Source of the DNA: Propionibacteriaceae bacterium
Lineage (GTDB): Bacteria; Actinomycetota; Actinomycetes; Propionibacteriales; Propionibacteriaceae
Assembly: GCA_035634295.1 (NCBI GenBank)
Contig: DASQDG010000038.1
Location: 17,209 to 81,208, forward strand
DNA: 64,000 bases
Direction of reading: 5' to 3'
Part shown: positions 1-64,000 of the stretch, piece after piece
Numbering within the stretch: the first letter of the stretch is position 1
Layout: each line of letters begins with the position of its first letter
Notes under the pieces: generated by a model
What the model was told of the DNA's origin: nothing
What the model saw: the letters and a program-made list of their open reading frames with translations, nothing else
Database searches by the model: none
Made by a program: the position numbers and the translations under genes

Positions 1-715
1 CGTCGAGGCCGATCTCGCCGGCGACTTCGCGCACCCGGACCAGGTCCTCGGCCGGTCCCAGGTGTGGCCCGCCGAGCTCATGCACGCTGGTCAGCCCTGA
101 GCTCGCGGCCACTCCCAAGGCCGCTCTCGCCGCCGAGCGTCGCTCCTCGTCGGTGAACAGCGAGGCCACCTGGGTGCGGCACCGGTGGTGCGCCTCCTGA
201 CTCACCCAGCCCGCCTCCGTGAAGCCTGCCTGCTGCTCGATCCCCGGCAGCTGCTCAAGCAGTGACGTCGACACCACGGCCGAGTGCACGTCGACCCGCG
301 CCAGATAGACCGCGACTCCTCCCCCGGCCCGGTCCAGCTCAGCCCGCTCCGGCCGCCGCTGCTCGACCCACTGCCCTTCGTCCCAGCCCTGCCCGAAGAT
401 CACTCCAGCCTCCGGATGCTGCCGCGCGTATTCCGCCACCCGGTCGAGCACCTCCACCCGACTCCGGGCCCTCGCCAAATCCAGCCCCGCCATCACCTGC
501 CCGGTCTGCACCAGATGCGCATGCGCATCCACGAACCCCGGCGTCACCAACCGCCGACCGAGATCCACCACCCGCGCCCCGGCCCCCTCCCAAGCGCAAG
601 CCCCGTCATCCCCGCCGACATAGACGATCACCCCGTCGCGCACAACCAAGGCGGTCGCCACCCCAGACCCACCCAGCAGCAGACGACCGTTCTTCCAGAC
701 GTGGAGGCCGGTCAC
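1..715 (-). CDS. Amidohydrolase family 3 (YtcJ-like) protein, 3' end runs off window
   Basis: Manual translation from GTG at 715: ...VVDLGRRLVTPGFVDAHAHLVQTG...IFGQGWDE...YLARVDVHSAVV; PGFVDxHxH metal-binding motif. Not in ORF track because the stop lies outside the window. Confidence 0.85.
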   Translation of the reverse strand, partial: MTGLHVWKNGRLLLGGSGVATALVVRDGVIVYVGGDDGACAWEGAGARVVDLGRRLVTPGFVDAHAHLVQTGQVMAGLDLARARSRVEVLDRVAEYARQHPEAGVIFGQGWDEGQWVEQRRPERAELDRAGGGVAVYLARVDVHSAVVSTSLLEQLPGIEQQAGFTEAGWVSQEAHHRCRTQVASLFTDEERRSAARAALGVAASSGLTSVHELGGPHLGPAEDLVRVREVAGEIGLD

Positions 716-745
716 AGGAGTGAGGGCGCGACGCCCGCCAGGCAG

Positions 746-888
746 GGTGGACAGGGGGGTGCAGGTTGTGCGCGGGAGCGTGGACGGGCCTGGCGGGAGC
801 CCGTCACGCGGAGCAACACACTGCCGGCGGCAGCCCTACAACGGGCGGATGGCTGCGACCGCGCACAACCTGCACCCCGCTGCCCACC
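746..888. repeat. Structured intergenic palindromic element, family 1, copy A
   Basis: 19-bp perfect inverted repeat 756-774/860-878. Internal 28-bp core (776-803) identical and 17-bp core (843-859) one mismatch to reverse complement of the element at 41238-41355. Confidence 0.85.
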
Positions 889-914
889 AGCCAGCCGAAG
901 CGGCCCGCTCGAGA

Positions 915-1352
915 TCACACCTGGGGCCGGTTCTCGTACGGCACGGAAAGCACTGTCGTCGTGTGCGTCGACACTTTGCCCGCGGCGCGAATCCGGCTGA
1001 GCAGCGACTCCAGGTGCGTCATCGTCGGCACCTGCACCTTGAGCAGTTAGCTCGGCTCCCCCGCCACGGAGTAGCAGGAGATGATCTCCTCGAGGTGCTC
1101 GAGCCGCTCGGGCGCGTCGTCGGCCTGGCTTGGGTCGAAGGGCTTGATGGCCACGAACGCGGTCACCATCAGCCCCACCTCGGCGGCGTCCAGGCACGCG
1201 TGGTAGCCCCTGATGACGCCTCGCTGCTCCAGCCGGCGGACTCTCTGCTGGGCCGCCGACGTCGACAAGCCGGTTTCCTTGCCGATGTCGGTGTAGGACA
1301 TCCGACCGTCTCTCGCCAACAGGGCGAGAATGCGCCGGTCGAGCTTCTCCAT
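915..1352 (-). pseudogene. Lrp/AsnC family transcriptional regulator interrupted by in-frame TAA (1047-1049)
   Basis: N-terminal HTH (LDRRILALLARDGRMSYTDIGKETGLSTSAAQQRVRRLE). After the stop the frame continues LLKVQVPTMTHLESLLSRIRAAGKVSTHTTTVLSVPYENRPQV* to TGA at 915-917, a typical AsnC C-terminus. Real pseudogene or sequencing error. Confidence 0.8.
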
Positions 1353-1377
1353 GGCGCCATCGTGCCAGTATTCGCCT

Positions 1378-2349
1378 GTGGAGTCCCCTCGCCTGCTGCT
1401 TCTGGATACCGCTTCGCTCTATTTCCGGGCCTTCTTCGGAGTGCCCGACTCGCTCCGGGCGCCCGACGGCACGCCGGTCAACGCGGTCCGCGGACTGCTC
1501 GACTTCATCGCCACCTTGGTGACCAGCTATTCCCCCACCCATCTGGCCTGCTGCTGGGACAACGACTGGCGGCCGGCCTGGCGGGTGGAGCTGATCCCCA
1601 GCTACAAGGCGCATCGGGTGGCCTCGGAGAGTGACTCGGTGGTCAGCGAGATGGCTTCCACCCCCAGCACGGCGGGCGAGACCGCGCCCGACGACCTGGC
1701 CGTCCAGGTGCCCCTTATCCTGCAGGTGCTCGACGCGCTCGGCCTGGCTGTCGTCGGCCGAGACGGCTATGAAGCCGACGACGTCATCGGCACCCTGGCC
1801 AGCACCGCACCGATGCCCACCGACGTGGTCACCGGCGACCGGGACCTGTTCCAGCTGGTCGACGACAAGCGGCAGGTCCGCGTCCTCTACATCGCCCGCG
1901 GGGTGGGCAAGCACGAGCAGGTGGACGAGGCCTGGATACGGGCGAAGTACGGCGTCGCCGCCTCCTCCTACGTGGACTACGCCACCCTGCGCGGGGACGC
2001 CTCCGACGGGCTGCCCGGGGTGGCCGGCATTGGGGAGAAGACGGCCGCCGCCCTGCTGGAGCGCCATGGCGACCTGCACTCGATCCTGAGCGAGGCCAGC
2101 CGTCCGCAGTCGGTCATCAGCAGCTCCGTTCGGTCCAAGCTGGGCGCCGCCATCGACTACCTCGCGGTCGCGCCCACGGTGGTCTCGGTGGTCCGCGACC
2201 TCGACCTCGGGGTGAGCTTCGAGGACCTCCGGCTACCGCGAACGCCTCGAAAGCCCGAACAGTACGCCGAGCTCAGCGACCGCCTAGGCCTCAGCGGCAG
2301 CGGCCGGCGTGTGGTGGCCAGCCTCGCCGGTGTCCAGAGCGCTGGCTGA
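1378..2349 (+). CDS. 5'-3' exonuclease / flap endonuclease (PolI N-terminal-like, Rv2090-type)
   Basis: LLLDTASLYFRAFFG, GYEADDVIGTLA, VVTGDRDLFQLV, LRGDASDGLPGVAGIGEKTA. Start GTG 1378 preceded by CAGTAT -10-like box 6 nt upstream. Confidence 0.9.
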   Translation: MESPRLLLLDTASLYFRAFFGVPDSLRAPDGTPVNAVRGLLDFIATLVTSYSPTHLACCWDNDWRPAWRVELIPSYKAHRVASESDSVVSEMASTPSTAGETAPDDLAVQVPLILQVLDALGLAVVGRDGYEADDVIGTLASTAPMPTDVVTGDRDLFQLVDDKRQVRVLYIARGVGKHEQVDEAWIRAKYGVAASSYVDYATLRGDASDGLPGVAGIGEKTAAALLERHGDLHSILSEASRPQSVISSSVRSKLGAAIDYLAVAPTVVSVVRDLDLGVSFEDLRLPRTPRKPEQYAELSDRLGLSGSGRRVVASLAGVQSAG

Positions 2350-5300
2350 GCGACGCTCTCCGGCGTCGATCACCTCACGGGCGGCGTTCAGGAAGCCGTC
2401 GGCGTAGTGGTCGGGCGGGAAGTCGCCGAGATAGTAGATCTTGGTCTGCCGTCGTACCTGGGCCAGCGGGTCGCGCTGCAGCAGGTCATCGTAGACCTGA
2501 TCGAGGTTGCTGAGGTCTTGGCGAAGCAGATAGCCGGCCTTGGCTGCCGGTGCCTCCTCCAGCAGCTGCTCGGGGGTGCGCCCCACCGACACGATGGCGA
2601 ACGGCTTCTCGGAGTGCAGGTAGTCCGAAACCACCGCCGACACATCGGAGATCATTGCGTCCGAGGCGTTGAAACAGTCCTCGATGGTCATCTGCTGTTC
2701 CGCAGCCGGGCCCCACAGATGCTCGCGTCCGGTGGCGGCCTTGTCGGCGGCCAACAACCGCCCGATTGCGGCGATCATGTCCACGCACACGCTGAAGCGG
2801 TAGTTGAAGGGGTGCGCCCGGAAGATCACCCGGACGCCACGGGCGAGCAGCTCCTGCACGATCTGTCGCCCCAGAGGCAACGAGTAAACCCGGGTGTCGG
2901 CGAACGGTCCCTGCCAGGTCGGCGCGTAGAGCACCGTGGGCTGGGGCTGAGCGCTGGGTGGGCCGATCGCGGGCCGGACAGCCTCCACCTGAGGGCGACC
3001 GACGATCTGGAACTTCTCCCGCGGGATCTCGATGCCGTGCCGGTGGTAGCGGTCGATGCCGGCTTGACCGGCGGTGAACAGCAGGTCATAGATGGCGTGC
3101 ACCGGGTTATAGCAGGCGGGCTTCTCGGAGTCGCCGTGATTGAGCCAGACGTGTGTCAGCTCGCGGCGCTCGACGAAGTGGGTGTTGCGGACGGCGTTGT
3201 TGACGTAGAAGGCCGTGGTCAGCGACGGCGGGATGACGTCCTCGAGGCTGCGCAGGGTGGGCCGGTGAATGACCGGCACTTCGACTTCGGAAGCTGCGGT
3301 CACGGCGGCGATCTCGCGCATCATGGCCACGCTGCGGGTGACGATGATGAACGGGCGCCCGATCCGCATGAAGAACGGCAGCCACATGCCCACCTGGTAG
3401 GCCGCGCCCACGGTGGACGCGAAGTAGACGGCGAACTGAGGGGCATACTCCTGCAGGGCGCCCCGCAGTCGCCCTTCGGCCTTGAGCGCCCGGCTGGCTC
3501 GGAGGAGCGCGGTCACCAGGGTGTCGAGGAACAGTGCAAGAACGACCAGGGCCAGCAGCAGCAGCACCCATCCCGGAGGCGGCACCAGCGCCAGCGCGGC
3601 CGCCAGCAGGCTCACCAGAAAACCGACCAGCGTGCTGACGCCACGAGGAATCCGCTCGGTGACCTGCGCGCCGACCAGCGGGAAGTCCCGTACGAGCAGG
3701 CCAAGACCTCCCCAGGCCGACCTGATGTGCGCCTCTCCTGAAGTGGAGACGGCAAGCAGCACCAGCGCCAGGACCGCCGTGGGAGTCAGGCCCCCACGGT
3801 CGGCAAGCAGCACGCCGGTCACCACCAGCACCACGGCCCGGGTCGCGGGCGCCTGGTTGAGCAGCCCACCCCAGCGGTACGGATCGCTGAGGCTGGTGCC
3901 CGCCGACAGGATCCCGGCAACCCCGGCCAGGACGCAGAGCAGCAGCGTCAGCAACCCGGGCGCATCCAGCAAAGCAGCCGCCAGCGCGACCAAGGCCAGG
4001 CCGGTGCTGGACAGGTTGAGACCGATGCCGCCAAGCAGCCGCCGGTAGCCGGACCACCCCACGGCCCGGGATCCGCCGTTCGGCTCTTCCTCGCCCTCGC
4101 CCTCGTCGTCGGTTTCGTCGTCGTCCTCGGCGGTCTTGCTGGTGACCTGTCGGACGGCGTCAACGAAAGCGTTCGCATAGCCTTCGGCCTCGAAGTCACC
4201 GAGATAGTCGACCCGGATGGCGGCGCGGCGGGTGGCGAGCGGGTCGGGCCCGAGCATCTCCTCCAGTTGAGCATCGAGGTCGGACAGGTCGCCGTCCACC
4301 ACGTAGGCGGCCTGCGCCACCGGATATTCCTCCACGAAGGACTCCGGTGCCGACGGCACCGCAATCATGGCGAACGGCTTAAGGGAGAACAGGTAGTCCG
4401 AAACCACCGCGGACACGTCGGACACCATTGCGTCGGAGGCGTTGATGCAGTCCAGCAGGCCCCGCTCGGACTCCGCGGCGCTGCCCCACAGATGCACCCG
4501 CCCCGTGGTCTGGGCGTCGGCGGCCAGCAGCGCCTGGATGCGGCCGATGGTGGCGGCGTCGTCGGGGAAGTCGTAGTTGAAGGGGTGTGGCCGGAAGATC
4601 ACCGTGGAGCCGCGCTCCAGCAGCGCGCGCACGATCCGCTCCCCCACCGGCAGGGAATACAGCAGGGTCTCCTCCACGTGGCCGCGCCAGGTCGGGGCGT
4701 AGAGCACGACGGGCTGCACGACCTCGGAGATGGAGCGGACGGTGGGCACCACGTCCTCCACCTGCGGCCGGCCGACGACTTGAAACTTGTCGGCGGCGAT
4801 CCGGACGCCGTGGGCGGCGTAGCGTCGGGTGGCCGCCGGCCCCGCAGCGAAGATCCGGTCGTACATCGCGTGCGTCGGGTTGTAGGAGGGCGGCTTGTCG
4901 GAGTCGCCGTGCCCTAGGTAGATGTGGGTCAGGTGCTGGTAGCGGACGAAGACCCCGTTGCCGGAGGAGGCGTTGACGTAGAAGGCGGCCTTGAGCGACG
5001 GCGGCACCAGCGCGTCGAGGTCGGAGATCTTGCGGGCCTCCACCACCGGTACGTCGGTCAGCTCGGCCAGGGCCCGGGCCGGGGTGGAGTTGCGGGTGAT
5101 GACGAGAAACCTTCGGCCGGCTCGTTGAAGGTAGGGCAGCCACATGGTGACCTGATAGGACGCGTCGTCGGGACGCGAGGTGTAGATGACGAACTCGGGG
5201 GCATAGTCGGCGACCGCTTGGGGCACCACGGTCCGCAGCCGGCGAGCGGTGAGGATCTTGCGACGCCCGCGGACGGCCACCAGAAATGGCAGCACCAGGG

Positions 5301-5868
5301 CCAGGGCGGCAGCCAGCGCCCACCACCACGAACTGAGGCCTAGCAACGCCACCGCGACTCCCGCTGAGGTGCTGACCAGACTGGCCGCCACCACCCAACC
5401 TCGCAGGTCACGCGTGCGGGTGACGGTCGGCACCCCCGGCAGGTGCGCCACGACCGGCGGCTGGAAGCGCGCGGCTCGGCGCAGGAACGGCTCCCCCACC
5501 ACGCCCGCGGTGAGCAGAGCGACCGCCAGCGCGGCGCCGAGAACCTGGGCGGGGGCGGCGTTGAAGCCGATCAGGACGCCGAGGCCGGCCACGGTCAGGG
5601 TGCGCGCGACGATGGCTGCGCCCAGGACGCCGCGGCGCTGGACTCTGACCCGAAGCAGCAGCCTCAGCGACAGGCCCAGCACGCAGGCGGACAGCAGCGC
5701 GGTGGCCAGGGCGCTCGAGCTGCCGCCCGGGCGCAGCAGCGACGGTGACGGCGAGCTCAGTGCGCCGACCATGGCCGCCACCACGATCAGGGTGTCCAGA
5801 GCGAGGTTGACGTAGCGCTGCCGCTGTTGCGGGTTTCCGCTCACCTCCGGAGTCGTGATCGCGGTCAT
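2284..5868 (-). CDS. Membrane protein with two tandem CDP-polyol phosphotransferase (TagF/TagB-like) modules
   Basis: Two repeats of a multi-TM segment plus catalytic domain: GHGDSDK/NHGDSEK, VGRPQVE, VLYAPTW, IFRPHPF/IFRAHPF, SDAMxSDVSAVVSDYL. Start 5868 chosen from ATGA overlap with the upstream acyltransferase stop. Confidence 0.8.
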   Translation of the reverse strand: MTAITTPEVSGNPQQRQRYVNLALDTLIVVAAMVGALSSPSPSLLRPGGSSSALATALLSACVLGLSLRLLLRVRVQRRGVLGAAIVARTLTVAGLGVLIGFNAAPAQVLGAALAVALLTAGVVGEPFLRRAARFQPPVVAHLPGVPTVTRTRDLRGWVVAASLVSTSAGVAVALLGLSSWWWALAAALALVLPFLVAVRGRRKILTARRLRTVVPQAVADYAPEFVIYTSRPDDASYQVTMWLPYLQRAGRRFLVITRNSTPARALAELTDVPVVEARKISDLDALVPPSLKAAFYVNASSGNGVFVRYQHLTHIYLGHGDSDKPPSYNPTHAMYDRIFAAGPAATRRYAAHGVRIAADKFQVVGRPQVEDVVPTVRSISEVVQPVVLYAPTWRGHVEETLLYSLPVGERIVRALLERGSTVIFRPHPFNYDFPDDAATIGRIQALLAADAQTTGRVHLWGSAAESERGLLDCINASDAMVSDVSAVVSDYLFSLKPFAMIAVPSAPESFVEEYPVAQAAYVVDGDLSDLDAQLEEMLGPDPLATRRAAIRVDYLGDFEAEGYANAFVDAVRQVTSKTAEDDDETDDEGEGEEEPNGGSRAVGWSGYRRLLGGIGLNLSSTGLALVALAAALLDAPGLLTLLLCVLAGVAGILSAGTSLSDPYRWGGLLNQAPATRAVVLVVTGVLLADRGGLTPTAVLALVLLAVSTSGEAHIRSAWGGLGLLVRDFPLVGAQVTERIPRGVSTLVGFLVSLLAAALALVPPPGWVLLLLALVVLALFLDTLVTALLRASRALKAEGRLRGALQEYAPQFAVYFASTVGAAYQVGMWLPFFMRIGRPFIIVTRSVAMMREIAAVTAASEVEVPVIHRPTLRSLEDVIPPSLTTAFYVNNAVRNTHFVERRELTHVWLNHGDSEKPACYNPVHAIYDLLFTAGQAGIDRYHRHGIEIPREKFQIVGRPQVEAVRPAIGPPSAQPQPTVLYAPTWQGPFADTRVYSLPLGRQIVQELLARGVRVIFRAHPFNYRFSVCVDMIAAIGRLLAADKAATGREHLWGPAAEQQMTIEDCFNASDAMISDVSAVVSDYLHSEKPFAIVSVGRTPEQLLEEAPAAKAGYLLRQDLSNLDQVYDDLLQRDPLAQVRRQTKIYYLGDFPPDHYADGFLNAAREVIDAGERRSASALDTGEAGHHTPAAAAEA

Positions 5869-6926
5869 GGCCGCTCGGGAGAGCGTCGGAACAGCCATCC
5901 CACTGACGGTTCGACCAGGACTCGAAACGTGGCCGACACCACTGACGTCGACAGCACGGCCGTGAGCAGGAGAGCGCCCAGCACCAGGGCGAGCAAGACC
6001 ACGGGCGACTTGACGTCGTCGAGGTAGCCGGCCTGCAGCAAGAAGTAGATCGGCAGCAGGTGCAGCATGTAGACGTACATGGTCGCCCGGCCCCAACCGG
6101 TGACCGAAGTCGTCGAGGCCGAGGTCACCGACACGATGGCGACCACCAGCAGCAGGGCGATCCCGATCAGGAGAAGCCGGGTTCCGCCCGCGGCCCAGCC
6201 CTGCACGCCGATGGTGGCGTAGTTCTTCTCCACCTGGACCCACTCCCGCAGGTGATGCTCGCGAGCGAACGAGACGCCGAGCACGCAGCAGACCAAGGCG
6301 ACCAGGAGCACGCCCAGCGAAGTCGCACGGACCCAACCCCGCCGAAGGAACGGCAGTACCGAGGCCAATGACGGGCGTGACCGCATCGCCCAGCCGGCCA
6401 CGAAGAAGGGCAGCATGCCCAACACCCGGCTGGCGTCGAAGAGCCAGCCGATGGCGAAGTATCCGCTGATGCAGGCCACCGCGACCGCGACCACGACCGG
6501 CAGCTGCAGGTTTGCCATCAGCGGCAGGGCCAGTCGCCAGGCGGCCAGCGCGGGCAGGAACCACAGGTGCCAGTAGGGCGAGGTGAGGTCGAAGGTGAGC
6601 TTGCCCTCCTGCCACCAGCGGATCAGGGCCCAGAGCACGCTGAAGATCACGTACGGGGCCAACAGCTGGCTGATGATCCTCTGACCGTCGGCACCGGTGA
6701 TCGGCTCGGCCCGGGCGAAGTATCCGGAGATGAAGGCGAACAGCGGCATATGGAACGCATAGACGAACAGGTAGAGCGCGTACGCCAGGTCATAGCGCGA
6801 AGCCGACTCGATCGTGTGCCCTACGACCACCAGGGAGATGGCCAACAGCCGGAGGTTGTCCCACAGCGGATCGCGACTGCGGACCGCGCCGGTCGACGCG
6901 GCGGCGCTGGGAGTCGCGATCACCAT
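5865..6926 (-). CDS. Acyltransferase family 3 (OafA-like O-acyltransferase), multi-TM
   Basis: RDPLWDNLRLLAISLVVVGH, YAFHMPLFAFISGYF, WHLWFLPAL, GRATMYVYMLH; about 10 hydrophobic helices. Confidence 0.85.
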   Translation of the reverse strand: MVIATPSAAASTGAVRSRDPLWDNLRLLAISLVVVGHTIESASRYDLAYALYLFVYAFHMPLFAFISGYFARAEPITGADGQRIISQLLAPYVIFSVLWALIRWWQEGKLTFDLTSPYWHLWFLPALAAWRLALPLMANLQLPVVVAVAVACISGYFAIGWLFDASRVLGMLPFFVAGWAMRSRPSLASVLPFLRRGWVRATSLGVLLVALVCCVLGVSFAREHHLREWVQVEKNYATIGVQGWAAGGTRLLLIGIALLLVVAIVSVTSASTTSVTGWGRATMYVYMLHLLPIYFLLQAGYLDDVKSPVVLLALVLGALLLTAVLSTSVVSATFRVLVEPSVGWLFRRSPERP

Positions 6927-9900
6927 TCCGATGCAGGCGCGTCGCCGCGAGGAACGAAGACCGCATCCACCAGGCGTTCGGCGGCGCGGCCGTCCTCGAG
7001 GGGGAGGTAGTCGCTCCGGAACCGCCGATACTGCTCGGCGTATTCGGCCCGGACCTGATCCAGCTGCGACAGTGCCTCGATGATCTCGTCGGTGGTGTTG
7101 ACGAACGGACCCGGCGCGGTGGGCTCGAAGTCGAAGAGCCAGCCCCGGGTCTCGACGTAGCGCTGCAGGTCGGGCACGTGGAAGATCATCGGCTTGCCCG
7201 TGACCCCGAAGTCGAAGCGCAGCGAGGAGTAGTCCACCAAGGCCGCGTCGGCGGCCAGATAGAGGTCGCTCACCTCGGGATAGTCGGTGACGTCGATCAC
7301 CCCGGGGCGCGGCCGGATGCGCCGGTTCACTCGGGCGTTGAACGCGTGACCGCGGACCAAGACCACATAGTCATCGCCTAGGGCTGCGGTGACGGTGTCG
7401 AGGTCGAGGAAGTCCACCATCTCAGCCCGGTGGTCGTCGGGTGAGAGGTAGTCGCGGTAGGTCGGCGCGTACAACACGACGGTCTGGTCGGGCTTGATGC
7501 CGAACGCGTCGCGGACTCGTCGGCGCAGCTCGTCGGCGTGCGGCGACGACAACACGTCGTTGCGTGGATAGCCGATCTCGAGCACCTCACCGGAATAGCG
7601 GAAATCGCGGGTGAGCAGCGGGGTGGCGTACGGGGCCGGCGAGATGAGGTAGTCCCACTCGGCCGAGCGGCGCGCGTAGGAGTCGATCCGCTGAGTCGAG
7701 AAGCCGGCCCTGATCCAGTTCGGGTAGCCCATGGTCTTGAACGGGTAACCGTGGAAGGTCTGCATCAGCACCTGTCCGGCCGGCTTCACGTGGTAGTCCG
7801 GCTGGTACATGTTGTCCATGTAGTAGGTCACGCTGGACAGCAGCCGATACCACTCGGCGCTGTCCTTGACCACGCCGATACCGCCCTCGGGCACGGGTAC
7901 GGAGTGGTCCCGAATCGCCCAGTAGACCGGCAGGTCGCACCCCCGGCGGGCGAGCTCGGCCTGCAGCCCGACCCCGTTGTCAGTAGCGGACTCGCCAAAG
8001 TAGGACTGCAACAGCACGCCCCGGTGAGTGGCCCGGGCGTCGGCCCGCGGTCGACCGCGCAGCAGGTTCTGCCGGTAGCGCCCGGTGGCCTCGGCTCCCA
8101 ACGGACGGGTCAGCGACAGCTGCAGGTTGCCGCCGGCGCCGCCGCGGACCACCCGAGCGTTCACCAGCTCCGAACCCACCGAGACCGGGACCCGAAGCAG
8201 CAGTTCCGCCGACATCAGCACCGGGAACGGCGCGCTTTCCTCAACCGGGCCCGGCAGACCGGGGACGTCGGCCAGCACCCGGTATTCGCCCGAGCGGAGC
8301 GGCAACGTGCCGAACCGGCCCTCGGTGCGGGCGATCGGCACCGTGGCGTGGAAGCGACTCCCGTCGACCTCGGGCAGCACCCAGTCCGAGCGCCGGGTCG
8401 GATGGACCAGGGCGATCCGAAACGGCGCGGCAACCATGCCCGCGAAATGACCGCGAATCTCCAGGTCGCCGTGCGCGTTTGTGCTCAGCTCGGTGGCCAC
8501 CACCGCGCCTCGACGCTCGGTCACCGTCACCCGCCCGAACCGGGTCCGTTCCAAAGCGATCACCTGGCCCGGCAGCTCGACCGGCCCGGAGTCGCCTCGC
8601 CAGGCCACCGGAACTCTTGTCGTGGTGGTCTTGCCGTTCTCGGCTGTACCGCTGACCAGGGCCCGCACCCGCCAGCGACGAGTGGCGGCCGGACTGTCCA
8701 GCAGCCCCTCGGGCAGCGGCGGCAACGCGAGCGAGACCGGGGCACTGGCGTTCTCGGTCGGTTCGAGGGACGTCCGGGCGACCAGCCGAGCGCTCGAATT
8801 GGTCGCTTCAAATCCCACCACATGGCGAAGGTCGCCGTGCAGCACCCCGATCAGCTGCCGGTCCTGGATGGTGGCCTGGACGAGCTCGACCCCGGCTTCG
8901 TCCAGCCGAAGCCGCAACGGGCGTCGCCACTGCCACAGCAGGACCAGATGCGTGCCGTCGGGGCGTCGGCTGTGCTCCAGAGCCGCGGCAGAGCCACGCT
9001 GGTTGACACGGGTGATCGGCGCGGTCACCGAGAACCCGGCCACGTCAACCCGCAGATCGAGGTCCCAGACGTCTCCGATACTCGCTCCGACCTCGTCGCA
9101 CAGCTCGGCGAAAGGAACGTCGACGGCGAACTGGCCCCCCTCATAAGTCGCCCAAGGGTCGTCGTTGGGAGCGGGGAAGATCGGCACCGGCAGGTGCTGG
9201 TTGGCGAACTCAAAGGATCGACCGGTTCGACGGTGCCGGGCCAGCACCGTCACCTGATTGGTGGTGCCCGCGGGCGCCTCGGCCAGGTTGAGGTAGCGCA
9301 GGTAAGCCCAGCCACTCACTCGCAGTCGGGCATCGTGGGTCCACTCCAGGCCCTGCACCGAATGGGACAGCTCCAGCTGATCGGGGCGCAGCAGGAAGAG
9401 CTGCTTGTCCAGGCCGATCTCGGGATCGTCGAAGTAAGGCAGCTGCAGATAGAGGCCCTCGGGGGCGACCGTGGCCGGCCACTGGTGCAGGCGGTGGCCG
9501 TTGCGCGCGATGAACTCCCGGGCTTCCAGCTGCCGATTGGCGCACGCGAGCGCGATCATCACCCGGCGCATGGGCATGGTGCGGTCCCACACCTGCTGCG
9601 ATGCTGCACCGGCAAGATCAGAAACGGCACTCTGCAGCTCGCACCAGTAGTCGTGGGAGGTGGTGGACGGGCTGTTGAGGTACCAGTGGAAGTGCGCGTC
9701 GAAGAGGGTCTGCAGCCAGGCGTCGTAGATCTCGACCGACACCGTGTCCTGCAGGGCCTCGTGGCTGACCCGCCACGCGGCCACACGGTCCCGCACGTCG
9801 CTCACGGTGCTGGTCTGTTGGCTGATCGAACTGCCGTCGGCCCGGGCCCGATACTCATAGACCACCCGAGCGAGCACGTCGATCTTCCGCGCCCGGGCGT

Positions 9901-10594
9901 AGAGCTGGCTGATGATCGGCTGGTCCTCGTAGGCCACCCCTTCGCGAAAGGTCAGCCCCTGGGCGCGCCAGAACGAGCGTCGGTAGAGCTTGCCCCAGGT
10001 GTAGTTGTTGCGCAGCAGCCGCGGGAAGTCCTCCAGGGTGATGCCCAGCCGGGTCTTGGCGTGCAGCTCGTGCACCCACTCCGGCGTCCAGCGGCGGCTG
10101 CCGGTGAAGCGGACCGCGGCGCCGGCCACGATGTCGGCACCGCTACGGCGAGCCGAGCGCACCATCGGGCCGATGGCACCGAGCGGCAGGGAGTCGTCGG
10201 AGTCGACGAACATTAGGAACGTGCCGCGGGCGTGCTGGACTCCGGTGTTGCGGGCGGCGCCCAGGCCACCGTTGGGGCGCCGCACGATCTTGACTCGGGA
10301 GTCCTTGGCGGCGTAGCGCCTGGCGATCGCGTAGGACCTGTCCGGCGACCCGTCGTCGACGATGATCAGCTCGAAGTTCCGGAATCCCTGCGACAAGATG
10401 CTGTCCAGACACTCCGCCAGATAGGCCTCGACGTTGTAGATGGGCACGATGACGCTGACCGCAGGTCGAGGCTGGCGGGGCTTGGGCGGCCGGGCGGCCG
10501 GCTGCGGTCGGCGCAAGCCTGGCAGCCGACGCAGCTGGCGGCGTACGGGAAGGGGCAGACGTCGACCGAGGGAGCGGACAATACTTCTTCTCAT
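6920..10594 (-). CDS. Bifunctional GT2 glycosyltransferase / TagF-like polyol-phosphate polymerase
   Basis: N-terminal GT2 (VSVIVPIYNVEAYL, IVDDGSPD, FLMFVDSDD); C-terminal TagF-like (QTFHGYPFK, GYPRND, LYAPTYRD, VRGHAF, VDYSSLRFDF). Start could be 10645. Confidence 0.88.
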   Translation of the reverse strand: MRRSIVRSLGRRLPLPVRRQLRRLPGLRRPQPAARPPKPRQPRPAVSVIVPIYNVEAYLAECLDSILSQGFRNFELIIVDDGSPDRSYAIARRYAAKDSRVKIVRRPNGGLGAARNTGVQHARGTFLMFVDSDDSLPLGAIGPMVRSARRSGADIVAGAAVRFTGSRRWTPEWVHELHAKTRLGITLEDFPRLLRNNYTWGKLYRRSFWRAQGLTFREGVAYEDQPIISQLYARARKIDVLARVVYEYRARADGSSISQQTSTVSDVRDRVAAWRVSHEALQDTVSVEIYDAWLQTLFDAHFHWYLNSPSTTSHDYWCELQSAVSDLAGAASQQVWDRTMPMRRVMIALACANRQLEAREFIARNGHRLHQWPATVAPEGLYLQLPYFDDPEIGLDKQLFLLRPDQLELSHSVQGLEWTHDARLRVSGWAYLRYLNLAEAPAGTTNQVTVLARHRRTGRSFEFANQHLPVPIFPAPNDDPWATYEGGQFAVDVPFAELCDEVGASIGDVWDLDLRVDVAGFSVTAPITRVNQRGSAAALEHSRRPDGTHLVLLWQWRRPLRLRLDEAGVELVQATIQDRQLIGVLHGDLRHVVGFEATNSSARLVARTSLEPTENASAPVSLALPPLPEGLLDSPAATRRWRVRALVSGTAENGKTTTTRVPVAWRGDSGPVELPGQVIALERTRFGRVTVTERRGAVVATELSTNAHGDLEIRGHFAGMVAAPFRIALVHPTRRSDWVLPEVDGSRFHATVPIARTEGRFGTLPLRSGEYRVLADVPGLPGPVEESAPFPVLMSAELLLRVPVSVGSELVNARVVRGGAGGNLQLSLTRPLGAEATGRYRQNLLRGRPRADARATHRGVLLQSYFGESATDNGVGLQAELARRGCDLPVYWAIRDHSVPVPEGGIGVVKDSAEWYRLLSSVTYYMDNMYQPDYHVKPAGQVLMQTFHGYPFKTMGYPNWIRAGFSTQRIDSYARRSAEWDYLISPAPYATPLLTRDFRYSGEVLEIGYPRNDVLSSPHADELRRRVRDAFGIKPDQTVVLYAPTYRDYLSPDDHRAEMVDFLDLDTVTAALGDDYVVLVRGHAFNARVNRRIRPRPGVIDVTDYPEVSDLYLAADAALVDYSSLRFDFGVTGKPMIFHVPDLQRYVETRGWLFDFEPTAPGPFVNTTDEIIEALSQLDQVRAEYAEQYRRFRSDYLPLEDGRAAERLVDAVFVPRGDAPASEW

Positions 10595-10767
10595 CTCGAA
10601 CCTCGACGCACGTCTGGTCGCTGTGCCGGGCGGCGGCAGCATCACGGGAGTTTACCGTCCCCGCCTGTCCAGCTCACCCTGCGCCGCGCGCCGTGGTCGC
10701 GCGAGCCGTTTCTGCTCTAATGGGCTAGGTCACCTCAGCCCGCATACCTCGACTGGAGTTCCCCGCC

Positions 10768-11667
10768 GTGTCTGACGCGAAGCCCGTACGCACGATGAAC
10801 GACATCCCGGGGTGGTTCACCTGGACAGACCAGCAGCTTTTCCGCTATTTCCTGCACAACGCGGCTCCCGAACTCCCAGGCGACCTCGTCGAGCTGGGAA
10901 CCTATATGGGCAAGAGTGCGGTCCTGATCGGAGAATATCGGCGCCCCGACGAGCGGTTTGTGGTGTGCGACCTCTTCAACGACGAGTCCGACCTCGCCAA
11001 CAACATCGAGAACACCCGGTCATACCGGTCACTGACCCGGGAGGCGTTCGAGGCCAACTACCAGGCCGTGCGCGGGGAGCTGCCCGAGGTCGTGCAAGGA
11101 CTGTCCTCGACCATCACCGAGCACGTGGCACCGGCCAGCGTCCGCTTTATGCACGTCGACGCCTCACACCTTTATGAGCACGTGGTGATCGATATCGCCT
11201 CGGCCACCTCGCTGCTGACCAGTGACGGCATCGTGGTCTTCGACGACATCCAGAGCCGGCACACGCCAGGCGTTGCCGCGGCGGTCTGGTCGGCGGTGGT
11301 GGACGGGCGGTTGAAGCCCATCTGCATGACTCCGTCCAAGCTCTACGCGACGCTGGGCGACCCGACCCCGATCCGCTCGGGGTTCCAGGACTGGCTGATC
11401 AAGTTTGGCCGGCTGATGTGGGAAACCCAGGAGATCGCCGGCCTGGAGATCATCCGGCTGTGGCCACCGCCACCGGCCAAGCCGGCGGCGCCGGCGGCCA
11501 ATCCCGACTTCGAGGACGCGCTGCGTCGGATCAACCGGCGGCTGACCAGGATCGAGCAGCAGTTGACCCAGACCAACCGTCAACTCGAGCAGAGCTTCGG
11601 CCGGCGGGTGCAGAGGTCGGTGATTCGACGGGTGAAGAAGCTCCGGACGGCTACTCCGCAGGCGTGA
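10768..11667 (+). CDS. Class I SAM-dependent methyltransferase (Methyltransf_24-like) with C-terminal coiled coil and basic tail
   Basis: GDLVELGTYMGKSA, FMHVDASHLYEHV, GIVVFDD; heptad repeat LRRINRRLTRIEQQLTQTNRQLEQ near the C-terminus. Confidence 0.8.
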   Translation: MSDAKPVRTMNDIPGWFTWTDQQLFRYFLHNAAPELPGDLVELGTYMGKSAVLIGEYRRPDERFVVCDLFNDESDLANNIENTRSYRSLTREAFEANYQAVRGELPEVVQGLSSTITEHVAPASVRFMHVDASHLYEHVVIDIASATSLLTSDGIVVFDDIQSRHTPGVAAAVWSAVVDGRLKPICMTPSKLYATLGDPTPIRSGFQDWLIKFGRLMWETQEIAGLEIIRLWPPPPAKPAAPAANPDFEDALRRINRRLTRIEQQLTQTNRQLEQSFGRRVQRSVIRRVKKLRTATPQA

Positions 11668-13525
11668 CCACCGAGACCCGTCGGAGCCGGTCCACGTCGA
11701 AGCTCACCTTGGTGTGGACCGTTCTACCGGCGTAGCTGATGCCGATGGCATAGCGGCCGGGCGCCAGGCCGACGGTCGCCTCGATCCGGACGCCGTCCGA
11801 GTCGCCCAGCAGCCGGGCGTCGTGGCGTCGCTGTTGGCCGGTGAGGTCGGTCAGCACCAGGGCACACGGGATGGACGTGGTCCCGGTGGCCTTGACTGAG
11901 CGCAGCCCTACGGTCACCCGCTGATGCCGGACGCCGGCGCGAACCGTGGTCACGTCGGTCGCGGCCACCGTACGGGCCCTGGCGGTATCCAGGAAGTCAG
12001 GCACGTCTTGGCCCTTGACCAGGGTCAACACGCCGTCGTCGCCGGGACCCACCCAGGTAACGACGCCGTTCACCAGCCGCACCACCGGCTTGGCCTCGCT
12101 GACCAGGGCCTTGCGGTGGAAATAGCCGAGGACTTCTGACCGGCAGGCGAACTGCCAGCTGCCGTCCTTGATCGGCCGACCCATGATGGCGTCGGCCAGG
12201 TCAAGGGCGACGTCTGCGGCCACGCTGACGGTCGCCAGGTCCTCGTCGCCACCGATCCGGACCCGGCTGGTGGTCTGGGGCAGCGGGAAGGGCGCCATGT
12301 CGGTGCTCTCACGTAGCGCCAGCACTGACTCCGCTTGTTCGATGTGGTCGGTGACGTCGACCAGCTCGGGCGGCAGAGCCTGCAGCAGCGACGGCTCGAG
12401 GTCGCGCAGCAGCCGGTCGCCCACCCGGCGGAACTTCAGGTCTCCGTCGCCACTGAGCCGCCACGTGGTGGTGCAGGACAGGTGCAACCTGCCGTCTGAG
12501 GCCCACGACGCCTCGACCGGCGTCGTACGGGCCCACACTCGCTGGTCGGCCTCGGCCAGCCGCCACAGCAGCGCGTCCTGATCATCGCGCAGCAGGTATG
12601 AGCGAGCCAGAGCGACCGGCGACAGCCCGGCGTCGACCTCCAGCGGGGCGTGCTTCGCCACGAACGGCCGCATCCGCTCGCGGGAGCGTTCCACCAGCTC
12701 TCGGCTGAGGTTGAGCGAGCGTGGCCCCACCCAGGTCAACAGCACCCGGGCGACGTACTCGATCTGCTGCATCTTGAGCAGATCGGCCGGTGCAAGCACC
12801 CGGGCGAACTCGTCGAACACGTCGATCATGACGGGCCAGTAGATGTCCAGGTCCCACTGCCGGGGGTTGCCGACGTAGGACTGGGAGTTGTTACTGCCGG
12901 TTTCGGTATGCCATTTGTAGAAAGGCACCGAGGACAGCATGCCGATCCGCTTGGCCTGGGCGTAGGCGGCGACGTTGAACAACCGGTCCTCCCAGTGCAC
13001 CCGCTGGCCTTCCCGGAAGCGGATGCCGCAGCTGCGCAGGAACTCCGTTCGGTAGAGCTTGTGCGGCATCATCGGAATCAGCAATCCGGGGTCCTTGGGC
13101 TGCTGGGGAGCGATGTCGGCGTTGTACTCCACCCAGCTCCAGTTGTCGGCGGTCCAGGTCACCTCCTTGGCGTTCAAGATGTCCAGCTGGGCCGCGGCGG
13201 CGAAGTCGTAGGCAGCCGACAGGGCCTCTGGGTAAAGCTCGTCGTCGTGGTCCATGAACAGCACGTACTCACCGCGTGCCAACTGGACGCCGGTGTTTCG
13301 CGGCCGGCTGGGCCAGCCCGAGCGCGAGATCTCGTGGACCGCAAAGTTGGGCCGGGTGCGGGCGATCTCGTGCAGCCGCTGCGGGGTGTCGTCGCCAGAC
13401 TCGTCGTCGATGAAGAGCACCTCGAACTCGTCGGCGGCCAGAGTCTGCTCATCGAGTGAGCGCACCACCCGATCCAGCCCGTCGCCGGAGCGGTACGTGG
13501 GCACGATCACGGTCACCTTAACCAC
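11651..13525 (-). CDS. GT2 family glycosyltransferase with long C-terminal accessory domain
   Basis: VKVTVIVPTYRS, FIDDESGD, SGWPSRPRN, YVLFMDHDDEL (DxD), WEDRLFN. Start moved to GTG 13525. Confidence 0.85.
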   Translation of the reverse strand: MVKVTVIVPTYRSGDGLDRVVRSLDEQTLAADEFEVLFIDDESGDDTPQRLHEIARTRPNFAVHEISRSGWPSRPRNTGVQLARGEYVLFMDHDDELYPEALSAAYDFAAAAQLDILNAKEVTWTADNWSWVEYNADIAPQQPKDPGLLIPMMPHKLYRTEFLRSCGIRFREGQRVHWEDRLFNVAAYAQAKRIGMLSSVPFYKWHTETGSNNSQSYVGNPRQWDLDIYWPVMIDVFDEFARVLAPADLLKMQQIEYVARVLLTWVGPRSLNLSRELVERSRERMRPFVAKHAPLEVDAGLSPVALARSYLLRDDQDALLWRLAEADQRVWARTTPVEASWASDGRLHLSCTTTWRLSGDGDLKFRRVGDRLLRDLEPSLLQALPPELVDVTDHIEQAESVLALRESTDMAPFPLPQTTSRVRIGGDEDLATVSVAADVALDLADAIMGRPIKDGSWQFACRSEVLGYFHRKALVSEAKPVVRLVNGVVTWVGPGDDGVLTLVKGQDVPDFLDTARARTVAATDVTTVRAGVRHQRVTVGLRSVKATGTTSIPCALVLTDLTGQQRRHDARLLGDSDGVRIEATVGLAPGRYAIGISYAGRTVHTKVSFDVDRLRRVSVVTPAE

Positions 13526-13703
13526 CCAAAAACGGTACCAACCGCGGTGCTGCCGGCTTGGCCGCCAATGACTGCGCCGGCCAGCACCGGGCGGCTCAGA
13601 CTCCGAGCCGCAGACGGCACTGGACCAGCCGTTAGAGTGTGCCGCAATGCCCACTCGGGACTGCGCCGAAGCAGGCCGGCCCGGGGTCACCTCAGGAGGA
13701 CCA

Positions 13704-15317
13704 GTGGTCGACGTCAGTGTCCTGGTGAACACTCATAACTCGAGGGAGGCCCTCGGCGGACTGTTTGACTCCCTCGATCGGCAGTCGCTGGCCGTGAGCG
13801 CATTCGAGGTGGTCGCGGTCGACCAAGGCTCCACCGACGGCACCCTCGAGCTGCTCACCAAGCTGGCGTCTCACCGGCCCAACGTGGCCGTCATCACCGC
13901 TGATGACGTCGCTGCCGGCCGGTTCGGGTCGGAGCAGGTCGCCGGCGACTACGTGCTGAACGTCGAGCCGCAGATGCGGCTGTTTCCCGAAGCCCTCCAG
14001 CGACTCAGCCACTGGGCCCGCACGCACGACCTGGACGGGGTTGCGGGACGGGTGGCCACCGGCGCGGAGGCGATCCCGGACCTCCTCCTGACGGACTCCC
14101 CCGCGCTGGACCGCGGGGCGCTCCCCGAGCTCCTCGACGCCGCGGTGGTGCTGGTGCGCAGAACGGCGCTGGCCGCCGAGACCGGCGAGGGGTTGGCGAG
14201 GGTGGGAGTGCTCGGCAGCTATCCGGTGCTCACCCGGCCGCGCCCCGAGGCTGGCGAGCCGGTGGCCGCGCTGGTGCAGGAGCGGGTGTCTGCCAGATGG
14301 CAGGACGGCCGGCTCCTCCTAGAGGTCGCGGGCACGGTGTCCACGAGCCTCGGCGCCAAGGGCGAGGGCGAGGGCGAGCCGAGCGTGGCGGCCCTGATCC
14401 GTTCTGCGACCTCCGGCGTGTCGTACGTCGTTCCCGCACACAGCGAGCTCACCGAGGCCGCCGAAGGGCGGTCGTGGACAGCCACCCTCGAGCTGGACGT
14501 TGCCACCGCCGCCCTGGGCCAGCCGCTGCCGCACGACACCTGGGAGCTCGACCTGCAGCTGACTGGGCCCGGCGTGGCGCGTCACCGACGGCTGACCGTC
14601 GGCGCTGCATCCTGCCCGCCGGCTCTGCTGCCGACCGGTCCGGTGGTGGTGGCCAGCGTCGACGGCCGGTTGCAGGTCGACGTCGGTCCGACGCGGCACC
14701 CGTTGATCTCCAACGCCGATCCGGCCTGGGGCACCATCACCGAGAGCGCCGCCGGAACGCTGCTGGTGATGCAGCTCCCCGAGCTGTACGTCGTTTCGGG
14801 TGCCGGTGAGCTCGAAGGACACGTGGCGCTGGGCAGCTTTCGCCTGCGCGCCTGGGTCAGTAACGACGGGCAACGCGCGTGGCTGACGACGTACCTGAGC
14901 GGGCTCGCGGGGGTGACGCCGGTGAACGCGATGTTCGGCGACTGCCCGGCCAAGCCGACCGGGCTGGAACTGACCATCTCCGGCGTCGGGGCCATGAGTC
15001 TGGCCCGGCCGACGCCGGCCAAGCCCGCACCCCCGGCCAAGCCCGCTCCCCCGGCCAAGCCCGCGACCAAGAAACCGGCGAGCGGCAAGCCGCCGGGCAA
15101 GAACCCGACGAGCGGTCAGCCCGCGAGCGGAAAGCCGAAGAGTCAGCCGTCGTCGGCGAAGAGGCCCGGAAGCAAGAAGAAGCCACCGGCCAAGAAGCCC
15201 ACGGGTCCGGTGGCGCAGATCCGCCGGGCGATCCCTGCCCCGCTGGAACCGGCCATCCGACGACTCGCGGCGGTGCCGGCCGCCCGGAACTGGTATCGCC
15301 GGCTGACCAAGCTGTGA
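13704..15317 (+). CDS. Degenerate GT2-like protein lacking DxD, with Pro/Ala/Lys-rich C-terminal tail
   Basis: AGGAGG RBS before GTG 13704. N-terminus aligns by eye to the neighbouring GT2 (VSVLVNTHNS, VAVDQGSTDG), but the DxD region reads YVLNVEPQMRLFPEAL. Confidence 0.7.
   Translation: MVDVSVLVNTHNSREALGGLFDSLDRQSLAVSAFEVVAVDQGSTDGTLELLTKLASHRPNVAVITADDVAAGRFGSEQVAGDYVLNVEPQMRLFPEALQRLSHWARTHDLDGVAGRVATGAEAIPDLLLTDSPALDRGALPELLDAAVVLVRRTALAAETGEGLARVGVLGSYPVLTRPRPEAGEPVAALVQERVSARWQDGRLLLEVAGTVSTSLGAKGEGEGEPSVAALIRSATSGVSYVVPAHSELTEAAEGRSWTATLELDVATAALGQPLPHDTWELDLQLTGPGVARHRRLTVGAASCPPALLPTGPVVVASVDGRLQVDVGPTRHPLISNADPAWGTITESAAGTLLVMQLPELYVVSGAGELEGHVALGSFRLRAWVSNDGQRAWLTTYLSGLAGVTPVNAMFGDCPAKPTGLELTISGVGAMSLARPTPAKPAPPAKPAPPAKPATKKPASGKPPGKNPTSGQPASGKPKSQPSSAKRPGSKKKPPAKKPTGPVAQIRRAIPAPLEPAIRRLAAVPAARNWYRRLTKL
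15015..15064 (+). repeat. 18-bp coding tandem repeat (PAKPAP x3)
   Basis: ccggccaagcccgc at 15015, 15033 and 15051. Confidence 0.9.
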
Positions 15318-15323
15318 GGACTG

Positions 15324-15396
15324 CCGCTTCGAGCCCCGCCCGCTACGTCGAGCCCGCTGCGGCTAGGTCGAAGTGGGAGAGCGGGGCTCGAAGCGG
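15324..15396. repeat. REP-like palindromic element, family 2, copy A
   Basis: 16-bp perfect inverted repeat ccgcttcgagccccgc (15324-15339) / gcggggctcgaagcgg (15381-15396) between convergent genes; similar element at 57233-57295. Confidence 0.85.
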
Positions 15397-15409
15397 ACCA
15401 CGGCTGCGG

Positions 15410-16171
15410 CTAGGACTGAGTAAGCGGCGACCGGACGAAGCCGGCGCCCAGGCTCTGGGTCACCACGTCGTCCAGACGACGACGCAGCTCGTCCGGGCTC
15501 TGGTCGGGGTCAGACAGCACCGACCACAGAGGGGACTCCAGCACCCGCTCGGGCAACAGTGTGGTGGTGCGTTCGAGCAGGTCGGTCGGCACGGGCTGCG
15601 GGTCGGGATGGCGGAACTCGGCCATGATCTCGTCGTAGCTGTCGATCAGCACTGAGTTGTCCGGGTCCAGCCCCATCACCAGCAGCAGGCCCGTGGGCCG
15701 GGTGCGGACCGGGAGCACGATCAGCTCAGGTCGGTAGCGTTCCAGCACGGCCAGCACCGGATAGACGTCACCCGTCCACGCAAACGTATGCCGTTCACGG
15801 GCGGCCTCGTCGATCGAGCGCGGCAGCACGTCATCGAAGACGATCACGCCACGAGGCGAACTGTGCCGCTCGGTGTTGATGAAGTCGCGCAGCGCGAACT
15901 CGAAGAGGTGCAGGCCGTCGATGAAGGCCAGATCGAAGGGCTTGCCGCCGGTCGGTGCCAAGGGGTCGGGCCGGTTGAAGTACTCGTCGCTGGTGGTCCG
16001 GAACAAGGTGACCTGGTTGTTCAGCTCGGCCTGGATGGAAAATGCCGGGTCGATGCCCACCGCAGGGCATTTCGCGAGCGCCATGCTGATGCCCCGCTCG
16101 ACCCCGATTTCGAGGTAGTGCCGGGGCTGAAGCTGCTCGTGGATGCTGGTCAGGAACTCCCGGTAGAACAT
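15410..16171 (-). CDS. Class I SAM-dependent methyltransferase (Methyltransf_24-like)
   Basis: YLEIGVERG, DLAFIDGLHLFE, GVIVFDDVLP. Confidence 0.85.
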   Translation of the reverse strand: MFYREFLTSIHEQLQPRHYLEIGVERGISMALAKCPAVGIDPAFSIQAELNNQVTLFRTTSDEYFNRPDPLAPTGGKPFDLAFIDGLHLFEFALRDFINTERHSSPRGVIVFDDVLPRSIDEAARERHTFAWTGDVYPVLAVLERYRPELIVLPVRTRPTGLLLVMGLDPDNSVLIDSYDEIMAEFRHPDPQPVPTDLLERTTTLLPERVLESPLWSVLSDPDQSPDELRRRLDDVVTQSLGAGFVRSPLTQS

Positions 16172-16250
16172 GACTTCACCCTAACGGCCCACCCGCTGCG
16201 CCGGGTGACAGGCGGCTGGCTGGGCTGCGGGTGTCCGCTACAGTCGCCGG

Positions 16251-17660
16251 GTGGCCAAGTTGCGCAACGTCGCCGTGGTGCTCGCGGGCGGCACCGGCAC
16301 CCGGGTGGGCCTCAGCATCCCCAAGCAGCTGATCAAGATCGCCGGCAAGCCGATCATCGAGCACACCATCGCCGCGATGCAGCAGTCACCGGTGATCGAC
16401 GAGATCCTGGTGATGATGGCGCCGGGCTACCTGGACGAGATCCGGGCGATCGTCCGCGGCGGCGCCTACGACAAGGTCACCCAGATCCTCGAGGGCGCCG
16501 GCACCCGGAACGACACCACGTCCGCCGCGCTGGCCGCACTCGGCGGCGAAGACTGCAACGTGTTGCTGCACGACGCGGTCCGGCCGCTGGTCAGCCAGAC
16601 GATCATCGCCGCGAACGTCGCCGCGCTGGAATCGCACGAGGCGGTGGACACCGCCATCGCGTCGGCCGACACGGTGATCAAGGTGACCGCTGAGACCGGC
16701 CTGATGGCCGACGTGCTGCCCCGACACCTGCTGCGACGCGGTCAGACGCCCCAGTCGTTTCGGCTGTCCACCATTCGAGCGGCCTACGCTAAGGCAGCAA
16801 CGGACCCCAACTTCACCGCCACCGACGACTGCACGGTCGTGCTGCGCTACCTGCCCGACGTTCCCATCGCGGTCGTGCCGGGCCACGAGCGCAACATGAA
16901 GGTCACCGAGCCGATCGACGTCTACATCGCCGACAAGCTCTTCCAGCTGACGTCGGCAGACACGCCGGCGGCGCTGTCCGACAACGAATACCGCGCCCGG
17001 CTGACCGGCAAGACGCTGGTGGTTTTCGGCGGTTCGTACGGCATCGGTGGTGACATCGTCGAGCTGGCCCGGACCTACGGCGCCACCGTGCGCACCTTCT
17101 CCCGGTCCTCGACCGGCACCCACGTGGAGCGGCGCGAGGACGTGGTGGCAGCGGCCCGGGCGGTGTTGAACGAGACCGGCCAGATCGACTTCGTGGTGAA
17201 CACCGCAGGCGTGCTGCCGCGGGGCAAGCTGGCCGAGACCAGCGAGGAGACCATCTTCCAGGCCACGGACGTCAACTATCTGGCCCCGATCATCATCGCG
17301 CAGGAGTTCTTCCCCCATTTGAGCCAGACCCGCGGCTCGCTGCTGCTCTTCACCTCGTCGTCCTACACCCGAGGACGGTCCGGCTACTCGCTCTACTCCT
17401 CGGCCAAGGCGGCGGTGGTCAACCTGACGCAGGCGCTCGCCGACGAGTGGGGCCACGCGCACGTCCGGGTCAACTGCATCAACCCCGAACGGACCGCAAC
17501 CCCGATGCGCACCCGTGCCTTCGGCGCGGAGCCGGCCGGCACCTTGCTGACCTCAGAAGAGGTGGCCCGGCAGTCCCTGGACGTGTTGCTGTCCGGCCAG
17601 ACCGGGCACGTGATCGACATTCGTCGCGCAGAAGGACCCGCCGCGCTGGCCGGTGGTTAG
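16251..17660 (+). CDS. Bifunctional IspD/TarI-type cytidylyltransferase + SDR reductase (Bcs1-like CDP-ribitol synthase)
   Basis: N-terminal VLAGGTGTRVG..PKQL, LLHDAVRP, GQTPQSF, NMKVTEPID; C-terminal SDR VVFGGSYGIG, NTAG, YSSAK. TACAGT -10 box 6 nt before GTG. Confidence 0.85.
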   Translation: MAKLRNVAVVLAGGTGTRVGLSIPKQLIKIAGKPIIEHTIAAMQQSPVIDEILVMMAPGYLDEIRAIVRGGAYDKVTQILEGAGTRNDTTSAALAALGGEDCNVLLHDAVRPLVSQTIIAANVAALESHEAVDTAIASADTVIKVTAETGLMADVLPRHLLRRGQTPQSFRLSTIRAAYAKAATDPNFTATDDCTVVLRYLPDVPIAVVPGHERNMKVTEPIDVYIADKLFQLTSADTPAALSDNEYRARLTGKTLVVFGGSYGIGGDIVELARTYGATVRTFSRSSTGTHVERREDVVAAARAVLNETGQIDFVVNTAGVLPRGKLAETSEETIFQATDVNYLAPIIIAQEFFPHLSQTRGSLLLFTSSSYTRGRSGYSLYSSAKAAVVNLTQALADEWGHAHVRVNCINPERTATPMRTRAFGAEPAGTLLTSEEVARQSLDVLLSGQTGHVIDIRRAEGPAALAGG

Positions 17661-17702
17661 GCCGGCGCGGCGGGTCCCCCTATTTCAGGACCGCGTGCCC
17701 TT

Positions 17703-19094
17703 CTACAGGACCGTATCCACGAGGACCATGTTGTGGTCCGAGGGACGAAGGCTGTCGGTCACCTTCATCACGTTCTCGTAGCGGGCGGTGCCCCAGGCGC
17801 GCTTGACGTAGAGGTGGTCGAGCCGGACGCCGACACCGTGTGCGGACAGCGGGATGCGGGTCTTGAAACCGTTGAAGGTCGTGTACCGAAAGTTGACCCT
17901 CCTGGTGGCCGCGGAGGTGTCGTAGTAGCCGAGTCGCACCAGCCGGTCGTGCGGGCTGTTGCCGACGCGGTTGTTCTGCCAGGAGTTGAAGTCACCCCCG
18001 ATGATGACGGGGTCCTTCGACCGGTTGTGGTAGGCAACCGCGCCCGCGGCGTAGTTGGCCTGCCGGTAGCGCAGGGCGTCGTACTTTCTTTCGGTGGCGG
18101 CATTGCCGCTGTGCCGGTGGTCGAGGTGCACCGACACCACCCAGAAGCGCTTGCCGGTCCGGCGGTCACGGAAGTGCGCGATGGCGCCCCGCCGCTTGTC
18201 CTTACCGCTGTCAGAGCTGAGAATCGGCAGGGTCAGGCTGCACGCGTTGGAGTAGGAGCGTCCGCCGGTGGACTCCGGGCAGCGGTTGATCAAGCTGTAG
18301 CGGTTGGAGTCGTAGAGAATACGGCCGCCCTGCGTGCCGGAGGGCACACCGGGCGCGACGTACGGGGTGGTCCGGACTAACCGATAGCGCCCGCCGCCGT
18401 TCCTGGCCAGCGCGGTGAGCAGGCTGGTGGTCTGGCGTGGGTTTCCTTTGGTGGTGCCCTTCTTGCCGTCCGCCCGGCCGGGGCCGAGCTCCTGCAGCGC
18501 CACCACGCCCGGGTGCTGATAAACGATCTGGCGGGCCACCTTGTTCACCCGCTGGTTCCAGCTGTGCTTGTCCTGGGTGGCGTAGGAGGTCCGTACGTTG
18601 AACGTGGCCACCCGAATGGGCGTGCCCTTGGCCTTGGGGGCGGCTGGTCGGGGCAGCACCGCGCGCTGATAAGGGTACGCGCGGACCGCCATGCCGCTGC
18701 CGGCGGTGTTCACGGCGTAGAGCCGGAAGAACAGCGCATTGCCCGAGGCCACACCAGCGCCCAGAGAGTAGACCTTGCTCGCCGACAAGGTCGCAGAACG
18801 CTGCCTGCCGGAGAAGTACGTAACCCGGGAGCGGCGACCGCCGCTGGGACCGGCGGAGCTGCTGCGGCCGAACGTGTTGAGTGCGGTCACCAGCCGGAAC
18901 CCGCTGGTGTTGCGCCCTGTGGAGGACCACCGCAAGGTGATTTGTCCGGTGCGGGGGCCGGGCGAGGCGCTGACGCTGGTGATGGCTGCTGGCGTTGCGG
19001 GTCGAGCCGCCGCGGCGGGTTGTGGGGCGAGGAGAGCGGGAAGGAGGGCGAAGGCGGACCATGCGGACAACACGGCCACTGTCGATTTGGGCAC
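17703..19094 (-). CDS. Secreted endonuclease/exonuclease/phosphatase (EEP) family protein with N-terminal Fn3-like domain
   Basis: Signal-peptide-like N-terminus ending AAAA; VATFNV, ALQEL, IIGGDFNS, RLDHLYV, SDHNMV. Start uncertain (19094 or 19115). Confidence 0.8.
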   Translation of the reverse strand: MPKSTVAVLSAWSAFALLPALLAPQPAAAARPATPAAITSVSASPGPRTGQITLRWSSTGRNTSGFRLVTALNTFGRSSSAGPSGGRRSRVTYFSGRQRSATLSASKVYSLGAGVASGNALFFRLYAVNTAGSGMAVRAYPYQRAVLPRPAAPKAKGTPIRVATFNVRTSYATQDKHSWNQRVNKVARQIVYQHPGVVALQELGPGRADGKKGTTKGNPRQTTSLLTALARNGGGRYRLVRTTPYVAPGVPSGTQGGRILYDSNRYSLINRCPESTGGRSYSNACSLTLPILSSDSGKDKRRGAIAHFRDRRTGKRFWVVSVHLDHRHSGNAATERKYDALRYRQANYAAGAVAYHNRSKDPVIIGGDFNSWQNNRVGNSPHDRLVRLGYYDTSAATRRVNFRYTTFNGFKTRIPLSAHGVGVRLDHLYVKRAWGTARYENVMKVTDSLRPSDHNMVLVDTVL

Positions 19095-19463
19095 GAGTGG
19101 GGACTCCCTGACCATAAGGATTGAATGTCGGTTAATCCCCCGAGAGCCTGTTCGGCGACGCTCCACCCAGTGGTGGCAAATGCGTCACATGCTGCGTGTG
19201 AACTGAGCCTCAGCTGTCGTCCATTAGCCCGACGACGTCCACCCGAGAAAGAGTGCGAGAGGTGACCGCAATGCCTAGGAGGTCGCCATTAGTCAACCAA
19301 GTCAGCTGATTGGGCGGGATAATGCTTGCTGCCCATTTACTGTGTCTCGATGATTCAATATAAGCAGGAAGACACCCGATAATCAAAAAAGGCGGCGACA
19401 TTTGTCGCGCTATTCTCAGGAATAGTGGCCTAAAGGCATGACTGACATCGGTACTTTCATCGG

Positions 19464-19537
19464 TCGGGCTGACAGGATTCGAACCTGCGACCCCGTGACC
19501 CCCAGTCACGTGCGCTACCAAGCTGCGCCACAGCCCG
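19464..19537 (-). tRNA. tRNA-Pro(GGG)
   Basis: cgggctg acceptor stem, D arm agcttggtagc, anticodon arm cgtga-ctGGGgg-tcacg, T arm gttcgaatc; CCA not encoded. Confidence 0.97.
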
Positions 19538-19617
19538 TGTGCAGCCACTATGAGCAAGTGGTGCCACGACGGGGAACTGTACACGACGGCGCTGGCCGCC
19601 CGCCGTGGCTCCCGCGG

Positions 19618-20991
19618 CTAGCGGTCGCGGCGCTTCTCCCGCGCCCGGACCTGGACGTGTACGGGTGTGCCGACGAAGCCGAACTCCTCGCGCAGCCGGC
19701 GTTCCACGAAGCGGAGATAGCCGGGCTCGATCTGGCCGCTGGTGAAGAGCACGAAGGTCGGTGGCGCGGTCTGGGCCTGGGTGCCGAACAGGATCCGTGG
19801 CTGCTTGCCGCCGCGGACCGGATGGGGGTGGGCGGCCACGATCCGCCCCAGAAACGCGTTCAGCTTTCCGGTCGAGATGCGGGTCTCCCAGCCCTGCAGA
19901 GCCTCGCGGATGGCCGGTCCGAGACGGTCCACGTGCCTCCCGGTCTCGGCGGAGATGTTCACATGCCCGGCCCAGGAGAACTGGACGAGGTCGCGCTCGA
20001 TCTCCCGGTCGAGGTAGCGCCGCCGCTCCTCGTCGGTCAGGTCCCACTTGTTGAAGGCGATCACCAGCGCCCGCCCGGCCTCCTCGACCGAGGACAGGAT
20101 CCGCAGATCCTGCTCACTGACCGGCTCGCTGGAGTCCACCACGACCACGCACACCTCGGCCCGCTCGATCGCCCCGTGGGTGCGCAGAGAGGCGTAGTAC
20201 TCGTGCCCGGAGGCTTCCTTGACGCGTCGGCGAATCCCCGCGGTGTCGATGAAGCGATAGATATCGCCGTCGACCTCGACCAGCTCGTCGACCGGGTCCA
20301 CCGTCGTTCCGGCCACGTCGTCCACCACAACCCGCTGCTGGCGGGCCAGCTTGTTGAGCAGGCTAGATTTGCCCACATTTGGCCGGCCGACGAGCGCAAC
20401 CCGGCGTGGGCCACGCTCGGCAGGCTGTCCCTCCCGAGGTGCCTGCGGCAGTGCGGCCAAGATCGCGTCCAGCAGGTCACCGCTGCCGCGGCCGTGCAGC
20501 GCCGACACCGGGAACGGCTCCCCCAGCCCCAGGTTCCACATGGTGGCCGCCTCGGCTTCGGTCCGCTGGTCGTCGACCTTGTTGGCGGCCAGCACGACCG
20601 GCTTGCGGCTGCGGCGCAGCACTTGGACCACCGCCTCGTCGACATCCTGAGTGCCCACGGTGGCGTCCACCACGAACAGCACGGCGTCAGCGGCGGCGAT
20701 GGCCAGCTCGGCCTGCTCGGCGATCTGGGCCGCCATCCCCTTCGCGTCCGGAGCCCAACCGCCAGTGTCGACCACCACGAACTGACGTCCGTTCCAGTGG
20801 GCGTCATAGGACACCCGGTCGCGGGTGACGCCGGGGACGTCCTGGACGACCGCCTCGCGGCGACCGATGATCCGGTTGACCAGCGTCGACTTGCCCACGT
20901 TGGGGCGCCCGACAACGGCCACCACCGGCGCGATCGGTGTCGCTTCGGGCAGTTCGCCCTCGAGCGGATCTGCTCGTGGTAGATCAGACAT
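19618..20991 (-). CDS. der: Ribosome biogenesis GTPase Der/EngA
   Basis: Two G domains (GRPNVGKS twice, DTGG/DTAG, NKVD/NKWD) and a KH-like C-terminus. Confidence 0.97.
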
Positions 20992-21014
20992 CTGTGCTCT
21001 CGTCGGTGTCGCGT

Positions 21015-21737
21015 TCAGGCCCTGATGGGTTTCGGCTTCGGTGGCCCGGGCAAGGGTAGCCCTGTCAGCGACTGCGCCGCTCGGACGTGCTCGGCCAACT
21101 GGCTACGCAGCTGCTCGGTGTAGTCGGCCACAACCGCTCGGCGTCGGGGCCAGCCCAGCTGCGGCAGGGAGATCGGTGCGCCGTAGACGACGTGGATCGG
21201 TGCTCGACGGTGCGGCGTCTGACTGGTGCTCTGCCCCGCTTCCCGGGTGCCCAGGATCGCCACCGGCACCACCGGCGCCCCGGTCACCAGCGCCAGATAG
21301 GCCGCGCCGCCCCGAGCGTATGTCACCTCGCCGGCCCCGCGTACGCCTTCGGGGAACACGGCCAGCACCTTGCCCGTACGCAGCACCTGCAGCGCCCGGC
21401 TGATCGCCCGCTTGTCGGTGGTCCGCCGGTTCACGGAGATCTGGCCCGCGTGGGTGAACACCGCGCCGGACACCCCGGTGAACAGGTCGTCCTTGGCCAA
21501 CGCAAAGCACAGCCGCCGGCTGATTGCGACCAGCAAAGGCCCGTCCAGGATCCCGATGTGGTTGGCGGCCAAGATGACCCCGCCCTTGGCCGGCACGTGG
21601 TGCGCGCCGTGTACCTGCACGTTCCACAGCATCCGCATGACCCAGGCCACCGGCCGGCGGATGACGCTCAGCGACCACTGACGGATCGGCGGCAGTTCCT
21701 CGAGCCGCGGAATGGCTGGATCGATGTCCAGGGTCAT
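21015..21737 (-). CDS. Lysophospholipid acyltransferase (PlsC family)
   Basis: NHIGILDG (HxxxxD), VFPEGVR; conserved position between cmk and der. Confidence 0.9.
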
Positions 21738-22435
21738 CGCGACACCGGCTGGCGGGACTCCTCGACCAGAGCGCAGATCGCCTCGACCACTTGGTCCAGG
21801 GTGTGATGGGTCGAGTCCACCAGCACCACACCGGGCGCGGCCGCGTGGAACTGGGCGACGGTGGAGTCGTCGGCGTCGCGGCGGATGACCTGGTCGGTCA
21901 CCGAGGCGGTGTCCACGCGTCCGCCGAGCTCGGCCTCGCGTCGCGCCACCCTGGCCTGCGGGTCGGCCACCAGCAGGATCCGCACCTGCGCGTCCGGGGC
22001 GACCACAGTGGTGATGTCGCGACCCTCGGCCACGATGCCCGGGTCCGCTTCGGCGATCAGGTGCTGTTGGTGCCGCACCAGCATTGCGCGTACGGCCAGG
22101 TTGGTGGCGATCGCGCTGACGGCCGCGGAGACCTCCGGCTCGCGGATCGCCTCGGTGACGTCGTGGCCGTCAATGGCGATGGTGGGCGCCGCCGGGTCGA
22201 GGCTGATGGTCATCGCCGCGTTGGCCACCAAGTCCGCCACCGCGGCGGTGTCGGCGGTGTCCAGCCCCGAGTGCAGGGCCAGCCAGGTGGCGGCTCGATA
22301 CATCGCGCCGGTGTCCAGATAGGCCAGCCCGAGGCGGACCGCAACACCGCGTGAGGTGGACGACTTGCCGGACCCACTCGGGCCGTCAATCGCCACCACG
22401 AGTCGCTGCGCGGTTCCCACTGTTGGCTCGGACAC
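21734..22435 (-). CDS. cmk: Cytidylate kinase
   Basis: VAIDGPSGSGKS, YLDTGAMYRA, VAEGRDITTVV; TAGGCT -10 box before GTG 22435. Confidence 0.95.
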   Translation of the reverse strand: MSEPTVGTAQRLVVAIDGPSGSGKSSTSRGVAVRLGLAYLDTGAMYRAATWLALHSGLDTADTAAVADLVANAAMTISLDPAAPTIAIDGHDVTEAIREPEVSAAVSAIATNLAVRAMLVRHQQHLIAEADPGIVAEGRDITTVVAPDAQVRILLVADPQARVARREAELGGRVDTASVTDQVIRRDADDSTVAQFHAAAPGVVLVDSTHHTLDQVVEAICALVEESRQPVSR

Positions 22436-22499
22436 GACGGTCAGCCTACTCAACGGCACCGACTGCCGCGCTCGGATTGAGCTGGCGCTGGTGTCCTGC

Positions 22500-23600
22500 C
22501 TAGAGGCGCACCTCCCAGCCGGACTCGTTCATCGCGCCCGCGAGCCCCCCGGCCAGCTCGGGGGCGACCGACAAGGAGAGGTAGCCGACCTGGCGCACCT
22601 GGTCGTGCTCGATGGCGATGTCCTCGACGTTGACCCCGGCACGGCCGACGTCGGTGAACAGCCGGGCCAGTGCTCCCGGTGCGTCCGGGATGGCCACTAC
22701 CACCTGGGCATAGGCCACCGGGGCCGCGCCGTGCTTGCCCGGGATCTTGCGGGTGCCGGCCAGCCCGCGGGCGAGCTGGCTGCGCAAGTCCTCGGTCTCC
22801 GGCACGGCCTCAACGGCTTTGATCACCTGGTCCAACGAGTCGGCCACCGCCCGCAGCTCCGACAGCACGGCGGCCGAGTTGGCCCCGACGATCTGCTCCC
22901 ACAGCAGCGGATCGCTTCCGGCCACCCGGGTGACGTCGCGCAGTCCCTGGCCGGCCAGGCGCAGATGCCGCTCCGGCACAGTAGTCAAGTGGCCGGCCAT
23001 CAGCACCGACATCAGGTGTGGCAGGTGCGACACCCGTGCCACCGCGGCGTCGTGGTCGTCGACGTCCATCACCACCGGCACCGCGCCGCAGGCCTCGGCC
23101 AAGCGTTGCACCCGCATCCGCGAGTCCGCTGCCGAACGCCGGTGTGGCGTGATAACCCAGCTGCGGTCCTCGAAGAGGTCGGCCCGCGCGGTCACCGGGC
23201 CGGAGTGCTGGGAACCCGCCATCGGGTGGGAGCCGACATAGCGTTCCAGCGGCAGGGGGCTGTCCCAGAGGGCGTCCAGCACCCCTGCCTTCACCGAGCC
23301 GACGTCGGTCACCGTCGCGGCCGGGTAGTCCTGCAGCGAGCTAGCCACCACCGAGGCGATCGCCCGCGGTGGGACGGCGACGACGACGAGGCCGACCTCG
23401 GCGCGGCGTGGTACATCGGTGGTGCCGGCCCCGAGCGAGGCGGCGACCCGGGCGTGGCTCAGCTTGGCGTCACGCAGGTGCACCATCTGGCCGCGCTCGG
23501 TGAGCGCGCAGCCGATCGAGGCCCCGATCAGGCCCGCCCCGATCACCACCACCGGTGCCGACAACGGGTGGGCGGCCTCCGACGCCTGCGACTCGGTCAC
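22500..23600 (-). CDS. tyrA: Prephenate dehydrogenase with C-terminal ACT domain
   Basis: [50 protein letters not shown]. Confidence 0.93.
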
Positions 23601-24451
23601 CTCGGGGAGTCCTCCGGCGGCGCCTCGCCCGGCGGCGCCTTTCCCTGAGGTGCCGGGGACCCACCCCGCGACAAGTCGGTCTCGCTCAGGGGTGGCTCCG
23701 GGTCCGGCACCCGCGGCGCCTCGGGTCCTTGGTCCTCAGGCTCGACCTGGTCGGTGAGCAGGGCAGCCAGCCGGTCACCGGCGATCCGGCGAAACTTGCG
23801 CGGCAGGGTCCGCGTCCGGTCCAAGATGGCCACCTCGAGCGCCTCCACCCCCAAAGTGCGCGGCTCGACGCCTGCGCCGCCGTCGGCACCGAGGCTGCGA
23901 ACAGCCAGCTGGGCGGCGTCGGCCAGCCGTAGGTCCGGCTGGAAGCCGCGCCGCACCACCTCGGCGATCACGTCGGCCGAGCCGCCCATCACCGCGAAGC
24001 CCTGCTCGTCGCCGACCGAACCGTCATAGGTGAGCCGATAGATCTGGTCGTCCTCACGGGTGGCGCCCAGCTCGGCCACGATGATCTCCACCTCGTACGG
24101 CTTGTCACCGCCGGAGGAGAAGATGGTGCCGAGCAGCTGGGCGTAGGCGTTGGCCAGGCCTCGTCCGGTCACGTCCGTGCGGTCATAGCTGTAGCCCCGC
24201 AGGTCGGCGTAGCGGATGCCCGCCGTACGCAGGTTCTCGAACTCGTTGTAGCGCCCGACTGCGGCGAACCCGATCCGGTCATAGATCTCGCTCACCTTGT
24301 GCAGGGCCTGGGAGCGGTTCTCGGCCACGAACAAGATGCCCTCGGCGTAGTGCATCACGACGACCGAGCGACCTCGGGCGATGCCCTTGCGGGCGAAGTC
24401 CGCCCGGTCCTTCATCTGTTGCTCGGGAGCGACGTAGAACGGCATGCTCAT
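23597..24451 (-). CDS. prcA: 20S proteasome alpha subunit
   Basis: [48 protein letters not shown]; Pro/Glu-rich C-terminal extension. Confidence 0.96.
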
Positions 24452-24490
24452 GCCGCGCACCTCCTGCTGTGCCTCATCGAAAGTTGTGCC

Positions 24491-25360
24491 TCACGACAGT
24501 GCCGCGCCCGGACCGTCGGGCCGCACCATCCGCGAGGCCATCATCTGGTCCATCATCTCGGCCACGGAGGCATCGCTGACCCGCTCCACGCCGTGGGCGG
24601 TGGCCACCAGCACCACCGGGAAGATCCGTCGGGTCAGGTCGGGCCCACCGGTGGCAGAGTCGTCGTCGGCGGCGTCGTAGAGCGCCTGCACCAGAGCCAT
24701 CGCGCAGTCGGCGGCCTCGAAGTCGGGCCGGTAGAGCTTCTTCAGTGACCCCCGGGCGAACACCGAGCCCGAGCCGACCGAGAAGAACGCGTGCTCCTCA
24801 TAGCGGCCGCCGGTGGCGTCATAGGAGAAGATCCGGCCCTGCTCGGCTGCGACGTCCCAGCCGGCAAAGAGCGGCACTACCACCAGACCTTGCAGGGCGA
24901 GGCCAAGGTTGCCGCGGATCATGGTGGCCAGCCTGTTGGCCTTGCCGACCATAGACAGCGGCGCGCCCTCGATCTTCTCGTAGTGCTCCAGCTCGACCTG
25001 GAAGAGGCCGACCATCTCCACCGCGATCCCGGCCGCGCCGGCGATGCCCACGATGGAGAACTCGTCGGCGGGGAACACCTTCTCGATGTCGCGTTGGGCG
25101 ATCAGGTTGCCCATGGTGGCGCGCCGGTCACCGGCGACCACGACGCCGCCCGGGAAAGTGGCGGCCACGATGGTGGTGCCGTGCGGCGCCAGATCGCCGG
25201 CACCGGCACCTGCCCCACCGACCCGGGCCGCCGGCAGCACCCCCGGCGCCACGGCCGCGGCGAACTCCGAGAAGGACGAGGAACCGCCGGTGAGGTATTC
25301 AGCGGGCAGACCTGGCAGGCCGGCCGCGGCGGCCGAACCGAAGACCGAACTCGGGCTCAC
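24491..25360 (-). CDS. prcB: 20S proteasome beta subunit (propeptide + Thr nucleophile)
   Basis: HG/TTIVA cleavage site, [24 protein letters not shown]. Confidence 0.96.
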
Positions 25361-25569
25361 TGGCCGCCCTTCTGCACGAACGAGCGGACGAACTCTTCGG
25401 CGTTGACCTCCAAGACGTCGTCGATCTCGTCCAGCAGCGAGTCGACGTCGGAGTCGATCTCGGCCTTGTGAGCGTCGATCTTGGCCTGGTGATCGGCGTC
25501 AGCGGGCGCCTCGACGTCAGTCTCCTCGGTCCTGCGCGCCTTGCTCCTACTCTGCTCTGACTCAGCCAT
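25357..25569 (-). CDS. pup: Prokaryotic ubiquitin-like protein Pup (Gln-terminal)
   Basis: [26 protein letters not shown]; aaggag RBS. Confidence 0.97.
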
Positions 25570-25622
25570 GCTGCTCCTTCACCGTGGGGTGCACCAAGCC
25601 TAACCACGTCGGCTGACACTAG

Positions 25623-25666
25623 AGCGCACCAGCGCACCAGCGCACCAGCGCACCAGCGCACGAGCG
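25623..25666. repeat. 8-bp tandem repeat (AGCGCACC) x5 plus partial copy
   Basis: Copies at 25623, 25631, 25639, 25647 and 25655 (last is agcgcacg), between the dop stop and the pup promoter. Confidence 0.92.
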
Positions 25667-25682
25667 GCTCAGCGCCGGCGGA

Positions 25683-27266
25683 TCAGCGACCGAGCGCCTC
25701 GAACAGCTGCACCACGTCGGAGCACGCGTCGATGATGGCGCCAACCTGTTCGCGAGTGCCCCGCAGCGGGTCCAGCAACGGCACCCGCTGCAGCGCCGGA
25801 CGTCCCGGCACATCGAAGATCACCGAGTCCCAGGAAGCTGCAACCACCGAGGAGCCGAACTTGTCCATCACCCGGCCGCGGAAGTAGGCGCGGGTGTCGC
25901 TGGGTGGGCTGGTGCGGGCCTGCTCCACTTCGTCGTCGCTGACCAACCGGCGCATCTTCCCTCGGCCCACCAGAGCCGCATACAGACTGCGGCGCGGGTC
26001 GACGTCGGCGTACTGCAGGTCGATCATCGCCAGCTTGGGCGCGTCCCAGGCCAGGTGGTCACGCTCTCGATAGGACTCCATCAGCTTCAGCTTGGCCACC
26101 CAGTCCAACTGGTCGGCCAACAGGTACGGGTCCTGCCGGAGCGCGTCCAGGCACTCCTGCCAGCGGCTGAACAGGTCCTTGGCCTCGATCAGGCCGGGCT
26201 CGGTCAGGGTCTCGGCGGCTCGCTCGAGGTGGCTTCGGCAGCCCTCCAGGTAGACCTCCTGCAGGTCGATGGCCGTCACCGCCCGGCCGTCAGCCAGGGT
26301 CAGCGGCCGACGACAGGTGACGTCGTGGCTGACCGCCCGCATGGCCGCGACCGGTGACTCGACCCGCAGGTCCGACCCCAACTCACCGGCCTCGATGGCC
26401 CGCAGCACCCAGGCCGCCGTACCGACTTTGAGGTAGGTCGAGATCTCCGACAGGTTGGCGTCGCCGGTGATCACGTGCAGCCTTCGGTGCCGAGCGGCGT
26501 CGGCGTGCGGCTCGTCGCGGGTGTTGATGATCGGCCGGTTCAACGTGGTCTCCAGCCCCACCTCGGCCTCGAAGAAGTCGGCCCGCTGACTGATCTGAAA
26601 CCCGGGTTGCTGGCTGGTCTGACCGACCCCGACTCGGCCGGCCCCCGTGATCACCTGCCGGGACACGAGAAATCCGGTGAACTGGGTGACGATCCGATCG
26701 AAGGGCGTCGCCCGGTCAAGCAGGTAGTTCTCGTGGGTGCCGTAGGAGGCGCCCTTGCCGTCGGTGTTGTTCTTGTACAGCCGGACCGAGCGCCCCAGCG
26801 ACTGGCTGGCCCGCACCGCCGCCAGCGCCATCACCGCATCGCCGGCCTTGTCGTAGCGGACCACGTCCAGGGCCGAGGTCACCTCGGGCCCGGAGTACTC
26901 GGGGTGAGCGTGGTCGACGTAGAGCCGCGCCCCGTTGGTCAAGATCACGTTGGCCATGCCGAGGTCGGTGTCGGTCAGCTGGTCGGGGTGAGCCTGGGCG
27001 CGGTTCACCTCATAGCCCCGGATGTCGCGCAGCGGCGTCTCGGTCTCGTAGTCCCAGCCCGCCGGCTGCCCGGGCGACGACGACCCGTAGGCCTTGACCA
27101 CGTGATTGGACAGCTGCATCGGGTGCAGCTCCTCGGCGCCCGGCCCGCCGGGCCCGCTGATGCCGTACTCAGTCTCCAGACCCATCACCCTGGTCTGGCG
27201 TGCGGGGCCGCCGGATTCCTCCACGAGGTCCGCAGATCGACCCTCAGACTGCCCCTCTCCCGCCAT
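25683..27266 (-). CDS. dop: Pup deamidase/depupylase Dop
   Basis: RVMGLETEYG, NGARLYVDHAHPEYS, YKNNTDGKGASYGTHENYL, HVITGDAN; TACGCT -10 box 7 nt before ATG 27266. Confidence 0.93.
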   Translation of the reverse strand: MAGEGQSEGRSADLVEESGGPARQTRVMGLETEYGISGPGGPGAEELHPMQLSNHVVKAYGSSSPGQPAGWDYETETPLRDIRGYEVNRAQAHPDQLTDTDLGMANVILTNGARLYVDHAHPEYSGPEVTSALDVVRYDKAGDAVMALAAVRASQSLGRSVRLYKNNTDGKGASYGTHENYLLDRATPFDRIVTQFTGFLVSRQVITGAGRVGVGQTSQQPGFQISQRADFFEAEVGLETTLNRPIINTRDEPHADAARHRRLHVITGDANLSEISTYLKVGTAAWVLRAIEAGELGSDLRVESPVAAMRAVSHDVTCRRPLTLADGRAVTAIDLQEVYLEGCRSHLERAAETLTEPGLIEAKDLFSRWQECLDALRQDPYLLADQLDWVAKLKLMESYRERDHLAWDAPKLAMIDLQYADVDPRRSLYAALVGRGKMRRLVSDDEVEQARTSPPSDTRAYFRGRVMDKFGSSVVAASWDSVIFDVPGRPALQRVPLLDPLRGTREQVGAIIDACSDVVQLFEALGR

Positions 27267-27335
27267 GCCCTTCAGCGTAGTGTGAGGGGCACATGGCCTG
27301 GCCTTTCCGGCGTGCCGGACGGGCTCGCCGCTCCT

Positions 27336-27364
27336 GATGTCCGGTCCGAACGGGCGGCTCCGAC
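27336..27364 (+). promoter_or_regulatory. Candidate ECF42-type promoter for the yciI-sigma operon
   Basis: gaTGTCCG-N17-CGAC upstream of the YciI gene, resembling the TGTCGA / CG(A/T)C motif recalled for ECF42 sigma factors; one mismatch in -35. Confidence 0.45.
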
Positions 27365-27413
27365 ATCCCTGTCGAACGCACCAAGACGAGGTGCCTGAGA
27401 TGAGGAGAGCACG

Positions 27414-27815
27414 ATGAAGTACCTGATCCTGCTGTACGGCTCGCAGCGCGACTACGACGCGATGGCCGGCCTGGAGGGCGCGAAGCCGGCGATGACCGCT
27501 GAGGAGGTGGCCGCGATGCACGCCCAGATGGAGTCCTTCCACCAGCGACTGGTCGAGAGCGGGGAGCTGGTGGACGCCCAAGGGCTGTCCGCCCCGGTGC
27601 ATGCTCGACGGGTCCAGCTGAGCGCCGGCTCGCCGGTGGTCACAGACGGGCCGTACCCGGAGACCCAGGAGGTGCTTGCGGGCTACACCGTGGTCGACTG
27701 CGCGAGCTTCGACCGGGCGACCGAGATCGCCGCCGGCCTCGTCAACCCGCAGGCCGAGGGTGAGTACGTCGACGTAAGGCCGATCCTGGACGGCATCGAC
27801 GACCTGCAGCCGTGA
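27414..27815 (+). CDS. YciI/DGPF-family protein
   Basis: MKYLILLY, VVTDGPYPETQEVLAGYTVVDC; aggag RBS. Confidence 0.9.
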   Translation: MKYLILLYGSQRDYDAMAGLEGAKPAMTAEEVAAMHAQMESFHQRLVESGELVDAQGLSAPVHARRVQLSAGSPVVTDGPYPETQEVLAGYTVVDCASFDRATEIAAGLVNPQAEGEYVDVRPILDGIDDLQP

Positions 27816-27846
27816 CGCAGGTTGCGCGCAGAACCCCTTCCCGCCG

Positions 27847-29106
27847 ATGACCGCCCCCGACATCGAGGACCTGCTGCGCGAGTTGGCGCCGCAGGTCCTC
27901 GGGGCGCTGGTACGTCGCTACGGTCACTTCGACGCCTGCGAGGAGGCAACCCAGGAGGCACTGCTGGCCGCCGCGCTGCAGTGGCCGGGTGACCTGCCCA
28001 ACTCCCCGCGGGGGTGGCTGATCACCGTGGCCTCTCGACGGCTGATTGACCTGCTGCGCGCCGATCAGTCCCGCTCCAGGCGTGAGCAGACCGTCGCCCA
28101 GTGGACACTCCCCGAACAGTGGGTCGCGCCCCCCGCTGACGCACGCCTAGGCGAAGGCGGCCACTCTGACGACCACTACTCCGACGACACCTTGGTGCTG
28201 CTCTTCCTGTGCTGCCATCCCGCGCTGTCAGCTGCGTCGCAGATCGCGCTGACGCTCCGGGCGGTTGGCGGTTTGACCACTGGCGAGATCGCCCGGGCGT
28301 TCCTGGTGCCGGAGGCCACCATGACGCGCCGCATCACCCGCGCCAAGCAGGCCATCCGAGCCAGCGGCGCCGCCTTCGCACTCCCACCGGGCGACGCGCA
28401 GGCCGAACGGCTGGCCGCGGTCCTGCACGTGCTCTACCTGATCTTCACCGAGGGCTACGCGGCGACCTCGGGGCCGAGTCTGCTGCGTCCTGACCTCTCG
28501 GCCGAGGCCATCCGGCTGACCCGCGTGCTGCAGCGACTGGTGCCGCACGACAGCGAGGTCGCCGGCCTGCTGGCGATGATGCTGCTGACGGAGGCCCGGG
28601 CGGCGGCGCGGACGGATGAGTACAACTCCTTGGTGCCGCTGGCTGAGCAGGACCGCAGCCTCTATCGGTCCGACTTGGTGGCCGAGGGGGTGGCGCTGAT
28701 CACCGAAGCCCTGCCCCGAGGCGCCACCGGGCCCTACCAGCTGCAGGCTGCCATCGCGGCGATCCACGCCGAGTCTCCAAGTGCGGCGGAGACGGATTGG
28801 GCGCAGATCGCGGCGCTGTATGCGTTGTTGCTGCAGATCGCCGACAACCCTGTGGTAGCTCTCAACCATGCGGTCGCGGTCGCCATGTCCGAGGGGCCGA
28901 CCGTCGGCCTTGACCTACTGACGAGGCTTGAGGCCGGGAAGCGCGTCGTCTCCGATCACCGGCTGCCTGCCGTCCGTGCGCACATGCTGGAGCTCACCGG
29001 GGATCGCGACGGCGCGCGTAGGTGTTATCTGGCCGCGGCCGCGCGGGCGCTCGGCCCCGCCCAGCAGCGCTATCTGCTCTCTCGGGCCGCTCGCCTGCAG
29101 GACTGA
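27847..29106 (+). CDS. ECF RNA polymerase sigma factor with long C-terminal (DUF6596/TPR-like) extension, ECF42-type
   Basis: EEATQEAL, PRGWLITVASRRLIDLLR, LFLCCHPAL..ALTLRAVGGLTTGEIARAFLV, GPYQLQAAIAA; adjacent to YciI. Confidence 0.9.
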   Translation: MTAPDIEDLLRELAPQVLGALVRRYGHFDACEEATQEALLAAALQWPGDLPNSPRGWLITVASRRLIDLLRADQSRSRREQTVAQWTLPEQWVAPPADARLGEGGHSDDHYSDDTLVLLFLCCHPALSAASQIALTLRAVGGLTTGEIARAFLVPEATMTRRITRAKQAIRASGAAFALPPGDAQAERLAAVLHVLYLIFTEGYAATSGPSLLRPDLSAEAIRLTRVLQRLVPHDSEVAGLLAMMLLTEARAAARTDEYNSLVPLAEQDRSLYRSDLVAEGVALITEALPRGATGPYQLQAAIAAIHAESPSAAETDWAQIAALYALLLQIADNPVVALNHAVAVAMSEGPTVGLDLLTRLEAGKRVVSDHRLPAVRAHMLELTGDRDGARRCYLAAAARALGPAQQRYLLSRAARLQD

Positions 29107-29234
29107 GAACTCCCGCTGACCGATCAGGCGACATGCGAACGCGCGGCGCGTCGTGAGAGGCGTCTACGGGTAGTAAACTACACCTCCTTGCGGTGACCCG
29201 GCGTCAACTCACACTTGTCGTTTCCGGTCACCGG

Positions 29235-29258
29235 CCGAACGGCAACATTGCCGTTCGG
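29235..29258. promoter_or_regulatory. Perfect palindrome in the leader of the PLD-family gene (possible operator or hairpin)
   Basis: ccgaacggcaa-ca-ttgccgttcgg, 11-bp arms. Confidence 0.4.
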
Positions 29259-29350
29259 GAAACAGCGTCGTAGGTAGAACTGCACAGCAAGCTTCACACT
29301 CGGCCTTATCTGACAGGAGACCGATGAGGTCGAGCTCATCCGGGGTACGT

Positions 29351-31102
29351 ATGAAACGAAACATCGTGCGGGTTGCGGTGGCCGTCCTGGTCATCGCTGT
29401 GATCGCAGTGTCCGCGGCGGCCAGCTTCGCCGCCTTGCCGCTCCCGTGGACCGGCGGCGCCGACCCGGCCAGCACGACGTCGCCGGCCTCCACGCCCCCG
29501 GCGGCCAATGCCCCACCGGCTCCGGCACCCGTCCCCGCGAAGCCGCCCGTGGTGGGATCGGCGGTCGCAAGGGCCTCATTCAAGCAGTCGTTCGTCTATC
29601 GCGACGGGGTTGAGGTCAAGGTCACCAGCATCAAGAGGTCGACGCTCGACCGCCGCCCAGCCCGGACGAAGCTGAAGAAGGGCGCGGCGACCCAGGTGCT
29701 CACCGTGCGGATCACCAACCGCAGCCGGGCCGCGGTTCGCGTCGCGGTCGCGTCGGCCACGATGGAGTACGGCCCGAAGAGCAAAGTTGCGACACAGCTG
29801 TACGGCAAGTCGATCACCTCTTTGGTGGGCACCGTCGCGCCCGGACGAGCCAAGTCGGGCGAGTACGGGTTCGCAGTGCCCAAGAAGTACCTCAACTGGG
29901 CCACTCTGCAGTTCACCTTCGACGCCCGACATAGTCCGGCGACCTTCTCGGGCTCCTTGGACTATTCACCAGGGAACAGCACGACATTCAACGACCCGAC
30001 CGGAACCAAGAACGAGCGGTTCGCCATTTCCCGCAAGGTCGAGCGGGCCATCGATGCCGCTCCCAAGGGCAGCACCATCCGCATCGCGCACTACTCGTTC
30101 GACATCACCCGCTCCGCGGAGCGACTGCTCGCCGCCCACCGTCGAGGGGTGCGTGTCCAGATGATCGTCGACCAGCACGAGGACCTGGTCACCAAGGAGA
30201 CTCGCCGGCTGATCCGCGCGCTCGGTGACTCCCGCAAGAAGAAGAACTTCCTGATCCGCTGCAACGCCAGCTGCATGTCCAACCGCACCTCGGCGATGCA
30301 CGCCAAGTTCTACCTGTTCTCAGCCGTCGGTGGGTCGCGCTACGTCTCCATGATCAGCTCGGCAAACCTGACCCACACCAACTCCAGCACCAGCTGGAAC
30401 GACATGCAGACGGTGGTCGGAGACCGCGTCATCTATAACTCGCTGAAGCTGTACTTCAAGGACATGGCCAAGGACAAGACTCGTCGGAACTACTTCCGCA
30501 CCACCGAGTCGGGCGTCCGCAAGCTGTACCTCTACCCCCGGTCCGCCGACAAGAAGCCGCTGCTGCTGAACGTCCTGGAGGACGTGTCCTGCTCAGGAGC
30601 GGCGCCTGGCTACGGCACCAAGAAGGGCAAGACCATCGTCCGGGTCGGCATGTACAGCTGGACCTCCAAGCGTATCGATCTCGCCCGCGAGCTGTGGAAG
30701 CTGCACAACCAGGGCTGCCGCGTGGAGATCATCTACAACAGCGGGCGTACGTCGTCGCCGATCTCCCGCGTTCTGCTGCGCAGGAGTGACAAGCACGGTC
30801 AGCTCCGGCTGCACGACGCGTGGCGGGACCGCAACGTGAACAACCAGCCTGAGCAGTACATGCACGAGAAGGTGCTGACCGTCAACGGGGTGCTGGCCGG
30901 CCGACCGAACAGCAAGGTCGTCTACGCCGGCTCCCAGAACTTCACGCCCAACGCCACCACCGACAACAACGACGTCATCTTTCGAGTGGCCGATGCTGGC
31001 GTCTATGACGCCTACGCCGACAACTTCGCCTCGATCCGCGAGAAGACCCCGCGGCTGAGGTACTTCGTCCGCGGCTTCCAGCGCGACCCGCTGGAGTGGT
31101 GA
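29351..31102 (+). CDS. Exported phospholipase D superfamily protein with N-terminal Ig-like (DUF4352-like) domain
   Basis: Signal/anchor helix, Pro/Ala linker, beta-rich domain, then two HxK motifs (MHAKFYLFS...SSANLT; MHEKVLTVN...GSQNFT). Confidence 0.8.
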   Translation: MKRNIVRVAVAVLVIAVIAVSAAASFAALPLPWTGGADPASTTSPASTPPAANAPPAPAPVPAKPPVVGSAVARASFKQSFVYRDGVEVKVTSIKRSTLDRRPARTKLKKGAATQVLTVRITNRSRAAVRVAVASATMEYGPKSKVATQLYGKSITSLVGTVAPGRAKSGEYGFAVPKKYLNWATLQFTFDARHSPATFSGSLDYSPGNSTTFNDPTGTKNERFAISRKVERAIDAAPKGSTIRIAHYSFDITRSAERLLAAHRRGVRVQMIVDQHEDLVTKETRRLIRALGDSRKKKNFLIRCNASCMSNRTSAMHAKFYLFSAVGGSRYVSMISSANLTHTNSSTSWNDMQTVVGDRVIYNSLKLYFKDMAKDKTRRNYFRTTESGVRKLYLYPRSADKKPLLLNVLEDVSCSGAAPGYGTKKGKTIVRVGMYSWTSKRIDLARELWKLHNQGCRVEIIYNSGRTSSPISRVLLRRSDKHGQLRLHDAWRDRNVNNQPEQYMHEKVLTVNGVLAGRPNSKVVYAGSQNFTPNATTDNNDVIFRVADAGVYDAYADNFASIREKTPRLRYFVRGFQRDPLEW

Positions 31103-31134
31103 CGCGCTGGTTGCCCGGTGGCTCGGCTGCAGTG

Positions 31135-32883
31135 CTACAGGTATTGCCCGGTGTTGGTGACCGTGTCGATGGAGCGCCCCGGCTGAGTGCCCTTCTTGGA
31201 CGAGATCAGGGTGCGGATGAACACGATCCGCTCGCCCTTCTTGCCCGAGATCTTCGCCCAGTCGTCGGGGTTGGTGGTGTTGGGCAGATCCTCGTTCTCC
31301 AGAAACTCGTCCAGGCACGCCTGCAATAGGTGCCCGACCCGGAGGCCGCGGACACCGGTGTCCAACAGGTCCTTGATGGCCATCTTCTTGGCCCGGTCGA
31401 CGATGTTCTGGATCATCGCGCCAGAGTTGAAGTCCTTGAAGTAGAGGACCTCCTTGTCTCCGCCGGCGTAGGTGACCTCCAGGAACTGGTTCTCCTCGGA
31501 GTCCTCATACATCCGGGCCACAGTGCGCTCGATCATGCCGCGCACGGTGGACTGACGGTCCTGGCTGAACTCGGCCAGGTCCTCGGCGTGCAGCGGCAGG
31601 CTGGGAGTGAGGTACTTGCTGAAGATCTCCCGGGACGCCTCGGCGTCGGGCCGCTCGATCTTGATCTTGACGTCCAGTCGTCCGGGCCGAAGGATCGCCG
31701 GGTCGATCATGTCCTCCCGGTTGGACGCCCCGATGATGATGACGTTGTCCAGGCCCTCGACACCGTCGATCTCGCTCAGCAGCTGCGGCACGATGGTGTT
31801 CTCGACGTCGGAGGACACCCCTGAGCCGCGGGTCCGGAACAGTGAGTCCATCTCGTCGAAAAAGACGATCACCGGCATGCCGTCGGAGGCCTTTTCGCGG
31901 GCCCGCTGGAACACCAACCGGATGTGCCGCTCGGTCTCGCCGACGTACTTGTTGAGCAGCTCTGGGCCCTTGATGTTGAGGAAGAAGCTGCGGCCTTCCT
32001 CTCCGGTCTTCTCGGTCACCTTCTTGGCCAGCGAGTTGGCCACCGCCTTGGCGATCAGCGTCTTGCCACAGCCGGGCGGACCGTACAGCAGGATGCCCTT
32101 GGGAGCCTTGAGCTCGTGCTCCTCAAACAGGTCCTTGTGCAGGAACGGCAGCTCCACCGCGTCCCGGATCGCCTCGATCTGCGACCCAAGTCCGCCGATC
32201 ACCGAGTAGTCGATGTCGGGCACCTCCTCGAGCACCAGCTCCTCGACGTCGAGCTTGGGCACCCGCTCGTAGGCGAAGTGCACCCGACGGTCGATCAGCA
32301 GGGAGTCACCGGCGCGCAGCTTCTGCTCGCGCAGCTCCTGGCCGAGGCGGACGACGCTCTCCTCGTCGCCGTGCCCGATGACCAGCGCCCGGTAGCCGTC
32401 GTCAAGCACCTCCTTGAGGAGCACGACCTCGCCGACCTCGTCGAAGTCCATCACCTGGACCACGTTGAGGGCCTCGTTCACCATCACCTCGCGGCCAGGG
32501 GTCATCGCGTCGAGGTCAACCTCGGGGCTGACCGAAACCCGCATCTTGCGTCCTGACGTGTAGATGTCGGCCGTGTGGTCCTCGCCGGCGGCGAGGAAGA
32601 CGCCGTAACTGGCCGGGGGCTGGGCCAGCCGGTCCACCTCATTCTTGAGAGACACGATCTGGTCCCGGGCCTCCCGAAGGGTGGCGGCGAGCCGGCCGTT
32701 GTTTGCGGCGGTGGTCCGGGCTTCGGTCCGGGCATCAGCCAACCGGCGCTCCAGCATGGCCACGTCGTGTGGGTGCGACGAGACCCGCTCACGCAGCCGG
32801 TCCAGCTCATCGGACAGGGCGTGCAGCCGACCGACCAGCGCTTCTCGATCCTCGTGCGCTCCGCGATCTTCGAACTGAGTCAT
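31135..32883 (-). CDS. arc: Proteasome-associated AAA ATPase ARC/Mpa
   Basis: N-terminal coiled coil, [21 protein letters not shown]-terminal GQYL; aaggagg RBS before ATG 32883. Confidence 0.97.
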
Positions 32884-32919
32884 GGCCAAGACCTCCTTGC
32901 CCATGAGGCTACCTGCCGT

Positions 32920-33834
32920 TTAACGGGGACCGGTGTAATCCTCGCCGTAGGCCCCGGGGGCTGGCCGACGCTTGCGCAGCGGTGCGGTCACGCCGGGGGC
33001 CAGCCGCCGGGTGGTCACCAGGAAGCCGGTGTGCCCCACCATCGCGTGCTTGGGTCGGACGGCGAGTCCTTCGGCATGCCAGGACCGCACCAGCGACTCG
33101 GTGGCCTCCGGCTCGGTGAAGCCGCCGTGCACCCGGAAGGTTTCGACCGTCCGCGCCAGCTGCGTGGTGGTGGCCAGGTAACAGCAGACCATCCCGCCCG
33201 GGACCAGCACCTCGGCCACGGCGTCGATGCACTCCCAGGGGGCGAGCATGTCGAGCACCACCCGGTCGACCGGCTCAGCGGTGGCCCCGTCGGTGGAGAG
33301 CGCCTCGACTAAGTCGCCGACGCGGAGCTCCCACCCTGGGTGCTCACTGCCGAGAAAGTTGGCCACGTTGCGCCGGGCCACCTCGGCGAAGTCCTCCCGC
33401 CGCTCGTACGACGTCAGCCGGCCGGTGGGCCCGATGGCCCGGAGCAGGACACTGGTCAGCGCTCCTGAGCCGGCGCCGGCCTCGATCACTCGCGCACCGG
33501 GGAAGATGTCGGCCCCCATCACGATCTGGGCGGCGTCCTTGGGATAGACCACAGCCGCGCCCCGCGGCATGGCCACGATGAACTCTCCGAGGAGCGGGCG
33601 CAGGGCGAGGTAGTCCACCCCCCCGGTGGAGCGCACGACCACGCCCTCGGGCCCCCCGATCAGATCGTCGTGGGAGATGCCGCCCTTGGCCGTGTGGAAC
33701 GAGGTGCCCTCGGCCAGCAGGACCGAGTGCCGCCGGCCGCGAGGGTCGGTCAAGGTGACCCGCTCTCCAGGACGCAGCGGTCCGCGGCGGACACCGGACA
33801 AGTCCGAAGGTGCTTTCGCGTCGTCGTCAGTCAC
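32920..33834 (-). CDS. trmI: tRNA (adenine58-N1)-methyltransferase
   Basis: MPRGAAVVYPKD, EAGAGSGAL, LDMLAPW, HAMVGHTGFL. Confidence 0.93.
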   Translation of the reverse strand: MTDDDAKAPSDLSGVRRGPLRPGERVTLTDPRGRRHSVLLAEGTSFHTAKGGISHDDLIGGPEGVVVRSTGGVDYLALRPLLGEFIVAMPRGAAVVYPKDAAQIVMGADIFPGARVIEAGAGSGALTSVLLRAIGPTGRLTSYERREDFAEVARRNVANFLGSEHPGWELRVGDLVEALSTDGATAEPVDRVVLDMLAPWECIDAVAEVLVPGGMVCCYLATTTQLARTVETFRVHGGFTEPEATESLVRSWHAEGLAVRPKHAMVGHTGFLVTTRRLAPGVTAPLRKRRPAPGAYGEDYTGPR

Positions 33835-33861
33835 TCGTGACAGCCCTTTCGCGCTGGGTGT

Positions 33862-35394
33862 TCATGCCGTTCTCATGCCGAACAGGCCCAGCTGCCAGCC
33901 CGGACCGAACGAGTTTTCGTTGATGTCCACGCCGTCCCGGGCGAATAAATAGTCGTCGCCCTGGCTGACCGGCAGCACCACCTTGTCGGCGGCCGCCTGC
34001 TTCTGCAGCGCGGTCAGCAGCCGCGCCGCCTCCGCCTCGGTGGTGGTCGAGCTGAACGCCAGCTCGAGCCGCGTCACCGTGCTGCTGCTGCTGGGCAGCG
34101 GGGCGTCCAGGTAGGGCTGCAGCCATGACACCGCGGTCGCCGTCCAGGCCTTGCGGTCCAGGAGCTGCAGGTCCGTGGTTGTCGGCTGCCCGCCGGTCGG
34201 CCCGGGGCGCAGCCGAACGCTCATCCCGCCCGTGTCCTCCAGCCGGGTGCGGATCTGGGTGGCCAGGTCCCGGGAGTCGGGCATGGCGGGGTCGTAGCCC
34301 AGGTTGATCTGGACACGCGATGACCAGGTGACCTTAGGCTTGCCCCGGCCGCCGACGGGCAGACTGTTGACGTGACCGGGTACGCCGCCGGGCACCACCG
34401 AGTCGAGCGTCCGGTCCTCCTGCAGCGCCTGCTCGATCGCCGAGCGCAGGGCCGCGTTGGCGCGCATCGGCGAGCGCGGGTTCCACAGCAGCTCGTGCAC
34501 CCGTACGCCGGTCAGCACCCGCGGTCGGAAGCCGTCACCGGTCAACTGGTCGGGATCGGGGCTCGCCTGCTGCAGCAGGCGGGTGACGGCGGCCTGGTTG
34601 AGGCCGCGCCACACCACGTCGACCTCCTGTTGGCGCATGGCGGCCTCGATGCTGGCTGAGTCCGGGGCGACCCGGTAGAGCACGTCGTTGGCACGACCCG
34701 GGTTGCGGCCCACGTATTTCCGGTTCCGCGACAGCCGGAGGTCGCTGCCCGAGAAGTAGGTGACCGAGAACGGCCCTGAGCCGACGATCGGCGACGTGGC
34801 CGGGCGCACCTCGTCGGCGTCGTAGACCCGCCGGTTCACGATCGAGGCCGCCGGCGAGGCCAGCGCCCAGACGAACTGGGTGTCCACGCGGCTCAGCAGA
34901 AACCGGACCGTCTTCGAGTCGGGAGTCTCGATCCGACGCAGCGAGGACAGCAGCGAGGCCGACGAGCCGGCGACGTCGAGCCGCGTCGCTCGCTCGATGC
35001 TGAACTTGACGTCGGCCGAGGTGACCGGACTGCCGTCGTGGAAGAACAGCTTCTCGTTGAGGGTGCAGGTGTACGTGGTTGCGGCCGTGAAAAGGCAGTC
35101 GCGGGCAGCGTCGGGCTTCGGGGCGCTCTCCCCGGGGTCCGCCGACATCAGCCGCTGAAAGGCGTTGAGGGCGAGCACGGCGGAGCCCGCATCGGTAACC
35201 GCCGCCGGGTCGGCCACCCGGATGGGGTCGGTGGACATCACCCGCAACGGCCGCGCGGCGGTCGAGCTCTGGCTGGGACTGGGACCCGAGCCACCTCGGG
35301 CGGGCGTGCAGCCGACAGCGAGCAAAGGCACCACCAGAGCGGCCAGGGCAGCCCGGAGCCGGCGCCGCGACGACTGGCAAGCCGACTCAGTCAC
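33862..35394 (-). CDS. ABC transporter substrate-binding lipoprotein, family 5 (peptide/nickel type)
   Basis: Lipobox LAVGC, FHDGSPVTSADVKFS, GSGPF. Confidence 0.85.
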   Translation of the reverse strand: MTESACQSSRRRLRAALAALVVPLLAVGCTPARGGSGPSPSQSSTAARPLRVMSTDPIRVADPAAVTDAGSAVLALNAFQRLMSADPGESAPKPDAARDCLFTAATTYTCTLNEKLFFHDGSPVTSADVKFSIERATRLDVAGSSASLLSSLRRIETPDSKTVRFLLSRVDTQFVWALASPAASIVNRRVYDADEVRPATSPIVGSGPFSVTYFSGSDLRLSRNRKYVGRNPGRANDVLYRVAPDSASIEAAMRQQEVDVVWRGLNQAAVTRLLQQASPDPDQLTGDGFRPRVLTGVRVHELLWNPRSPMRANAALRSAIEQALQEDRTLDSVVPGGVPGHVNSLPVGGRGKPKVTWSSRVQINLGYDPAMPDSRDLATQIRTRLEDTGGMSVRLRPGPTGGQPTTTDLQLLDRKAWTATAVSWLQPYLDAPLPSSSSTVTRLELAFSSTTTEAEAARLLTALQKQAAADKVVLPVSQGDDYLFARDGVDINENSFGPGWQLGLFGMRTA

Positions 35395-36082
35395 CGGCGC
35401 GCTCGAGCAGCTGCCCCACCGAGGCCGCATCAAGCTCGGTCAGCGACCCGACGTGAATGCGCCGCGGGGCCACCGCGATCCGAACGTGGTTGGGCACGGC
35501 CAGGACCAGAGCGCCGGCGGCATTGCCCGAGGCGGCACCGGTGTTCGAGTCCTCGATCACCACACACGAGCGCGGTGACACGCCGAGCTGCCGGCAGGCG
35601 ACCTCGTACGGCTCCGGGTGCGGCTTGCCGTTGCTCACCTCGTCGCCGGCCACCGAGACCACGAAGGTGGCCGGTGGCAGCTGGCTCAGGGCGGCGTCCA
35701 GCAGCACCCGGTAGGAGGCTGAGACCAGCGCGCAGGGGACGCCGGCATCGGCCAGCGAGGCCAGCAGATCGAGAGCTCCCGGACGCCACGGGATCGGTTG
35801 GCTGGTGAGTGTCTGTGCCACCCGGTCGACCAGCTGCTCGACCACCCACTCGGGCGTCAGGTCATCCCGCCCGAGCACGTCGAGGATGTAGGAGCCCGAG
35901 TCGATCAGCGCGTTGCCGACCAGCTGTTCGGCGTGGTCGGCGCTCCAGCTGCCGCCGAGGCCGGACACCAGGTCGTATTCAGCCGCCACCCAAACTGGTT
36001 CGGTGTCGGCGAGCGTGCCATCGAAGTCCCACAGCACGGCGGCGAGATGGGGCACCGCGCTGGACATGTTCGGTTGGCTCAT
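35387..36082 (-). CDS. HAD family phosphatase
   Basis: WDFDGTLADTE, VSAS, KPHPEPY, IEDS. Confidence 0.9.
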   Translation of the reverse strand: MSQPNMSSAVPHLAAVLWDFDGTLADTEPVWVAAEYDLVSGLGGSWSADHAEQLVGNALIDSGSYILDVLGRDDLTPEWVVEQLVDRVAQTLTSQPIPWRPGALDLLASLADAGVPCALVSASYRVLLDAALSQLPPATFVVSVAGDEVSNGKPHPEPYEVACRQLGVSPRSCVVIEDSNTGAASGNAAGALVLAVPNHVRIAVAPRRIHVGSLTELDAASVGQLLERAGD

Positions 36083-36296
36083 GGCTCCGGCCATTGTTCC
36101 AGCCTGACCTTGGCAAGCGAAATTGCGACAGCGCAGCCCATCGCCCGTCCGCAACCCGGACAGGCTGGCCACCTGGGTGCCGCGGGCTCTCGCGCGGTGA
36201 CCTTCGGTGCGCGGCGTCGTTCTGCCAAAGCACGAGCAGAGCCGGCCCGTCGCCGCTACAGTGCCGAACTATCGGACTTCACCCCAAGGAGCATTC

Positions 36297-36707
36297 GTGG
36301 CCTCTCTCCTCACCCCCTACCTCGGCTTCCGCGACGACGCGCGGCAGGCCCTGGAGTTCTACCAGCAGGTGTTCGGCGGCGAGCTGACCCTGAGCACGTT
36401 CGGCGAGTACGGCATGGCGGACACGCCACAAGCCGACCAGATCATGCACGGCCAGCTCGAAACCCCCATCGGCTTCACCCTGATGGCCTCTGACACCCCT
36501 CCGGGCATGGACTACTCGGAGGGGGCCCGGATCACCGTGGCCCTCACCGGCGACGATGTGGACGAGCTCCGCGGCTACTTCGAGAAGCTGTCCGACGGCG
36601 CTGAAGTGACGGTGAAGCTGGAGAAGCAGATGTGGGGCGATGAGTACGGCTCGCTGATCGACCGTTTCGGCATCCCGTGGATGGCCAACATCAGCACACC
36701 GTCCTGA
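36297..36707 (+). CDS. VOC/PhnB-like family protein
   Basis: LTPYLGF..ARQALEFYQQVFGG, IMHGQL, QMWGDEYGSLIDRFGIPW; aaggag RBS. Confidence 0.88.
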   Translation: MASLLTPYLGFRDDARQALEFYQQVFGGELTLSTFGEYGMADTPQADQIMHGQLETPIGFTLMASDTPPGMDYSEGARITVALTGDDVDELRGYFEKLSDGAEVTVKLEKQMWGDEYGSLIDRFGIPWMANISTPS

Positions 36708-36734
36708 CCAGGGGCCAGTCAGCGCACGGGGCGG

Positions 36735-39700
36735 TCACCGGGCGTTGAAGTACTTGGCCTCCGGGTGGTGCACCACCAGCGCGTCGGTCGACTGCTCCGG
36801 GTGCAGCTGCAGCTCCTCGGAGAGCTCCACGCCGATCCGCTCCGGGCGCAGCAGCGCGACCAGCTTGGCCCGGTCCTCGAGCTCGGGACAGGCGGGATAG
36901 CCGAAGGAGTACCGCGAGCCACGGTAGGCCTGGTCGCGGATCATCTCCTCGACGTCGCCGTCCTCGCGCGCGAAGCCGAGATCGGAGCGGATCCGTGAGT
37001 GCCACATCTCCGCCAGGGCCTCGGTCAGCTGGACGCTCAGCCCGTGCAGCTCCAGATAGTCCCGGTAGGCGTTCCTGGCGAACAGCTCACCGGTCACCTT
37101 GGCCACCGCTGAACCCATGGTGACCAGGTGGAACGCGATCACGTCAGGCCCCTTGTCCCGGGCCAGCTCACGGTCGCGGAAGAAGTCGGCCAGGCAGAGG
37201 TAGCGTCCGCGAGTCTGACGCGGGAACGTGAACCGGTGCAGCTCGGCGGCTGGGTCTTCGATGTCGACCGAGGCCGCCCCTGGCCGGAGCACCACCACGT
37301 CGTCGCCGGTGCTGTAGCAGGGCCAGTAGCCGTACACCACCGAGAAGTTGGCGATGGCGTCGGTGTGGATCCGGTCCAGCAGCGCGCGTAGCCGCGGCCG
37401 GCCCTCAGACTCGACCAGATCCTCATAGCTCGGTCCGTTTTTGCTCCCCTTGAGCCCCCACTGCCCCATGAAGGTGGCGCGCTCGTCGAGGTAGGAGGCC
37501 ACCTCGGCCAGCTTGATGCCCTTGACGATCCGGTCCCCCCAGAACGGCGGAGTCGGTACGTCGACGTCGCGGGCCACATCGGAGCGGGCGGGCAGCGCGA
37601 CCGGCTCCTCGACCACCACTGGGGCCGGCTTGAGCTTGACCCGGCGCTCGCGGGGGGCCGGCAGGGCCGCACCCGTCTCACCCCGCTTGACCGCCATCAC
37701 GGCGTCCATCAGCCGCAGCCCCTCAAAGGCGTCCCGCGCATAGCGCACCTCGCCGGAGAACACCTCCCGCAGGTCCTGCTCCACGTAGGCGCGGGTCAGA
37801 GCGGCCCCGCCGAGAAACACCGGGTAGGTCGGCGCGACCCCACGCGAGTTCATCTCCAGCAGGTTCTCCTTCATCACCACCGTCGACTTCACCAACAGCC
37901 CGGACATGCCGATCGCGTCCGCCGAGTGCTCCTCTGCCGCCTCGATGATGGTGCTGATGGGCTGCTTGATCCCGAGGTTGACCACGGTGTAGCCATTGTT
38001 GGTCAAGATGATGTCGACCAGGTTCTTGCCGATGTCGTGCACGTCGCCCTTGACCGTGGCCAGCACGATGGTTCCCTTGCCCTCGGTGTCGGCCTTTTCC
38101 ATGTGCGGCTCCAGGTGGGCCACCGCGGTCTTCATCACCTCGGCCGACTGCAGCACGAACGGCAGCTGCATCTGGCCGGACCCGAACAGCTCACCAACCA
38201 CCTTCATGCCGTTGAGTAGGTCCTCGTTGATGATGCTCAGCGGCGTCTTGCCGACCGCCATCGCCTCCTCGAGGTCGGCCTCCAGGCCCTTGCCCTCGCC
38301 GTCGATGATGCGCTGCTGCAGGCGCTCCGCCAAAGGCATCGCGGCCAGCTCTGCCGCCCGGGTGGCCTTGGAGTCGGCCGTGGTGACCCCGTCGAACAGC
38401 TCCAGGAACCTCTGCAGGGGGTCATAGGCAGGTTGGTCGTCGGTGGCCGCGCGGCGCCGGTCATAGACCATGTCGAGGGCGACCTCGCGCTGCTCCTCGG
38501 GAATCCGCGCCATGGGTACGATCTTGGCCGCGTGCACGATCGCCGAGTCGAGCCCCGCCTCGGTGCACTCGTGCAGGAAAACCGAGTTCAGCACCACCCG
38601 GGCCGCCGGGTTGAGCCCGAAACTGACGTTGGACAGGCCAAGAGTGGTCTGGACGTCGGGATATAGCTCCTTGACCCGCCGGATCGCCTCGATCGTCTCG
38701 ATGCCGTCGCGTCGGGTCTCCTCCTGACCGGTGGCGATCGGGAAGGTCAGGCAGTCCAGGATGATGTCGGAGGTCCGCATTCCCCAGTTCTGGGTCAGGT
38801 CCTCGACCAGCCTGGTGGCGACGCGCACCTTCCAGTCGGCCGTCCGGGCCTGCCCCTCCTCGTCGATGGTCAGCGCCACCACTGCTGCGCCGTGCTCGGT
38901 CACCAGCGGCATGATCTTGGCGAACCGCGAGCCGGGGCCGTCGCCGTCCTCGTAGTTGACCGAGTTAACCGCGCACCGGCCGGCGAGGCACTCCAGCCCC
39001 GCCTGCAGCACCGCAGGCTCAGTCGAGTCGAGCATGATCGGCAGCGTGGAGGCGGTGGCAAACCGCGACGCGATCTCGCGCATGTCGGACGCGCCGTCGC
39101 GACCGACGTAGTCGACGTTGAGGTCGAGCAGATGCGCGCCGTCGCGGATCTGGGCGCGGGCGATGTCGACGCACTCGTCCCAGTTCTCGGCCAGCATCAC
39201 GTCGCGGAAGGCGCGAGAGCCGTTGGCGTTGGTGCGCTCGCCGATGGACAGGTAGCTGGCGTCCTGGCGGAACGGCACCTCGGCGTACAGGGAGGCCACG
39301 CCGGCGGTCTCGGCCGGGCGGCGGGCACGTACCTCGCGGCCGTGAAGTCGATCGACCACCTGGCGCAGATGCTCTGGGGTGGTGCCGCAACAGCCGCCGA
39401 TCAGGCCGAGGCCGAACTCGCCGACGAACTGCTCGAGTGCGTCGGCCAGCTCGCCCGGCGTCAGCGGGTACGCAGCGCCGTCGGAGGTCAGTTGCGGCAG
39501 GCCGGCGTTGGGCATGCAGCCGACGCCGATGCTGGCGTACCGCGACAGGTGGCGCAGGTGCTCGCTCATCTCGGCTGGACCGGTCGCGCAGTTCAGTCCG
39601 ATCACGTCGATACCGAGCGGCTCCAGCGAGGTCAGGGCGGCGCCGATCTCGGTGCCCAGCAGCATCGTGCCGGTGGTCTCCACGGTGACGTTGACGATCA

Positions 39701-40256
39701 CCGGGACGTCGGCGCCGCCGGCCCTGATGGCCCGTTTGGCGCCGATCGCTGCCGCCTTGGCCTGCAGCAGGTCCTGGCTGGTCTCGATCAGCACGGCATC
39801 GATGCCGCCAAGCAGCATCCCCTCAACCTGAGTCTGGTAAGCGTCGCGCAGGGTGGCGAAGGACACGTGCCCGAGCGTGGGCAGCTTCGTTCCCGGACCG
39901 ACACTGCCCAGCACGAATCGAGGGTGGTCGCGCGTGCTGTGTGCGTCGGCCGCCTCTCTGGCGATCGTGGCGGCGGCGTGCGCCAGCTCGTGGATCCGGT
40001 CACCGATGTCGTACTCGTTGAGGGCGGCGAAGTTGGTGCCGAAGGTGTTGGTCTCCACCGCATCGACGCCGACGGAGAAGTAGGCGTCGTGGATTGCGCG
40101 CACCACGTCGGGTCGGGTGACGTTAAGAATCTCGTTGCAGCCTTCCAGCTGCTGGAAGTCCTGCAGGCTCAGGTCATAGCCCTGCAGCATCGTCCCCATG
40201 GCCCCGTCGCCGATCACGACGCGACGCGAAAGCTCGGACCGGAGATCAGCAGGCAC
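36735..40256 (-). CDS. metH: Cobalamin-dependent methionine synthase
   Basis: GDGAMGT, GLNCATG, GGCCG, IGERTNANGS, KGDVHDIGKN, RYSFGYPACP. Confidence 0.97.
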   Translation of the reverse strand: MPADLRSELSRRVVIGDGAMGTMLQGYDLSLQDFQQLEGCNEILNVTRPDVVRAIHDAYFSVGVDAVETNTFGTNFAALNEYDIGDRIHELAHAAATIAREAADAHSTRDHPRFVLGSVGPGTKLPTLGHVSFATLRDAYQTQVEGMLLGGIDAVLIETSQDLLQAKAAAIGAKRAIRAGGADVPVIVNVTVETTGTMLLGTEIGAALTSLEPLGIDVIGLNCATGPAEMSEHLRHLSRYASIGVGCMPNAGLPQLTSDGAAYPLTPGELADALEQFVGEFGLGLIGGCCGTTPEHLRQVVDRLHGREVRARRPAETAGVASLYAEVPFRQDASYLSIGERTNANGSRAFRDVMLAENWDECVDIARAQIRDGAHLLDLNVDYVGRDGASDMREIASRFATASTLPIMLDSTEPAVLQAGLECLAGRCAVNSVNYEDGDGPGSRFAKIMPLVTEHGAAVVALTIDEEGQARTADWKVRVATRLVEDLTQNWGMRTSDIILDCLTFPIATGQEETRRDGIETIEAIRRVKELYPDVQTTLGLSNVSFGLNPAARVVLNSVFLHECTEAGLDSAIVHAAKIVPMARIPEEQREVALDMVYDRRRAATDDQPAYDPLQRFLELFDGVTTADSKATRAAELAAMPLAERLQQRIIDGEGKGLEADLEEAMAVGKTPLSIINEDLLNGMKVVGELFGSGQMQLPFVLQSAEVMKTAVAHLEPHMEKADTEGKGTIVLATVKGDVHDIGKNLVDIILTNNGYTVVNLGIKQPISTIIEAAEEHSADAIGMSGLLVKSTVVMKENLLEMNSRGVAPTYPVFLGGAALTRAYVEQDLREVFSGEVRYARDAFEGLRLMDAVMAVKRGETGAALPAPRERRVKLKPAPVVVEEPVALPARSDVARDVDVPTPPFWGDRIVKGIKLAEVASYLDERATFMGQWGLKGSKNGPSYEDLVESEGRPRLRALLDRIHTDAIANFSVVYGYWPCYSTGDDVVVLRPGAASVDIEDPAAELHRFTFPRQTRGRYLCLADFFRDRELARDKGPDVIAFHLVTMGSAVAKVTGELFARNAYRDYLELHGLSVQLTEALAEMWHSRIRSDLGFAREDGDVEEMIRDQAYRGSRYSFGYPACPELEDRAKLVALLRPERIGVELSEELQLHPEQSTDALVVHHPEAKYFNAR

Positions 40257-40369
40257 GCTGCGAGAATAGTCCGGGCAGCACCCTCCGCTCGGGCATAACC
40301 ACGATGTGACGCGCTGTGCTCCCAGGGCGGCAGCGAGGCGGGGAGGCGCCAGCAGTCTAAAGTTGCGGT

Positions 40370-41218
40370 ATGGAGGACTCAGCCAACCCTGGCCTGCGCG
40401 GGCTGCATGACCCGGTGGTCATCGTCGCGTTCGGGGGATGGAACGACGCCGGGACGGCTGCCTCGTCCACCGTGGAGCACCTGAGCGAGTGCTACGACGC
40501 GGAGCTGGCGTTCGCGATCGACCCTGACGACTTCTACGACTTTCAGGTCAACCGGCCCCAGGTCAGCACCAGCGACTCAGACGAGCGGGTGATCGCCTGG
40601 CCGACCACCGAGATCAGGGTGGGCCGGTTGCCGAGCGGCCGTGACCTGGTCTTGATCTCGGGGCTGGAGCCGAACTTGAGGTGGCGGCAGTTCAGCGCCC
40701 TGATCAGCTCGGCGCTCAAGTCGTCGGGGGCGAGCAGGGTCTTCATGCTGGGGGCGTTGCTGGCCGACACCCCACACACGCGACCTATTCCGGTATCGGT
40801 GACCACCACCGACGCGTCTCTGGCCGAGGAGTTCTCCTTGCCGCAGTCGACCTATGAGGGCCCGACCGGAATTGTGGGGGTGCTCGGCGAAGCGCTGTCC
40901 GGCGGCGGCATGCGAGTGCTCACCTTGTGGGCCGCTATCCCTCACTACGTCTCCCACCCACCGTGCCCCAAGGCGACGCTGGCACTGCTGTCGCAGTTGG
41001 AGGAGCTGCTCGACTCTCCCCTGGCTCTGGGCGACCTGCCGGAGCTGGCCCGGGCCTGGGAACGTGGGGTCGACGAGCTGGCGGCCGAGGACACCGAGGT
41101 TGCGGAGTACGTCACGTCGCTGGAGCAGCAGCAGGATGCGACGGAGCTGCCCGAAGCGAGTGGCGACGCCATCGCTGCCGAGTTCGAGCGCTATCTGCGG
41201 CGGCGCTCCGACGGGTGA
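40370..41218 (+). CDS. PAC2 (proteasome assembly chaperone) family protein
   Basis: AFGGWNDAG, DPDDFYDFQVNRP, EPNLRW, YEGPTGIVG, WAAIPHYV. Confidence 0.9.
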   Translation: MEDSANPGLRGLHDPVVIVAFGGWNDAGTAASSTVEHLSECYDAELAFAIDPDDFYDFQVNRPQVSTSDSDERVIAWPTTEIRVGRLPSGRDLVLISGLEPNLRWRQFSALISSALKSSGASRVFMLGALLADTPHTRPIPVSVTTTDASLAEEFSLPQSTYEGPTGIVGVLGEALSGGGMRVLTLWAAIPHYVSHPPCPKATLALLSQLEELLDSPLALGDLPELARAWERGVDELAAEDTEVAEYVTSLEQQQDATELPEASGDAIAAEFERYLRRRSDG

Positions 41219-41237
41219 TCTGGTCTGGGCTGTCGCT

Positions 41238-41355
41238 GGGCGGGGGCGGTCAGGAGTACGCGCGTCGCAACCATCCGCCCTCGCTCCGCTGGCGCTCCAC
41301 TCGGGCTCCCGCCAGGCCCGTCCACGCTCCGCGCGTACTCCTAACCGCCCTGCCC
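41238..41355. repeat. Structured intergenic palindromic element, family 1, copy B (inverted relative to copy A)
   Basis: Imperfect outer inverted repeat 41238-41264/41330-41355; cores 41302-41329 and 41264-41280 match reverse complements of 776-803 and 843-859. Confidence 0.85.
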
Positions 41356-41386
41356 AACGACGCTTCTGCTCCCCGTTGGGCTACGG

Positions 41387-41453
41387 CGCTGCGCCCGCTC
41401 GTTCACATTGCGCCATCTGCTCCCACCTTGCGGCCGATGCAGCGGGCGCAGCG
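41387..41453. repeat. Second palindromic element between PAC2 and rpe
   Basis: 13-bp perfect inverted repeat cgctgcgcccgct / agcgggcgcagcg. Confidence 0.7.
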
Positions 41454-41486
41454 TGGGGTAACAGCCGCAACGTGGCCGGCTGGCGA

Positions 41487-42140
41487 CTAGGTGTTGGCCA
41501 GGGCGCGGAGGGTGCGGACGGCGGAGTCGGGGTCGGCGGCGGAGAAGACGGCGGAGCCGGCGACGAAGGAGTCGGCGCCGGCTTCGGCGCAGCGTTCGAT
41601 GGTGTCGGCGGAGACGCCGCCGTCGATCTGGAGCCAGATGTCGCCGCCGACGGAGTCGAGGAGCTTCCTCGTACGGGCGATCTTGGGCAGGCACAGGTCG
41701 AGGAACTGCTGGCCGCCGAAGCCTGGTTCCACCGTCATGATGAGCACCATGTCGAGCTCGGGCAACAGGTCGGCGTAGCCCTCGATGGCGGTCGCCGGCT
41801 TCAGCGCCATCCCGGCGCGGGCGCCCTGGCTGCGGAGCTCGCGGGCCAGCCGTACGGGAGCGGCCGCAGCCTCGACGTGGAAGGTGACCGACTCGGCGCC
41901 CGCTTCGGCATAGGCCGGAGCCCAGCGGTCGGGGGCCTCGATCATCAGATGGATGTCGAGCATGGCGTCGGTCACCTTGCGGATCGACTCGACCACGGGC
42001 AGCCCCAGGGTCAAGTTGGGGACGAAGTGCTGGTCCATCACGTCGATGTGCAGGGCGTCCGCACTCGGCACCGACTCGATCGCGCTCTGCAGGTTGGCGA
42101 AGTCCGCCGCGAGGATGCTGGGCATGATCCTGGGAGCCAC
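41487..42140 (-). CDS. rpe: Ribulose-phosphate 3-epimerase
   Basis: [42 protein letters not shown]; TACACT -10 box before GTG 42140. Confidence 0.96.
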
Positions 42141-42157
42141 GCGCCGAAGTGTAGCGA

Positions 42158-43498
42158 CTAGCGCTTGCGCAGATATGCGGCGAACATCGCGTCCGTGCCG
42201 TGGCGATGGGGCCACAGCTGGAGGAAGGGGCCACGACCGGCGCCGGTCAGCTCGGGCAGCAGCTCCTGGGCGTCCTCAACGTCCAGGTCGGTCCTGGTCG
42301 CCAGCACCTCCTGCACCACGTCTGTGGTCTCGCGAACGTGCGGGGAGCACGTGACGTAAGCCACGACTCCGCCCGGTGCGGCCGCGTCAAGGGCGGTCTG
42401 CAGCAGGCCGCGCTGCAGCTGGTGCATGTCCTCGACATCGGCGGGGGTACGGCGCCAGCGCGACTCGGGACGGCGGCGAAGCGCCCCCAGCCCTGAGCAC
42501 GGGGCGTCCACCAGCACCCGGGTGAACCGACCGGGTTGCCAGGAGGGGCGGGTGCCGTCCGAGATGACCAGGGCCGGACGGCCGGCAGGCGGGTAGGCAC
42601 GGACCGCGCCAGCGACCAGCTGAGCCCGGTGGGGGCTGATCTCGTTGGCCAGCAGCCGGCTCCCCTGCTGGGCGGCCAGGCCGGCCAGCAGCGACGTCTT
42701 CCCGCCCGGGCCGGCGCACAGGTCCAACCACCAGCCGGGCTTGACCGAGGCCCGGGCGAGTCCCCAGGCAGCCAGCTGTGAGCCCTCGTCCTGGACGCCG
42801 GCGCGGCCGGTCCGCACCGCTGGCAGCTCGCCCGGGTTGCCGGACCAGGAGACGGCGAAGGGCGACTGCCGTCCGGGTGTGGCACCGGCGGCGACGAGCT
42901 CCTCGGTCTCGGCCAGTCCCGGACGTACGGCCAACGACACCGCTGGGCCGGCATTGTCGGCCGCTAGAGCGGCGGGCAGCTCCTCGGCCGGCAGCAGCGC
43001 GGCGAACGCCTGGACGATCCAGGCGGGATGCGCGAACCGGACGGCCAGGGCGGCGAGTCGGTCCTGGCCGTCGGTCAGCTCATCCACCCAGGCGTCGTAG
43101 TCGCGCGTGGCGACGCGGCGGAGAACCGCATTGGTGAGACCGGCGACGCGCTCTCCCACCGCCGAGGCGGCCAGGTTGACCGTCGCGGCAACGGCCGCGT
43201 GCTGCGGCACCCGCATTGCGAGCAGCTGGTGCGCGCCGAGTCGGAGCACGTCGAGCACCGCCGGCTGCAGTGAGCTCAGCGGGCGTCCCGAGGCAGCCGC
43301 GATGATCTGGTCGTAGGTGGCCTCCATCCGACACGTTCCCGAGGCCAGCTCGGTGGCGAATGCGGCGTCTCGGCTGTCGAGGCGCCGGTCGCTGAGCAAC
43401 TTGGCCAGGATGAGGTTTGCGTAGGCGCCGTCGGCGTGCACAGCCCGCAGGGCGTCGTAAGCCACCCGCCGGGCCCGATCGGGCGGTCGCGGACTCAC
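42158..43498 (-). CDS. rsmB: 16S rRNA m5C methyltransferase RsmB/Sun (NusB-like N-terminus)
   Basis: [23 protein letters not shown]. Confidence 0.92.
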
Positions 43499-44418
43499 CG
43501 GCCGAGCAGGTCGGCGGCGGAGAAGGTGATGCCGCGGGCCCAGTCGGGTGCCGGCATCGGCTTCTTGCCCTGGGCCTGCACCTCGAGGAGCTCCAGAGCG
43601 ACGGTGCCCGTGCCGACCCGTACCCGGCGCTTGCTGACCTCCAGGGTGCCGGGCGGCAGCGCCTGCTCGGTGACTGTGGTTGCCATCACCTTGAGCCGGT
43701 CGCCGCGGAAGATGGTCCAGGCGCCGGGCGCTGGGGTGCAGGCTCGGACCCGGCGGTCGACGGCCTCTGCGGGCTCGGTCCAGTCGAGCCGCGCCTCGTC
43801 GACGGTGAGCTTGGGTGCGAAGGTCACGCCGAGCGTGGGCTGTGGACGGGGCTTCAGGGTGCCGGCGGCGATGCCGTCGAGGGTCTCGACAAGCAGGCGC
43901 GCCCCGGAGCCGGCCAACCGTCCCAGCAGGTCGCCTGAAGTGTCGTTGGGTCCGATGGTGTCGGTGACCGTGCCATACACGGGGCCGGCGTCAAGCTCGG
44001 CGACCAGGCCGAAGGTGGTCGCGCCGGTGGTGGTGTCGCCGGCCAGGATGGCGTGCTGCACAGGAGCGGCTCCCCTCCAGGCGGGCAGCAAGGAGAAGTG
44101 CAGGTTGACCCAGCCATGTTGAGGGATGTCGAGCACGCGCTGCGGGATCAGAGCGCCGTAGGCGACGACCGGGCAGCAGTCCGGCGCCAGCTCGGTCAGC
44201 CGCGTCACGAACTCCGGTTCGCGGGGGCGCTGCGGCTGCAGCAGCTCGAGGCCCAGCTCGACCGCTCGAGAAGCCACCGGGCTGGGTCGGGGCGTCCGCC
44301 CACGCCCGCTGGGGGCATCGGGACGCGTGACCACGGCGAGCACCTGATGGTCGGAGGCCAGCAGAGCATCGAGCGACGCCAGCGCAGGCTCGGGGGTCCC
44401 CGCGAAGACGATGCGCAC
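43495..44418 (-). CDS. fmt: Methionyl-tRNA formyltransferase
   Basis: [31 protein letters not shown]. Confidence 0.96.
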
Positions 44419-44608
44419 CGCAGGAGTCTAGCCAGGAGCCTCATGGGACGCAGTCGAGCGTAATCGTCGTGCGTGCTCGTGGGCGACGTGACCGCAAACG
44501 CACCCGCGTCGGATTCCTGAGCCGATTCTGGAGCTGATGGGCTCGACGCGAGTGAGCAATCGTGCAAAACGGCCTCGATGAGCGGTTCGCTGGGGACGCC
44601 AGCCAGTA

Positions 44609-44767
44609 TCGGAACGTGCGGAAGGGCGCCGCGGTCCTGAAACGTGCGCGGAACTGGGCTGTCGGAACGTGCGGAAGGGCACCGCGGTCCTGAAACGCGC
44701 ACGAACCGGGCCTCGGTCGTGCGGAAGGGCGCCGCGTCCCGAAAACGTGCGGCCGAAACCGGGCCTC
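44609..44767. repeat. Degenerate tandem repeat, three copies of a ~51-53-bp unit
   Basis: Units start at 44609, 44662 and 44713; shared core cgtgcggaagggc(g/a)ccgcg..c(t/c)gaaa. Confidence 0.85.
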
Positions 44768-44769
44768 GC

Positions 44770-46752
44770 TCAGCCGACGGCGACCGGGTCCACGCGGACG
44801 CGCAGCGCGCCCTCGCTCTTGCGGGCACTGCGGATGGCGGAGACCTCTTTGACTGCGCGGACGAGCGCGGCGCCCTGGGCCAGCGGTGCGCGCAGGGTCA
44901 GGCGGTGCAGCACGAGCTCGCTGCGCGGAGGAGCATCGATCTCCACGGGTCCAAGCACCTCGGTGTCCACCGGCAGGTGCGCGAGCTGGGTGAACTCGGT
45001 CAAGGACTCCTCGCGGCCCTCCACCAGCACCATCTTGACCGCTGGCGGAAAGTGCGCATCGGCCCGCTCGGCCAGCTCACGGCGCGCCAGTCCGGACGGG
45101 TCCAGTCGGACTAACGCCTGCAGCGCTCGGCCAGAGCTCTCCCCCGCCGCCACCACCGATCCGCCTTCGTCGCCGCCGCGCACCAGAGCGACGACGTTGA
45201 GCCAGCGCCGCAGGGCCTCCTCGCTGGCTCGCAGATCCGGCCGCAGCAGCAGCAGAGTGGTGTCCAGCAGCACCGCCCCCGCGTAGCCACCCTCGGCCTC
45301 TGGCTCGGCACCGGGCGTGGCCACCACGATGGCCGGTGTCGCGGGCACGGTTTCCAGGACAGCACCGCCCCGGGACTGCCGTACGGGAGTGTGGGGAAAC
45401 GCCTTGCCCAGCTCCTCGGCCGTCCGCACCGCCCCCACGATCGGTGCACGCAGTGACGCGGACTCGCAGATCCGGCACGTCCAGTCCACCTGCAGCCGCC
45501 CGCACCAGGAGCAGCGCGGCGTGGTTTCGGCGTCCCCCGCGGAGACCGGGCCCTCGCAGAAGGTGCACCGCGCCGGCTCGCGACAGCTCTGGCAGACCAG
45601 GGCCAACCGGTAGCCGGCCCGGGGCACCTGCACCAGCACGGGACCCTGCGGCAGCGCCCCGCGCATCAGCTCGAACACCTCTCGCGGCACTCGCGCGGCC
45701 CTGGCCAGGGGGTCGCGGGCGAGTGACAGGTCGGAATCCGCGGTGACCTTGACCCGGGGTGCGGCGTGCCGCAGCTGTCTCTGCTCGGCGGCGAGCTCGG
45801 TCAACCACCCGCGGTCCACCCACGACTGGATCTCCGCCGTCCGGGCGTAGCCGGCGTAGATCGCGCCCGCGCGGGCTTCGGTGGCCCGCAGCGCCAGCAC
45901 CTCGCGGGCGTGCGGATAAGGCGCCCGCGGCTCCGACAGCAGGTCGTCGCCATCGTCGAGCAGCGCGACCAGGCCGAGATCTCGCACCGGGGCGAAGGCC
46001 GCCGCTCGAGTCCCGATGACCACCGAGACGTCTCCCCGCAGCGCGGCCAGGAACGCCCGGTAGCGAGCAGCCGGGCCGAGCTCGGAGCTCAGCACCACGA
46101 AGGCGGCGTGGCCCAGCGTCGCCTCACACGCGGCCTGCAGCCGCTCGAGATCACGCCCGTCGGGCACGATCAGCAGCGACCCCCGACCGCTGCCCAGAGT
46201 GACCTCCGCGGCCGAGGCCAGCCCGGCGGCCCAGTCCCCGGTCGCCTCGGCGGTGGGGATCACCTGCCACGCCGCTCGCGGGCTGCCACCGGCGGCGAGT
46301 GCGGCCAGGTAGCCGGCCCCGGTGGGATAGGCGGGCAACGGGCCTGGGTCGACGCTCTCCGGCATAGAGGTGCGGTGGCCCGTGGGCGCCGCCCTCTCGG
46401 TCGCCGCGTGCCGCGGCGGCACCGCCAGCCGCATGACGTCGGCGAAGCAGCCCGCATAGTGGTCGGCGACCCGTCGGATCACCCGCGCCACCTCCGGCGT
46501 CAGCACCCGTTCCGGCGACAGCACGCTGTGCAGCGGTGTCAACTGACCGTCGTGATCGCTGCCGACCACCCGCTCCAGCAGGAAGCCGTCACGCAGCTTG
46601 CCAGCGAACCGCACGCGCACCCGGACTCCCGGTTGAGCGTCCGCGTCCTGGCTGGGCAGCACCGCATAGTCGAACGGCCGATCCAGGTGGCTCAGCGAGA
46701 CGTCGACGGCCACCCGGGCGATGGGCAGCTCGATCGGGTCCGGCTCAGGCAC
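44770..46752 (-). CDS. priA: Primosomal protein N'
   Basis: HLDRPFDY, RVRVRFAG, four CxxC zinc ligands; position between fmt and metK. Confidence 0.92.
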   Translation of the reverse strand: MPEPDPIELPIARVAVDVSLSHLDRPFDYAVLPSQDADAQPGVRVRVRFAGKLRDGFLLERVVGSDHDGQLTPLHSVLSPERVLTPEVARVIRRVADHYAGCFADVMRLAVPPRHAATERAAPTGHRTSMPESVDPGPLPAYPTGAGYLAALAAGGSPRAAWQVIPTAEATGDWAAGLASAAEVTLGSGRGSLLIVPDGRDLERLQAACEATLGHAAFVVLSSELGPAARYRAFLAALRGDVSVVIGTRAAAFAPVRDLGLVALLDDGDDLLSEPRAPYPHAREVLALRATEARAGAIYAGYARTAEIQSWVDRGWLTELAAEQRQLRHAAPRVKVTADSDLSLARDPLARAARVPREVFELMRGALPQGPVLVQVPRAGYRLALVCQSCREPARCTFCEGPVSAGDAETTPRCSWCGRLQVDWTCRICESASLRAPIVGAVRTAEELGKAFPHTPVRQSRGGAVLETVPATPAIVVATPGAEPEAEGGYAGAVLLDTTLLLLRPDLRASEEALRRWLNVVALVRGGDEGGSVVAAGESSGRALQALVRLDPSGLARRELAERADAHFPPAVKMVLVEGREESLTEFTQLAHLPVDTEVLGPVEIDAPPRSELVLHRLTLRAPLAQGAALVRAVKEVSAIRSARKSEGALRVRVDPVAVG

Positions 46753-46812
46753 ACCCGATGATAGGCAGCAGCCACCGACAGTTCAGTGGGGCCGACGGCC
46801 GTCCGGCTCGAC

Positions 46813-48006
46813 TCAGCCCTTGACCGCCGCCGCCAGCAGGTGCGCCCGGTCGGTCTTCTCCCAGGTCAGGTCGGGCAGCTCTCGGCCGAAGTGGCCGTAT
46901 GCCGCTGTCTGGGCATAGATCGGCCGCTTCAGGTCGAGGTCGCGGATGATCGCCGCCGGGCGCAGGTCGAATACGTGCAGCACGGCGTCTTGGATCTGCT
47001 CGACGGGCAGCGTCTCGGTGCCGAAGGTCTCCACGTAGAAGCCGACCGGGTGTGCCCGGCCGATGGCGTAGGCGACCTGAACCTCGCAGCGGCGGGCCAG
47101 TCCGGCGGCAACCACGTTCTTGGCGACCCAGCGCATGGCATACGCCGCCGAGCGGTCGACCTTGGACGGATCTTTGCCGGAGAACGCGCCACCGCCGTGG
47201 CGAGCCATCCCGCCGTAGGTGTCCACGATGATCTTGCGCCCGGTCAGTCCGGCGTCACCCATCGGCCCGCCGATCTCGAACCGGCCGGTCGGGTTCACGA
47301 GCAGCTGGAAGTCGGTGGCGTCGATCTCGTAGCGCTCGAGCACCGGCTCGACCACGTGCTTGCGCACGTCGGGCGCCAGCATGGCTTCCAGGTCGATGTC
47401 GCCGGCGTGCTGGCTGGACACCACTACCGTATCTAGCCGAACCGGCTTGTCCCCCTCGTACTCGAAGGTGACCTGGGTCTTGCCGTCGGGGCGCAGGTAG
47501 GCCATGGTGTGGTCCTTGCGGGCCGCGGACAGCTGCTCAGCCAGCCGGTGCGCCACGTCAATAGGCAGCGGCATCAGCGTCGGCGTCTCGTCGCAGGCGT
47601 AGCCGAACATCAGCCCCTGGTAGCCGGCCCCTTGGTGGTCCAGCACGTCGACCGACTCGCCGGTGCGGGTCTCCACCGCAGTGTCCACACCCTGGGCGAT
47701 ATCGGGCGACTGAGCGCCGATGGCCACCTGGACGCCGCAGGAGGCGCCATCGAACCCCTTGGTCGAGGAGTCGTAGCCGATGTCGAGGATCCGCTGGCGG
47801 ACGATGCCCGGGATCTCGGCGTAGGCGTCGGTGCTCACCTCACCGGCCACCACCACGAGCCCCGTGGTGACCAGGGTCTCCACCGCTACCCGGCTGTTCG
47901 GGTCCTGGCGGAGCAGCTCGTCGAGGACAGAGTCGCTGATCTGGTCGGCGATCTTGTCCGGATGCCCCTCGGTCACCGACTCCGACGTGAACAGTCTTCC
48001 CGGCAT
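46813..48006 (-). CDS. metK: S-adenosylmethionine synthetase (signature reads GAGYQG instead of GAGDQG)
   Basis: [45 protein letters not shown]. Confidence 0.96.
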
Positions 48007-48080
48007 GCTTGGTCTCCCTGACTTGATGGATTCTGGCGAGTGGTCTCTTCGTACCGGTGCCCCCGCGGCGATCTTGCACT

Positions 48081-49307
48081 TTACCGCCGGGCGCGCAGCT
48101 CCAGCGCCGCATCCCAGATGTCGTGGGCCAGCGTGTCCTTGCCGCCCACGATCGGCCCCCGCACGCTGTCGGCGGTGATCAAGGTGATCTCGTTGTCCGG
48201 TTGGCCGAACGCCCGGCCGTGCCCGACCGGGTTCAGCACCAGCAGGTCGCAGCCCTTGCGGGCGAGCTTGGCCTGCCCCAGCTCAAGCAGGCTGTGCTCG
48301 GTGGTGGGCGTCTCGGCCGCGAAACCCACCAGCACCTGGGCCGGATCCCGTCGGCTGGCGACCAGAGCGGCGAGCACGTCCGGCGTCTGTACGAGGGCCA
48401 ACTCCAAACCCATCGAGTCGGACTGCTTCTTGATCTTGGTCGCGCTGCTGGTGGCCGGGGTGAAGTCGGCAGGCGCGGCTGCCATCACGACCAGGTCGGC
48501 CTCCTGCGCGCACCGGGTCATGGCCTCGGCCAGTTCCGAGGTGGAGCCGACTGTCTCCACCTCGGTTCCGGCGGGTGCGGGCAGGGCCACGTTGGCCGCC
48601 ACCAGGTGTACGACGGCTCCGCGGAGCACGGCGGCCCGAGCCAGTGCATAGCCCATCAGACCCGAAGACATGTTGCCCAGATATCGCACCGGGTCCAGGT
48701 GCTCCCGAGTTCCCCCAGCGCTGACGCTCACCCGTTGGCCGGCCATGTCCCGGGCGGCCAGCTGCGAGGCGATCGCCGGGCGGGCCAACACGGTGGCGGC
48801 CACCGCAACGATCTCCGCAGGCTCCGGCAGCCGGCCGGGACCGGAGTCGGCGCCGGTCAGCCGGCCACTGTCCGGGTCGACCACCACGTCTCCACGCGCA
48901 CGCAAGATGGCCACGTTGGCCCGGGTGGCGGCGTGCTGCCACATCTCGGTGTGCATGGCCGGAAGAAAGACGACGGGACAGTGCGCGGTCAGCAGCACGT
49001 TGGTGAGCAGGTCGTCGGCCCGGCCGGCGGCGGCCCGGGCCAGCAGGTCTGCGGTGGCCGGGGCAACCAGCACCAGGTCGGCCCGCTGGCCGAGCCGAAC
49101 GTGTGGAACGGAGGCTGCGTCGTCCCACACCGAGGTGGACACGGGATGCCCCGAGAGCGCGGCCCAGGTGGCCGTGCCGACGAACTGCAAGGCGGACTCC
49201 GTCGGCACCACCGTGACGTCGTGGTCGGCGGCACGGAGTCGACGAAGCACCTCGCACGCCTTGTAAGCCGCGATGCCGCCGGCGACCCCCAGAACGATCC
49301 GGCTCAC
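48081..49307 (-). CDS. coaBC: Bifunctional PPC decarboxylase / PPC synthetase
   Basis: [38 protein letters not shown]. Confidence 0.95.
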
Positions 49308-49370
49308 AGGTGGGGCCGGGTCACGTTCTGGGTCGCTGCGACGGTGTGGGTGCCAGCAAGCGGGCTGCGC

Positions 49371-49688
49371 TCAGGCGGGATCGGCGAATGTGGCCGCAGG
49401 CACGCCGGCGACAGCGTCGTCAGCGTCAGGGTCGATGTCTGTGCAGGTCAGCAGGCCAGCGTTGACCTCGCGCAGCGCGATACTGAGCGGCTTCTCCTGC
49501 ACGGTGGTCTCCACCAGGGGGCCGACGTAGTCCAACAGTCCCTCGCCGAGCTGGGAGTAGTAGGCGTTGATCTGGCGAGCGCGCTTGGCCGCGTAGAGCA
49601 CCAGCTTGTACTTCGAGTCGGAGTGGGTCAGCAGGTCATCGATGGGGGGATTCGTGATGCCCTCGGCGACCGTGGTGTGTGCAGACAA
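49371..49688 (-). CDS. rpoZ: RNA polymerase omega subunit
   Basis: [38 protein letters not shown]. Confidence 0.96.
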
Positions 49689-49788
49689 GTGGGACCTTCA
49701 GTGTCAGAAGACGGTTTGAGCCTGACAGTTTCCATTGGCCCTACAGTTCAAACAGTCCACTTTGGGCAACTGTCGGATCGCTGGAGAA

Positions 49789-50340
49789 CTACAGGCCTAG
49801 TAACTCTACCAACTCCCGCGCCGCTTGGCCTAGTTCGCCGTTGACGATCACGTGGTCGAACTCCGCCATGGCCGCCATCTCAGCCTTGGCCGATTCCAGC
49901 CGTCGCTGTCGCTGGGCGTCGGACTCGGTCCCGCGGCCGACCAGTCTCCGGACGAGCTCGTCCCACGAGGGCGGCGCCAGGAAGACGAACCGGGCCGTCG
50001 GCCAGGAGTCCCGCACCTGACGGGCTCCCTGCAGGTCGATCTCCAAGATGGCCTCGCGACCCGCGGCCAGCGCGGCCAGCAGCGGCGCCTTCGGGGTGCC
50101 GTAGCGGTTGCTGCCGTGGACCACCGCCCACTCCAGCAGCTCACCGGCGGCGATCAGCTCGTCGAACTCCTCGTGACCGACGAACATGTAGTGGAACCCG
50201 TCCACCTCGCCGGGTCGTGGGGCTCGGGTGGTCGCCGACACGGAGACGAACACCTCGGGATGCTCGTCGCGGATGCGCGACACCAGCGTGCCTTTGCCGA
50301 CTGCGGTAGGGCCCGAGACGACGGTGAGCTGTGGGCTCAC
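49789..50340 (-). CDS. gmk: Guanylate kinase
   Basis: SGPTAVGKGT, SATTRAPRPGE, RYGTP, LEIDLQGA. Confidence 0.96.
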   Translation of the reverse strand: MSPQLTVVSGPTAVGKGTLVSRIRDEHPEVFVSVSATTRAPRPGEVDGFHYMFVGHEEFDELIAAGELLEWAVVHGSNRYGTPKAPLLAALAAGREAILEIDLQGARQVRDSWPTARFVFLAPPSWDELVRRLVGRGTESDAQRQRRLESAKAEMAAMAEFDHVIVNGELGQAARELVELLGL

Positions 50341-50690
50341 GACGGCGGCGGCGGGGATGTCTCCGGGCTGGTGTCGCCTGCGCTGAACTCCGCGATCAGA
50401 GCCGCGGTCTGGTGGATCCCGAGCCCGCGCAACCGCCGGTTGGGTGCGATATCGAGCCGATGCATCACTTTGCCGGCCCGGACGGCCCCGACTCGGGGCA
50501 GCGACTTCAGCACGTCCACCACCTTGGCGTGCGCCACGACCTCGTCGCGCTCGGCCACCGCCAGCACCTCCGCCAGGGTGGTTTCTCCCCGGCGCAGTGA
50601 CTTCTTGACCTCGGCCCGGCGGCGACGGGCCTCGGTGGCCGCCGTACGGGCCTGCTGACGCTGTTCGTCGCTCAGCGGCGGGATGGTCAC
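50337..50690 (-). CDS. mihF: Actinobacterial integration host factor (mIHF/sIHF)
   Basis: PPLSDEQRQQA..AARRRRAEVK..LPRVG.VRA..M..L.IAPNRRLRGLG; position between pyrF and gmk. Confidence 0.9.
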   Translation of the reverse strand: MTIPPLSDEQRQQARTAATEARRRRAEVKKSLRRGETTLAEVLAVAERDEVVAHAKVVDVLKSLPRVGAVRAGKVMHRLDIAPNRRLRGLGIHQTAALIAEFSAGDTSPETSPPPPS

Positions 50691-50747
50691 GGGCGCGCCC
50701 TCATCCCCCTACCTTCACACAGTTCGACGAATCCTGGGAAGAAAAAC

Positions 50748-51596
50748 CTACGCCGTCGAGGTGACGGCGACCACGTCAGCGAGGACCCGGTCCGCGGCCT
50801 CCCGCAAGGCTGCTGGCTGCGGTCCGGCAGACATCACCTCACGGCTCACCGACGGCAGCACCAGCGGCAGGGCAGGTCCGAAAACGTCCACGAGATCGGC
50901 TGCTTCGGCGCCCTGGGCCCCGACGCCGGGCGCCAATATGGACCCGTTCAGCGCGCTGAAGTCCAGACCCGTCCCGCCGATGGTGGCGCCGACTACCACG
51001 CCGACGTGGCCGAGCTCACCCAGGCTGGCTGCCTGGGCGTTGGCCTCGCCGGCCGCTGCGATCACCGACGCACCGACCGTGACGCCGGTGGTGGTGACGG
51101 CGTGCTGGACTGCGGGCCCCTCGGGATTGCTGGTCAGCGCCAGCACGTAGACGCCGCGCCCACTCGCGCCGGCCAGGTCGACGGCCTCCCGGAGCGACCC
51201 GAAACCGAGGTAGGGACTCAGCGTGATGGCGTCGGCTGCCATCGGCGAGCCGTCGCTGAGGTAGGCGACGGCGTAGGCGGCCATGGTGGACCCGATGTCG
51301 CCGCGCTTGACGTCCAGCAGCGACAGCGCGCCGGCCTGGGCGATGTCGGCCAGCACCCGTTCCAGCACGGCCACTCCGGCCGAGCCGTAGGCCTCGAAGA
51401 ACGCCGACTGCGGCTTCATCACGGCCACCTGCAAGCCCAGCGCCTCCACCATGCCGCGGGCGCAGCGCTCCAGCCCGGCGGCGTCGGCGGCCAGGCCCCA
51501 GCGGGCGAGCAGCTGCGGATGCGGGTCGATCCCCACGCAAAGGGCGCCACGGCGAGCCACCGTCTCGGCCAGCCGGCGGCCGTAGGTCAAGGTCAC
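50748..51596 (-). CDS. pyrF: Orotidine-5'-phosphate decarboxylase
   Basis: CVGIDPH, KPQSAFFE, LDVKRGDIGST, ILAPGVGAQG. Confidence 0.96.
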   Translation of the reverse strand: MTLTYGRRLAETVARRGALCVGIDPHPQLLARWGLAADAAGLERCARGMVEALGLQVAVMKPQSAFFEAYGSAGVAVLERVLADIAQAGALSLLDVKRGDIGSTMAAYAVAYLSDGSPMAADAITLSPYLGFGSLREAVDLAGASGRGVYVLALTSNPEGPAVQHAVTTTGVTVGASVIAAAGEANAQAASLGELGHVGVVVGATIGGTGLDFSALNGSILAPGVGAQGAEAADLVDVFGPALPLVLPSVSREVMSAGPQPAALREAADRVLADVVAVTSTA

Positions 51597-52690
51597 CTGA
51601 TCCTCCTGGCCGCGGTGCGACGGTTGATCTCAGAGACGAGCGCCGGCCCTGAGTAGATGAAGCCGGTGTACACCTGCAGCAGCCGGGCACCGGCGTCCAG
51701 CATCGCCAGGGCGTCGTCGGCGGTGACGATACCGCCGACCCCGATCACCGGCAGGTCGGAGGCGGAAGCCAGATAGCCGACCACGTCCCGAGCGCGCTGT
51801 GTCAAGGGCGCCCCGGACAACCCGCCGGTCTCCCGGGCCCGGGCGGCCTCGTCGGGGCTTACGCCGTCGCGAGCGAGGGTGGTGTTGGTGGCGATCAGGC
51901 CAGCGACTGCACTGTCGAGGCACACCTCCAGCACCTCGTCCAGGGCCGCCTCACTCAGGTCGGGCGCGATCTTGACCAACACCGGCACCGGACTCACCGG
52001 CGAGAGCCGCCGCGCCTGGGCGACCATCTCGACCACCAGCTCGTGCAGTGCGGCCCGATCCTGCAGCGAGCGCAGGCCCGCGGTGTTGGGACTGGACACG
52101 TTCACCGCCACGTAGTCGGCATAGGGCGCCAGCAACCGGAACGAGGTCAGGTAGTCCGAGGTGGCCTTCGCCACTGGCGTGGTCCGGGTGAGGCCGATGG
52201 ACACCCCGACCGGCATCCCCACGGCGCCGTTGCCGCGCCGTACCCCGGCCCGTTCCAGCCGCTCGGCCAAAGCCCGAGCGCCGGAGTTGTTGAACCCCAT
52301 CCGGTTGACCAGGGCCCGGCTGTGCGGCAGCCGGAACAGCCTCGGCTGCTCGTTGCCGGGCTGGGCTGAGGCGGTCACGGTCCCCAGCTCGGCGTGGCTG
52401 AAGCCCAGCGAGGACCAGGCTTTGAGCCCGACCCCGTTCTTGTCGAGCCCTGCGGCCAGGCCGACCACGCCGGGGAACTCGATCCCGGCCACGGTCACGA
52501 TCGGCCGCGGAGCCGCGGTGAGCGCCGCCAAGGCACGCAGCGCGGTCCGGGACTCCCCCAGGCGCTCGAGCGCAGCCAGAGTGGCCTCGTGCACACGTTC
52601 GGCGTCGCCGCCGTAGGAGCCGAACAGCACGGGGCGGAGCAGCCGTTGGTAGCCCACATCGAGTGCGCGTTGGCGCAAGGGTGATCCCAA
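51593..52690 (-). CDS. pyrD: Quinone-dependent dihydroorotate dehydrogenase
   Basis: GLAAGLDKNG, NRMGFNN, NVSSPNT, VKIAPD, GGLSG; start uncertain. Confidence 0.93.
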   Translation of the reverse strand: MGSPLRQRALDVGYQRLLRPVLFGSYGGDAERVHEATLAALERLGESRTALRALAALTAAPRPIVTVAGIEFPGVVGLAAGLDKNGVGLKAWSSLGFSHAELGTVTASAQPGNEQPRLFRLPHSRALVNRMGFNNSGARALAERLERAGVRRGNGAVGMPVGVSIGLTRTTPVAKATSDYLTSFRLLAPYADYVAVNVSSPNTAGLRSLQDRAALHELVVEMVAQARRLSPVSPVPVLVKIAPDLSEAALDEVLEVCLDSAVAGLIATNTTLARDGVSPDEAARARETGGLSGAPLTQRARDVVGYLASASDLPVIGVGGIVTADDALAMLDAGARLLQVYTGFIYSGPALVSEINRRTAARRIR

Positions 52691-52691
52691 G

Positions 52692-56005
<3,314 letters not shown>

Positions 56006-56006
<1 letters not shown>

Positions 56007-57148
56007 CAGGCGGGAGTCCCGGCGTCTTGTCGGGTGGCGAGCACGTCCAGGAATCGGTCGAAGAGATAGCCGGCGTCGTGCGGCCCGGCTGCCGCCTCGG
56101 GGTGGTACTGCACGCTGAAGGCGGCCAGCCGGCCGTTGTCGCCGGTCAGCCGAAGCCCTTCGACCACCTGGTCGTTGAGGTTGACATGGCTCACCTCGGC
56201 CATCCCGTACGGGGTCTCGGTCGCCCGGTCCAGCGGCGCGTCGACGGCGAAGCCGTGGTTGTGGGAGGTGATCTCCACCTTGCGGGTCTGGAGGTCCATC
56301 ACCGGCTGGTTGATGCCTCGGTGGCCGTACCGCAGCTTGTAGGTGCCGAAGCCGAGCGCCCGGCCGAAGATCTGGTTGCCGAAACAGATGCCGAAGAACG
56401 GCATCCGGGCCGCCAGCACCCCGCGCAGCAGGGCGACCTCGGTGTCGGCGACGGCCGGGTCGCCCGGGCCGTTGGAGAAGAAGACACCGTCGGGCGCCCG
56501 CGCCGTCAACTCCTCGAGGCTCGTGGAGGCCGGCAGCACATGCACCTCGACGCCACGCTCGGCCAGGCGGTAGGGCGTCCGGGTCTTGATGCCGAGATCC
56601 ACCGCGGCGACGGTGAATCGGCGCTCGCCCTGGGCGGGCACCACGTACGGCTCGGGGGTGGTGACGTCGCCGATCAGGTTGGCGCCCAGCATGGCCGGCG
56701 CCTGCTGCACCCGACCGAGCAACGCCTGCGGGTCGACCTCGGTGCTGGAGATGCCTACCCGCATGGCGCCCCGTTCGCGCAGGTGCCGGGTGAGTGCGCG
56801 CGTGTCGACGTCGCAGATGCCCACGACACCTTGACGCCTGAGCTCGTCGTCCAAGCTCCGCCGGGCCCGCCAGCTCGAGGGCATGCGGGCCGCGTCGCGC
56901 ACCACATAGCCAGCCACCCAGATCTGGCCGGACTCGTCGTCCTCGTCGTTCCAACCCGTGTTGCCGATGTGCGGAGCGGTGGCAACCACAATTTGGCGGT
57001 GGTAGCTGGGGTCGGTCAGCGTCTCCTGGTAGCCCGACATCGCGGTGGCGAAGACCGCCTCGCCGAATGCCTCACCCGGGGCTCCAAAGGCCGAACCGGA
57101 AAACGTACGTCCGTCCTCGAGCACCAACAGCGCAGGCAGGCAGGTCAT
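56006..57148 (-). CDS. carA: Carbamoyl-phosphate synthase small subunit
   Basis: [36 protein letters not shown]. Confidence 0.97.
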
Positions 57149-57154
57149 GACCGT

Positions 57155-57188
57155 CCTTTCCTGCCTCACAGGACAGGTCTTAAAGGTT
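57155..57188 (-). promoter_or_regulatory. PyrR-binding RNA element overlapping the carA ribosome-binding site
   Basis: Minus strand AACCUUUAA-GA-CCUGUCCUGUGAGGCAGG-AAAGG matches the PyrR consensus (CUUUAA...GUCCnGnGAGG); TAGCCT -10 box at 57201-57206. Confidence 0.85.
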
Positions 57189-57232
57189 GGTGTTCCCCAG
57201 AGGCTACCGCAACCTTCTCGGCCCAGACGACA

Positions 57233-57295
57233 TCGAGCCCCGCTCGCTGCGTCGAGCCCGCAGCAGCGGGGTCGAGGCACACGAGCGGGGCTCGA
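57233..57295. repeat. REP-like palindromic element, family 2, copy B
   Basis: 14-bp perfect inverted repeat tcgagccccgctcg / cgagcggggctcga; inner cgtcgagcccgc shared with 15324-15396. Confidence 0.85.
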
Positions 57296-57312
57296 AGCGC
57301 TGCAGGTCGGTG

Positions 57313-58377
57313 CTAGAACACGCTGTTCGGGTCGTAGTACTCGTCGATGTTCTCGCACCCGATGCCGACCGCCTTGGTGAACGACTCCTTGGGGTAGTCG
57401 CCGGGCTTCTTCTTGCCGGTGGCCACCTCGACGGAGATCTTCAGTGCCTGTTCCGCGGCCAGGGACGGTGAGTTGAGCCCGGTCGAGATGTAGCGACCGT
57501 CGCAGCCTCCGCTCTTGATCAGCGCGAGCGCCTCCTTCTGACCGTCGGCGGATGCGGCCACGTAGACGTTCTTGTACTGCTCCTTGCCGTTGACGACGTT
57601 GTAGCCGCCCAGGGCCATGGAGTCGTTCAGTCCCAGGACCAGGTCCGTGTCCGGGTTGGCCGCAAGCATGTTCTCGGCCGCCACCTGGCCCTTGTCCTGG
57701 GCGTAGTCACCGGACTGCTCGCCCTTGATCTCGTACGGCAGGCCGCCCTTCTTGAGTCCGTCCAGGAACCCCTGGCGGCGGGCCGGGCCGACGAACTCGT
57801 CCGTGGCGGGACCGGTCAGGATCACCATCTTGATGCTCTTCTTGCCATTGTCCAGGAAGCGCTTGGCGGTGATCTCGCCTGACATGCGGCCGATGGTGAG
57901 GTTGTCGGACTGCACGCTCGTCATCCCGGTGCCGGGGACGCTGGTGTCGATGTAGGTCACCGGGATGCGGGAGGCGATCTGGGTCATCATCTCCTTTTGA
58001 CCCTTGACGCTGGTCGCGTTGACCACCAGCACGTCGGCACCCTGGGCCATCATGGACTGCATCTGGTTCATCTGGATGGCGGGATCCTTGTTGGCGGCCT
58101 GGAAGAGCAGCGTGAACCCCTGCTCCCTGGCGATCTGCTCCGACTGCCTCTGCATGGCCGCGAAGTAGGGGGCCTGAAGCTGCTGCTGGGCGAAGCCCAC
58201 CACCACTTCTTTGACGTCTGACTTGACGCCGTTGGCCGGCCCCGTGGCCGGCTCCGCGGACGGGTAGATCTGCCCACAGGCTGTGGCCGTGAACAGTGCG
58301 GTCGCGGCCGCCACCGCGCCGAACCGGGTCCGTCGTCGACGACGAATGGTCACTGCGCTCCTTGTCAGGTTGCTCAT
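57313..58377 (-). CDS. Sugar ABC transporter substrate-binding lipoprotein (RbsB-like)
   Basis: Lipobox [32 protein letters not shown]. Confidence 0.9.
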
Positions 58378-58389
58378 CTTCGGACCGCG

Positions 58390-59421
58390 CTACTTCGCGG
58401 CCGGCGTGGTCGAGTCCAGCTTCTTCTTCCGCGAGAACTGAACGGTGGCCAGTGTGACCGCGACCAGGATCAGCGCACCGCGGAACGCATCCTGAAGGAA
58501 GGTGGAGACGTTCAGCAGGGACAGCAGGTTGGCGATTACCGCGAAGATGATGGTGCCGACCACCGCGCCGAAAACCTTTCCACGCCCACCCGACAGCGCC
58601 GCACCACCGATCACCACGGCGGCGATCGCTTCAAGCTCCAGCAGGCTGCCCGCGGTGGAGGTGCCGCTGGCGAAGCGGGACAGGAACATCCAGCCGCCGA
58701 GGCCCACCAGCAGCCCGGCCAGGATGTAGACCGACCACAGCGTGGCCTTGACGGGGATGCCCGAGCTGCGGGCCGCTTCGACGTTGGAGCCGATCGCGTA
58801 GACCCGACGGCCCCACACGGTCCGGTTGAGCAGGAATGCGACCAGCAGCACCATCAGGATCCAGATGATGGCCAGCGTGGGGATGCCCAGGACGGTGCTC
58901 TGACCGAAGGCGGCGAACGAGGACGCGGCCGACGGGTTGATCGGGATGCCGTTGCCGTAGGCGTACACCAGACCGCGCGCCAGCGCCAGCATGCCCAGCG
59001 TGACGATGAACGGCTCGAGCCCTCGGAACGCCACCAGCCAGCCGTTCACCGCGCCGACGATGCCGCCGATCAGCAGAGCCACCACCAGCGCGAGCAGGAC
59101 CGAGGGCCCTCCGAACAAGCCGGCCGAAACCACCGCGGCCAGCCCCAGGGTCGAGCCGACGCTGATGTCGATGCCGCCGGTGAGCACCACGATCAGCTCG
59201 GCCAGCACGACCACGCCGATGATGGACATCTGCAGCAGCAGGTTGGTGAGGTTGGTGCCACCCCAGAAGACCGACCCCTTGGTGATGGTGGCGATCAGCA
59301 GTAGGGCGACCAGGATGTAGAGGGCGTATTGGCTCTTGAGCCAGTTGGTGAAGGCCTGGCCTGCGGTGTAGTCCTGCTCCTCGTGATGGTGTACGGGGGG
59401 TGCAGTGTCTGTCGCTGTCAT
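58390..59421 (-). CDS. Sugar ABC transporter permease (RbsC-like)
   Basis: GGIDISVGS, PFIVTLG, YAIGSN.EAARSSGI, LEAIAAVVIGG. Confidence 0.92.
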   Translation of the reverse strand: MTATDTAPPVHHHEEQDYTAGQAFTNWLKSQYALYILVALLLIATITKGSVFWGGTNLTNLLLQMSIIGVVVLAELIVVLTGGIDISVGSTLGLAAVVSAGLFGGPSVLLALVVALLIGGIVGAVNGWLVAFRGLEPFIVTLGMLALARGLVYAYGNGIPINPSAASSFAAFGQSTVLGIPTLAIIWILMVLLVAFLLNRTVWGRRVYAIGSNVEAARSSGIPVKATLWSVYILAGLLVGLGGWMFLSRFASGTSTAGSLLELEAIAAVVIGGAALSGGRGKVFGAVVGTIIFAVIANLLSLLNVSTFLQDAFRGALILVAVTLATVQFSRKKKLDSTTPAAK

Positions 59422-59460
59422 GAATTAGCTCCTTCGCTGATCAGCTGCGGGGGGAAGGGT

Positions 59461-61014
59461 TCAGTCTTGGTGGGACAGGGCCGTACGAATCAGGTCATCG
59501 GTGTCGGCGTGCTCCGGGTCGAACTCGTCCACGATCTTGCCGTTGCGCATGACGAGGATGCGGTGGCAGAGCGACAGCAGCTCTTCGGCTTCACTGGAGA
59601 CCACCAGCACCCCCTTCCCGCGGGCGGCGACGCTGTGGATGATCTCGTAGATGTTGGCTCGAGCACCGACGTCGATGCCCTTTGTCGGTTCGTCCAGCAC
59701 GACGAACTCCGGGTCGGTCTCCATCCACTTGGCGACGACCACTTTCTGCTGGTTGCCGCCGCTGAGGGTGCGGGTGTAGGTCTTGGTGCCACCCTTGACC
59801 TGGTATTCGCCGATCAGCTCACGCACCCGCTTCTTCTCCTGGGCCGACTGGACCACTCCGCCTTTGGCCATCTTCGGCAGCACGACCAGACTCATGTTCT
59901 CGCCGTTGTCGAAGTCCTTGACGAAGCCTTCGAGCCGGCGGTCCTCGGTGAGATAGGCGATTCCCTGGGCGACGCCGGATCCAGGGTTCGGCAAGCTGAC
60001 CTCCTTGCCGTGTAGCTTGATCGAACCGCTCACCGCCCGCTTCTGTCCCGTGATGGTGCGGGCCACAGAGGACCGACCGCTGCCGACCAGGCCGTAGAGG
60101 CCGACGATCTCGCCAGGATTGACGTCGAACGACACCCCCTGCGCGGTCCCGCCATACAGGTCGCGCACCGACATCACCGGGACCGTGTCGGCCGACTTCT
60201 GCACCGGTGCCGGACGGTCGAGCGCCTTGAGGGCCTGACCGATCATCAGGGCGGTCACCTCGTCGGGGTTGGACTCCGACGCCTTGACCACGTCAACAAG
60301 CTGCCCGTTGCGCAACACGGCGATCCGGTCGCACATGGCGAACACCTCGTTGAGCCGGTGGGAGACGAAGATGATCGACGTACCGGCCTCCTTCTCCCGC
60401 TTCACCAGGTCCAAGATGTCGTTGAAGTGCTCTTCGCTGGTCGACGCCGTGGTCTCGTCCAGGATCATGATCTTGTGGTGCGTCACCGCGGCTCGGCTCA
60501 GTGACAACATCTGCCGCTGTCCGGGTCCGAGGTCGCGGGCCAGCTGGCGCGTTGACAGGTGGCCCAGGCCGACGCCCTGCAACACCTGACGCGTTTCGGC
60601 ACTGTTGGTGTCCACTTTCTGGGCCCAGGGGCGAATGTCGCGGCCCTCGCGCAGCTTGTAGAGCCAGACGTTTTCGCCAACGGTGAAGTCGTCGATGATC
60701 AGCGGCTCCTGGTGCATCATCAGCACGCCGGCCTGCTCGGCCTCAGCGGCGTTGCGTACCGGGTGCGCGTAGCCGGTGATCGAGATCTCGCCGTCGGTCG
60801 GAGTGTCAACGCCGGCCAACAACTTGGCGAAAGTGGACTTGCCGGCGCCGTTGGCACCGCAGATGCCCAGCACTTCACCTGCGTAGCCCTGGAGGTCGAC
60901 GCCGTCCAGCGCCTTGACCCCCGGGTAGTGCTTCTTCACGCCGACGGCGGTGAAGGCCACCTCCCCGTGCGGCAGCTGTGCTGCGTCATCGTCGAGCTGC
61001 TTGGCGGTAGCCAC
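59461..61014 (-). CDS. Sugar ABC transporter ATP-binding protein (two NBDs, RbsA-like)
   Basis: GANGAGKST, FVSHRL.E, LSGGNQQK, LDEPTKGIDVGA; ggagg RBS before GTG 61014. Confidence 0.92.
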   Translation of the reverse strand: MATAKQLDDDAAQLPHGEVAFTAVGVKKHYPGVKALDGVDLQGYAGEVLGICGANGAGKSTFAKLLAGVDTPTDGEISITGYAHPVRNAAEAEQAGVLMMHQEPLIIDDFTVGENVWLYKLREGRDIRPWAQKVDTNSAETRQVLQGVGLGHLSTRQLARDLGPGQRQMLSLSRAAVTHHKIMILDETTASTSEEHFNDILDLVKREKEAGTSIIFVSHRLNEVFAMCDRIAVLRNGQLVDVVKASESNPDEVTALMIGQALKALDRPAPVQKSADTVPVMSVRDLYGGTAQGVSFDVNPGEIVGLYGLVGSGRSSVARTITGQKRAVSGSIKLHGKEVSLPNPGSGVAQGIAYLTEDRRLEGFVKDFDNGENMSLVVLPKMAKGGVVQSAQEKKRVRELIGEYQVKGGTKTYTRTLSGGNQQKVVVAKWMETDPEFVVLDEPTKGIDVGARANIYEIIHSVAARGKGVLVVSSEAEELLSLCHRILVMRNGKIVDEFDPEHADTDDLIRTALSHQD

Positions 61015-61031
61015 CCGTACCCCTCCCCATC

Positions 61032-61045
61032 TGCTCATCTGAGCA
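61032..61045. promoter_or_regulatory. Candidate operator 1 of the SorC/DeoR-type regulator
   Basis: TGCTCA-TC-TGAGCA perfect palindrome just upstream of the ABC ATPase start; repeated at 61191. Confidence 0.7.
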
Positions 61046-61190
61046 CTGCGAATCTCTTCTGAAGTCTTGCGCTGACTTGCTGCCTCCGTCAACCCTTACC
61101 CTGAGACTCGCGGTCAGAACGCTCACTCAACCGCGTGTCGCGCGAATACTTCAGGCTCACGTCCTGCCGACTAGCATGCTGATAGGGTCC

Positions 61191-61204
61191 TGCTCACATG
61201 AGCG
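61191..61204. promoter_or_regulatory. Candidate operator 2, overlapping the regulator start codon
   Basis: TGCTCA-CA-TGAGCG. Confidence 0.7.
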
Positions 61205-62190
61205 ACAAGGGCGTTCCGGTACCCAGTCAGCAGTTGCGTGGACCAGCAGAGCTCGTCCTGGCCACGCTGGTGGCGCGCCGCTACTACATCGACGGACGCA
61301 CCAAGATCGAAATCGGCGACGAGTTTCGACTCAGCCGGTTCAAGGTGGCCCGTCTGCTGGACAGTGCGCGCAACCAGGGTCTGGTCCGGATCGAGATCAG
61401 CTACCCCGGCGCGGTGGACGTAGAGCTGTCGGCGCAGCTACGCGAAACATTTGCCCTCGAGCACGCCATCGTGGTCAACACTCACGACGAGGAGGAGGAG
61501 GCACTACGCAAGCAGCTCGGGCTGGCCACTGCCGAGCTGCTGAGCGAGGTGCTCACCGGCGAGGACGTGCTGGGGCTCGCGTGGGCGCGCACGGTCCGGG
61601 CCATGGTGACCGAGCTGCGTAGCCTCCCGGCGGTCCCCGTGGTGCAGCTGACCGGGGCTTTGTCGCGGTCGACTGAGACGTCCAGCTCGGTCGAGGGCGA
61701 CAACTCGATCGACGTGGTCCGCGAGGCGGCCAGGATCGCCGGTGGCCCCGCTTACCTCTTCTTCGCGCCGCTGCTGGTGCCCGACGGCTCGACGGCCCAG
61801 GCCTTGCATCGGCAGCCTGACGTGGCCCGCGCCCTGATCATGATGGGTTCGGTCTCCCGGGCGGTGATGGGCGTCGGTCGTTGGGCGCCTGCCCAGTCCA
61901 CCCTCTACGACGCCGCCACCGAACCGGAGCGGCGAGCGCTGGCTCAGCAGGGCGTCTGCGCCGAGATCGGCGGCGTGTTCTTGGGCGCTGACGGGGAGCC
62001 GCTGCACACTTCGCTGAACGAGCGGATGGTGGCCATGACCGCCGACCAGATGAGGGCGATCCCGGACGTCATCGCCATTCCGTACGGGGTGAGCAAGCGG
62101 CCGGCCGTGCACGCAGCGCTGCGCAGCGGACTGGTCAACAGCCTGGTCACGCATTCATCCCTGGCTACCGCTCTGATCGGCGAACCGTAG
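61198..62190 (+). CDS. Sugar-binding transcriptional regulator, SorC/DeoR(Bacillus)-type
   Basis: ARRYYIDGRTKIEIGDEFRLSRFKVARLL HTH; LGLAWART, VVQLTG, sugar-binding C-terminal domain ending LVT. Confidence 0.92.
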   Translation: MSDKGVPVPSQQLRGPAELVLATLVARRYYIDGRTKIEIGDEFRLSRFKVARLLDSARNQGLVRIEISYPGAVDVELSAQLRETFALEHAIVVNTHDEEEEALRKQLGLATAELLSEVLTGEDVLGLAWARTVRAMVTELRSLPAVPVVQLTGALSRSTETSSSVEGDNSIDVVREAARIAGGPAYLFFAPLLVPDGSTAQALHRQPDVARALIMMGSVSRAVMGVGRWAPAQSTLYDAATEPERRALAQQGVCAEIGGVFLGADGEPLHTSLNERMVAMTADQMRAIPDVIAIPYGVSKRPAVHAALRSGLVNSLVTHSSLATALIGEP

Positions 62191-62194
62191 CCCG

Positions 62195-63022
62195 GTGAGC
62201 GCACAGCCCGCTCGTCAGATGCCAGCCGAGCACCTGCTGCACGGCGGCACGGCCAACCGTGGCCTGGTGGTGCGCGTGGGAGACACCGTACGTCGGCCCC
62301 TGCGAGACACCAGCGAGGCCACTCACGCCCTGCTCGAGCACCTTGCGGCCGTCGGCTTCGACGGCGCTCCGCGGTTTCTCGGCGTCGATGGCGAAGGTCG
62401 AGAGGTGCTGTCCTACGTGGCTGGCGAAGCCGTCACACCGCCCTACCCCGGCTGGGCGCTCACCGACGAGGCACTCCGCAGTGTCGCGGATCTGCTGCGC
62501 CGCTATCACGCGGCCGTCGCCGACTTCGACCCGTCGCCGTACACCTGGCCGGCCTCGCCTCCCCCACCCTTTGACGACGAGCTGGTGAGCCACAACGACC
62601 CGAACCTCGACAACGTGGTGTTCCGGGATCGGCGAGCTGTCGCACTGATCGACTTCGACCTGGCCAGCCCCGGTTCACGGCTCTGGGATGTGGCGGCCAC
62701 CGGCCGCCTTTGGTCACCGTTGCGGAGCGACGAGGATGTCGTCGACGTCTGGCGAGGTCACACGCTGCGCCGACTGCGGGTCTTCCTCAACGCCTACGGC
62801 GGCGACTTCGAGCCCGACGCGCTGGTGGACGCGATCCGTCGCAACCACGACTGGCTCTATTCGGTGGTGCTCGCCGGGGCGGAGCAGGGCCACCCCGGCT
62901 TCGCCGACTATTGGCAGCAGGCGGCTTCCCGAGTGGGCCGGACACGGGCATGGCTGGCAGCAAACGAACAGGTTCTGGTTGAGGCCGTGGCCCGAGATGG
63001 CCGCTCCGCAGGACCCCCGTGA
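62195..63022 (+). CDS. APH-like phosphotransferase family protein
   Basis: VVRVGDTVRRP, GFDGAPR, HNDPNLDNVV, LIDFD. Confidence 0.85.
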   Translation: MSAQPARQMPAEHLLHGGTANRGLVVRVGDTVRRPLRDTSEATHALLEHLAAVGFDGAPRFLGVDGEGREVLSYVAGEAVTPPYPGWALTDEALRSVADLLRRYHAAVADFDPSPYTWPASPPPPFDDELVSHNDPNLDNVVFRDRRAVALIDFDLASPGSRLWDVAATGRLWSPLRSDEDVVDVWRGHTLRRLRVFLNAYGGDFEPDALVDAIRRNHDWLYSVVLAGAEQGHPGFADYWQQAASRVGRTRAWLAANEQVLVEAVARDGRSAGPP

Positions 63023-63157
63023 GGCCCGGCACCGTTAGTTGCTTTATGACCGAGTCGCTGGGGCGAAATTTTCTTCTTTGCCGGACAGACGGGTGGCAAC
63101 GCGGTAACGTCTTCAGTTCACGGCGGCTTCTCGGGGCTCATGGTCCAGGCGGCAGAC

Positions 63158-63619
63158 TCACACTGCCGTCTGGGCTTCCCCGGCCTGGACTGCGGGCAGT
63201 GGCCCGGCCACCTCACCCGACCTGGTCTTGGTCGCGATCACCTTGCCCAGCAGGCCGTTGACGTAGTCCGGCGAGTCGTCGGTCGACAGGTCCCCAACGA
63301 GCGCTACGGCCTCGGCGACCGCCACCGCATCGGGAACGTCGAGGAAGTCGATCTCGTAGACGGCGATCCGGACGGCCGCCCGGTCCACCCGGGGCATCCG
63401 CTCCAGCGTCCAGCCGGTCGACAGTGAATCGGCGATGCGGCGGTCGATCTCGCTTCGATGCGCCGTGACGCCCTCCACCAGAGACCGGGTGTAGTCGCGT
63501 ACTGGGGACTCGGCGTCGGCGATGCGCTGCTGCAGCGTCTGCAGGGTGTCGCGCGCCCGCAGGTCGGACTCGAACAAGACGTCGAGCGCGGCCTTGCGGG
63601 CCTTGGTGCGGGCAGACAT
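63158..63619 (-). CDS. nusB: Transcription antitermination factor NusB
   Basis: ARTKARKAAL..LFE, GWTLERMP.VDR, EAVAL, YVNGLLG. Confidence 0.95.
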   Translation of the reverse strand: MSARTKARKAALDVLFESDLRARDTLQTLQQRIADAESPVRDYTRSLVEGVTAHRSEIDRRIADSLSTGWTLERMPRVDRAAVRIAVYEIDFLDVPDAVAVAEAVALVGDLSTDDSPDYVNGLLGKVIATKTRSGEVAGPLPAVQAGEAQTAV

Positions 63620-63643
63620 GGTGTGGCCAGTCCTGGCCGGCCC

Positions 63644-64000
63644 TCAGCTGCCGATCCGGCCGAGGTAGTCGCCCGTACGGGTGTCCACCTTGACCTTCTC
63701 GCCGTTCGTGATGAACAGCGGCACCTGAATCTGCAGGCCGGTCTCGAGGGTGGCGGGCTTGGTGCCGCCCGTGCTGCGGTCACCCTGCAGCCCGGGCTCG
63801 GTGTAGGTGATCTGCAGCTCGACCGAAGCGGGCAGGTCGATGTAGAGGGGCAGATCCTGATGGATCGCCACCGTGGCGACCTGCTCCTCGAGGAGATAGT
63901 TCTTCGCGTCGCCGACGGTGTCGTCGCCGATGGTCAGCTGGTCATAGGTGGCGGTGTCCATGAACACGAAGCCGGACCCGTCGTGGTAGAGATACTGCAT
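63644..64000 (-). CDS. efp: Elongation factor P, 5' end outside window
   Basis: [45 protein letters not shown]. Confidence 0.96.

Follow-up and report, generated by a model that had tools for sequence, protein, structure and literature searches.

A family of long hairpin repeats at gene ends in Microlunatus-like actinobacteria

Correia elements (CREE/NEMIS) of Neisseria are intergenic long-hairpin repeats of 100–160 nt that adjoin genes, are cut by RNase III and differ in presence or absence among close species. They are MITE-like, in that their 26-bp terminal inverted repeats are conserved, their target TA is duplicated and they include an IHF site. REP/BIME and REPIN-RAYT sequences are extragenic palindromic repeats of 20–40 nt at gene 3′ ends, with a conserved sequence, a cognate Y1 transposase (RAYT) and an arrangement in tandem or inverted clusters; they act as mRNA stabilisers or gyrase sites. 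Integron attC sites lie directly past an ORF, retain their structure with little conservation of stem sequence and have their functional fold on the strand antisense to the gene; they are characterized by R and L boxes at the stem base, extrahelical bases, arrays next to intI and accessory cassettes. To our knowledge, most Actinomycetota do not have classical terminators. In Mycobacterium the TRIT hairpin is conserved at gene ends, and a factor that binds it has been postulated (PMC3152330). By its published description TRIT has a conserved palindromic stem, and is hence bidirectional, lies at about −8 relative to the stop codon and is restricted to Mycobacterium (PMC3152330), with 147 copies per genome. 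Few mapped termination sites overlapped TRIT (bioRxiv 10.1101/2022.06.01.494293). More recently TRIT has been proposed as an RNase III substrate that shapes 3′ ends, and RNase III-like 3′-end patterns are found at both TRIT and Correia elements (PMC13714241).

The repeats described here form an uncatalogued family of long hairpins at gene ends in Microlunatus-like actinobacteria. Two copies, A and B, are located in the window, i.e., the whole 64-kb stretch of Propionibacteriaceae DNA that was analysed, and a covariance-model (CM) search identified them as the sole family members within it. As stated in the original prediction, they have opposite orientations and share two core sequences. The 28-mer GAGCGTGGACGGGCCTGGCGGGAGCCCG occurs exactly twice in the window, at 776–803(+) and 41302–41329(−), and none of 100 dinucleotide-preserving shuffles contained a match to it, even at up to 3 mismatches. 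The 17-mer GGGCGGATGGCTGCGAC at 843–859 has its counterpart, GGGCGGATGGTTGCGAC, at 41264–41280(−), with one mismatch. The claim that the outer stems have been swapped with retention of pairing also holds, since the closing stems of A (756–775/859–878) and B (41244–41264/41330–41350), of ~20 bp each, show no sequence relation, and both copies fold as long hairpins (z-scores below are shuffle-based). The features of the two copies and the abutting genes are listed here, with P1 and P3 denoting the outer stem and the apical helix.

741–893, + strand: copy A, entire hairpin with imperfect outer extension; RNA fold −106.6 kcal/mol, z = −7.2
756–775, + strand: copy A, 5′ arm of P1 (ggggtgcaggttgtgcgcgg); perfect 20-bp inverted repeat with 859–878
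780–798, + strand: copy A, 5′ strand of the internal loop, GTGGACGGGCCTGGCGGGA; invariant family-wide
799–846, + strand: copy A, apical helix P3 (GCCCGT...ACGGGC); from P3 covariation in the family and the CM alignment
847–854, + strand: copy A, 3′ strand of the internal loop, GGATGGCT; invariant
859–878, + strand: copy A, 3′ arm of P1; 20-bp inverted repeat with 756–775
915–1352, − strand: Lrp/AsnC-family gene (Pfam), stop codon 915–917 abutting copy A
40361–41218, + strand: PAC2-family gene (Pfam PAC2, 2e-55), stop codon 41216–41218 abutting copy B
41231–41361, − strand: copy B, entire hairpin with outer extension; RNA fold −90 kcal/mol, z = −8.0
41244–41264, − strand: copy B, 3′ arm of P1 in the core sense; pairs with 41330–41350
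41269–41276, − strand: copy B, invariant 3′ loop strand GGATGGTT; 17-mer match and CM match
41277–41306, − strand: copy B, P3 (GCCC GAG ...16 nt... CGA GGGC); CM alignment
41307–41325, − strand: copy B, invariant 5′ loop strand GTGGACGGGCCTGGCGGGA; 28-mer match and CM match
41330–41350, − strand: copy B, 5′ arm of P1 in the core sense (GGGCGGTTAGGAGTACGCGCG); pairs with 41244–41264, one G·U

In agreement with the prediction, both copies lie past a gene end in equal relative orientation, A after the Lrp/AsnC stop codon and B after that of PAC2. The Lrp/AsnC gene has an in-frame TAA at 1047–1049; the Pfam HTH_AsnC-type match (2.3e-16) covers 1050–1352, and the AsnC_trans_reg match over 918–1046 (6e-4) is under the curated cut-off for this 43-aa piece. 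Copy A is matched by the CM at 762–870 in the whole-genome search and at 770–864 in the window search, and copy B at 41253–41343 with 76 bits (E = 1.7e-15). In the CM alignment P3 of copy A carries a 36-nt insertion. No second match to the 5′ arm of P1 of copy A was found in the genome, and a scan around both copies found no promoter or terminator consensus.

Throughout the family the element is a single long hairpin of ~110–170 nt. Its outer stem P1, with a median of 26 bp, is free in sequence while its pairing is kept. Inside it lie P2, a short helix that covaries, then an asymmetric internal loop of 19+8 nt that is almost invariant (5′ GUGGAYGGGYCUGGCGGGA / 3′ GGAUGGYU), and at the top the covarying apical helix P3, which is capped by GAG-N3-4-CGA or a long insert. 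Because RNAalifold on a MAFFT alignment gave a poor consensus, this structure was set manually where covariation was visible, and pair counts against controls then served to test it. The CGGGC just 5′ of GGAUGG forms P3 with the GCCCG strand, and the two covary: among 112 distinct copies the middle pair is CG in 59, GC in 23 and AU in 18. The cgggc/gcccg hairpin proposed earlier within the core can be formed in copies A and B, but it is not the conserved pairing of the family, in which GCCCG pairs downstream. Paired cells amount to 82%, against 55% in the shuffled control, the covariation score is 0.53, against ≤0.10 for slid controls, double changes are observed at 17 of 21 pairs, and the mutual information peaks are confined to P1, P2 and P3. 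These values and the invariant loops at gyrB–gyrA (see below) bear out the earlier proposal that selection acts on structure plus core sequence, and the covariance model across relatives supports a long hairpin with covarying P2 and P3. In the core sense, tandem G·A/A·G pairs, typical of RNA, are present in P2 and in the tip of P3. The 5′ loop strand GTGGACGGGCCTGGCGGGA varies only at two Y positions among the 112 distinct copies, and because the loops are invariant no tertiary covariation within them is detectable in the family alignment. ViennaRNA with G-quadruplexes enabled predicted none in the loop. The arms are unrelated from copy to copy, genome-wide arm matches being absent save for C16a/C53, and inner stem segments are common to subfamilies only. 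The stems were rejected as guides because nothing else in the genome matches the arms.

A genome-wide search found nine copies in this genome. More than 118 further loci were identified, in Propionibacteriaceae of the Microlunatus/Friedmanniella type and in a small number of other Actinomycetota; carriers include Microlunatus spumicola JCM 16540, M. flavus, M. speluncae and Cellulosimicrobium cellulans MP1. Nine copies here and hundreds in other genomes answer the reservation that only two might exist. The phyletic spread is patchy, covering three of the 163 genera of the class, and copy number within a genus ranges from 0 to 39, with 39 copies in genome G021 and 23 in G015. Tandem and inverted copy pairs occur, and G021 contains at least nine repeats of a palindromic composite of 0.9–1.2 kb. 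The window yields only a tRNA at the gathering score of Rfam 15, and for five copies even a permissive E limit of 10 brought up nothing but chance miRNA/snoRNA matches far under the cut-offs, in line with the first impression that no named family is involved; no earlier description turned up in the literature on Microlunatus repeats or in searches with the core sequence.

The elements are positioned strictly relative to genes. By gene calls from a crude GC3-based ORF filter, an opposite-strand gene is present on the core-sense 3′ side at 90 of 106 loci (nine of nine in this genome), with a median of 21 nt between the stem end and the stop codon. The G-rich strand is antisense to the abutting gene, whose mRNA would carry the C-rich complement. 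Spacers are convergent or tandem, and divergent at only two of the 106 loci; where two genes converge, each is followed by a copy of its own that faces the oncoming polymerase. In the flank profile the sole preferences are for A at −1 (68%) and for G at +1 (63%), and no direct repeat of the target-site-duplication kind is evident in this profile. Beyond the hairpin there is no U-tract on either side (T 4–17% at +1 to +15; A ~20–29% on the opposite flank), and the element is therefore not a canonical intrinsic terminator. The flank and stem profile contains no conserved boxes at the stem base.

Like TRIT, the element is a dispersed conserved actinobacterial hairpin, tight to stop codons and without a canonical U-tract. 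Unlike TRIT, it combines a stem of free sequence with a conserved asymmetric internal loop and is strictly polar; it lies at about +21 nt from the stop codon, has 1–39 copies per genome and is present in other families. The length, the long-hairpin form, the adjacency to genes and the differing presence among close species are reminiscent of Correia elements, whereas the arms vary from copy to copy. With REP/BIME and REPIN-RAYT it has in common the extragenic location at gene 3′ ends and the tandem and inverted clusters, but a cognate Y1 transposase is absent, and the palindrome is variable in its stem and conserved in its apical domain. A conserved apex on a free stem is the reverse of the usual layout of REP, MITE and TRIT repeats. 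As in attC, the structure lies directly past an ORF, is kept with little stem-sequence conservation and appears to fold on the strand antisense to the gene; in contrast to attC, the apex is conserved, the copies are dispersed and single, the neighbours are housekeeping genes (gyrB, PAC2, dnaA), and no conserved box corresponding to R″/R′ (GTTRRRY) is found at the stem base.

We put at about one in two the probability that this dispersed structured-repeat family of ~110–170 nt acts at gene ends. Rather than being substrates of a transposase, the elements probably mark the ends of transcripts or take part in their processing, and, by analogy with REP, TRIT and Correia elements, they are likely a site for RNase III or 3′-end shaping with a factor-binding loop. 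Once transcribed, the near-perfect duplex of 20–35 bp would be an RNase III-type substrate or a barrier to 3′-exonucleases; the hairpin would thus set transcript ends and uncouple adjacent genes, as in the proposals for TRIT and Correia elements. The invariant 19+8-nt loop predicts a specific candidate binding partner, and may be the docking site of a hypothetical conserved host factor. New copies would arise rarely, by a route without a Y1 transposase. The constancy of the loop in place at gyrB–gyrA (see below) speaks for this reading, and so do unrelated hairpin families that hold the same post-stop position in other species, as expected of a generic gene-end role. Strong covariation combined with strict rules of position and polarity provides a testable handle on gene-end processing.

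Some observations would also suit a selfish, non-autonomous mobile element (MITE/REP-like), whose loop an enzyme would recognise in trans and whose position and polarity reflect tolerated or targeted insertion; we regard this as unlikely, although the patchy spread, the variable copy number within one genus, the tandem and inverted pairs and the repeated composite in G021 all speak for it. So do the orthologous sites, which show gain, loss and turnover of the element. In the gyrB–gyrA spacer 17 of 29 related species have the element, always with the same polarity; the loop strands are invariant, and the stems are changed compensatorily or wholesale, sister species having unrelated stems at the same site. 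Empty sites (PAC2/rpe and gyrB–gyrA spacers of 15–93 nt) contain no palindrome, by which insertion into pre-existing terminator hairpins was ruled out. However, the persistence of an intact core at a single locus in many species points to host-level constraint. Moreover, a six-frame search for the Y1 transposase PF01797 was negative in all 41 genomes (this genome and 40 relatives, including G021 and G015) while the controls matched in 6 of 14 genomes, which gives no support to the suggestion in the original prediction of a substrate for a HUH (RAYT/IS200-like) enzyme. Terminal inverted repeats common to all copies, as in a MITE, are absent because the arms differ, and a non-exhaustive search of the recurrent neighbour families of 139 loci found no transposase. 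Inverted pairs enclose no coding-type ORF and were rejected as transposon ends, each copy abutting one of two convergent genes. Neither plasmid nor phage copies were found by blastn with the core, and such an origin was discarded. An apparent old-arm remnant upstream of a new stem in G063/G060 proved on alignment to be conserved flank.

The preferred reading of a site for transcript-end processing must accommodate two further facts. For a copy within the gyrB–gyrA operon to terminate strongly, gyrA would need a promoter of its own. In addition, the stem mismatches (G:T 100 versus A:C 34; G:G 44 versus C:C 15) favour folding of the G-rich strand, and this strand has the lower RNA folding energy in 116 of 139 copies, with element boundaries that were chosen on it. 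Two features could reflect new biology: the apparent conflict between the transcribed and the better-folding strand, and the exchange of whole stems at one locus. A speculative and rather doubtful possibility is a host-selected module in which a conserved actinobacterial factor would recognise the G-rich loop on the antisense strand of the abutting gene, whether in RNA or in folded DNA. The element would then be a dedicated polar insulator of gene ends, for instance one that blocks antisense or convergent transcription, or one tied to topology or replication and concentrated around dnaA–gyrA, and its stems would be renewed by a previously undescribed palindrome-regenerating process.

An equally tenuous proposal is that the G-rich strand is itself a functional RNA, either a cis-antisense small RNA or a one-way barrier to convergent or antisense transcription before the 3′ end of the abutting gene. 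Besides the mismatch spectrum and folding energies, the RNA-typical tandem G·A/A·G pairs and the separate copies facing incoming polymerase in convergent spacers are consistent with it. However, at 46 of the 106 loci neither neighbouring gene runs in the G-rich sense, leaving no known transcript in that direction, a U-tail is absent, no promoter-like site was found upstream of copies A and B, the energies were compared with boundaries chosen on this strand, and the model does not require tight stop-codon spacing.

Among the 139 loci, origin-proximal neighbours are over-represented (GyrA/B 11 loci, DnaA 8, DnaN 7). One copy adjoins an oriC-like field of DnaA boxes, and GTGGAY agrees, poorly, with 6 of the 9 bases of the DnaA box. 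In G014 the orientation follows the replication fork in ~10 of 15 copies and is opposite at gyrB–gyrA; a replication-strand orientation rule was dropped for this inconsistency. A DNA-level site, i.e., folded single-stranded DNA or a cruciform for a recombinase or HUH enzyme (attC/REP-like), or a place near the origin where gyrase, DnaA or another protein of replication or topology would bind, is very improbable: the origin-proximal neighbours, the DnaA-box features, the better folding of the G-rich strand under DNA parameters (128 of 139 copies) and the apparent attC-like folding of the bottom strand directly past the ORF agree with it, but the Y1 HUH enzyme and conserved stem-base boxes are absent, the copies are scattered beside housekeeping genes rather than arrayed, replication orientation is inconsistent and the DnaA-box resemblance is poor.

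The window contains two copies of a dispersed long-hairpin repeat, one beside an Lrp/AsnC gene (copy A) and one beside a PAC2 gene (copy B), with the following features:

756-775/859-878: closing stem of copy A
776-803, + strand: shared 28-mer GAGCGTGGACGGGCCTGGCGGGAGCCCG, copy A
915-917, - strand: stop codon of the Lrp/AsnC gene
41216-41218, + strand: stop codon of the PAC2 gene
41244-41264/41330-41350: closing stem of copy B
41302-41329, - strand: shared 28-mer GAGCGTGGACGGGCCTGGCGGGAGCCCG, copy B

The 28-mer, the G-rich core, occurs only twice within the window, and none of 100 shuffled sequences contained a match with 3 mismatches allowed. A second block, GGGCGGATGG(C/T)TGCGAC, is common to both copies. 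The closing stems are unrelated in sequence, and both copies fold as long hairpins (stability z = -7.2 and -8.0 versus shuffles for copies A and B, respectively). The original prediction of an identical core and a second shared block, enclosed by different stems with retained pairing and neighboured by the Lrp and PAC2 genes, thus describes both copies correctly. The Lrp/AsnC gene (915-1352, - strand) has an in-frame TAA at 1047-1049, which splits the HTH domain (1050-1352) from a C-terminal piece (918-1046) with a weak ligand-binding-domain match (E 6e-4, below the Pfam cut-off); it could represent a pseudogene, an assembly error or read-through. Between copy B and the epimerase stop codon lies an unrelated second hairpin (41387-41453), whose 41-nt loop is closed by a perfect 13-bp stem (cgctgcgcccgct/agcgggcgcagcg).

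Side-by-side comparison of about 160 copies reveals an outer stem P1, a short inner helix P2 and an apical helix P3, with an internal loop between P2 and P3. The outermost stem P1 has a median length of 26 bp, is 92% paired and is free in sequence. P2 comprises 2-6 bp, e.g. GGGGC/GCCCC or GCCGCC/GGCGGU, and in some copies GGAGC/GCGAC with tandem G.A pairs. In the internal loop the 5' strand GUGGAYGGGYCUGGCGGGA (19 nt) faces the 3' strand GGAUGGYU (8 nt). P3 is capped by GAG-CCUG-CGA or GAG-GAA-CGA, or alternatively by a 20-70 nt extension. The inner cgggc/gcccg hairpin proposed originally is not a conserved pairing; instead, the strand after GGCGGGA covaries with the bases immediately preceding GGAUGG, giving the P3 pairs GCCCG...CGGGC, GCACG...CGUGC, GCGCC...GGCGC, GCACC...GGUGC and GCCGC...GCGGC.

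A covariance model with the P1/P2/P3 structure was built from an ungapped 46-copy seed, and 113 further matches were then aligned to it. Pair counting on the model alignment gives standard pairs in 82% of the cells, versus 55% in shuffles, and a covariation score of 0.526, versus 0.115 for shuffled alignments and at most 0.10 in every slid register. Double changes are observed at 17 of the 21 pairs. Mutual information peaks on the three helices only, while the loop columns are invariant, in agreement with the suggestion that selection acts on structure plus core sequence. At the stem base (127 copies) an A is located just 5' of the stem in 68% and a G just 3' in 63%; read on either strand, the 5' arms are rich in G (47%) and the 3' arms in C (45%). 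Elsewhere in the genome the arms find no match, which excludes that they serve as guides or shared inverted repeats. At one locus of a Propionibacteriaceae MAG (L066, - strand, ~5165-5330) a partial tandem triplication precedes a complete copy; its unit, which comprises the 5' arm and about 20 nt from the start of the core, breaks after CCTGGCG, a potential site of slippage or recombination within the loop strand.

The source genome (3.66 Mb, 68% GC, 120 contigs, with the window on contig C38) contains exactly nine copies, by nhmmer and the covariance model alike, two of them inside the window. More copies than the original two thus exist, and they extend to other genomes. In the same genus, a degenerate 25-mer finds 1-39 copies per genome in about 18 of 24 genomes, with essentially no matches in other families of the order. 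Named genomes scanned with an exact 21-mer yield at least 118 loci; those listed belong mostly to Microlunatus, Friedmanniella and Propionibacteriaceae MAGs, other carriers among the matches listed being Cellulosimicrobium cellulans, Luteimicrobium, Antribacter, Intrasporangiaceae, Jatrophihabitans and Actinomyces acetigenes. When 401 genomes of the class were searched with the model, only 3 of the 163 genera proved to contain the element; its distribution is therefore patchy. No copies were found in known plasmids or phages. Another genus shows head-to-tail pairs, 112-158 nt apart and each with its own stem (genome G110, contigs C6:68913-69134 and C2:59257-59459; G135 C2:240272-240462; G205 C5:49987-50220), with the core GUGGCGGGCCUGGCGGGA GGCC...GGCC GGAUGG.

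Using a simple, heuristic GC3-based ORF filter, both neighbouring genes could be called at 106 loci. At 90 of these, the gene 3' of the G-rich (core) strand runs in the opposite direction and its stop codon adjoins the element, lying within 40 nt of the folded end in 77 cases; the distance from stem end to stop has a median of 21 nt, with stem ends set by arm alignment. With E-> denoting the core-sense direction, the spacers are tandem, <- E-> <- (46 loci), convergent, -> E-> <- (44), tandem in the sense direction (14) or divergent (2). All nine source-genome copies obey this polarity, so the common orientation relative to the abutting gene, first noticed for copies A and B, is general. In the mRNA of the abutting gene the core would therefore be represented by its C-rich complement. 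No U-tract is present on either flank. The recurrent neighbours of 139 loci, GyrA/B (11 loci), DnaA (8), DnaN (7) and 6-phosphogluconate dehydrogenase (6), form an origin-proximal gene cluster, dnaA-dnaN-gnd-gyrB-gyrA, around which elements are strikingly frequent. One element (L125:2979-3400), 42 nt beyond dnaA, borders an oriC-like field of DnaA-box-like repeats (TGTGGAC, TGTGGAG, TGTGGAA) and is co-oriented with dnaA, an exception to the polarity rule. The core GTGGAY agrees with the DnaA box at 6 of 9 bases.

A near-perfect duplex of 20-35 bp right after a stop codon would readily serve as an RNase III substrate and as a barrier to exonucleases, which favours a role in 3'-end shaping or gene uncoupling, with the invariant loop as a putative docking site of a conserved factor; we assign this reading a probability of about 0.5. 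The family and its structure are established by the data above; its activity is inferred. Dispersed gene-end hairpin repeats are a known kind of element, the nearest described being TRIT of Mycobacterium, Correia elements of Neisseria and REP/BIME repeats. The conserved TRIT hairpin is located at stop codons (PMC3152330) and by Term-seq overlaps little with true termination sites (bioRxiv 10.1101/2022.06.01.494293). For TRIT and Correia elements, a 2026 RNA 3'-end atlas suggests a 3'-end-shaping role through RNase III cleavage (PMC13714241). Compared to REP, MITE and TRIT repeats the present anatomy is inverted, with a free, covarying stem and an invariant, asymmetric apical loop; strict polarity is a further trait. 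No named family applies, as noted originally: Rfam 15 contains no matching family, and no earlier description was found in the literature searches that could be run.

Orthologous sites show both conservation and turnover. The gyrB-gyrA spacer, site of one of the nine source-genome copies, holds the element in 17 of 29 species retrieved, with constant polarity and adjoining the gyrB stop. It is empty in G049, G075, G057 and G021 (18-93 nt, without hairpin) and occupied by another hairpin family in G005, G043 and G058. Presence is clustered on the gyrA/gyrB tree (6 changes versus a shuffled mean of 9.6; 5 of 500 shuffles as low), and well-supported branches force at least two changes. In related lineages the stems differ by compensatory steps (e.g. 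GGGAUCCUGGGG, GGGGUGCUGGGG, GGGCUGCUGGGG, with matching 3' arms) while the 19-nt and 8-nt loop strands are unchanged; selection therefore preserves both core and pairing in situ. There is also turnover of elements or of their stems: in the sister species G074 and G063 the stems are wholly unrelated, and both cores have the rare UUGGA variant. Across the genus, the PAC2/ribulose-phosphate-epimerase spacer is short and without palindrome in G019, G010 and G070, contains different, unrelated hairpin repeats in G073, G060, G042 and G048, and carries the family described here, with other stems or reversed polarity, in G012 and G013. Orthologous genes likewise take different gene-end elements in different species in the 3'-end atlas (PMC13714241).

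With such turnover on one side and selection on core and pairing on the other, a purely selfish mobile repeat is a possible but clearly less probable explanation. No transposase is found among the recurrent neighbours of the 139 loci. The proposal of a hairpin substrate for a HUH (RAYT/IS200-like) enzyme fails, since a six-frame search for the Y1 transposase (PF01797) was negative in the source genome and 40 relatives, including genomes with 23 and 39 copies, while control genomes were positive. In the inverted pairs of G021 and of the PAC2 spacer of G045, two genes converge and each has one copy next to it. A non-coding palindromic composite of about 0.9-1.2 kb in G021 (L036-L043, e.g. L036:880-1820), repeated at least nine times with 70-95% identity and mostly between convergent genes, combines two inverted copies with several other hairpins of the GACTTGTCAGAAC and CCCTTCGACAAGCTCAGGG types.

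Position and polarity suggest that the active molecule is the abutting gene's transcript, with the C-rich strand. The stem mismatches, in contrast, are of the types tolerated on the G-rich strand: G:T 100 versus 34 for the counterpart A:C, G:G 44 versus 15 for C:C, and G:A and A:G 54 versus 16 for C:T and T:C. Folding likewise favours the G-rich strand, under RNA parameters in 116 of 139 copies and under DNA parameters in 128 of 139, in comparisons biased by boundaries chosen on that strand. A functional G-rich antisense RNA or a one-way barrier seems unlikely. Least probable is a DNA-level site, for which the replication orientation is inconsistent: about 10 of 15 copies in the complete genome G014 are co-oriented with the fork, whereas the gyrB-gyrA copy has the opposite sense.

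Other hairpin families were also observed in the source genome (G000). In one, the stem (C)TTCGAGCCCCG...CGGGGCTCGAA(G) is conserved and encloses the inner motifs GTCGAGCCC/GGGTCGA(A/G)G (window 15324-15396 and 57233-57295; contigs C42:136080, C80:828 and C59:111931). Two elements (C30:77045-77157 and C36:91461-91566), which look like a sister family, share the architecture described here: a unique perfect 21-bp stem is topped by a conserved apex containing GGGUGUGG(U)CGGGCGUU, and one element has the same GAGCUUGCGA tip. Finally, a palindrome family in which the arms (C)AAAGTAAGCGCTCGA...TCGAGCGCTTACTTT(G) are conserved and the loops measure 32-38 nt is located at C85:27776-27855, C25:15310-15377, C80:10908-10973 and C53:73330-73387.

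Follow-up and report, generated by a model that had tools for sequence, protein, structure and literature searches.

Wall teichoic acids (WTA) built on ribitol-phosphate are known from Streptomyces, where β-Glc, 3-O-methyl-Glc and O-acetyl groups have been documented chemically (PMC13274773). The corresponding locus of S. griseus and S. antibioticus encodes a fused TarIJ enzyme (SGR_4956) next to a TagF protein (SGR_4957), together with TarS- and TarM-like glycosyltransferases (PMC13274773). Fusions of a GT-A glycosyltransferase to a TagF-like domain have been described among the polymerases of group 2 capsules (Cps1B, Cps12B, Ccs2 and CslB; Litschko et al. 2018, PMC5974469), and the TarI enzyme of S. 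aureus possesses a weak activity towards methylerythritol (PMC13576159).

The locus analyzed here is part of a 64,000-nucleotide stretch of DNA (the window) from an actinobacterium of the Microlunatus/Friedmanniella group (Propionibacteriaceae), and we consider it likely that it represents the variable, species-specific part of a WTA-type pathway. The ribitol-phosphate nature of the polymer is well supported by the combination of a TarI-clade enzyme fused to an SDR reductase (g8), a glycosyltransferase of the RmlT/TarS type (g5), and three TagF-like domains with their catalytic histidines. An analysis of third-position GC and start codons yields eight coding genes between positions 2284 and 17660 (Table 1), one fewer than a first-pass annotation of this DNA had counted; a 1443-aa reading frame at 2284-6615 is a shadow frame, and the real gene is g1, which starts with the ATG at 5868 and overlaps the stop codon of the AT3 gene g2 as ATGA. 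Further reading frames at 712-2079, 14879-15655 and 15788-16693 were discarded as shadow frames as well. The third-position GC of every cluster gene falls between 0.86 and 0.92 (about 0.69 overall), and these are hence real genes and not chance reading frames. The true start of g3 is uncertain within 10447-10645, and that of g5 is likewise uncertain, but probably falls within 13525-13690.

Table 1. Genes of the cluster and its right-hand neighbor g9, with positions counted from the first nucleotide of the window.
Gene	Position	Strand	Length	Domains and matches
g1	2284-5868	-	1194 aa	two PF04464 stretches
g2	5865-6926	-	353 aa	AT3, PF01757 E 2.3e-20
g3	6920-10645	-	up to 1241 aa	GT2 E 3.4e-39 + PF04464 E 7.9e-84
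g4	10768-11667	+	299 aa	Methyltransf_24, PF13578 E 1.3e-14
g5	11651-13732	-		GT2 E 3.1e-21
g6	13647-15317	+	556 aa	GT2 E 4.2e-11, DxD lost
g7	15410-16171	-	253 aa	Methyltransf_24, PF13578 E 4.3e-11
g8	16251-17660	+	469 aa	IspD E 7.5e-46 + adh_short E 1.3e-29
g9	17703-19166	-	487 aa	endonuclease/exonuclease/phosphatase family, PF03372 E 1.2e-13

The domain set originally claimed was recovered in full (a TarI/IspD-SDR fusion, three TagF-like and three GT2-like domains, one AT3 and two Methyltransf_24 domains), with the qualification that the GT2-like domain of g6 is catalytically degenerate. The g2 gene overlaps g3 at one end and g1 at the other, an arrangement that suggests translational coupling. 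The left-hand neighbor of the cluster is a gene for a 5'-3' exonuclease (1330-2349, + strand); on the right lies the secreted EEP-family gene g9, which is followed by der. The window outside the cluster consists of housekeeping genes, and genes for an exporter, TagO or LCP proteins are present nowhere in it, in keeping with what had been stated for the cluster itself. The g9 protein carries a signal-anchor and has two paralogues in the genome; homologues with 41-57% identity adjoin the fusion gene in nine related loci, and g9 can therefore be viewed as a conserved neighbor of the fusion, but only as a candidate member of the system.

The g8 protein consists of an N-terminal cytidylyltransferase of the TarI type and a C-terminal SDR reductase, the architecture of Bcs1 and TarIJ. 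N-domains of the g8 type cluster with four solved TarI enzymes, with canonical IspD proteins on the other side of a branch supported by 95% SH-aLRT. TarI-type residues occupy the discriminating positions of g8 (G13, Q26, T39, V110, G164, C194, N215), and it shares the HDAVRP and GQTPQSF segments with the solved ribitol-5-phosphate cytidylyltransferases at such positions. The scores against the two pertinent NCBIfam models, ispD (164.9 vs 181.3) and Rbo5P-CT (141.6 vs 166), both fall short of their cut-offs. The reductase half possesses the glycine motif for cofactor binding (GGSYGIG, 260-266), an NTAG segment (317-320), and the catalytic YxxxK motif (YSSAK, 382-386). Judged by these sequence features, g8 is a predicted CDP-ribitol synthase.

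The g3 protein begins with a GT2 domain of the GT-A type, continues with about 580 amino acids without a Pfam match, and ends with a TagF-like domain; a TPR domain was not detected in it. When compared with sequences of the PDB, its TagF domain matches TagF (3l7i, E 4.5e-62), TarL (6e-26) and Cps3D (8qoy, 4e-24), and its GT2 part matches GalT1, TarS and TarP. The DSDD motif, the HGYPFK motif with H965, and H1100 are invariant in 20 g3 homologues. The g5 protein matches RmlT from Listeria (8bz4) with an E value of 1.1e-71 over 585 residues (positions 71-655 of g5 against 20-597 of the RmlT chain), and TarS and TarP with values of 8e-25 and 7e-18, respectively. Its catalytic, helical and oligomerization/turret regions are all aligned, and g5 is thus a putative enzyme of the RmlT/TarS type, although the Pfam TarS_linker match (23.4 bits) stays below the 27-bit cut-off. 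RmlT acts on naked poly(ribitol-phosphate); g5 carries a DHDD motif and keeps the catalytic Asp in W-E-D as well as the Arg corresponding to the ribitol-phosphate-binding residue R273 of RmlT, while the phosphate-binding H268 is replaced, by Ile in the alignment. The neighboring g6 protein shares 33% identity with g5 across 126 aa, but has NVEPQ in place of DHDD; it also contains a linker rich in Pro and Lys and ends in a basic amphipathic helix. An orthologue from Microlunatus parietis (31% identity over 430 aa) has also lost both Asp motifs, and such a conserved, catalytically dead GT2 partner might be of interest to specialists on teichoic acids and to studies on phage receptors.

Apart from a cross-hit to GlmU, g8 is the sole PF01128 match in the entire genome. 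The MEP pathway genes dxr, ispG and ispF are present (IspG was recognized solely by reading the sequence beside dxr), and carD is followed after 22 nt by ispF, so that the canonical ispD gene has been deleted from a carD-ispD-ispF arrangement. A hidden copy was looked for with Pfam, with tblastn using IspD sequences of congeners, and by examining the junction between carD and ispF, each time with a negative outcome. Canonical ispD is likewise absent from 11 of the 13 high-quality genomes of the host's genus. Since the fusion is consequently the only IspD-type enzyme of the cell, g8 probably also serves the essential synthesis of isoprenoids. The first-pass annotation had set CDP-methylerythritol against CDP-ribitol as the product of the fusion; this is a live issue, as the only IspD homologue of the genome may make both. 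We lean, by a modest degree, towards the view that a TarI-SDR fusion with dual specificity for ribitol-5-phosphate and methylerythritol-4-phosphate has replaced the canonical enzyme in the essential IspD step in most species of the host's genus, and independently in at least two other lineages of the Propionibacteriales. At conserved positions, no adaptive substitutions were seen that would separate those fusions that are the sole IspD homologue from fusions coexisting with a canonical IspD. A search of the accessible literature found nothing on IspD-SDR fusions that replace IspD.

Were this takeover real, canonical ispD could be lost repeatedly and an "accessory" gene for a wall polymer would become essential. 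A TarI-type domain that supplies CDP-methylerythritol would represent a natural displacement by a paralogue in a pathway that is both essential and targeted by drugs; a single protein would couple the synthesis of isoprenoids, and hence of the undecaprenyl carrier, to that of a wall-polymer precursor; and a test case would be at hand for the way in which enzymes of the IspD family set their substrate specificity. In our view, this metabolic point is more consequential than the wall-polymer locus itself.

The missing ispD gene can be turned against the ribitol-phosphate interpretation by proposing that the fusion is mainly, or also, a MEP cytidylyltransferase, that the TagF-like enzymes use CDP-glycerol or mixed donors, and that the wall carries a glycerol-phosphate or mixed teichoic acid. 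The fusion is 76-83% identical across the host's genus even where no TagF genes adjoin it, and in one closed genome it stands without any TagF or GT2 genes in the flanking regions (about 15 kb upstream and about 19 kb downstream); retention of the fusion thus does not need this cluster. Nevertheless, the SDR half has been kept at full length in all genomes compared, for which CDP-methylerythritol synthesis offers no role, the N-domain is of the TarI type, and the fusion is also found beside a GT2-TagF gene in lineages where a canonical IspD has been retained adjacent to ispF (e.g., G028 and G032). With respect to the donor, NCBIfam ranks the TagF domain of g3 nearest to TarF, a transferase of glycerol-phosphate, with a match (E 1e-57) that falls well short of the curated cut-off, and because TarF ranks closest, g3 could use CDP-glycerol instead of CDP-ribitol; the orphan TagF-like genes elsewhere in the genome also have TarF as their best NCBIfam match, and a TagD-like gene exists. 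The scores against the TarF, TarL and TarB models are all far below the equivalog cut-offs. On the other hand, g5 is homologous to a glycosyltransferase of poly(ribitol-phosphate). Taking these observations together, we regard a cell wall based on glycerol-phosphate as unlikely.

The g1 protein is a tandem of two modules, each with a multi-pass membrane region and a divergent TagF-like domain, that are joined by an acidic linker and are 49% identical over 382 aa; the hydrophobic segments lie at about residues 19-202 and 611-792. Both PF04464 matches exceed the cut-off but are limited to profile positions 194-290. Across 25 homologous modules, no variation is seen in H125-G-x-S-x-K130, A-P-T-W-x-G or H233. 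In an hhalign comparison with TagF domains of the g3 type (95.3% probability), the C-terminal half alone aligned confidently, and the first His motif of g1 was not aligned with that of g3. The AF2 model of a g1 module (pLDDT 90.4) finds TagF (3l7i, E 1.9e-11), TarL (8va1) and Bcs3 (8a0c) as its best Foldseek matches, with TM-scores of only about 0.5. A GT-B-like fold and the motifs APT(F/W)R and SD(Y/V)S are common to g1 and g3, and all three TagF-like domains have kept both catalytic, pyrophosphate-binding histidines. The g1 family comprises 533 relatives, among them proteins from Friedmanniella and Microlunatus.

The strong divergence of g1, with only about half of its domain alignable to that of g3, leaves room for a different explanation in which no long polyol-phosphate chain is made: the cluster would decorate some other glycan, for instance a lipoglycan or a wall polysaccharide rich in rhamnose, by attaching individual ribitol-phosphate, sugar, methyl and acyl groups, and the membrane-anchored TagF-like modules would act as side-chain phosphotransferases. 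Modules of the g1 type have been multiplied in the host's genus to 2-4 per locus, additional copies are present in this genome on contig C59, and the genome contains other glycan loci and rml genes. Yet the TagF domain of g3 is canonical and high-scoring, and proven polymerases share the GT-A/TagF architecture of this protein (PMC5974469); furthermore, the RmlT/TarS family of g5 acts on polymeric ribitol-phosphate. We hence attach a rather low probability to a purely decorative role, somewhat lower than that of a glycerol-phosphate wall.

Among the putative tailoring enzymes, g2 belongs to the AT3 family of integral-membrane acyltransferases; its match covers profile positions 4-325 of 326, it has about 7-10 hydrophobic segments, lacks an SGNH domain, and is single-copy in the genome. 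In g4, the SAM-dependent Methyltransf_24 domain leads into a PPPPAKPAAPAA linker, behind which lie a coiled coil some 35 residues long and a tail of basic character. The g7 protein is only remotely similar to g4 (31% over 35 aa), and neither has a match at E<0.01 among PDB sequences. Homologues of g7 are found beside the fusion in one genome (G021, 65% identity) and in two of the fetched loci (L057, 58%; L079, 46%). We infer that these three proteins acylate and methylate the polymer. The first-pass annotation had gone further and called the polymer methyl-capped, an unsupported term: neither methyltransferase has any detectable similarity to terminators of the WbdD type. We give little credence to a model in which g4 stops chain growth by methylating the non-reducing end, as a WbdD-like molecular ruler, with an ABC exporter recognizing the cap. 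In its favor, g4 does combine a methyltransferase domain with a linker rich in Pro, a short coil and basic C-terminal residues, and contig C77 encodes a Wzt-like ATPase that is extended by about 150 aa at its C-terminus. Against it, the coil is far shorter than a ruler, a kinase domain and sequence similarity to any solved structure, including that of WbdD, are lacking, the comparable linker and tail of g6 suggest a generic membrane anchor, a g4 homologue (48% identity) occurs in just one of the fetched loci (L050), and the extended Wzt protein belongs to a different glycan locus with its own methyltransferase.

Genes for the remaining steps of a WTA-type pathway are found elsewhere in the genome. 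The search for exporters outside the cluster, as the first-pass annotation had recommended, revealed two TagGH/Wzm-Wzt-like transporters: a TagH-like ATPase and a permease on contig C16 beside an LCP gene, and a second Wzm/Wzt pair on C77. There are five LCP ligase genes, a WecA/TagO-like gene on C89, a TagD-like gene on C107 (129-130 bits vs a 165-bit cut-off), and TarF/TagB-like genes on C49 and C87; the latter contig also carries rmlB and rmlCD. The accessory genes of Firmicute WTA systems are thus seen at the family level, but none reaches an equivalog cut-off; a TagA/WecG homologue is absent from the genome, and the linkage unit is therefore not of the Firmicute type. The TagF-like genes on C77, C49 and C87 do not form a WTA island: those on C49 and C87 are orphans among unrelated neighbors, and that on C77 is part of a Wzy-type EPS locus.

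For a ribitol-phosphate WTA, we infer the following substrates, linkages and order of steps from the domain identities, catalytic residues, folds, gene order and co-occurrence described in this report. The SDR half of g8 would reduce ribulose-5-phosphate with NADPH, and the TarI half would add CMP from CTP to give CDP-ribitol. At the cytoplasmic face of the membrane, the TagF-like domains (the single one of g3 and the membrane-anchored pair of g1) would move ribitol-phosphate from CDP-ribitol to a lipid-linked primer. The GT-A domain of g3 would add a sugar, most likely in β linkage, either into or onto the chain, and g5 would glycosylate ribitol hydroxyls of the nascent chain, with g6 as a possible non-catalytic GT2-like partner or scaffold; the donor for g5 may be dTDP-rhamnose, since the rml genes are present. 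O-acyl groups would be added by g2, and O-methyl groups by g4 and g7. Priming by the WecA/TagO-, TarF/TagB- and TagD-like proteins, export by a TagGH/Wzm-Wzt-like ABC transporter, and LCP-mediated attachment to peptidoglycan would depend on the genes located outside the cluster. Of the poly(glycosyl-ribitol-phosphate) that was originally proposed, a glycosylated polyol-phosphate polymer dependent on CDP-ribitol thus stands as the best reading, but a sugar within the chain is indistinguishable from side-chain glycosylation.

The core of the locus is very common. A GT2-TagF gene of the g3 type and a fusion of the g8 type occur together in 62 of 80 loci that were fetched from at least 582 relatives of g3 in genome contigs; these loci originate mostly from Nocardioidaceae and Propionibacteriaceae, but also from Microbacteriaceae and even a gammaproteobacterium, and their tailoring genes differ between species in the manner of a serotype locus. 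The statement that no actinobacterial pathway of this type had been characterized is hence outdated in kind, given the published ribitol-phosphate WTA loci of Streptomyces and the frequency of the core gene pair. A search of the accessible literature on Nocardioides teichoic acids with ribitol found nothing. We therefore view the cluster as a real and fairly ordinary actinobacterial locus for a sugar-decorated ribitol-phosphate wall polymer that is not new in kind and adds one uncharacterized variant to a widespread theme; its tandem membrane-anchored TagF-like protein and the turnover of its tailoring genes may nevertheless interest those working on teichoic acids and phage receptors.

When the individual proteins are viewed next to their best-studied counterparts, g3 resembles the GT-A/TagF capsule polymerases in having an N-terminal GT-A domain with DxD and a C-terminal TagF domain with both histidines, and both active-site motifs are intact. 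It differs from them in its long middle region, its monoderm host and the absence of a kps export context, as the locus resides on a high-GC actinobacterial chromosome with housekeeping flanks; g3 may accordingly work like these polymerases without the locus being a capsule locus. The g8 protein is like H. influenzae Bcs1/Acs1 in the succession of an IspD/TarI-type domain and an SDR domain with GxxxGxG and YxxxK, a likeness of architecture and not one drawn from the Bcs1 sequence, and the gammaproteobacterial fusion among the fetched loci is 46% identical to g8 and also adjoins a GT2-TagF gene. A difference is that g8, whose activity is a predicted one, has no other IspD-family protein beside it in its genome, which presumably relies on the MEP pathway. 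S. epidermidis TagF (3l7i) and S. aureus TarL (8va1) share the HGxxxK, APT[WF]R, HxF and SD[VY]S motifs with g3 and both g1 modules, but in the latter the amphipathic helices are substituted by multi-pass membrane regions at the N-terminus; the modules are moreover duplicated within one polypeptide, and align confidently in their C-terminal half only. The g5 protein shares its helical and oligomerization/turret regions, its catalytic Asp and one ribitol-phosphate-binding Arg with RmlT (8bz4), and is distinguished from the enzymes of Listeria and Staphylococcus by its degenerate paralogue g6 and the replaced H268.

Compared with the Streptomyces locus, the cluster belongs to the order Propionibacteriales, has its TagF domain fused to GT-A, lacks the utr teichuronic-acid genes, and additionally encodes the tandem membrane-anchored TagF-like protein, the AT3 protein, two Methyltransf_24 proteins and the degenerate GT2. 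In gene content, which is the basis of the comparison rather than the SGR sequences themselves, the two nevertheless have much in common: both are actinobacterial, with a fused CDP-ribitol synthase encoded beside TagF-family genes, a TarS-type GT2, and a set of tailoring genes that varies from species to species.

The cluster at window positions 2284-17660 consists of eight genes, designated here g1 to g8, which are defined by reading frames with a third-position GC of 0.86-0.92 in a window whose overall G+C content is about 69%. The first-pass annotation had counted nine genes; the cluster as such is confirmed, and the domains that had been listed for it are correct. The three genes of the leftward unit are tightly packed, as g2 and g1 overlap by ATGA and g3 and g2 by 7 nt. 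The left border is formed by a gene for a 5'-3' exonuclease, whose 3' end overlaps convergently with that of g1 by 66 nt (2284-2349) as the open reading frames are drawn. To the right of the cluster lie der, a plsC-like gene, cmk, Pup-proteasome genes, metH, rpe, fmt, priA, metK and coaBC. The secreted EEP-family protein encoded next to g8 is a conserved neighbor of the fusion in many congeners and has two paralogues in the same genome (contigs C59 and C78); it may act as a phosphodiesterase on wall polymers or be just a nuclease. Further away, a gene for a 592-amino-acid PLD-like/NgoFVII-type nuclease-domain protein (29324-31102) is located between a sigma-factor gene and the gene for the proteasomal ATPase; the GC content drops there to 0.63 versus about 0.69 elsewhere, and this may be a defence or restriction-type gene that was inserted.

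Genes of the cluster, its borders, and related functions encoded on other contigs (C-numbers) of the same genome
Feature	Location	Strand	Remarks
5'-3' exonuclease gene	1330-2349	+	left border of cluster
g1, tandem TagF-like	2284-5868	-	leftward unit with g2, g3
g2, AT3	5865-6926	-	leftward unit with g1, g3
g3, GT2+TagF	6920-10645	-	leftward unit with g1, g2
g4, Methyltransf_24	10768-11667	+	divergent from g3, convergent on g5
g5, RmlT-like GT2	11651-13732	-	convergent with g4, divergent from g6
g6, degenerate GT2	13647-15317	+	divergent from g5, convergent on g7
g7, Methyltransf_24	15410-16171	-	convergent with g6, divergent from g8
g8, cytidylyltransferase-SDR fusion	16251-17660	+	divergent from g7, convergent on secreted EEP-family gene
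secreted EEP-family gene	17703-19166	-	convergent neighbor of g8
Wzm-like permease, TagH-like ATPase and LCP gene in a row	C16:36961-40342		ATPase 224 bits to teichoic-acid export model
second Wzm/Wzt pair, extended Wzt	C77		in lower-GC glycan locus
six further PF04464 (TagF-like) matches	C87, C49, C77, C59 (two), C13		
five LCP genes	C53 (two), C16, C77, C34		
WecA/TagO-like gene, besides MraY	C89		
TagD-like cytidylyltransferase	C107		below cut-off

The g8 protein matches the Pfam models IspD (E 7.5e-46) and adh_short (E 1.3e-29), and its SDR half contains the motifs GGSYGIG, NTAG and YSSAK. By sequence alone, its N-terminal domain is equidistant from the solved TarI enzymes and the IspD protein of Mycobacterium smegmatis, and g8 falls below the cut-off of both NCBIfam models. 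This ambiguity was settled by a maximum-likelihood tree of 47 domains, in which a branch with 95% SH-aLRT support places all fusion domains together with the four solved ribitol-5-phosphate cytidylyltransferases on one side, and the M. smegmatis IspD together with the stand-alone, ispF-adjacent IspD proteins of relatives on the other. At positions discriminating between the two classes, the fusion carries TarI residues (e.g., HDAVRP, GQTPQSF), with TDDC, in which the Asp is that of IspD, as one exception. The tree and these residues mark g8 as a Bcs1/TarIJ-type enzyme, with CDP-ribitol as the expected product.

The g3 protein has the GT-A/TagF-like architecture known from proven poly(glycosyl-phosphate) polymerases (PMC5974469): a GT-A domain with an invariant DSDD motif and, in the same chain, a canonical TagF domain. 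Its matches in the PDB are TagF (E 4.5e-62), TarL (6e-26) and Cps3D (4e-24), and both histidines of the TagF domain are invariant in 20 homologues. The g1 protein consists of two tandem modules (49% identical), in each of which a multi-pass membrane region precedes a divergent TagF-like domain; the HG-S-K, APTW-G and HPF histidine motifs of this domain are conserved without exception in 25 modules of this type. The hhalign program aligns the C-terminal half of the module with g3-type TagF at 95.3% probability, and the best fold matches of its AlphaFold model (pLDDT 90.4) include TagF, TarL and Bcs3, with TM-scores of about 0.5 that generic GT-B enzymes reach as well. A basic stretch follows the last membrane segment, so that by the positive-inside rule the catalytic domains of g1 are probably cytoplasmic. 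The tandem protein has 533 relatives and occurs frequently in Friedmanniella, Microlunatus and Propionibacteriaceae.

Among the tailoring genes of the cluster, g5 is the most informative. Its product aligns over 585 residues (E 1.1e-71) with the Listeria RmlT enzyme (8bz4), which rhamnosylates naked poly(ribitol-phosphate) (PMC11697029); the catalytic Asp is kept, as is one of the two ribitol-phosphate-binding residues, and rmlB and rmlCD are present in the genome. A diverged paralogue of g5 is encoded by g6, in which NVEPQ replaces the DxD motif. Both Asp motifs are also missing from the g6 orthologue of Microlunatus parietis, a shared loss that argues for a conserved non-catalytic GT2-like protein. 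Its C-terminus, a long Pro/Lys-rich (PAKP-repeat) linker followed by a basic amphipathic helix, resembles the tail of g4, and g6 may serve the RmlT-like g5 as a membrane-anchored partner. The g2 protein is a full-length AT3 acyltransferase. Both g4 and g7 belong to the Methyltransf_24 family, are unrelated to each other, and gave no sequence match to any solved structure; a capping or ruler role of g4 has no support beyond a short coiled coil.

What makes the system most interesting is that g8 likely does double duty. In its own genome (94.9% complete), PF01128 detects only g8 and, as a cross-hit, GlmU, while dxr, ispF and, two genes after dxr, an ispG-like gene (recognised by eye) are present. 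There, carD is followed after 22 nt by ispF (C8:15470-16463); hence, the usual carD-ispD-ispF operon lacks ispD here. Eight congeners, the closed genome G014 among them, share this junction, and ispD is kept at this position only in G008 and G009. Among 13 other members of the genus, each at least 95% complete, 11 (including the closed genomes G043 and G063) possess a single IspD-family match in the score range of the fusion, and two contain both the canonical IspD and the fusion; fusion-only genomes are found in two further families of the Propionibacteriales as well. In G014, the fusion gene directly follows the exonuclease gene, and no TagF, GT2, AT3 or methyltransferase homologue is found within about 15 kb upstream or 19 kb downstream of it. 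Across the genus, the fusion is better conserved (76-83% identity) than IspF (67-76%). The most parsimonious interpretation is that TarI-type domains of this clade are able to make CDP-methylerythritol for the MEP pathway as well, which, if true, would permit repeated loss of ispD. The TarI enzyme of Staphylococcus aureus converts methylerythritol into a CDP adduct with low efficiency (PMC13576159), and the MEP substrate is not used by mouse ISPD (PMC4873967). An unrecognised analogue may provide the IspD step instead of g8; a search for residue changes specific to fusion-only genomes found none, and a literature search on replacement of IspD by such a fusion returned nothing. We consider double duty of the fusion the likely explanation. 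Several congeners (G014, G001, G004, G009, G011, G012, G013, G016, G021, G002) carry an additional IspF-like sequence that shares about 40% identity with IspF and that in some cases lies within long open frames, the longest of 999 amino acids; the genome studied here has no such sequence.

Exporter genes, sought outside the cluster, were located in the form of two candidate ABC systems on C16 and C77. For exporting and attaching the cluster's polymer, the three-gene row on C16 is the strongest candidate; TagA/WecG is absent from the genome. The region C77:14000-40300, upstream of a ribosomal-protein operon and lower in GC (59-65%), harbors two further glycan loci. One is of the Wzy type (Bac_transf, GT4s, Wzz/tyrosine kinase, two GH71 proteins and a TagF-like gene), and the other is of the ABC type (two GT2s, a deacetylase, Methyltransf_23, Wzm, and a Wzt with a C-terminal extension of about 150 amino acids).

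At least 582 relatives of the g3-type fusion exist on contigs representing one genome per species, and a g8-type fusion (54-80% identical) is encoded within 10 kb of it at 62 of the 80 fetched loci. The hosts are mostly Nocardioides, Marmoricola, Microlunatus and Propionibacteriaceae, with a few Leifsonia, Agromyces and Luteimicrobium and one gammaproteobacterium. One Nocardioides locus combines the same core with a GNAT protein, three sulfotransferases and another methyltransferase. Within the fetched loci, AT3 and g4 recur together only once, and g5, g6 and g7 do so only in M. parietis; in the genus of the studied bacterium, the genes next to the fusion differ wholly between species. This combination of a conserved core and changing neighbors identifies the cluster as the hypervariable portion, resembling a serotype locus, of a common system. 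The proposal of a methyl-capped poly(glycosyl-ribitol-phosphate) is well supported in its outline of a ribitol-phosphate polymer, and unproven with respect to the methyl cap and the sugar within the chain. Actinomycetes are known from chemical work to contain teichoic acids of the ribitol-phosphate type, and work published in 2025 describes Streptomyces loci in which a fused TarIJ adjoins TagF, and polymers that carry β-Glc, 3-O-methyl-Glc and O-acetyl groups (PMC13274773). The cluster is a variant of this already known and widespread kind of system.

What the first reader, a model, noticed from the sequence alone, without database searches (positions are those of the whole stretch)
2284..5868. 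One polypeptide with two complete membrane + TagF-like modules joined by an acidic linker
Seen: module 1 (about 4140-5868) and module 2 (2284-4080) each have several TM helices and a catalytic domain keeping both His motifs (GHGDSDK..FRPHP; NHGDSEK..FRAHP). They are joined by EDDDETDDEGEGEEE (about 4081-4135) and are clearly diverged (YTSRPDDASYQVTMW vs YFASTVGAAYQVGMW), so this is an old duplication. Established: two His are catalytic in TagF-family enzymes. Inference: two sequential polyol-phosphate transfers (primer/linker synthesis or alternating donors) at the membrane.
Basis: partly seen in the sequence, partly recalled or inferred. Interest (0 to 1): 0.68.

Follow-up and report, generated by a model that had tools for sequence, protein, structure and literature searches.

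The report
Double membrane-anchored TagF-like polyol-phosphate transferase
One 1194-residue protein really does carry two complete [quoted passage not shown] modules. The layout is conserved and fairly common in high-GC Gram-positive bacteria, so it is an uncharacterised variant of a known enzyme kind, not a one-off oddity.

Summary
Window 2284-5868 (-) is one uninterrupted 1194-aa ORF with two modules. Each module has a 6-helix membrane domain and a TagF-like GT-B domain, and a disordered acidic linker joins them. Both keep the HGxxxK and (F)RxHP histidine motifs. The whole module was duplicated: the catalytic halves are 48% identical, and the membrane halves match by profile (E 2e-15) and share an invariant Arg and Glu.

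The layout is not rare. There are over 120 clusters (90% identity) of about 1150-1290 aa. 68 open frames of at least 1100 aa with the first His motif twice lie in 63 of 75 species-level loci (Propionibacteriaceae, Mumia, Arthrobacter, Brevibacterium). All are labelled only "CDP-glycerol glycerophosphotransferase family protein".

In trees, M1 and M2 form two separate clades with the same internal branching order. This fits one old fusion of two paralogues. Single-module relatives (about 570 aa) are widespread in Actinomycetota.

A fused IspD+SDR (Bcs1-like CDP-alditol synthase) gene lies within 10 kb in 34 of 49 large loci.

The membrane domain has no Pfam family and no significant PDB fold match. 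Characterised TagF-like enzymes are monotopic.

Best reading: a covalent pseudo-heterodimer of two cytoplasm-facing alditol-phosphate transferases with divided roles. The division of labour is inferred, not shown. Interest is moderate to low.

The parts
2284..5868 (-). Whole gene, 1194 aa (stop codon at 2284-2286). It is the last gene of an operon: GT2-TagF, then AT3, then this gene.
   Evidence: The ATG at 5868 overlaps the upstream TGA as ATGA. An identical protein, P0003, is on record.
5203..5835 (-). Module 1 membrane domain, res 12-222. Six TM helices (12-38, 50-77, 86-101, 106-134, 156-176, 180-222), N-in and C-in.
   Evidence: AF2 models (domain alone pLDDT 92.3, pTM 0.86). Hydropathy and positive-inside pattern. 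No Pfam family. No significant PDB fold match.
5602..5604 (-). Arg89, at the cytoplasmic start of TM3. Nearly invariant in all membrane domains of the family.
5491..5493 (-). Glu126, at the cytoplasmic end of TM4. Nearly invariant. It is followed by the conserved LPG loop (res 143-145, nt 5434-5442).
4138..5202 (-). Module 1 TagF-like GT-B catalytic domain, res 223-577.
   Evidence: Pfam PF04464 stretch 387-500. Foldseek top hits TagF, TarL, Cps3D, Bcs3. hhalign to the neighbouring canonical TagF domain.
4894..4914 (-). GHGDSDK, the first His motif of module 1. H320 is the counterpart of the catalytic base (TagF H444, TarL H300).
   Evidence: His roles are taken from PMC10901376.
4582..4596 (-). 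FRPHP, the second His motif of module 1 (H428). It aligns with 'VRGHAF' of the canonical neighbour.
4063..4128 (-). Disordered inter-module linker, res 581-602. It starts with the acidic run EDDDETDDEGEGEEE (nt 4084-4128).
   Evidence: pLDDT below 50 over res 581-602. Most double homologues have an acidic stretch here of similar composition but different sequence.
3445..4062 (-). Module 2 membrane domain, res 603-808. Six TM helices (600-633, 638-669, 674-690, 696-718, 742-759, 766-808). It carries R677 (nt 3838-3840) and E712 (nt 3733-3735).
2335..3444 (-). Module 2 TagF-like GT-B catalytic domain, res 809-1178. Contains NHGDSEK (nt 3121-3141, H911) and FRAHP (nt 2809-2823, H1019).
5865..6926 (-). 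Upstream gene: Acyl_transf_3 membrane O-acyltransferase, translationally coupled to the double gene.
6920..10645 (-). First gene of the operon: GT2 glycosyltransferase fused to a canonical TagF-like domain, 1241 aa.
   Evidence: PF00535 plus PF04464, 282 bits over the full model. Its best NCBIfam match is TarF, below that model's cut-off.
16251..17660 (+). IspD-type cytidylyltransferase fused to an SDR reductase (Bcs1-like CDP-alditol synthase). This is the likely donor supply.
   Evidence: An orthologue lies within 10 kb of the double gene in 34 of 49 loci of at least 20 kb. In Mumia and Brevibacterium it is directly upstream.

Best explanation
The gene encodes a genuine single polypeptide made of two paralogous modules. 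Each module is a polytopic 6-helix membrane domain followed by a cytoplasmic TagF-like GT-B domain.

Most likely both domains are active CDP-alditol:acceptor alditol-phosphate transferases. The donor probably comes from the Bcs1-like IspD+SDR enzyme of the cluster. CDP-ribitol is the default guess, but the alditol is not established.

The two modules would pack as a covalent pseudo-heterodimer in the membrane and act on one lipid-linked wall-glycopolymer intermediate with divided roles. One would add the first or limited unit(s) and the other would extend the chain, as the separate pairs TarK/TarL or TarF/TarL do in Firmicutes.

The membrane domains take the place of the amphipathic helices and N-terminal domains of TagF and TarL as the anchor. 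Their invariant Arg, Glu and LPG loop lie at the cytoplasmic face, where they probably position the polyprenyl-(pyro)phosphate-linked acceptor.

Export of the finished polymer would be by a separate ABC-2 (TagGH-type) transporter.

Shown here: the anatomy, the homology, conservation of the motifs, the topology prediction, the phylogeny and the gene linkage. Inferred: catalytic activity, donor identity, packing of the modules, division of labour, and the role of the membrane domain.
For: **Family**
- PF04464 matches twice, above its cut-off.
- Fold hits are TagF 3L7K, TarL 8VA1, Cps3D 8QOY and Bcs3 8A0C, E 6e-8 to 1e-5.
- The HGxxxK, YAPTW-R, xRxH and SDAxxxDxS motifs align to the canonical TagF domain next door.

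**Both modules look active**
- Across 126 double proteins, H320 is kept in 123, H428 in 126, H911 in 125 and H1019 in 123.
- 86 positions are conserved and identical in both modules across 69 double proteins.

**Specialisation**
- 14 positions are conserved within each module but differ between them. They cluster around the His loop: G319|N910, D324|E915, S328|C919, T332|V923, and the charge swap R309|E900.
- M1 and M2 form separate clades (SH-aLRT 99 and 100) with the same internal branching order across Mumia, Arthrobacter, Brevibacterium and Propionibacteriaceae.

**Topology**
- Six helices per module, and K/R-rich loops on the same side as the catalytic domains.

**Packing**
- Full-length AF2 gives pTM 0.78 although the linker is disordered. 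This implies a defined relative placement of the modules (inference).

**Donor**
- The IspD+SDR gene is in the cluster and within 10 kb in 34 of 49 loci.

**Export elsewhere**
- An ABC2_membrane gene lies 2-8 kb from the double gene in Arthrobacter sp. C2 and in Mumia sp..

**Precedent**
- Known TagF-like enzymes work as oligomers on the membrane surface: TarL is a tetramer and TagF a dimer (PMC10901376).
Against: - No biochemical data exist for any member.
- No NCBIfam equivalog model (TarB, TarF, TarK, TarL, TagF) matches the protein.
- Pfam covers only about a quarter of its model (positions 194-290 of 367) in each module. The family is very divergent.
- Nothing identifies which module would prime and which would extend. 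The 14 differing positions could instead reflect asymmetric packing.
- The alditol is not established. Brevibacterium has the same IspD+SDR plus double-gene arrangement, and B. iodinum wall teichoic acid is poly(mannitol phosphate) (PMC6801904).
- No WecG/TagA homologue was found in this 95%-complete genome, so the acceptor is not the classical Firmicute linkage unit.
- No ABC-2 permease lies on this contig.
- Model coordinates could not be inspected, so inter-module contacts rest on pTM alone.
Confidence: 0.55

Rival explanations
1. Structural fusion only. Both modules catalyse the same polymerisation step with the same donor and acceptor. The fusion simply fixes the dimer that TagF-like enzymes need for a stable membrane platform, with no primer/polymerase division.
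For: - Both active sites are fully conserved, and 86 positions are shared and invariant between the modules.
- TagF is a dimer and TarL a tetramer (PMC10901376).
- Only one CDP-alditol synthase gene is in the cluster.
- pTM 0.78 suggests a packed pseudo-dimer.
Against: - M1 and M2 have stayed distinct clades across four families, with no homogenisation or module loss.
- 14 fixed differences lie near the catalytic loop, including a charge reversal.
- Some single-module proteins sit closer to M1 than M2 does. The partners were therefore already different paralogues when they fused.
Confidence: 0.27
2. Synthase-exporter. The twelve TM helices of the two modules form a conduit, and the nascent poly(alditol phosphate) is translocated as it is made, as in cellulose or hyaluronan synthases. 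No TagGH transporter would be needed.
For: - The membrane domain is polytopic, highly conserved and confidently folded (pLDDT 92), and carries an invariant Arg and Glu.
- It has no known family or fold.
- No ABC-2 permease lies on this 86-kb contig or beside the single-module paralogues in this genome.
Against: - The extracytoplasmic loops are only a few residues long.
- The conserved Arg, Glu and LPG loop lie at the cytoplasmic face, not along a transmembrane path.
- ABC-2 permease genes lie 2-8 kb from the double gene in Arthrobacter sp. C2 and in Mumia sp..
- This genome has nine ABC2_membrane matches elsewhere.
Confidence: 0.06
3. Not a polyol-phosphate transferase. The TagF-type scaffold is used for another transfer, for example of a ulosonic acid (Kdn or Pse, as in actinobacterial teichulosonic acids) or of another activated group.
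For: - The family is very remote from all characterised TagF-like enzymes: no NCBIfam match and only a partial Pfam match.
- Earlier scan notes describe TagF-like scaffolds linked to nonulosonic-acid genes.
Against: - The catalytic His within HGxxxK is retained in both modules.
- No NeuB-type or CMP-sugar synthetase gene was found in the cluster.
- A CDP-alditol synthase gene is linked instead, in 34 of 49 loci.
Confidence: 0.07
4. Assembly or annotation artefact. There are really two adjacent genes, wrongly joined in this metagenome-derived assembly.
For:
- At least three related loci (L078, L079, L085) show the frame broken into two pieces.
Against: - 68 open frames of at least 1100 aa with the first His motif twice lie in 63 of 75 species-level loci. 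These include loci from complete isolate chromosomes of Arthrobacter sp. C2 and Brevibacterium sp. GP-SGM9.
- There are more than 120 clusters of about 1150-1290 aa.
- In the broken cases the second frame is too short to hold the whole module-2 membrane domain, so the break lies inside that domain and not at the linker. They come from metagenome assemblies, which fits indel errors.
Confidence: 0.02

Closest known systems
S. aureus TarL (PDB 8VA1) and S. epidermidis TagF (PDB 3L7I-3L7M), the CDP-ribitol and CDP-glycerol wall-teichoic-acid polymerases
   Same: - Same GT-B TagF-like fold: Foldseek E 1.5e-6 to 1e-5.
- Same Pfam family, PF04464.
- Same HGxxxK catalytic-base motif and second His motif.
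- Acts at the cytoplasmic face of the membrane.
- Works as an oligomer (PMC10901376).
   Different: - TagF and TarL are monotopic, held on the membrane by amphipathic helices, and TarL has an Ig-like N-terminal domain. Here each catalytic domain follows an integral 6-helix domain with no Pfam family or PDB fold match.
- Here two modules are fused in one chain.
- Sequence similarity is too low for phmmer or a profile to reach any PDB chain.
Primase/polymerase pairs of wall teichoic acid synthesis (B. subtilis W23 TarK + TarL; S. aureus TarF + TarL; TagB + TagF)
   Same: Two paralogous TagF-like enzymes act in sequence on one lipid-linked intermediate. This is the model proposed for M1 and M2.
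   Different: - Those pairs are separate soluble or monotopic proteins. Here the two paralogues are covalently joined and membrane-integral.
- Which module would correspond to which role is unknown.
- The pair comparison rests on general knowledge of these pathways and was not tested here.
Multi-domain capsule polymerases Bcs3 (H. influenzae b, PDB 8A0C) and Cps3D (A. pleuropneumoniae, PDB 8QOY)
   Same: - Large single chains (about 1000-1100 residues in the solved structures) containing a TagF-like domain. They give the best and the eleventh Foldseek hit.
- Supplied by a Bcs1-type IspD+SDR CDP-ribitol synthase, the same fused layout as the cluster's gene at 16251-17660 (Bcs1 layout from general knowledge).
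   Different: - Those enzymes combine different catalytic domains (glycosyltransferase, phosphatase, TagF-like) and have no transmembrane helices.
- The protein here repeats the same module twice.
- The neighbouring GT2-TagF gene (6920-10645) is the closer analogue of that type.
CDP-alcohol phosphotransferases (PIP synthase, PDB 5D92 and 6H53; AF2299, PDB 4Q7C)
   Same: They are 6-helix membrane proteins that use CDP-alcohols, and they are the top but non-significant fold hits of the membrane domain (E 0.11-4, TM-score 0.34-0.41).
   Different: - The match is below significance.
- Only one Arg, one Glu and one Pro are nearly invariant in the membrane domain. That is too few acidic residues for the Asp-rich signature of that family (signature recalled from general knowledge).
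- It is not treated as a member.

Membership tests
TagF-like polyol-phosphate transferases (Pfam PF04464 Glyphos_transf) | Sequence match to the family model above its curated cut-off | tested here: met
   66.9 bits against a cut-off of 22.1, with two stretches, one per module. Only model positions 194-290 of 367 are covered. A whole-genome scan finds both stretches again.
TagF-like polyol-phosphate transferases (Pfam PF04464 Glyphos_transf) | GT-B fold closest to solved TagF-like enzymes | tested here: met
   AF2 model pLDDT 83.8. The top Foldseek PDB hits are Cps3D, TagF, TarL and Bcs3, ahead of UDP-GlcNAc 2-epimerases and trehalose-6-phosphate synthases.
TagF-like polyol-phosphate transferases (Pfam PF04464 Glyphos_transf) | Catalytic-base histidine (TagF H444, TarL H300) in the HGxxxK motif | tested here: met
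   LGHGDSDK and LNHGDSEK have the same spacing as QTFHGYPFK in the canonical TagF domain next door. H320 is kept in 123 of 126 double proteins and H911 in 125 of 126. Equivalence rests on motif spacing and fold, not on a residue-level structural superposition.
TagF-like polyol-phosphate transferases (Pfam PF04464 Glyphos_transf) | Second conserved histidine and the C-terminal-subdomain motifs (YAPT-R, xRxH, DxSS/DVS) | tested here: met
   hhalign aligns VLYAPTWRG with VLYAPTYRD, FRPHPF with VRGHAF, and SDAMVSDVSAVVSDY with ADAALVDYSSLRFDF. H428 is kept in 126 of 126 double proteins and H1019 in 123 of 126.
TagF-like polyol-phosphate transferases (Pfam PF04464 Glyphos_transf) | Transfers polyol phosphate from a CDP-polyol with release of CMP | not testable with these tools
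   Only indirect support: linkage to an IspD+SDR CDP-alditol synthase gene in 34 of 49 loci.
Named teichoic-acid enzymes TarB, TarF, TarK, TarL, TagF (NCBIfam equivalogs) | Match to the equivalog model at its cut-off | tested here: not met
   No NCBIfam family matches at E up to 0.01. The protein should not be named after any of these enzymes.
Monotopic membrane association typical of characterised TagF-like enzymes | Amphipathic in-plane helices and no transmembrane segments | tested here: not met
   Six transmembrane helices per module. The TarL paper describes monotopic helices for TarL and a membrane-binding GT-B domain for all TagF-like enzymes, and the word 'transmembrane' does not occur in it (PMC10901376).
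CDP-alcohol phosphotransferase family (for the membrane domain) | Significant fold or sequence match, and the Asp-rich signature motif | tested here: not met
   Foldseek E at least 0.11 and TM-score at most 0.41. No Pfam hit in 82 membrane domains. Only Arg, Glu and Pro are nearly invariant.

The most novel reading that the evidence does not exclude
The 6-helix domain (invariant Arg at the start of TM3, Glu at the end of TM4, LPG loop) is a new membrane module that defines a large actinobacterial class of integral-membrane TagF-like enzymes. These enzymes would work as obligate heterodimers. The fused protein would then be a 'Rosetta stone' showing that the single-module paralogues pair up: one subunit primes and the other polymerises, with the membrane domains holding the lipid-linked acceptor. 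In the boldest version the membrane domains also form the export path. That would be a mode of teichoic-acid assembly different from the monotopic TagF/TarL paradigm.
Probability: 0.3. Interest if true: 0.6.

Novelty: new variant of a known kind. Interest (0 to 1): 0.38.

Why it matters
All characterised TagF-like teichoic-acid and capsule polymerases are peripheral (monotopic) membrane proteins.

This finding points to a large, uncharacterised actinobacterial branch: about 680 clusters (50% identity) at E below 1e-30. In it the same catalytic domain is welded to a conserved polytopic membrane domain. A sub-branch has two specialised copies fused into one chain.

Actinobacterial wall teichoic acids are chemically diverse (ribitol, mannitol and glycerol phosphates), but their polymerases are essentially unstudied. 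The fusion gives a testable hypothesis for how priming and elongation are coupled, and a tractable target in culturable Arthrobacter, Brevibacterium or Microlunatus.

It does not overturn anything known. It is not unique to this genome, and databases already carry hundreds of generically annotated copies.

Tried and rejected
1. **Longer ORF rejected.** The start at GTG 6615 (1443 aa) was rejected. Its first 249 codons overlap the real Acyl_transf_3 gene in another frame, and ATG 5868 gives the ATGA coupling and the protein on record.
2. **Spurious downstream ORF.** ORF 712-2079 (-), just downstream, is a spurious Arg/Gly/Ala-rich antisense frame. The real gene there is a 5'-3' exonuclease on the + strand at 1330-2349.
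3. **No PDB hit by sequence.** Neither phmmer with the protein nor a profile of alignment A1 found anything relevant. Only fold comparison reached TagF and TarL.
4. **Membrane domain has no match.** Pfam scans of 82 copies gave only scattered noise. Foldseek gave nothing significant, and the weak resemblance to PIP synthases was not accepted.
6. **No model coordinates.** They were not available in the Python box, so inter-module contacts and active-site distances could not be measured.
7. **Literature.** No paper combined 'TagF-like', 'polymerase' and 'transmembrane'. Searches on teichoic acid with Propionibacteriaceae, Arthrobacter or Brevibacterium gave nothing on these enzymes. The umbrella-toxin preprint mentions only a Streptomyces TagF locus.
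8. **Self-export hypothesis weakened.** ABC-2 permease genes lie next to the double gene in two other genera.
9. **Classical linkage unit not supported.** A search for TagA (PF03808) in this genome found nothing.
Full report
**1. Observation**

The minus-strand frame 2284-6615 is open. Its first 249 codons overlap, in another frame, a well-supported Acyl_transf_3 gene at 5865-6926 (PF01757, E 2e-20). The start that fits is ATG 5868, which overlaps that gene's TGA as ATGA. This gives 1194 aa, identical to a protein already on record (P0003).

The acidic run EDDDETDDEGEGEEE is residues 581-595 (nt 4084-4128).

The two halves align at 48% identity over 404 residues, E 1e-123. Pfam PF04464 (Glyphos_transf) matches once in each half, 66.9 bits against a cut-off of 22.1.

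**2. Anatomy**

- *Full-length model.* An AF2 model built on 58 full-length homologues has mean pLDDT 83.8 and pTM 0.78.
- *Modules.* Each module has six long helices followed by a two-Rossmann GT-B domain. The helices are 12-38, 50-77, 86-101, 106-134, 156-176 and 180-222 in M1, and 600-633, 638-669, 674-690, 696-718, 742-759 and 766-808 in M2.
- *Linker.* Residues 581-602 are disordered (pLDDT below 50).
- *Topology.* Family-averaged hydropathy and K/R counts give short outer loops and K/R-rich loops on the side of the N-terminus and the catalytic domain. With six helices per module, both catalytic domains should be cytoplasmic, where CDP-activated donors are.
- *Membrane domains are homologous.* BLASTP did not align them, but they match by profile: hhalign probability 98.5%, E 2.3e-15, 186 columns. 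The whole module was therefore duplicated, not only the enzyme part.
- *Conserved membrane-domain residues.* Across 82 membrane domains from several genera, only three positions are nearly invariant:
  - an Arg at the cytoplasmic start of TM3 (R89/R677);
  - a Glu at the cytoplasmic end of TM4 (E126/E712);
  - a Pro in the following LPG loop.
- *No known family for the membrane domain.* Modelled alone it is very confident (pLDDT 92.3, pTM 0.86). It has no significant match in the PDB: the best hit is a PIP synthase at E 0.11, TM-score 0.34. It has no Pfam family.

**3. Family assignment**

- *Sequence searches.* Searches against PDB sequences fail, and no NCBIfam equivalog (TarB, TarF, TarK, TarL) matches.
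- *Fold.* The closest folds are Cps3D (8QOY), TagF (3L7K), TarL (8VA1) and Bcs3 (8A0C).
- *Motifs.* A profile alignment to the canonical TagF domain of the neighbouring gene lines up YAPTW-R, F-R-x-H and SDAxxSDVS. The first motif has exactly the canonical spacing: QTFHGYPFK against LGHGDSDK and LNHGDSEK.
- *Roles of the histidines.* In TagF and TarL the first His is the catalytic base (H444 and H300), and a second His (TarL H433) also sits in the active site (PMC10901376).
- *Conservation.* Both histidines are kept in both modules in 123-126 of 126 double proteins.
- *Conclusion.* The protein is a member of the TagF-like family, but a very divergent branch. It differs from all characterised members in being polytopic instead of monotopic.

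**4. How common is the double layout?**

- *Protein collection.* The search returned over 120 clusters (90% identity) of about 1150-1290 aa, with 54-78% identity to the query among the rows listed. Those that carry a name are called 'CDP-glycerol glycerophosphotransferase family protein'.
- *Species-level genomes.* The scan gave 75 loci. 68 uninterrupted frames of at least 1100 aa with the first His motif twice lie in 63 of them, and 63 of these frames also carry the second motif twice. The loci come from Propionibacteriaceae MAGs, Microlunatus, Friedmanniella, Mumia, Arthrobacter and Brevibacterium, and include loci from complete isolate chromosomes.
- *This genus.* All six genomes of the window's own genus have it, some with a second double gene next to it.
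- *Tandem arrangements.* Many loci have a further single-module gene or a second double gene directly downstream.
- *Linker.* It is conserved in composition (acidic) but not in sequence.
- *Single-module relatives.* With module 1 as query, the 50%-identity library has 1691 hits, 682 of them below 1e-30. About 20 of the top 150 are doubles. Most of the rest are proteins of about 550-600 aa that include the membrane domain. They come from Micromonospora, Brachybacterium, Salinibacterium, Bifidobacteriaceae and others.
- *Paralogues in this genome.* It also has two single-module paralogues and one shorter one.

**5. Evolution**

- In a FastTree of 118 modules and an IQ-TREE (quick search) of 76, M1 and M2 each form one clade (SH-type support 99-100). 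Both clades show the same internal order: Mumia; Arthrobacter plus Brevibacterium; Propionibacteriaceae.
- Some single-module proteins group with M1 and not with M2 (support 85-95). The layout therefore looks like one old fusion of two already diverged paralogues that have co-evolved ever since. The root is not determined.
- One protein (P0141) is an independent fusion.
- 86 positions are conserved and identical in both modules. 14 are conserved within each module but differ between them, several next to the catalytic loop, including the charge swap R309|E900.

**6. Context**

- *Operon.* The gene is the last of a translationally coupled operon: GT2-TagF fusion (6920-10645), then Acyl_transf_3 (5865-6926), then the double gene.
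- *Cluster.* The cluster of about 17 kb also holds two methyltransferases, a TarS-like GT2, another GT2, an IspD+SDR fusion (16251-17660) and an EEP-family protein.
- *Donor gene.* The IspD+SDR layout is that of the H. influenzae CDP-ribitol synthase Bcs1 (my own knowledge). It scores below all NCBIfam cut-offs.
- *Linkage.* Orthologues of this gene lie within 10 kb of the double gene in 34 of 49 loci of at least 20 kb. In Mumia and Brevibacterium they are directly upstream on the same strand. This is the strongest functional link found. Other cluster genes are poorly conserved next to the double gene.
- *Caution on the alditol.* Brevibacterium iodinum wall teichoic acid is poly(mannitol phosphate) (PMC6801904), so the alditol may differ between lineages.
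- *Export.* No ABC-2 permease lies on this contig. One lies 2-8 kb from the double gene in Arthrobacter sp. C2 and in Mumia sp..
- *Linkage unit.* No TagA/WecG homologue was found in this genome.

**7. Mechanism**

The best-supported reading has four parts:
- two active, cytoplasm-facing alditol-phosphate transferases are held in the membrane by their own 6-helix domains;
- they pack as a covalent pseudo-heterodimer (pTM 0.78 despite a disordered linker);
- they work on one lipid-linked intermediate with divided roles;
- a separate ABC transporter exports the product.

Activity, donor, packing, division of labour and an acceptor-positioning role for the Arg/Glu/LPG face are all inferences.

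The main rival is a purely structural fusion of two enzymes doing the same step. A synthase-exporter role for the membrane domains, and a non-polyol-phosphate chemistry, are not excluded but are disfavoured.

**8. Verdict**

The feature is real and ordinary in the sense that it is conserved and widespread. It is an uncharacterised variant (polytopic and tandem-fused) of the known TagF-like enzyme kind. Literature searches found no description of transmembrane TagF-like enzymes. Interest is moderate to low.

Noticed in passing
window 712-2079 (-) and 1330-2349 (+): The long minus-strand ORF (455 aa, Arg/Gly/Ala-rich, no Pfam hit) is a spurious antisense frame. The real gene is a 5'-3' exonuclease (PF02739 + PF01367) on the + strand. 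It converges on the double gene, and their 3' ends overlap by 66 nt (2284-2349).
   Followed up: partly
window 6920-10645 (-): A 1241-aa fusion of a GT2 glycosyltransferase with a canonical full-length TagF-like domain (PF04464, 282 bits). Its layout recalls the bifunctional glycosyl / polyol-phosphate capsule polymerases. It may be the true backbone polymerase of the cluster.
   Followed up: partly
G000 whole genome: The genome has nine PF04464 matches: four canonical ones (contigs C87, C49, C38, C77) and five of the divergent type studied here. The five are the two in the double gene, two single-module paralogues on C59, and one shorter open frame (398 aa) on C13. No WecG/TagA (PF03808) homologue was found in this 95%-complete genome.
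   Followed up: partly
L034, L036, L046, L050, L081 (related loci): Several relatives (uncultured Actinomycetota MAGs and Microlunatus lacustris) carry two double genes in tandem, which makes four modules in a row. Many others carry a double gene followed directly by a single-module gene of about 520-600 aa.
   Followed up: partly
L051, L052, L056, L059, L070, L084: In Mumia and Brevibacterium the IspD+SDR gene sits immediately upstream of the double gene on the same strand. B. iodinum wall teichoic acid is reported as poly(mannitol phosphate), so this enzyme pair may make and use CDP-mannitol there, not CDP-ribitol.
   Followed up: no
L078, L079, L085: In these metagenome-assembled loci the double frame is broken into two pieces. 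The second piece is too short to hold the whole module-2 membrane domain, so the break lies inside that domain and not at the linker. These are probably indel errors or pseudogenes, not natural split genes.
   Followed up: no
P0141 (1150 aa, from the representatives search): Both modules of this double protein nest within a different group of single-module proteins. The tandem fusion therefore arose at least twice.
   Followed up: partly
window 23597-32904: An ordinary actinobacterial Pup-proteasome block: two proteasome subunits, a Pup-ligase family protein and the Mpa/ARC AAA ATPase. A sigma-70/DUF6596 gene and a PLD-like gene lie in between.
   Followed up: no

Follow-up and report, generated by a model that had tools for sequence, protein, structure and literature searches.

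The locus described here raises the question whether an actinobacterial methyltransferase, encoded among genes for a polyol-phosphate wall polymer, ends the growth of that polymer and thereby sets its length, or whether it has another part in the same pathway. The DNA studied, below called the window, is a stretch of 64,000 nucleotides of high-GC actinobacterial DNA (≈0.69 GC) from a Propionibacteriaceae genome of 3.66 Mb (120 contigs, 94.9% complete). A preliminary description of the window had compared the protein encoded at 10768-11667 with WbdD of E. coli O9a, and had proposed that it is a terminating methyltransferase on a short coiled coil that would give short chains. The genes of the cluster were called as GC3-supported open reading frames with Pfam and NCBIfam matches, as follows:

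2284 to ≈5800, minus strand: double membrane plus TagF-like protein
5865-6926, minus strand: Acyl_transf_3 membrane O-acyltransferase
6920-10645, minus strand: GT2, central region and TagF-like glycerol/ribitol-phosphotransferase, divergent to the methyltransferase gene
10768-11667, plus strand: the 299-aa methyltransferase, of the sugar O-methylating type and with a tether module at its C-terminus
11651-13732, minus strand: TarS-like GT2 (GT2 domain and TarS_linker), convergent with the methyltransferase gene
13647-15317, plus strand: GT2-like protein with PAKP/Lys-rich linker and Arg-rich C-terminus
15410-16171, minus strand: second Methyltransf_24 protein of 253 aa, lacking a coil and a basic tail
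16251-17660, plus strand: IspD-type cytidylyltransferase-SDR fusion (TarI/TarJ-like)
17703-19166, minus strand: Exo/endo-phosphatase-family protein

Housekeeping genes adjoin the cluster at either end: one flank has a 5'-3' exonuclease gene, and the opposite flank contains Der, Cmk, prephenate dehydrogenase and proteasome/Pup genes. With TagF-like, GT2, TarS-like and TarI/J-like neighbours, the methyltransferase gene does lie amid genes for a polyol-phosphate polymer, as had been proposed. The IspD-SDR fusion is a probable source of CDP-ribitol, and the cluster is predicted to be of a ribitol-phosphate teichoic-acid-like type, its product being a predicted polyanion on the basis of the TagF-like and TarI/J-like genes. 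The 3' ends of the TarS-like GT2 gene and the methyltransferase gene overlap by 17 bp. The GT2-TagF reading frame encodes up to 1241 aa (1175 aa according to the gene callers); its long reading begins with an Arg/Pro-rich peptide, RRSIVRSLGRRLPLPVRRQLRRL, and since the GC3 value is 0.73 and the gene callers start later, it is doubtful that these 66 N-terminal codons are coding. The second methyltransferase, which had been set apart from the first by its lack of a coil, is a real gene and is indeed coil-less, its strand being the minus strand, and the two proteins have only the motifs [VI]D-x-x-HL-[YF]-E and V-V-F-D-D in common.

The methyltransferase gene is an open frame with coding-type composition (GC3 0.86, GC2 0.46). 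It starts with GTG at 10768, preceded by GGAG ≈10 nt upstream, and an alternative ATG is present at codon 10. The product can be divided into four parts:

10768-11460, plus strand, aa 1-231: catalytic domain, class I Rossmann methyltransferase (Methyltransf_24)
11461-11505, plus strand, aa 232-246: Pro/Ala-rich linker WPPPPAKPAAPAANP, extended in the structural model
11506-11589, plus strand, aa 247-274: four-heptad amphipathic helix, a candidate short coiled coil of ≈4 nm
11590-11649, plus strand, aa 275-294: Arg/Lys-rich amphipathic helix QSFGRRVQRSVIRRVKKLRT, out of heptad register

The tail thus runs from W232-PPPPAKPAAPAA-N245 through D247 FEDALRRINRRLTRIEQQLTQTNRQLE 274 to QSFGRRVQRSVIRRVKKLRTATPQA. 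Between aa 247 and 274, each of the seven strongly hydrophobic residues (F248, L252, I255, L259, I262, L266 and L273) is at an a or d position, T269 being the sole polar d position, and no L, I or F is found outside a/d. The resulting a/d string, F-L-I-L-I-L-T-L, contains the L/I/L/I/L/T/L pattern reported earlier, and its heptad score was matched by none of 20,000 shuffles; the register stops at L273. A weak Pfam match of aa 247-275 to WXG100 (E=0.003, below cut-off) was set aside as generic helix similarity. The segment that follows (276-293, SFGRRVQRSVIRRVKKLR) has a net charge of +8. Its helical hydrophobic moment, 0.67, exceeds that of shuffles only marginally (p≈0.035). A net charge of at least +8 in the C-terminal 30 residues is found in 28 of the 2854 ORFs of the genome (1%), the methyltransferase among them. 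The AlphaFold2 model, based on a 65-sequence alignment (mean pLDDT 92, pTM 0.79), shows residues 233-245 as extended and 246-294 as a single helix.

Comparison with close orthologues (64-88% identity) shows that the three-part tail is retained down to ≈64% identity. Across orthologues P0001-P0007 the coil contains no indels and its a/d residues stay hydrophobic, the linker differs in length (it is ≈12 residues longer in P0008), and the basic peptide is at least as conserved as the coil. In two orthologues a proline stands between coil and basic helix (LSLPRRVQ), and for this reason we treat the coil and the basic helix as two separate elements. Taken together, the sequence, the heptad and charge statistics, the model and the conservation among orthologues agree, and hence confirm the tail as it was first described; with the Methyltransf_24 match, the layout of catalytic domain, linker, coil and basic end is borne out.

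The tail has no hydrophobic stretch (mean Eisenberg hydrophobicity ≈-0.67) and a transmembrane anchor was for this reason rejected. Instead the basic helix (aa 275-294) is probably a membrane- or partner-binding peptide, and its charge and amphipathicity suggest that the tail may bind the membrane itself. By eye, distant homologues have a plausible equivalent of it in their RRVAREVLPPVITRALKALR-type tail. We also considered that the Arg-rich tail binds the polyol-phosphate chain, or some other acidic partner, and so acts as an element for substrate capture or processivity. The net charge together with a narrow hydrophobic face and marginal amphipathicity would suit such a role, as would the polyanionic nature predicted for the polymer, but the LLPPxxTRA-type motif conserved in distant homologues looks specific beyond plain charge, and the mechanism has no precedent in the literature that we found. 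We regard it as very improbable.

With respect to the catalytic domain, Pfam Methyltransf_24 (PF13578) matches aa 41-161 over the complete profile (positions 1-105 of 105) with a score of 55.4 bits against a cut-off of 26.3 (E=1.3e-14). No NCBIfam model matches the protein, and the sources that list members of the subfamily name them just "class I SAM-dependent methyltransferase". Searching the PDB with the single protein sequence gave a chance-level match alone (heparinase-like, E=0.31), and with the family profile MeT1 was the only sequence match (E=1.3e-3). When the model was compared with the PDB using Foldseek, the top match was MeT1 of Mycobacterium hassiacum (E=7e-9, probability 1.0), followed by CalS11, NovP, SpnH and MycF (probability 1.0), which were mixed with COMT-class (catechol-type) O-methyltransferases; target-normalised TM-scores to MeT1 and these four proteins were 0.5-0.66. 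All five, i.e. MeT1 (PDB 6G7D/6G80), NovP, CalS11, SpnH and MycF (TylF class), methylate sugar hydroxyls and have the same catalytic fold and motifs as the window protein, at a sequence identity of 16-20%. In the SAM loop E42-L-G44-T-Y-M-G48 (E42-L-G44-x-x-x-G48), residues E42, G44 and G48 are invariant across 65 homologues, as is D68, the acidic residue after strand 2. The same holds for the acidic residues D131, D159 and D160, which by analogy with NovP and MycF (TylF/NovP type) are candidate metal ligands; their motifs recur in the second methyltransferase. No kinase domain was found in the protein by Pfam, and WbdD chains were absent both from the family-profile search of the PDB at E≤10 and from the top 50 Foldseek matches. 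The structural matches, the invariant motifs and the absence of a kinase point to a head that is apparently an active sugar-type O-methyltransferase whose sequence relation to the WbdD head is undetectable. The window protein differs from the MeT1/NovP class, the members of which have ≈200-250 residues, by the addition of the 68 C-terminal residues that form linker, coil and basic tail, and by its location in a teichoic-acid-like cluster rather than in a natural-product or methylmannose-polysaccharide cluster.

How far, then, does the likeness to WbdD reach? WbdD is a trimer in which a parallel coiled coil holds the methyltransferase and kinase heads ≈200 Å off the membrane; altering the length of the coil alters the modal chain length, and the part of WbdD nearest the C-terminus both attaches to the membrane and brings in the polymerase (PMC5082667; PMC11231755). 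The window protein has the module order of WbdD (E. coli O9a/O8; Klebsiella pneumoniae O3/O5), namely an N-terminal methyltransferase, a heptad helix and a basic amphipathic C-terminus, and both proteins belong to a cytoplasmic-face pathway that builds a lipid-linked polymer. The likeness that had been proposed holds for this order (PMC11231755; PMC5082667) and fails for the head, which shows neither a detectable sequence relation nor a kinase, and for the reach of the coil, which comprises 28 residues and ≈4 nm (≈42 Å) as compared to ≈20 nm. Moreover, the product of the WbdD pathway is a polymannan, whereas the predicted polymer of the window cluster is a polyol phosphate with sugar branches. 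On this comparison rests the reading in which the coil would form an oligomer, the basic helix would anchor it beside the polymerase, and methylation of the distal hydroxyl of the growing chain, or of its last sugar, would end elongation at a short modal length as soon as the chain could reach the active site. We consider it unlikely overall. The fixed length of the coil within the close subclade, next to a variable linker, is in its favour, and so is MeT1, the nearest solved structure, which we take to act at the end of an oligosaccharide as an end-blocking methyltransferase of a polysaccharide; this function is reportedly the subject of a 2019 PNAS paper.

Other terminating enzymes, too, are carried on the far end of a coiled coil, among them the N-terminal methyltransferase-kinase of Klebsiella pneumoniae O7 ORF6, and also WbbB and O4 ORF7, and a terminator on a coiled coil has been described as a marker of ABC-transporter-dependent assembly (PMC11231755). 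These proteins are large and have long coils and extra kinase, CBM or GT modules, whereas the window protein has a single domain, 299 residues and four heptads. Pfam and NCBIfam searches gave no ABC transporter within the cluster, and when a polymer exporter was sought genome-wide, the ABC-2 permease loci examined were located on contigs without TagF-like genes. The ATPases of these loci resemble general exporters, as judged by eye. In WbdD-type systems the cap is often read by Wzt. The Wzt_C domain (PF14524) had zero matches in the source genome (94.9% complete), which counts against a cap that ends the chain, and a cap reader of another kind is possible in this genome. In addition, cryo-EM work on TarL explains how long teichoic acids become by the polymerase and by association with the membrane, and invokes no dedicated terminator (PMC10901376).

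To see which parts of the tail are general, we surveyed 198 near-full-length homologues. A C-terminal tail with 20 aa or more is present in 91% (median 61), a basic end (net charge of at least +5 in the last 25 residues) in 77%, a Pro-rich tail start in 61% and an LLPPxxTRA-type motif in 35%. A heptad segment of at least 21 residues occurs in 33%, as compared to 4% of shuffled tails. The comparison of coil lengths that had been suggested gives a constant length in P0001-P0007. Some members lack a spacer, and in others it extends to ≈250 residues of Ala/Glu-rich helix. From this range and from the survey it follows that the conserved design is a head, a variable spacer and a basic peptide, the coil being one form of the spacer among several. 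That a spacer and a basic end are present in most members is difficult to reconcile with a decorating enzyme that diffuses freely, and is in this respect an argument for termination.

The gene neighbourhood was surveyed at 67 species-representative loci, each of at least 15 kb, with neighbours counted within 10 kb. A TagF-like gene was found at 27/67 loci and a related GT2 gene at 46/67; a TagF neighbour would be expected by chance at ≈3-4%, an estimate based on how densely TagF-like loci occur in the genome that contains the window. Members with a Pro/Ala spacer and an LLPPxxTRA-type tail, mostly from Streptomyces, stand beside TagF/GT2 genes in 37 of 42 cases, as opposed to only 4 of 15 coil-type members. 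Hence the relatives next to TagF/GT2 genes mostly have Pro/Ala-rich and probably flexible spacers, while coil types are mostly elsewhere, which speaks against the coil as a ruler in polymer termination. The subclade of the window is an exception in that it is of the coil type and nevertheless has a glycopolymer-gene context: P0004 (73% identity) has the same synteny as the window, and P0008 (64%) directly adjoins an IspD and SDR (TarI/J-like) fusion with GT2 genes and GtrA nearby. A Streptomyces homologue likewise adjoins GT2 and TagF genes.

About one third of the surveyed loci lie away from glycopolymer genes, including P0007 (65% identity), which is outside any glycopolymer cluster, and most of the coil-type members; a Spirillospora homologue is likewise stand-alone. 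These loci bear on the alternative that the substrate is a lipid-linked molecule close to the membrane (a linkage unit, a glycolipid or lipoglycan, or a polyprenyl-phospho-sugar) and that the tail does no more than place the active site at the bilayer. An enzyme that works at an interface could well have a basic amphipathic C-terminus, and the many stand-alone members in Actinomadura, Nonomuraea, Streptosporangium and Spirillospora, away from TagF/GT2 genes, could act on a substrate made elsewhere. For a substrate at the bilayer surface, however, the head would not need to be 40-100 residues away from its anchor, and genes for polymer synthesis surround the methyltransferase gene of the window and its close orthologues. 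We find this alternative improbable.

The tail also has a counterpart within the cluster. The GT2-like protein encoded at 13647-15317 has at its C-terminus a PAKP/Lys-rich linker of ≈90 aa and then an Arg-rich peptide, QIRRAIPAPLEPAIRRLAAVPAARNWYRRLTKL, and its orthologue (L123) retains this tail. A linker with an Arg-rich end is consequently not unique to the methyltransferase, which favours a general membrane or complex tether, and the tail may be a shared tether and not a device specific to a terminator. An HMM built from 45 LLPPxxTRA-type tails gave no match at E<3 among the complete set of GC3-supported ORFs of the genome. Its length and complexity are too low for such a profile to be useful, and the resemblance between the methyltransferase and GT2 tails is therefore qualitative only.

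The reading that we prefer, with about even confidence, is that of a membrane- or complex-tethered sugar O-methyltransferase which would decorate the lipid-linked glycopolymer made by the cluster. The enzyme would be a metal- and SAM-dependent O-methyltransferase of the MeT1/NovP/TylF structural class that acts at the cytoplasmic face of the membrane, and its substrate would be the lipid-linked ribitol-phosphate-type wall glycopolymer. The basic helix would keep it at the anionic surface of the membrane or attach it to the synthase complex, and the heptad helix would assemble it into a dimer or trimer. The acceptor may be a hydroxyl of a sugar branch, e.g. of the glycosyl residue that the TarS-like GT2 would attach, or a hydroxyl of the polymer. 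We lean towards sub-stoichiometric methylation of the sugar branches over an obligatory cap at the chain end, and regard control of chain length as unproven. One point counts against decoration: to our knowledge, WTA-decorating enzymes such as TarS need no membrane anchor, and the conserved spacer and anchor are therefore not obviously needed for simple decoration.

Wall polymers with comparable chemistry occur in Streptomyces. The ribitol-phosphate WTA of Streptomyces antibioticus has beta-Glc branches, a small proportion of which are 3-O-methylated, and in Streptomyces griseus the non-reducing end of WTA-linked teichuronic chains has a 4-O-acetyl cap (UtrI) (PMC13274773). These are actinobacterial ribitol-phosphate polymers, with sugar branches that are partly O-methylated and chain ends with a small blocking group. 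The partly 3-O-methylated beta-Glc branches of S. antibioticus represent a precedent for decoration (PMC13274773). The same observations can be read in support of termination, given that a cap at the non-reducing end exists in the S. griseus chains and that a cap present once per chain would also give a small proportion of 3-O-methyl-Glc in S. antibioticus (PMC13274773). The methyltransferase responsible for the 3-O-methyl-Glc is not named in that report, the term being absent from its main text and used once, in an unrelated connection, in its supplements. Apart from this Streptomyces umbrella-toxin paper (PMC13274773), literature searches gave neither a teichoic acid with a methyl cap nor an enzyme of the family under a name of its own.

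Conservatively read, the data describe a large, uncharacterised family of sugar O-methyltransferases with a conserved C-terminal tether, and the O-methyl sugars that have been described from wall polymers of actinobacteria are likely to be made by its members. Such sugars bear on the diversity of phage and umbrella-toxin receptors. A bolder generalisation, which we think rather doubtful, is that the family consists of widespread actinobacterial terminators of WTA-type chains, with a MeT1-like head, a spacer (coil or Pro/Ala-rich) whose length is specific to the lineage and which keeps the head away from the membrane, a conserved Arg-rich anchor and a methyl cap at the distal end that sets chain length. 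If true, a WbdD-like solution would have arisen independently on another methyltransferase scaffold, by convergent evolution of an "enzyme on a stalk" ruler. No dedicated enzyme of length control would have preceded it for polyol-phosphate polymers of Gram-positive bacteria, and it would provide a testable molecular handle on the length of Gram-positive wall polymers.

Finally, the family is large. One search gave 1646 homologues, and an exhaustive search of 50%-identity representatives gave 1776 at E≤1e-3, with Streptomyces, Actinomadura, Spirillospora and Solicola among the hosts where these are named. Within the window's class, the methyltransferase gene has a patchy distribution, being present in 12/301 genomes and 5/151 genera. 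Among species-representative genomes, relatives of the methyltransferase are encoded at at least 585 places, in genera that include Nonomuraea, Streptosporangium, Microtetraspora, Sphaerisporangium, Actinoplanes and Jatrophihabitans, and also in Chloroflexia and Limnocylindria MAGs (Chloroflexota).

Homologues of the methyltransferase (10768-11667, plus strand) with approximately 50% identity and a tail of the LLPPVITRA type are present in Chloroflexota MAGs (L044 and L049, Chloroflexia; L080, Limnocylindria), and within the class to which the genome belongs the family is patchy, being found in 5 of 151 genera. Taken together, these two observations suggest that the family gene has spread horizontally. 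In G093, a genome belonging to that class, contig C23 has two family copies in tandem, approximately 0.5-0.7 kb apart (L010, L021 and L032), which are 49% and 42-48% identical to the query. In Streptosporangiales the family gene stands alone, and the tail is of the coil type with a conserved terminal motif:

L051, L060, L064, L075 and L081: Actinomadura (including A. madurae) and Spirillospora, tail end AVRGSVSFRVGR-x-TA-x-PR
L066, L068, L082, L095, L096 and L100: Streptosporangium, Microtetraspora and Nonomuraea, tail end ISLAGPVV-x-RAVRWTRR

Madurose (3-O-methyl-galactose) in whole-cell sugars is a known mark of these Streptosporangiales genera, and we speculate that the family might be linked to its formation there.

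The window encodes a second methyltransferase:

15410-16171, minus strand: second methyltransferase

The similarity between the two proteins is confined to the motifs [VI]D-x-x-HL-[YF]-E and VVFDD (BLASTP between them gave E=2e-4 across 35 residues), and the weak PDB match of the second is MeT1, as it is for the first. The two are distant members of one superfamily and not recent paralogues. At its 3' end the first methyltransferase gene overlaps that of the convergent TarS-like GT2 gene (minus strand) by 17 bp (11651-11667), which means that an intergenic terminator cannot fit between the two genes.

A basic tail on one other protein encoded in the window, and a possible basic terminus on another, were also noted:

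13647-15317, plus strand: GT2-like protein with a basic tail (within the C-terminal ~125 codons; counterpart at 5943-7511 of L123, a 73%-related contig)
10448-10645, minus strand: Arg/Pro-rich first 66 codons (RRSIVRSLGRRLPLPVRRQLRRLPGLRR...) of the 1241-aa GT2-TagF ORF

The C-terminus of the GT2-like protein consists of a PAKP/Lys-rich low-complexity stretch of ~90 residues followed by the Arg-rich peptide QIRRAIPAPLEPAIRRLAAVPAARNWYRRLTKL, and an equivalent tail, ARLRRAAPQSLEPVIRRIAGSPVARDLYRRVTGL, is retained in L123. The design corresponds to that of the methyltransferase tail, except that the GT2 tail is without the heptad helix. The GT2-TagF protein is a candidate for carrying an Arg-rich terminal peptide as well, depending on its true start; GC3 over the first 66 codons is only 0.73 compared with 0.87 for the gene, and gene callers on identical contigs let the protein begin with the GT2 domain, which makes it 1175 aa long instead of 1241 aa.

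Another TagF-like ORF has an apparent N-terminal extension:

2284 to ~5800, minus strand: long protein of two diverged modules, each combining a TagF-like domain with several transmembrane helices

The extension, up to 6615, was rejected as non-coding since from ~5865 onwards the frame plot follows the Acyl_transf_3 gene instead.

Outside the window, a further basic low-complexity tail lies near wall-polymer genes on contig C87 of the same genome:

C87 59776-61809, plus strand: 677-aa ORF ~11 kb from another TagF-like gene, its C-terminal end a long Lys/Pro-rich repeat (KPTKAKPTKAKPRKEAKPGKEAKPGK...)
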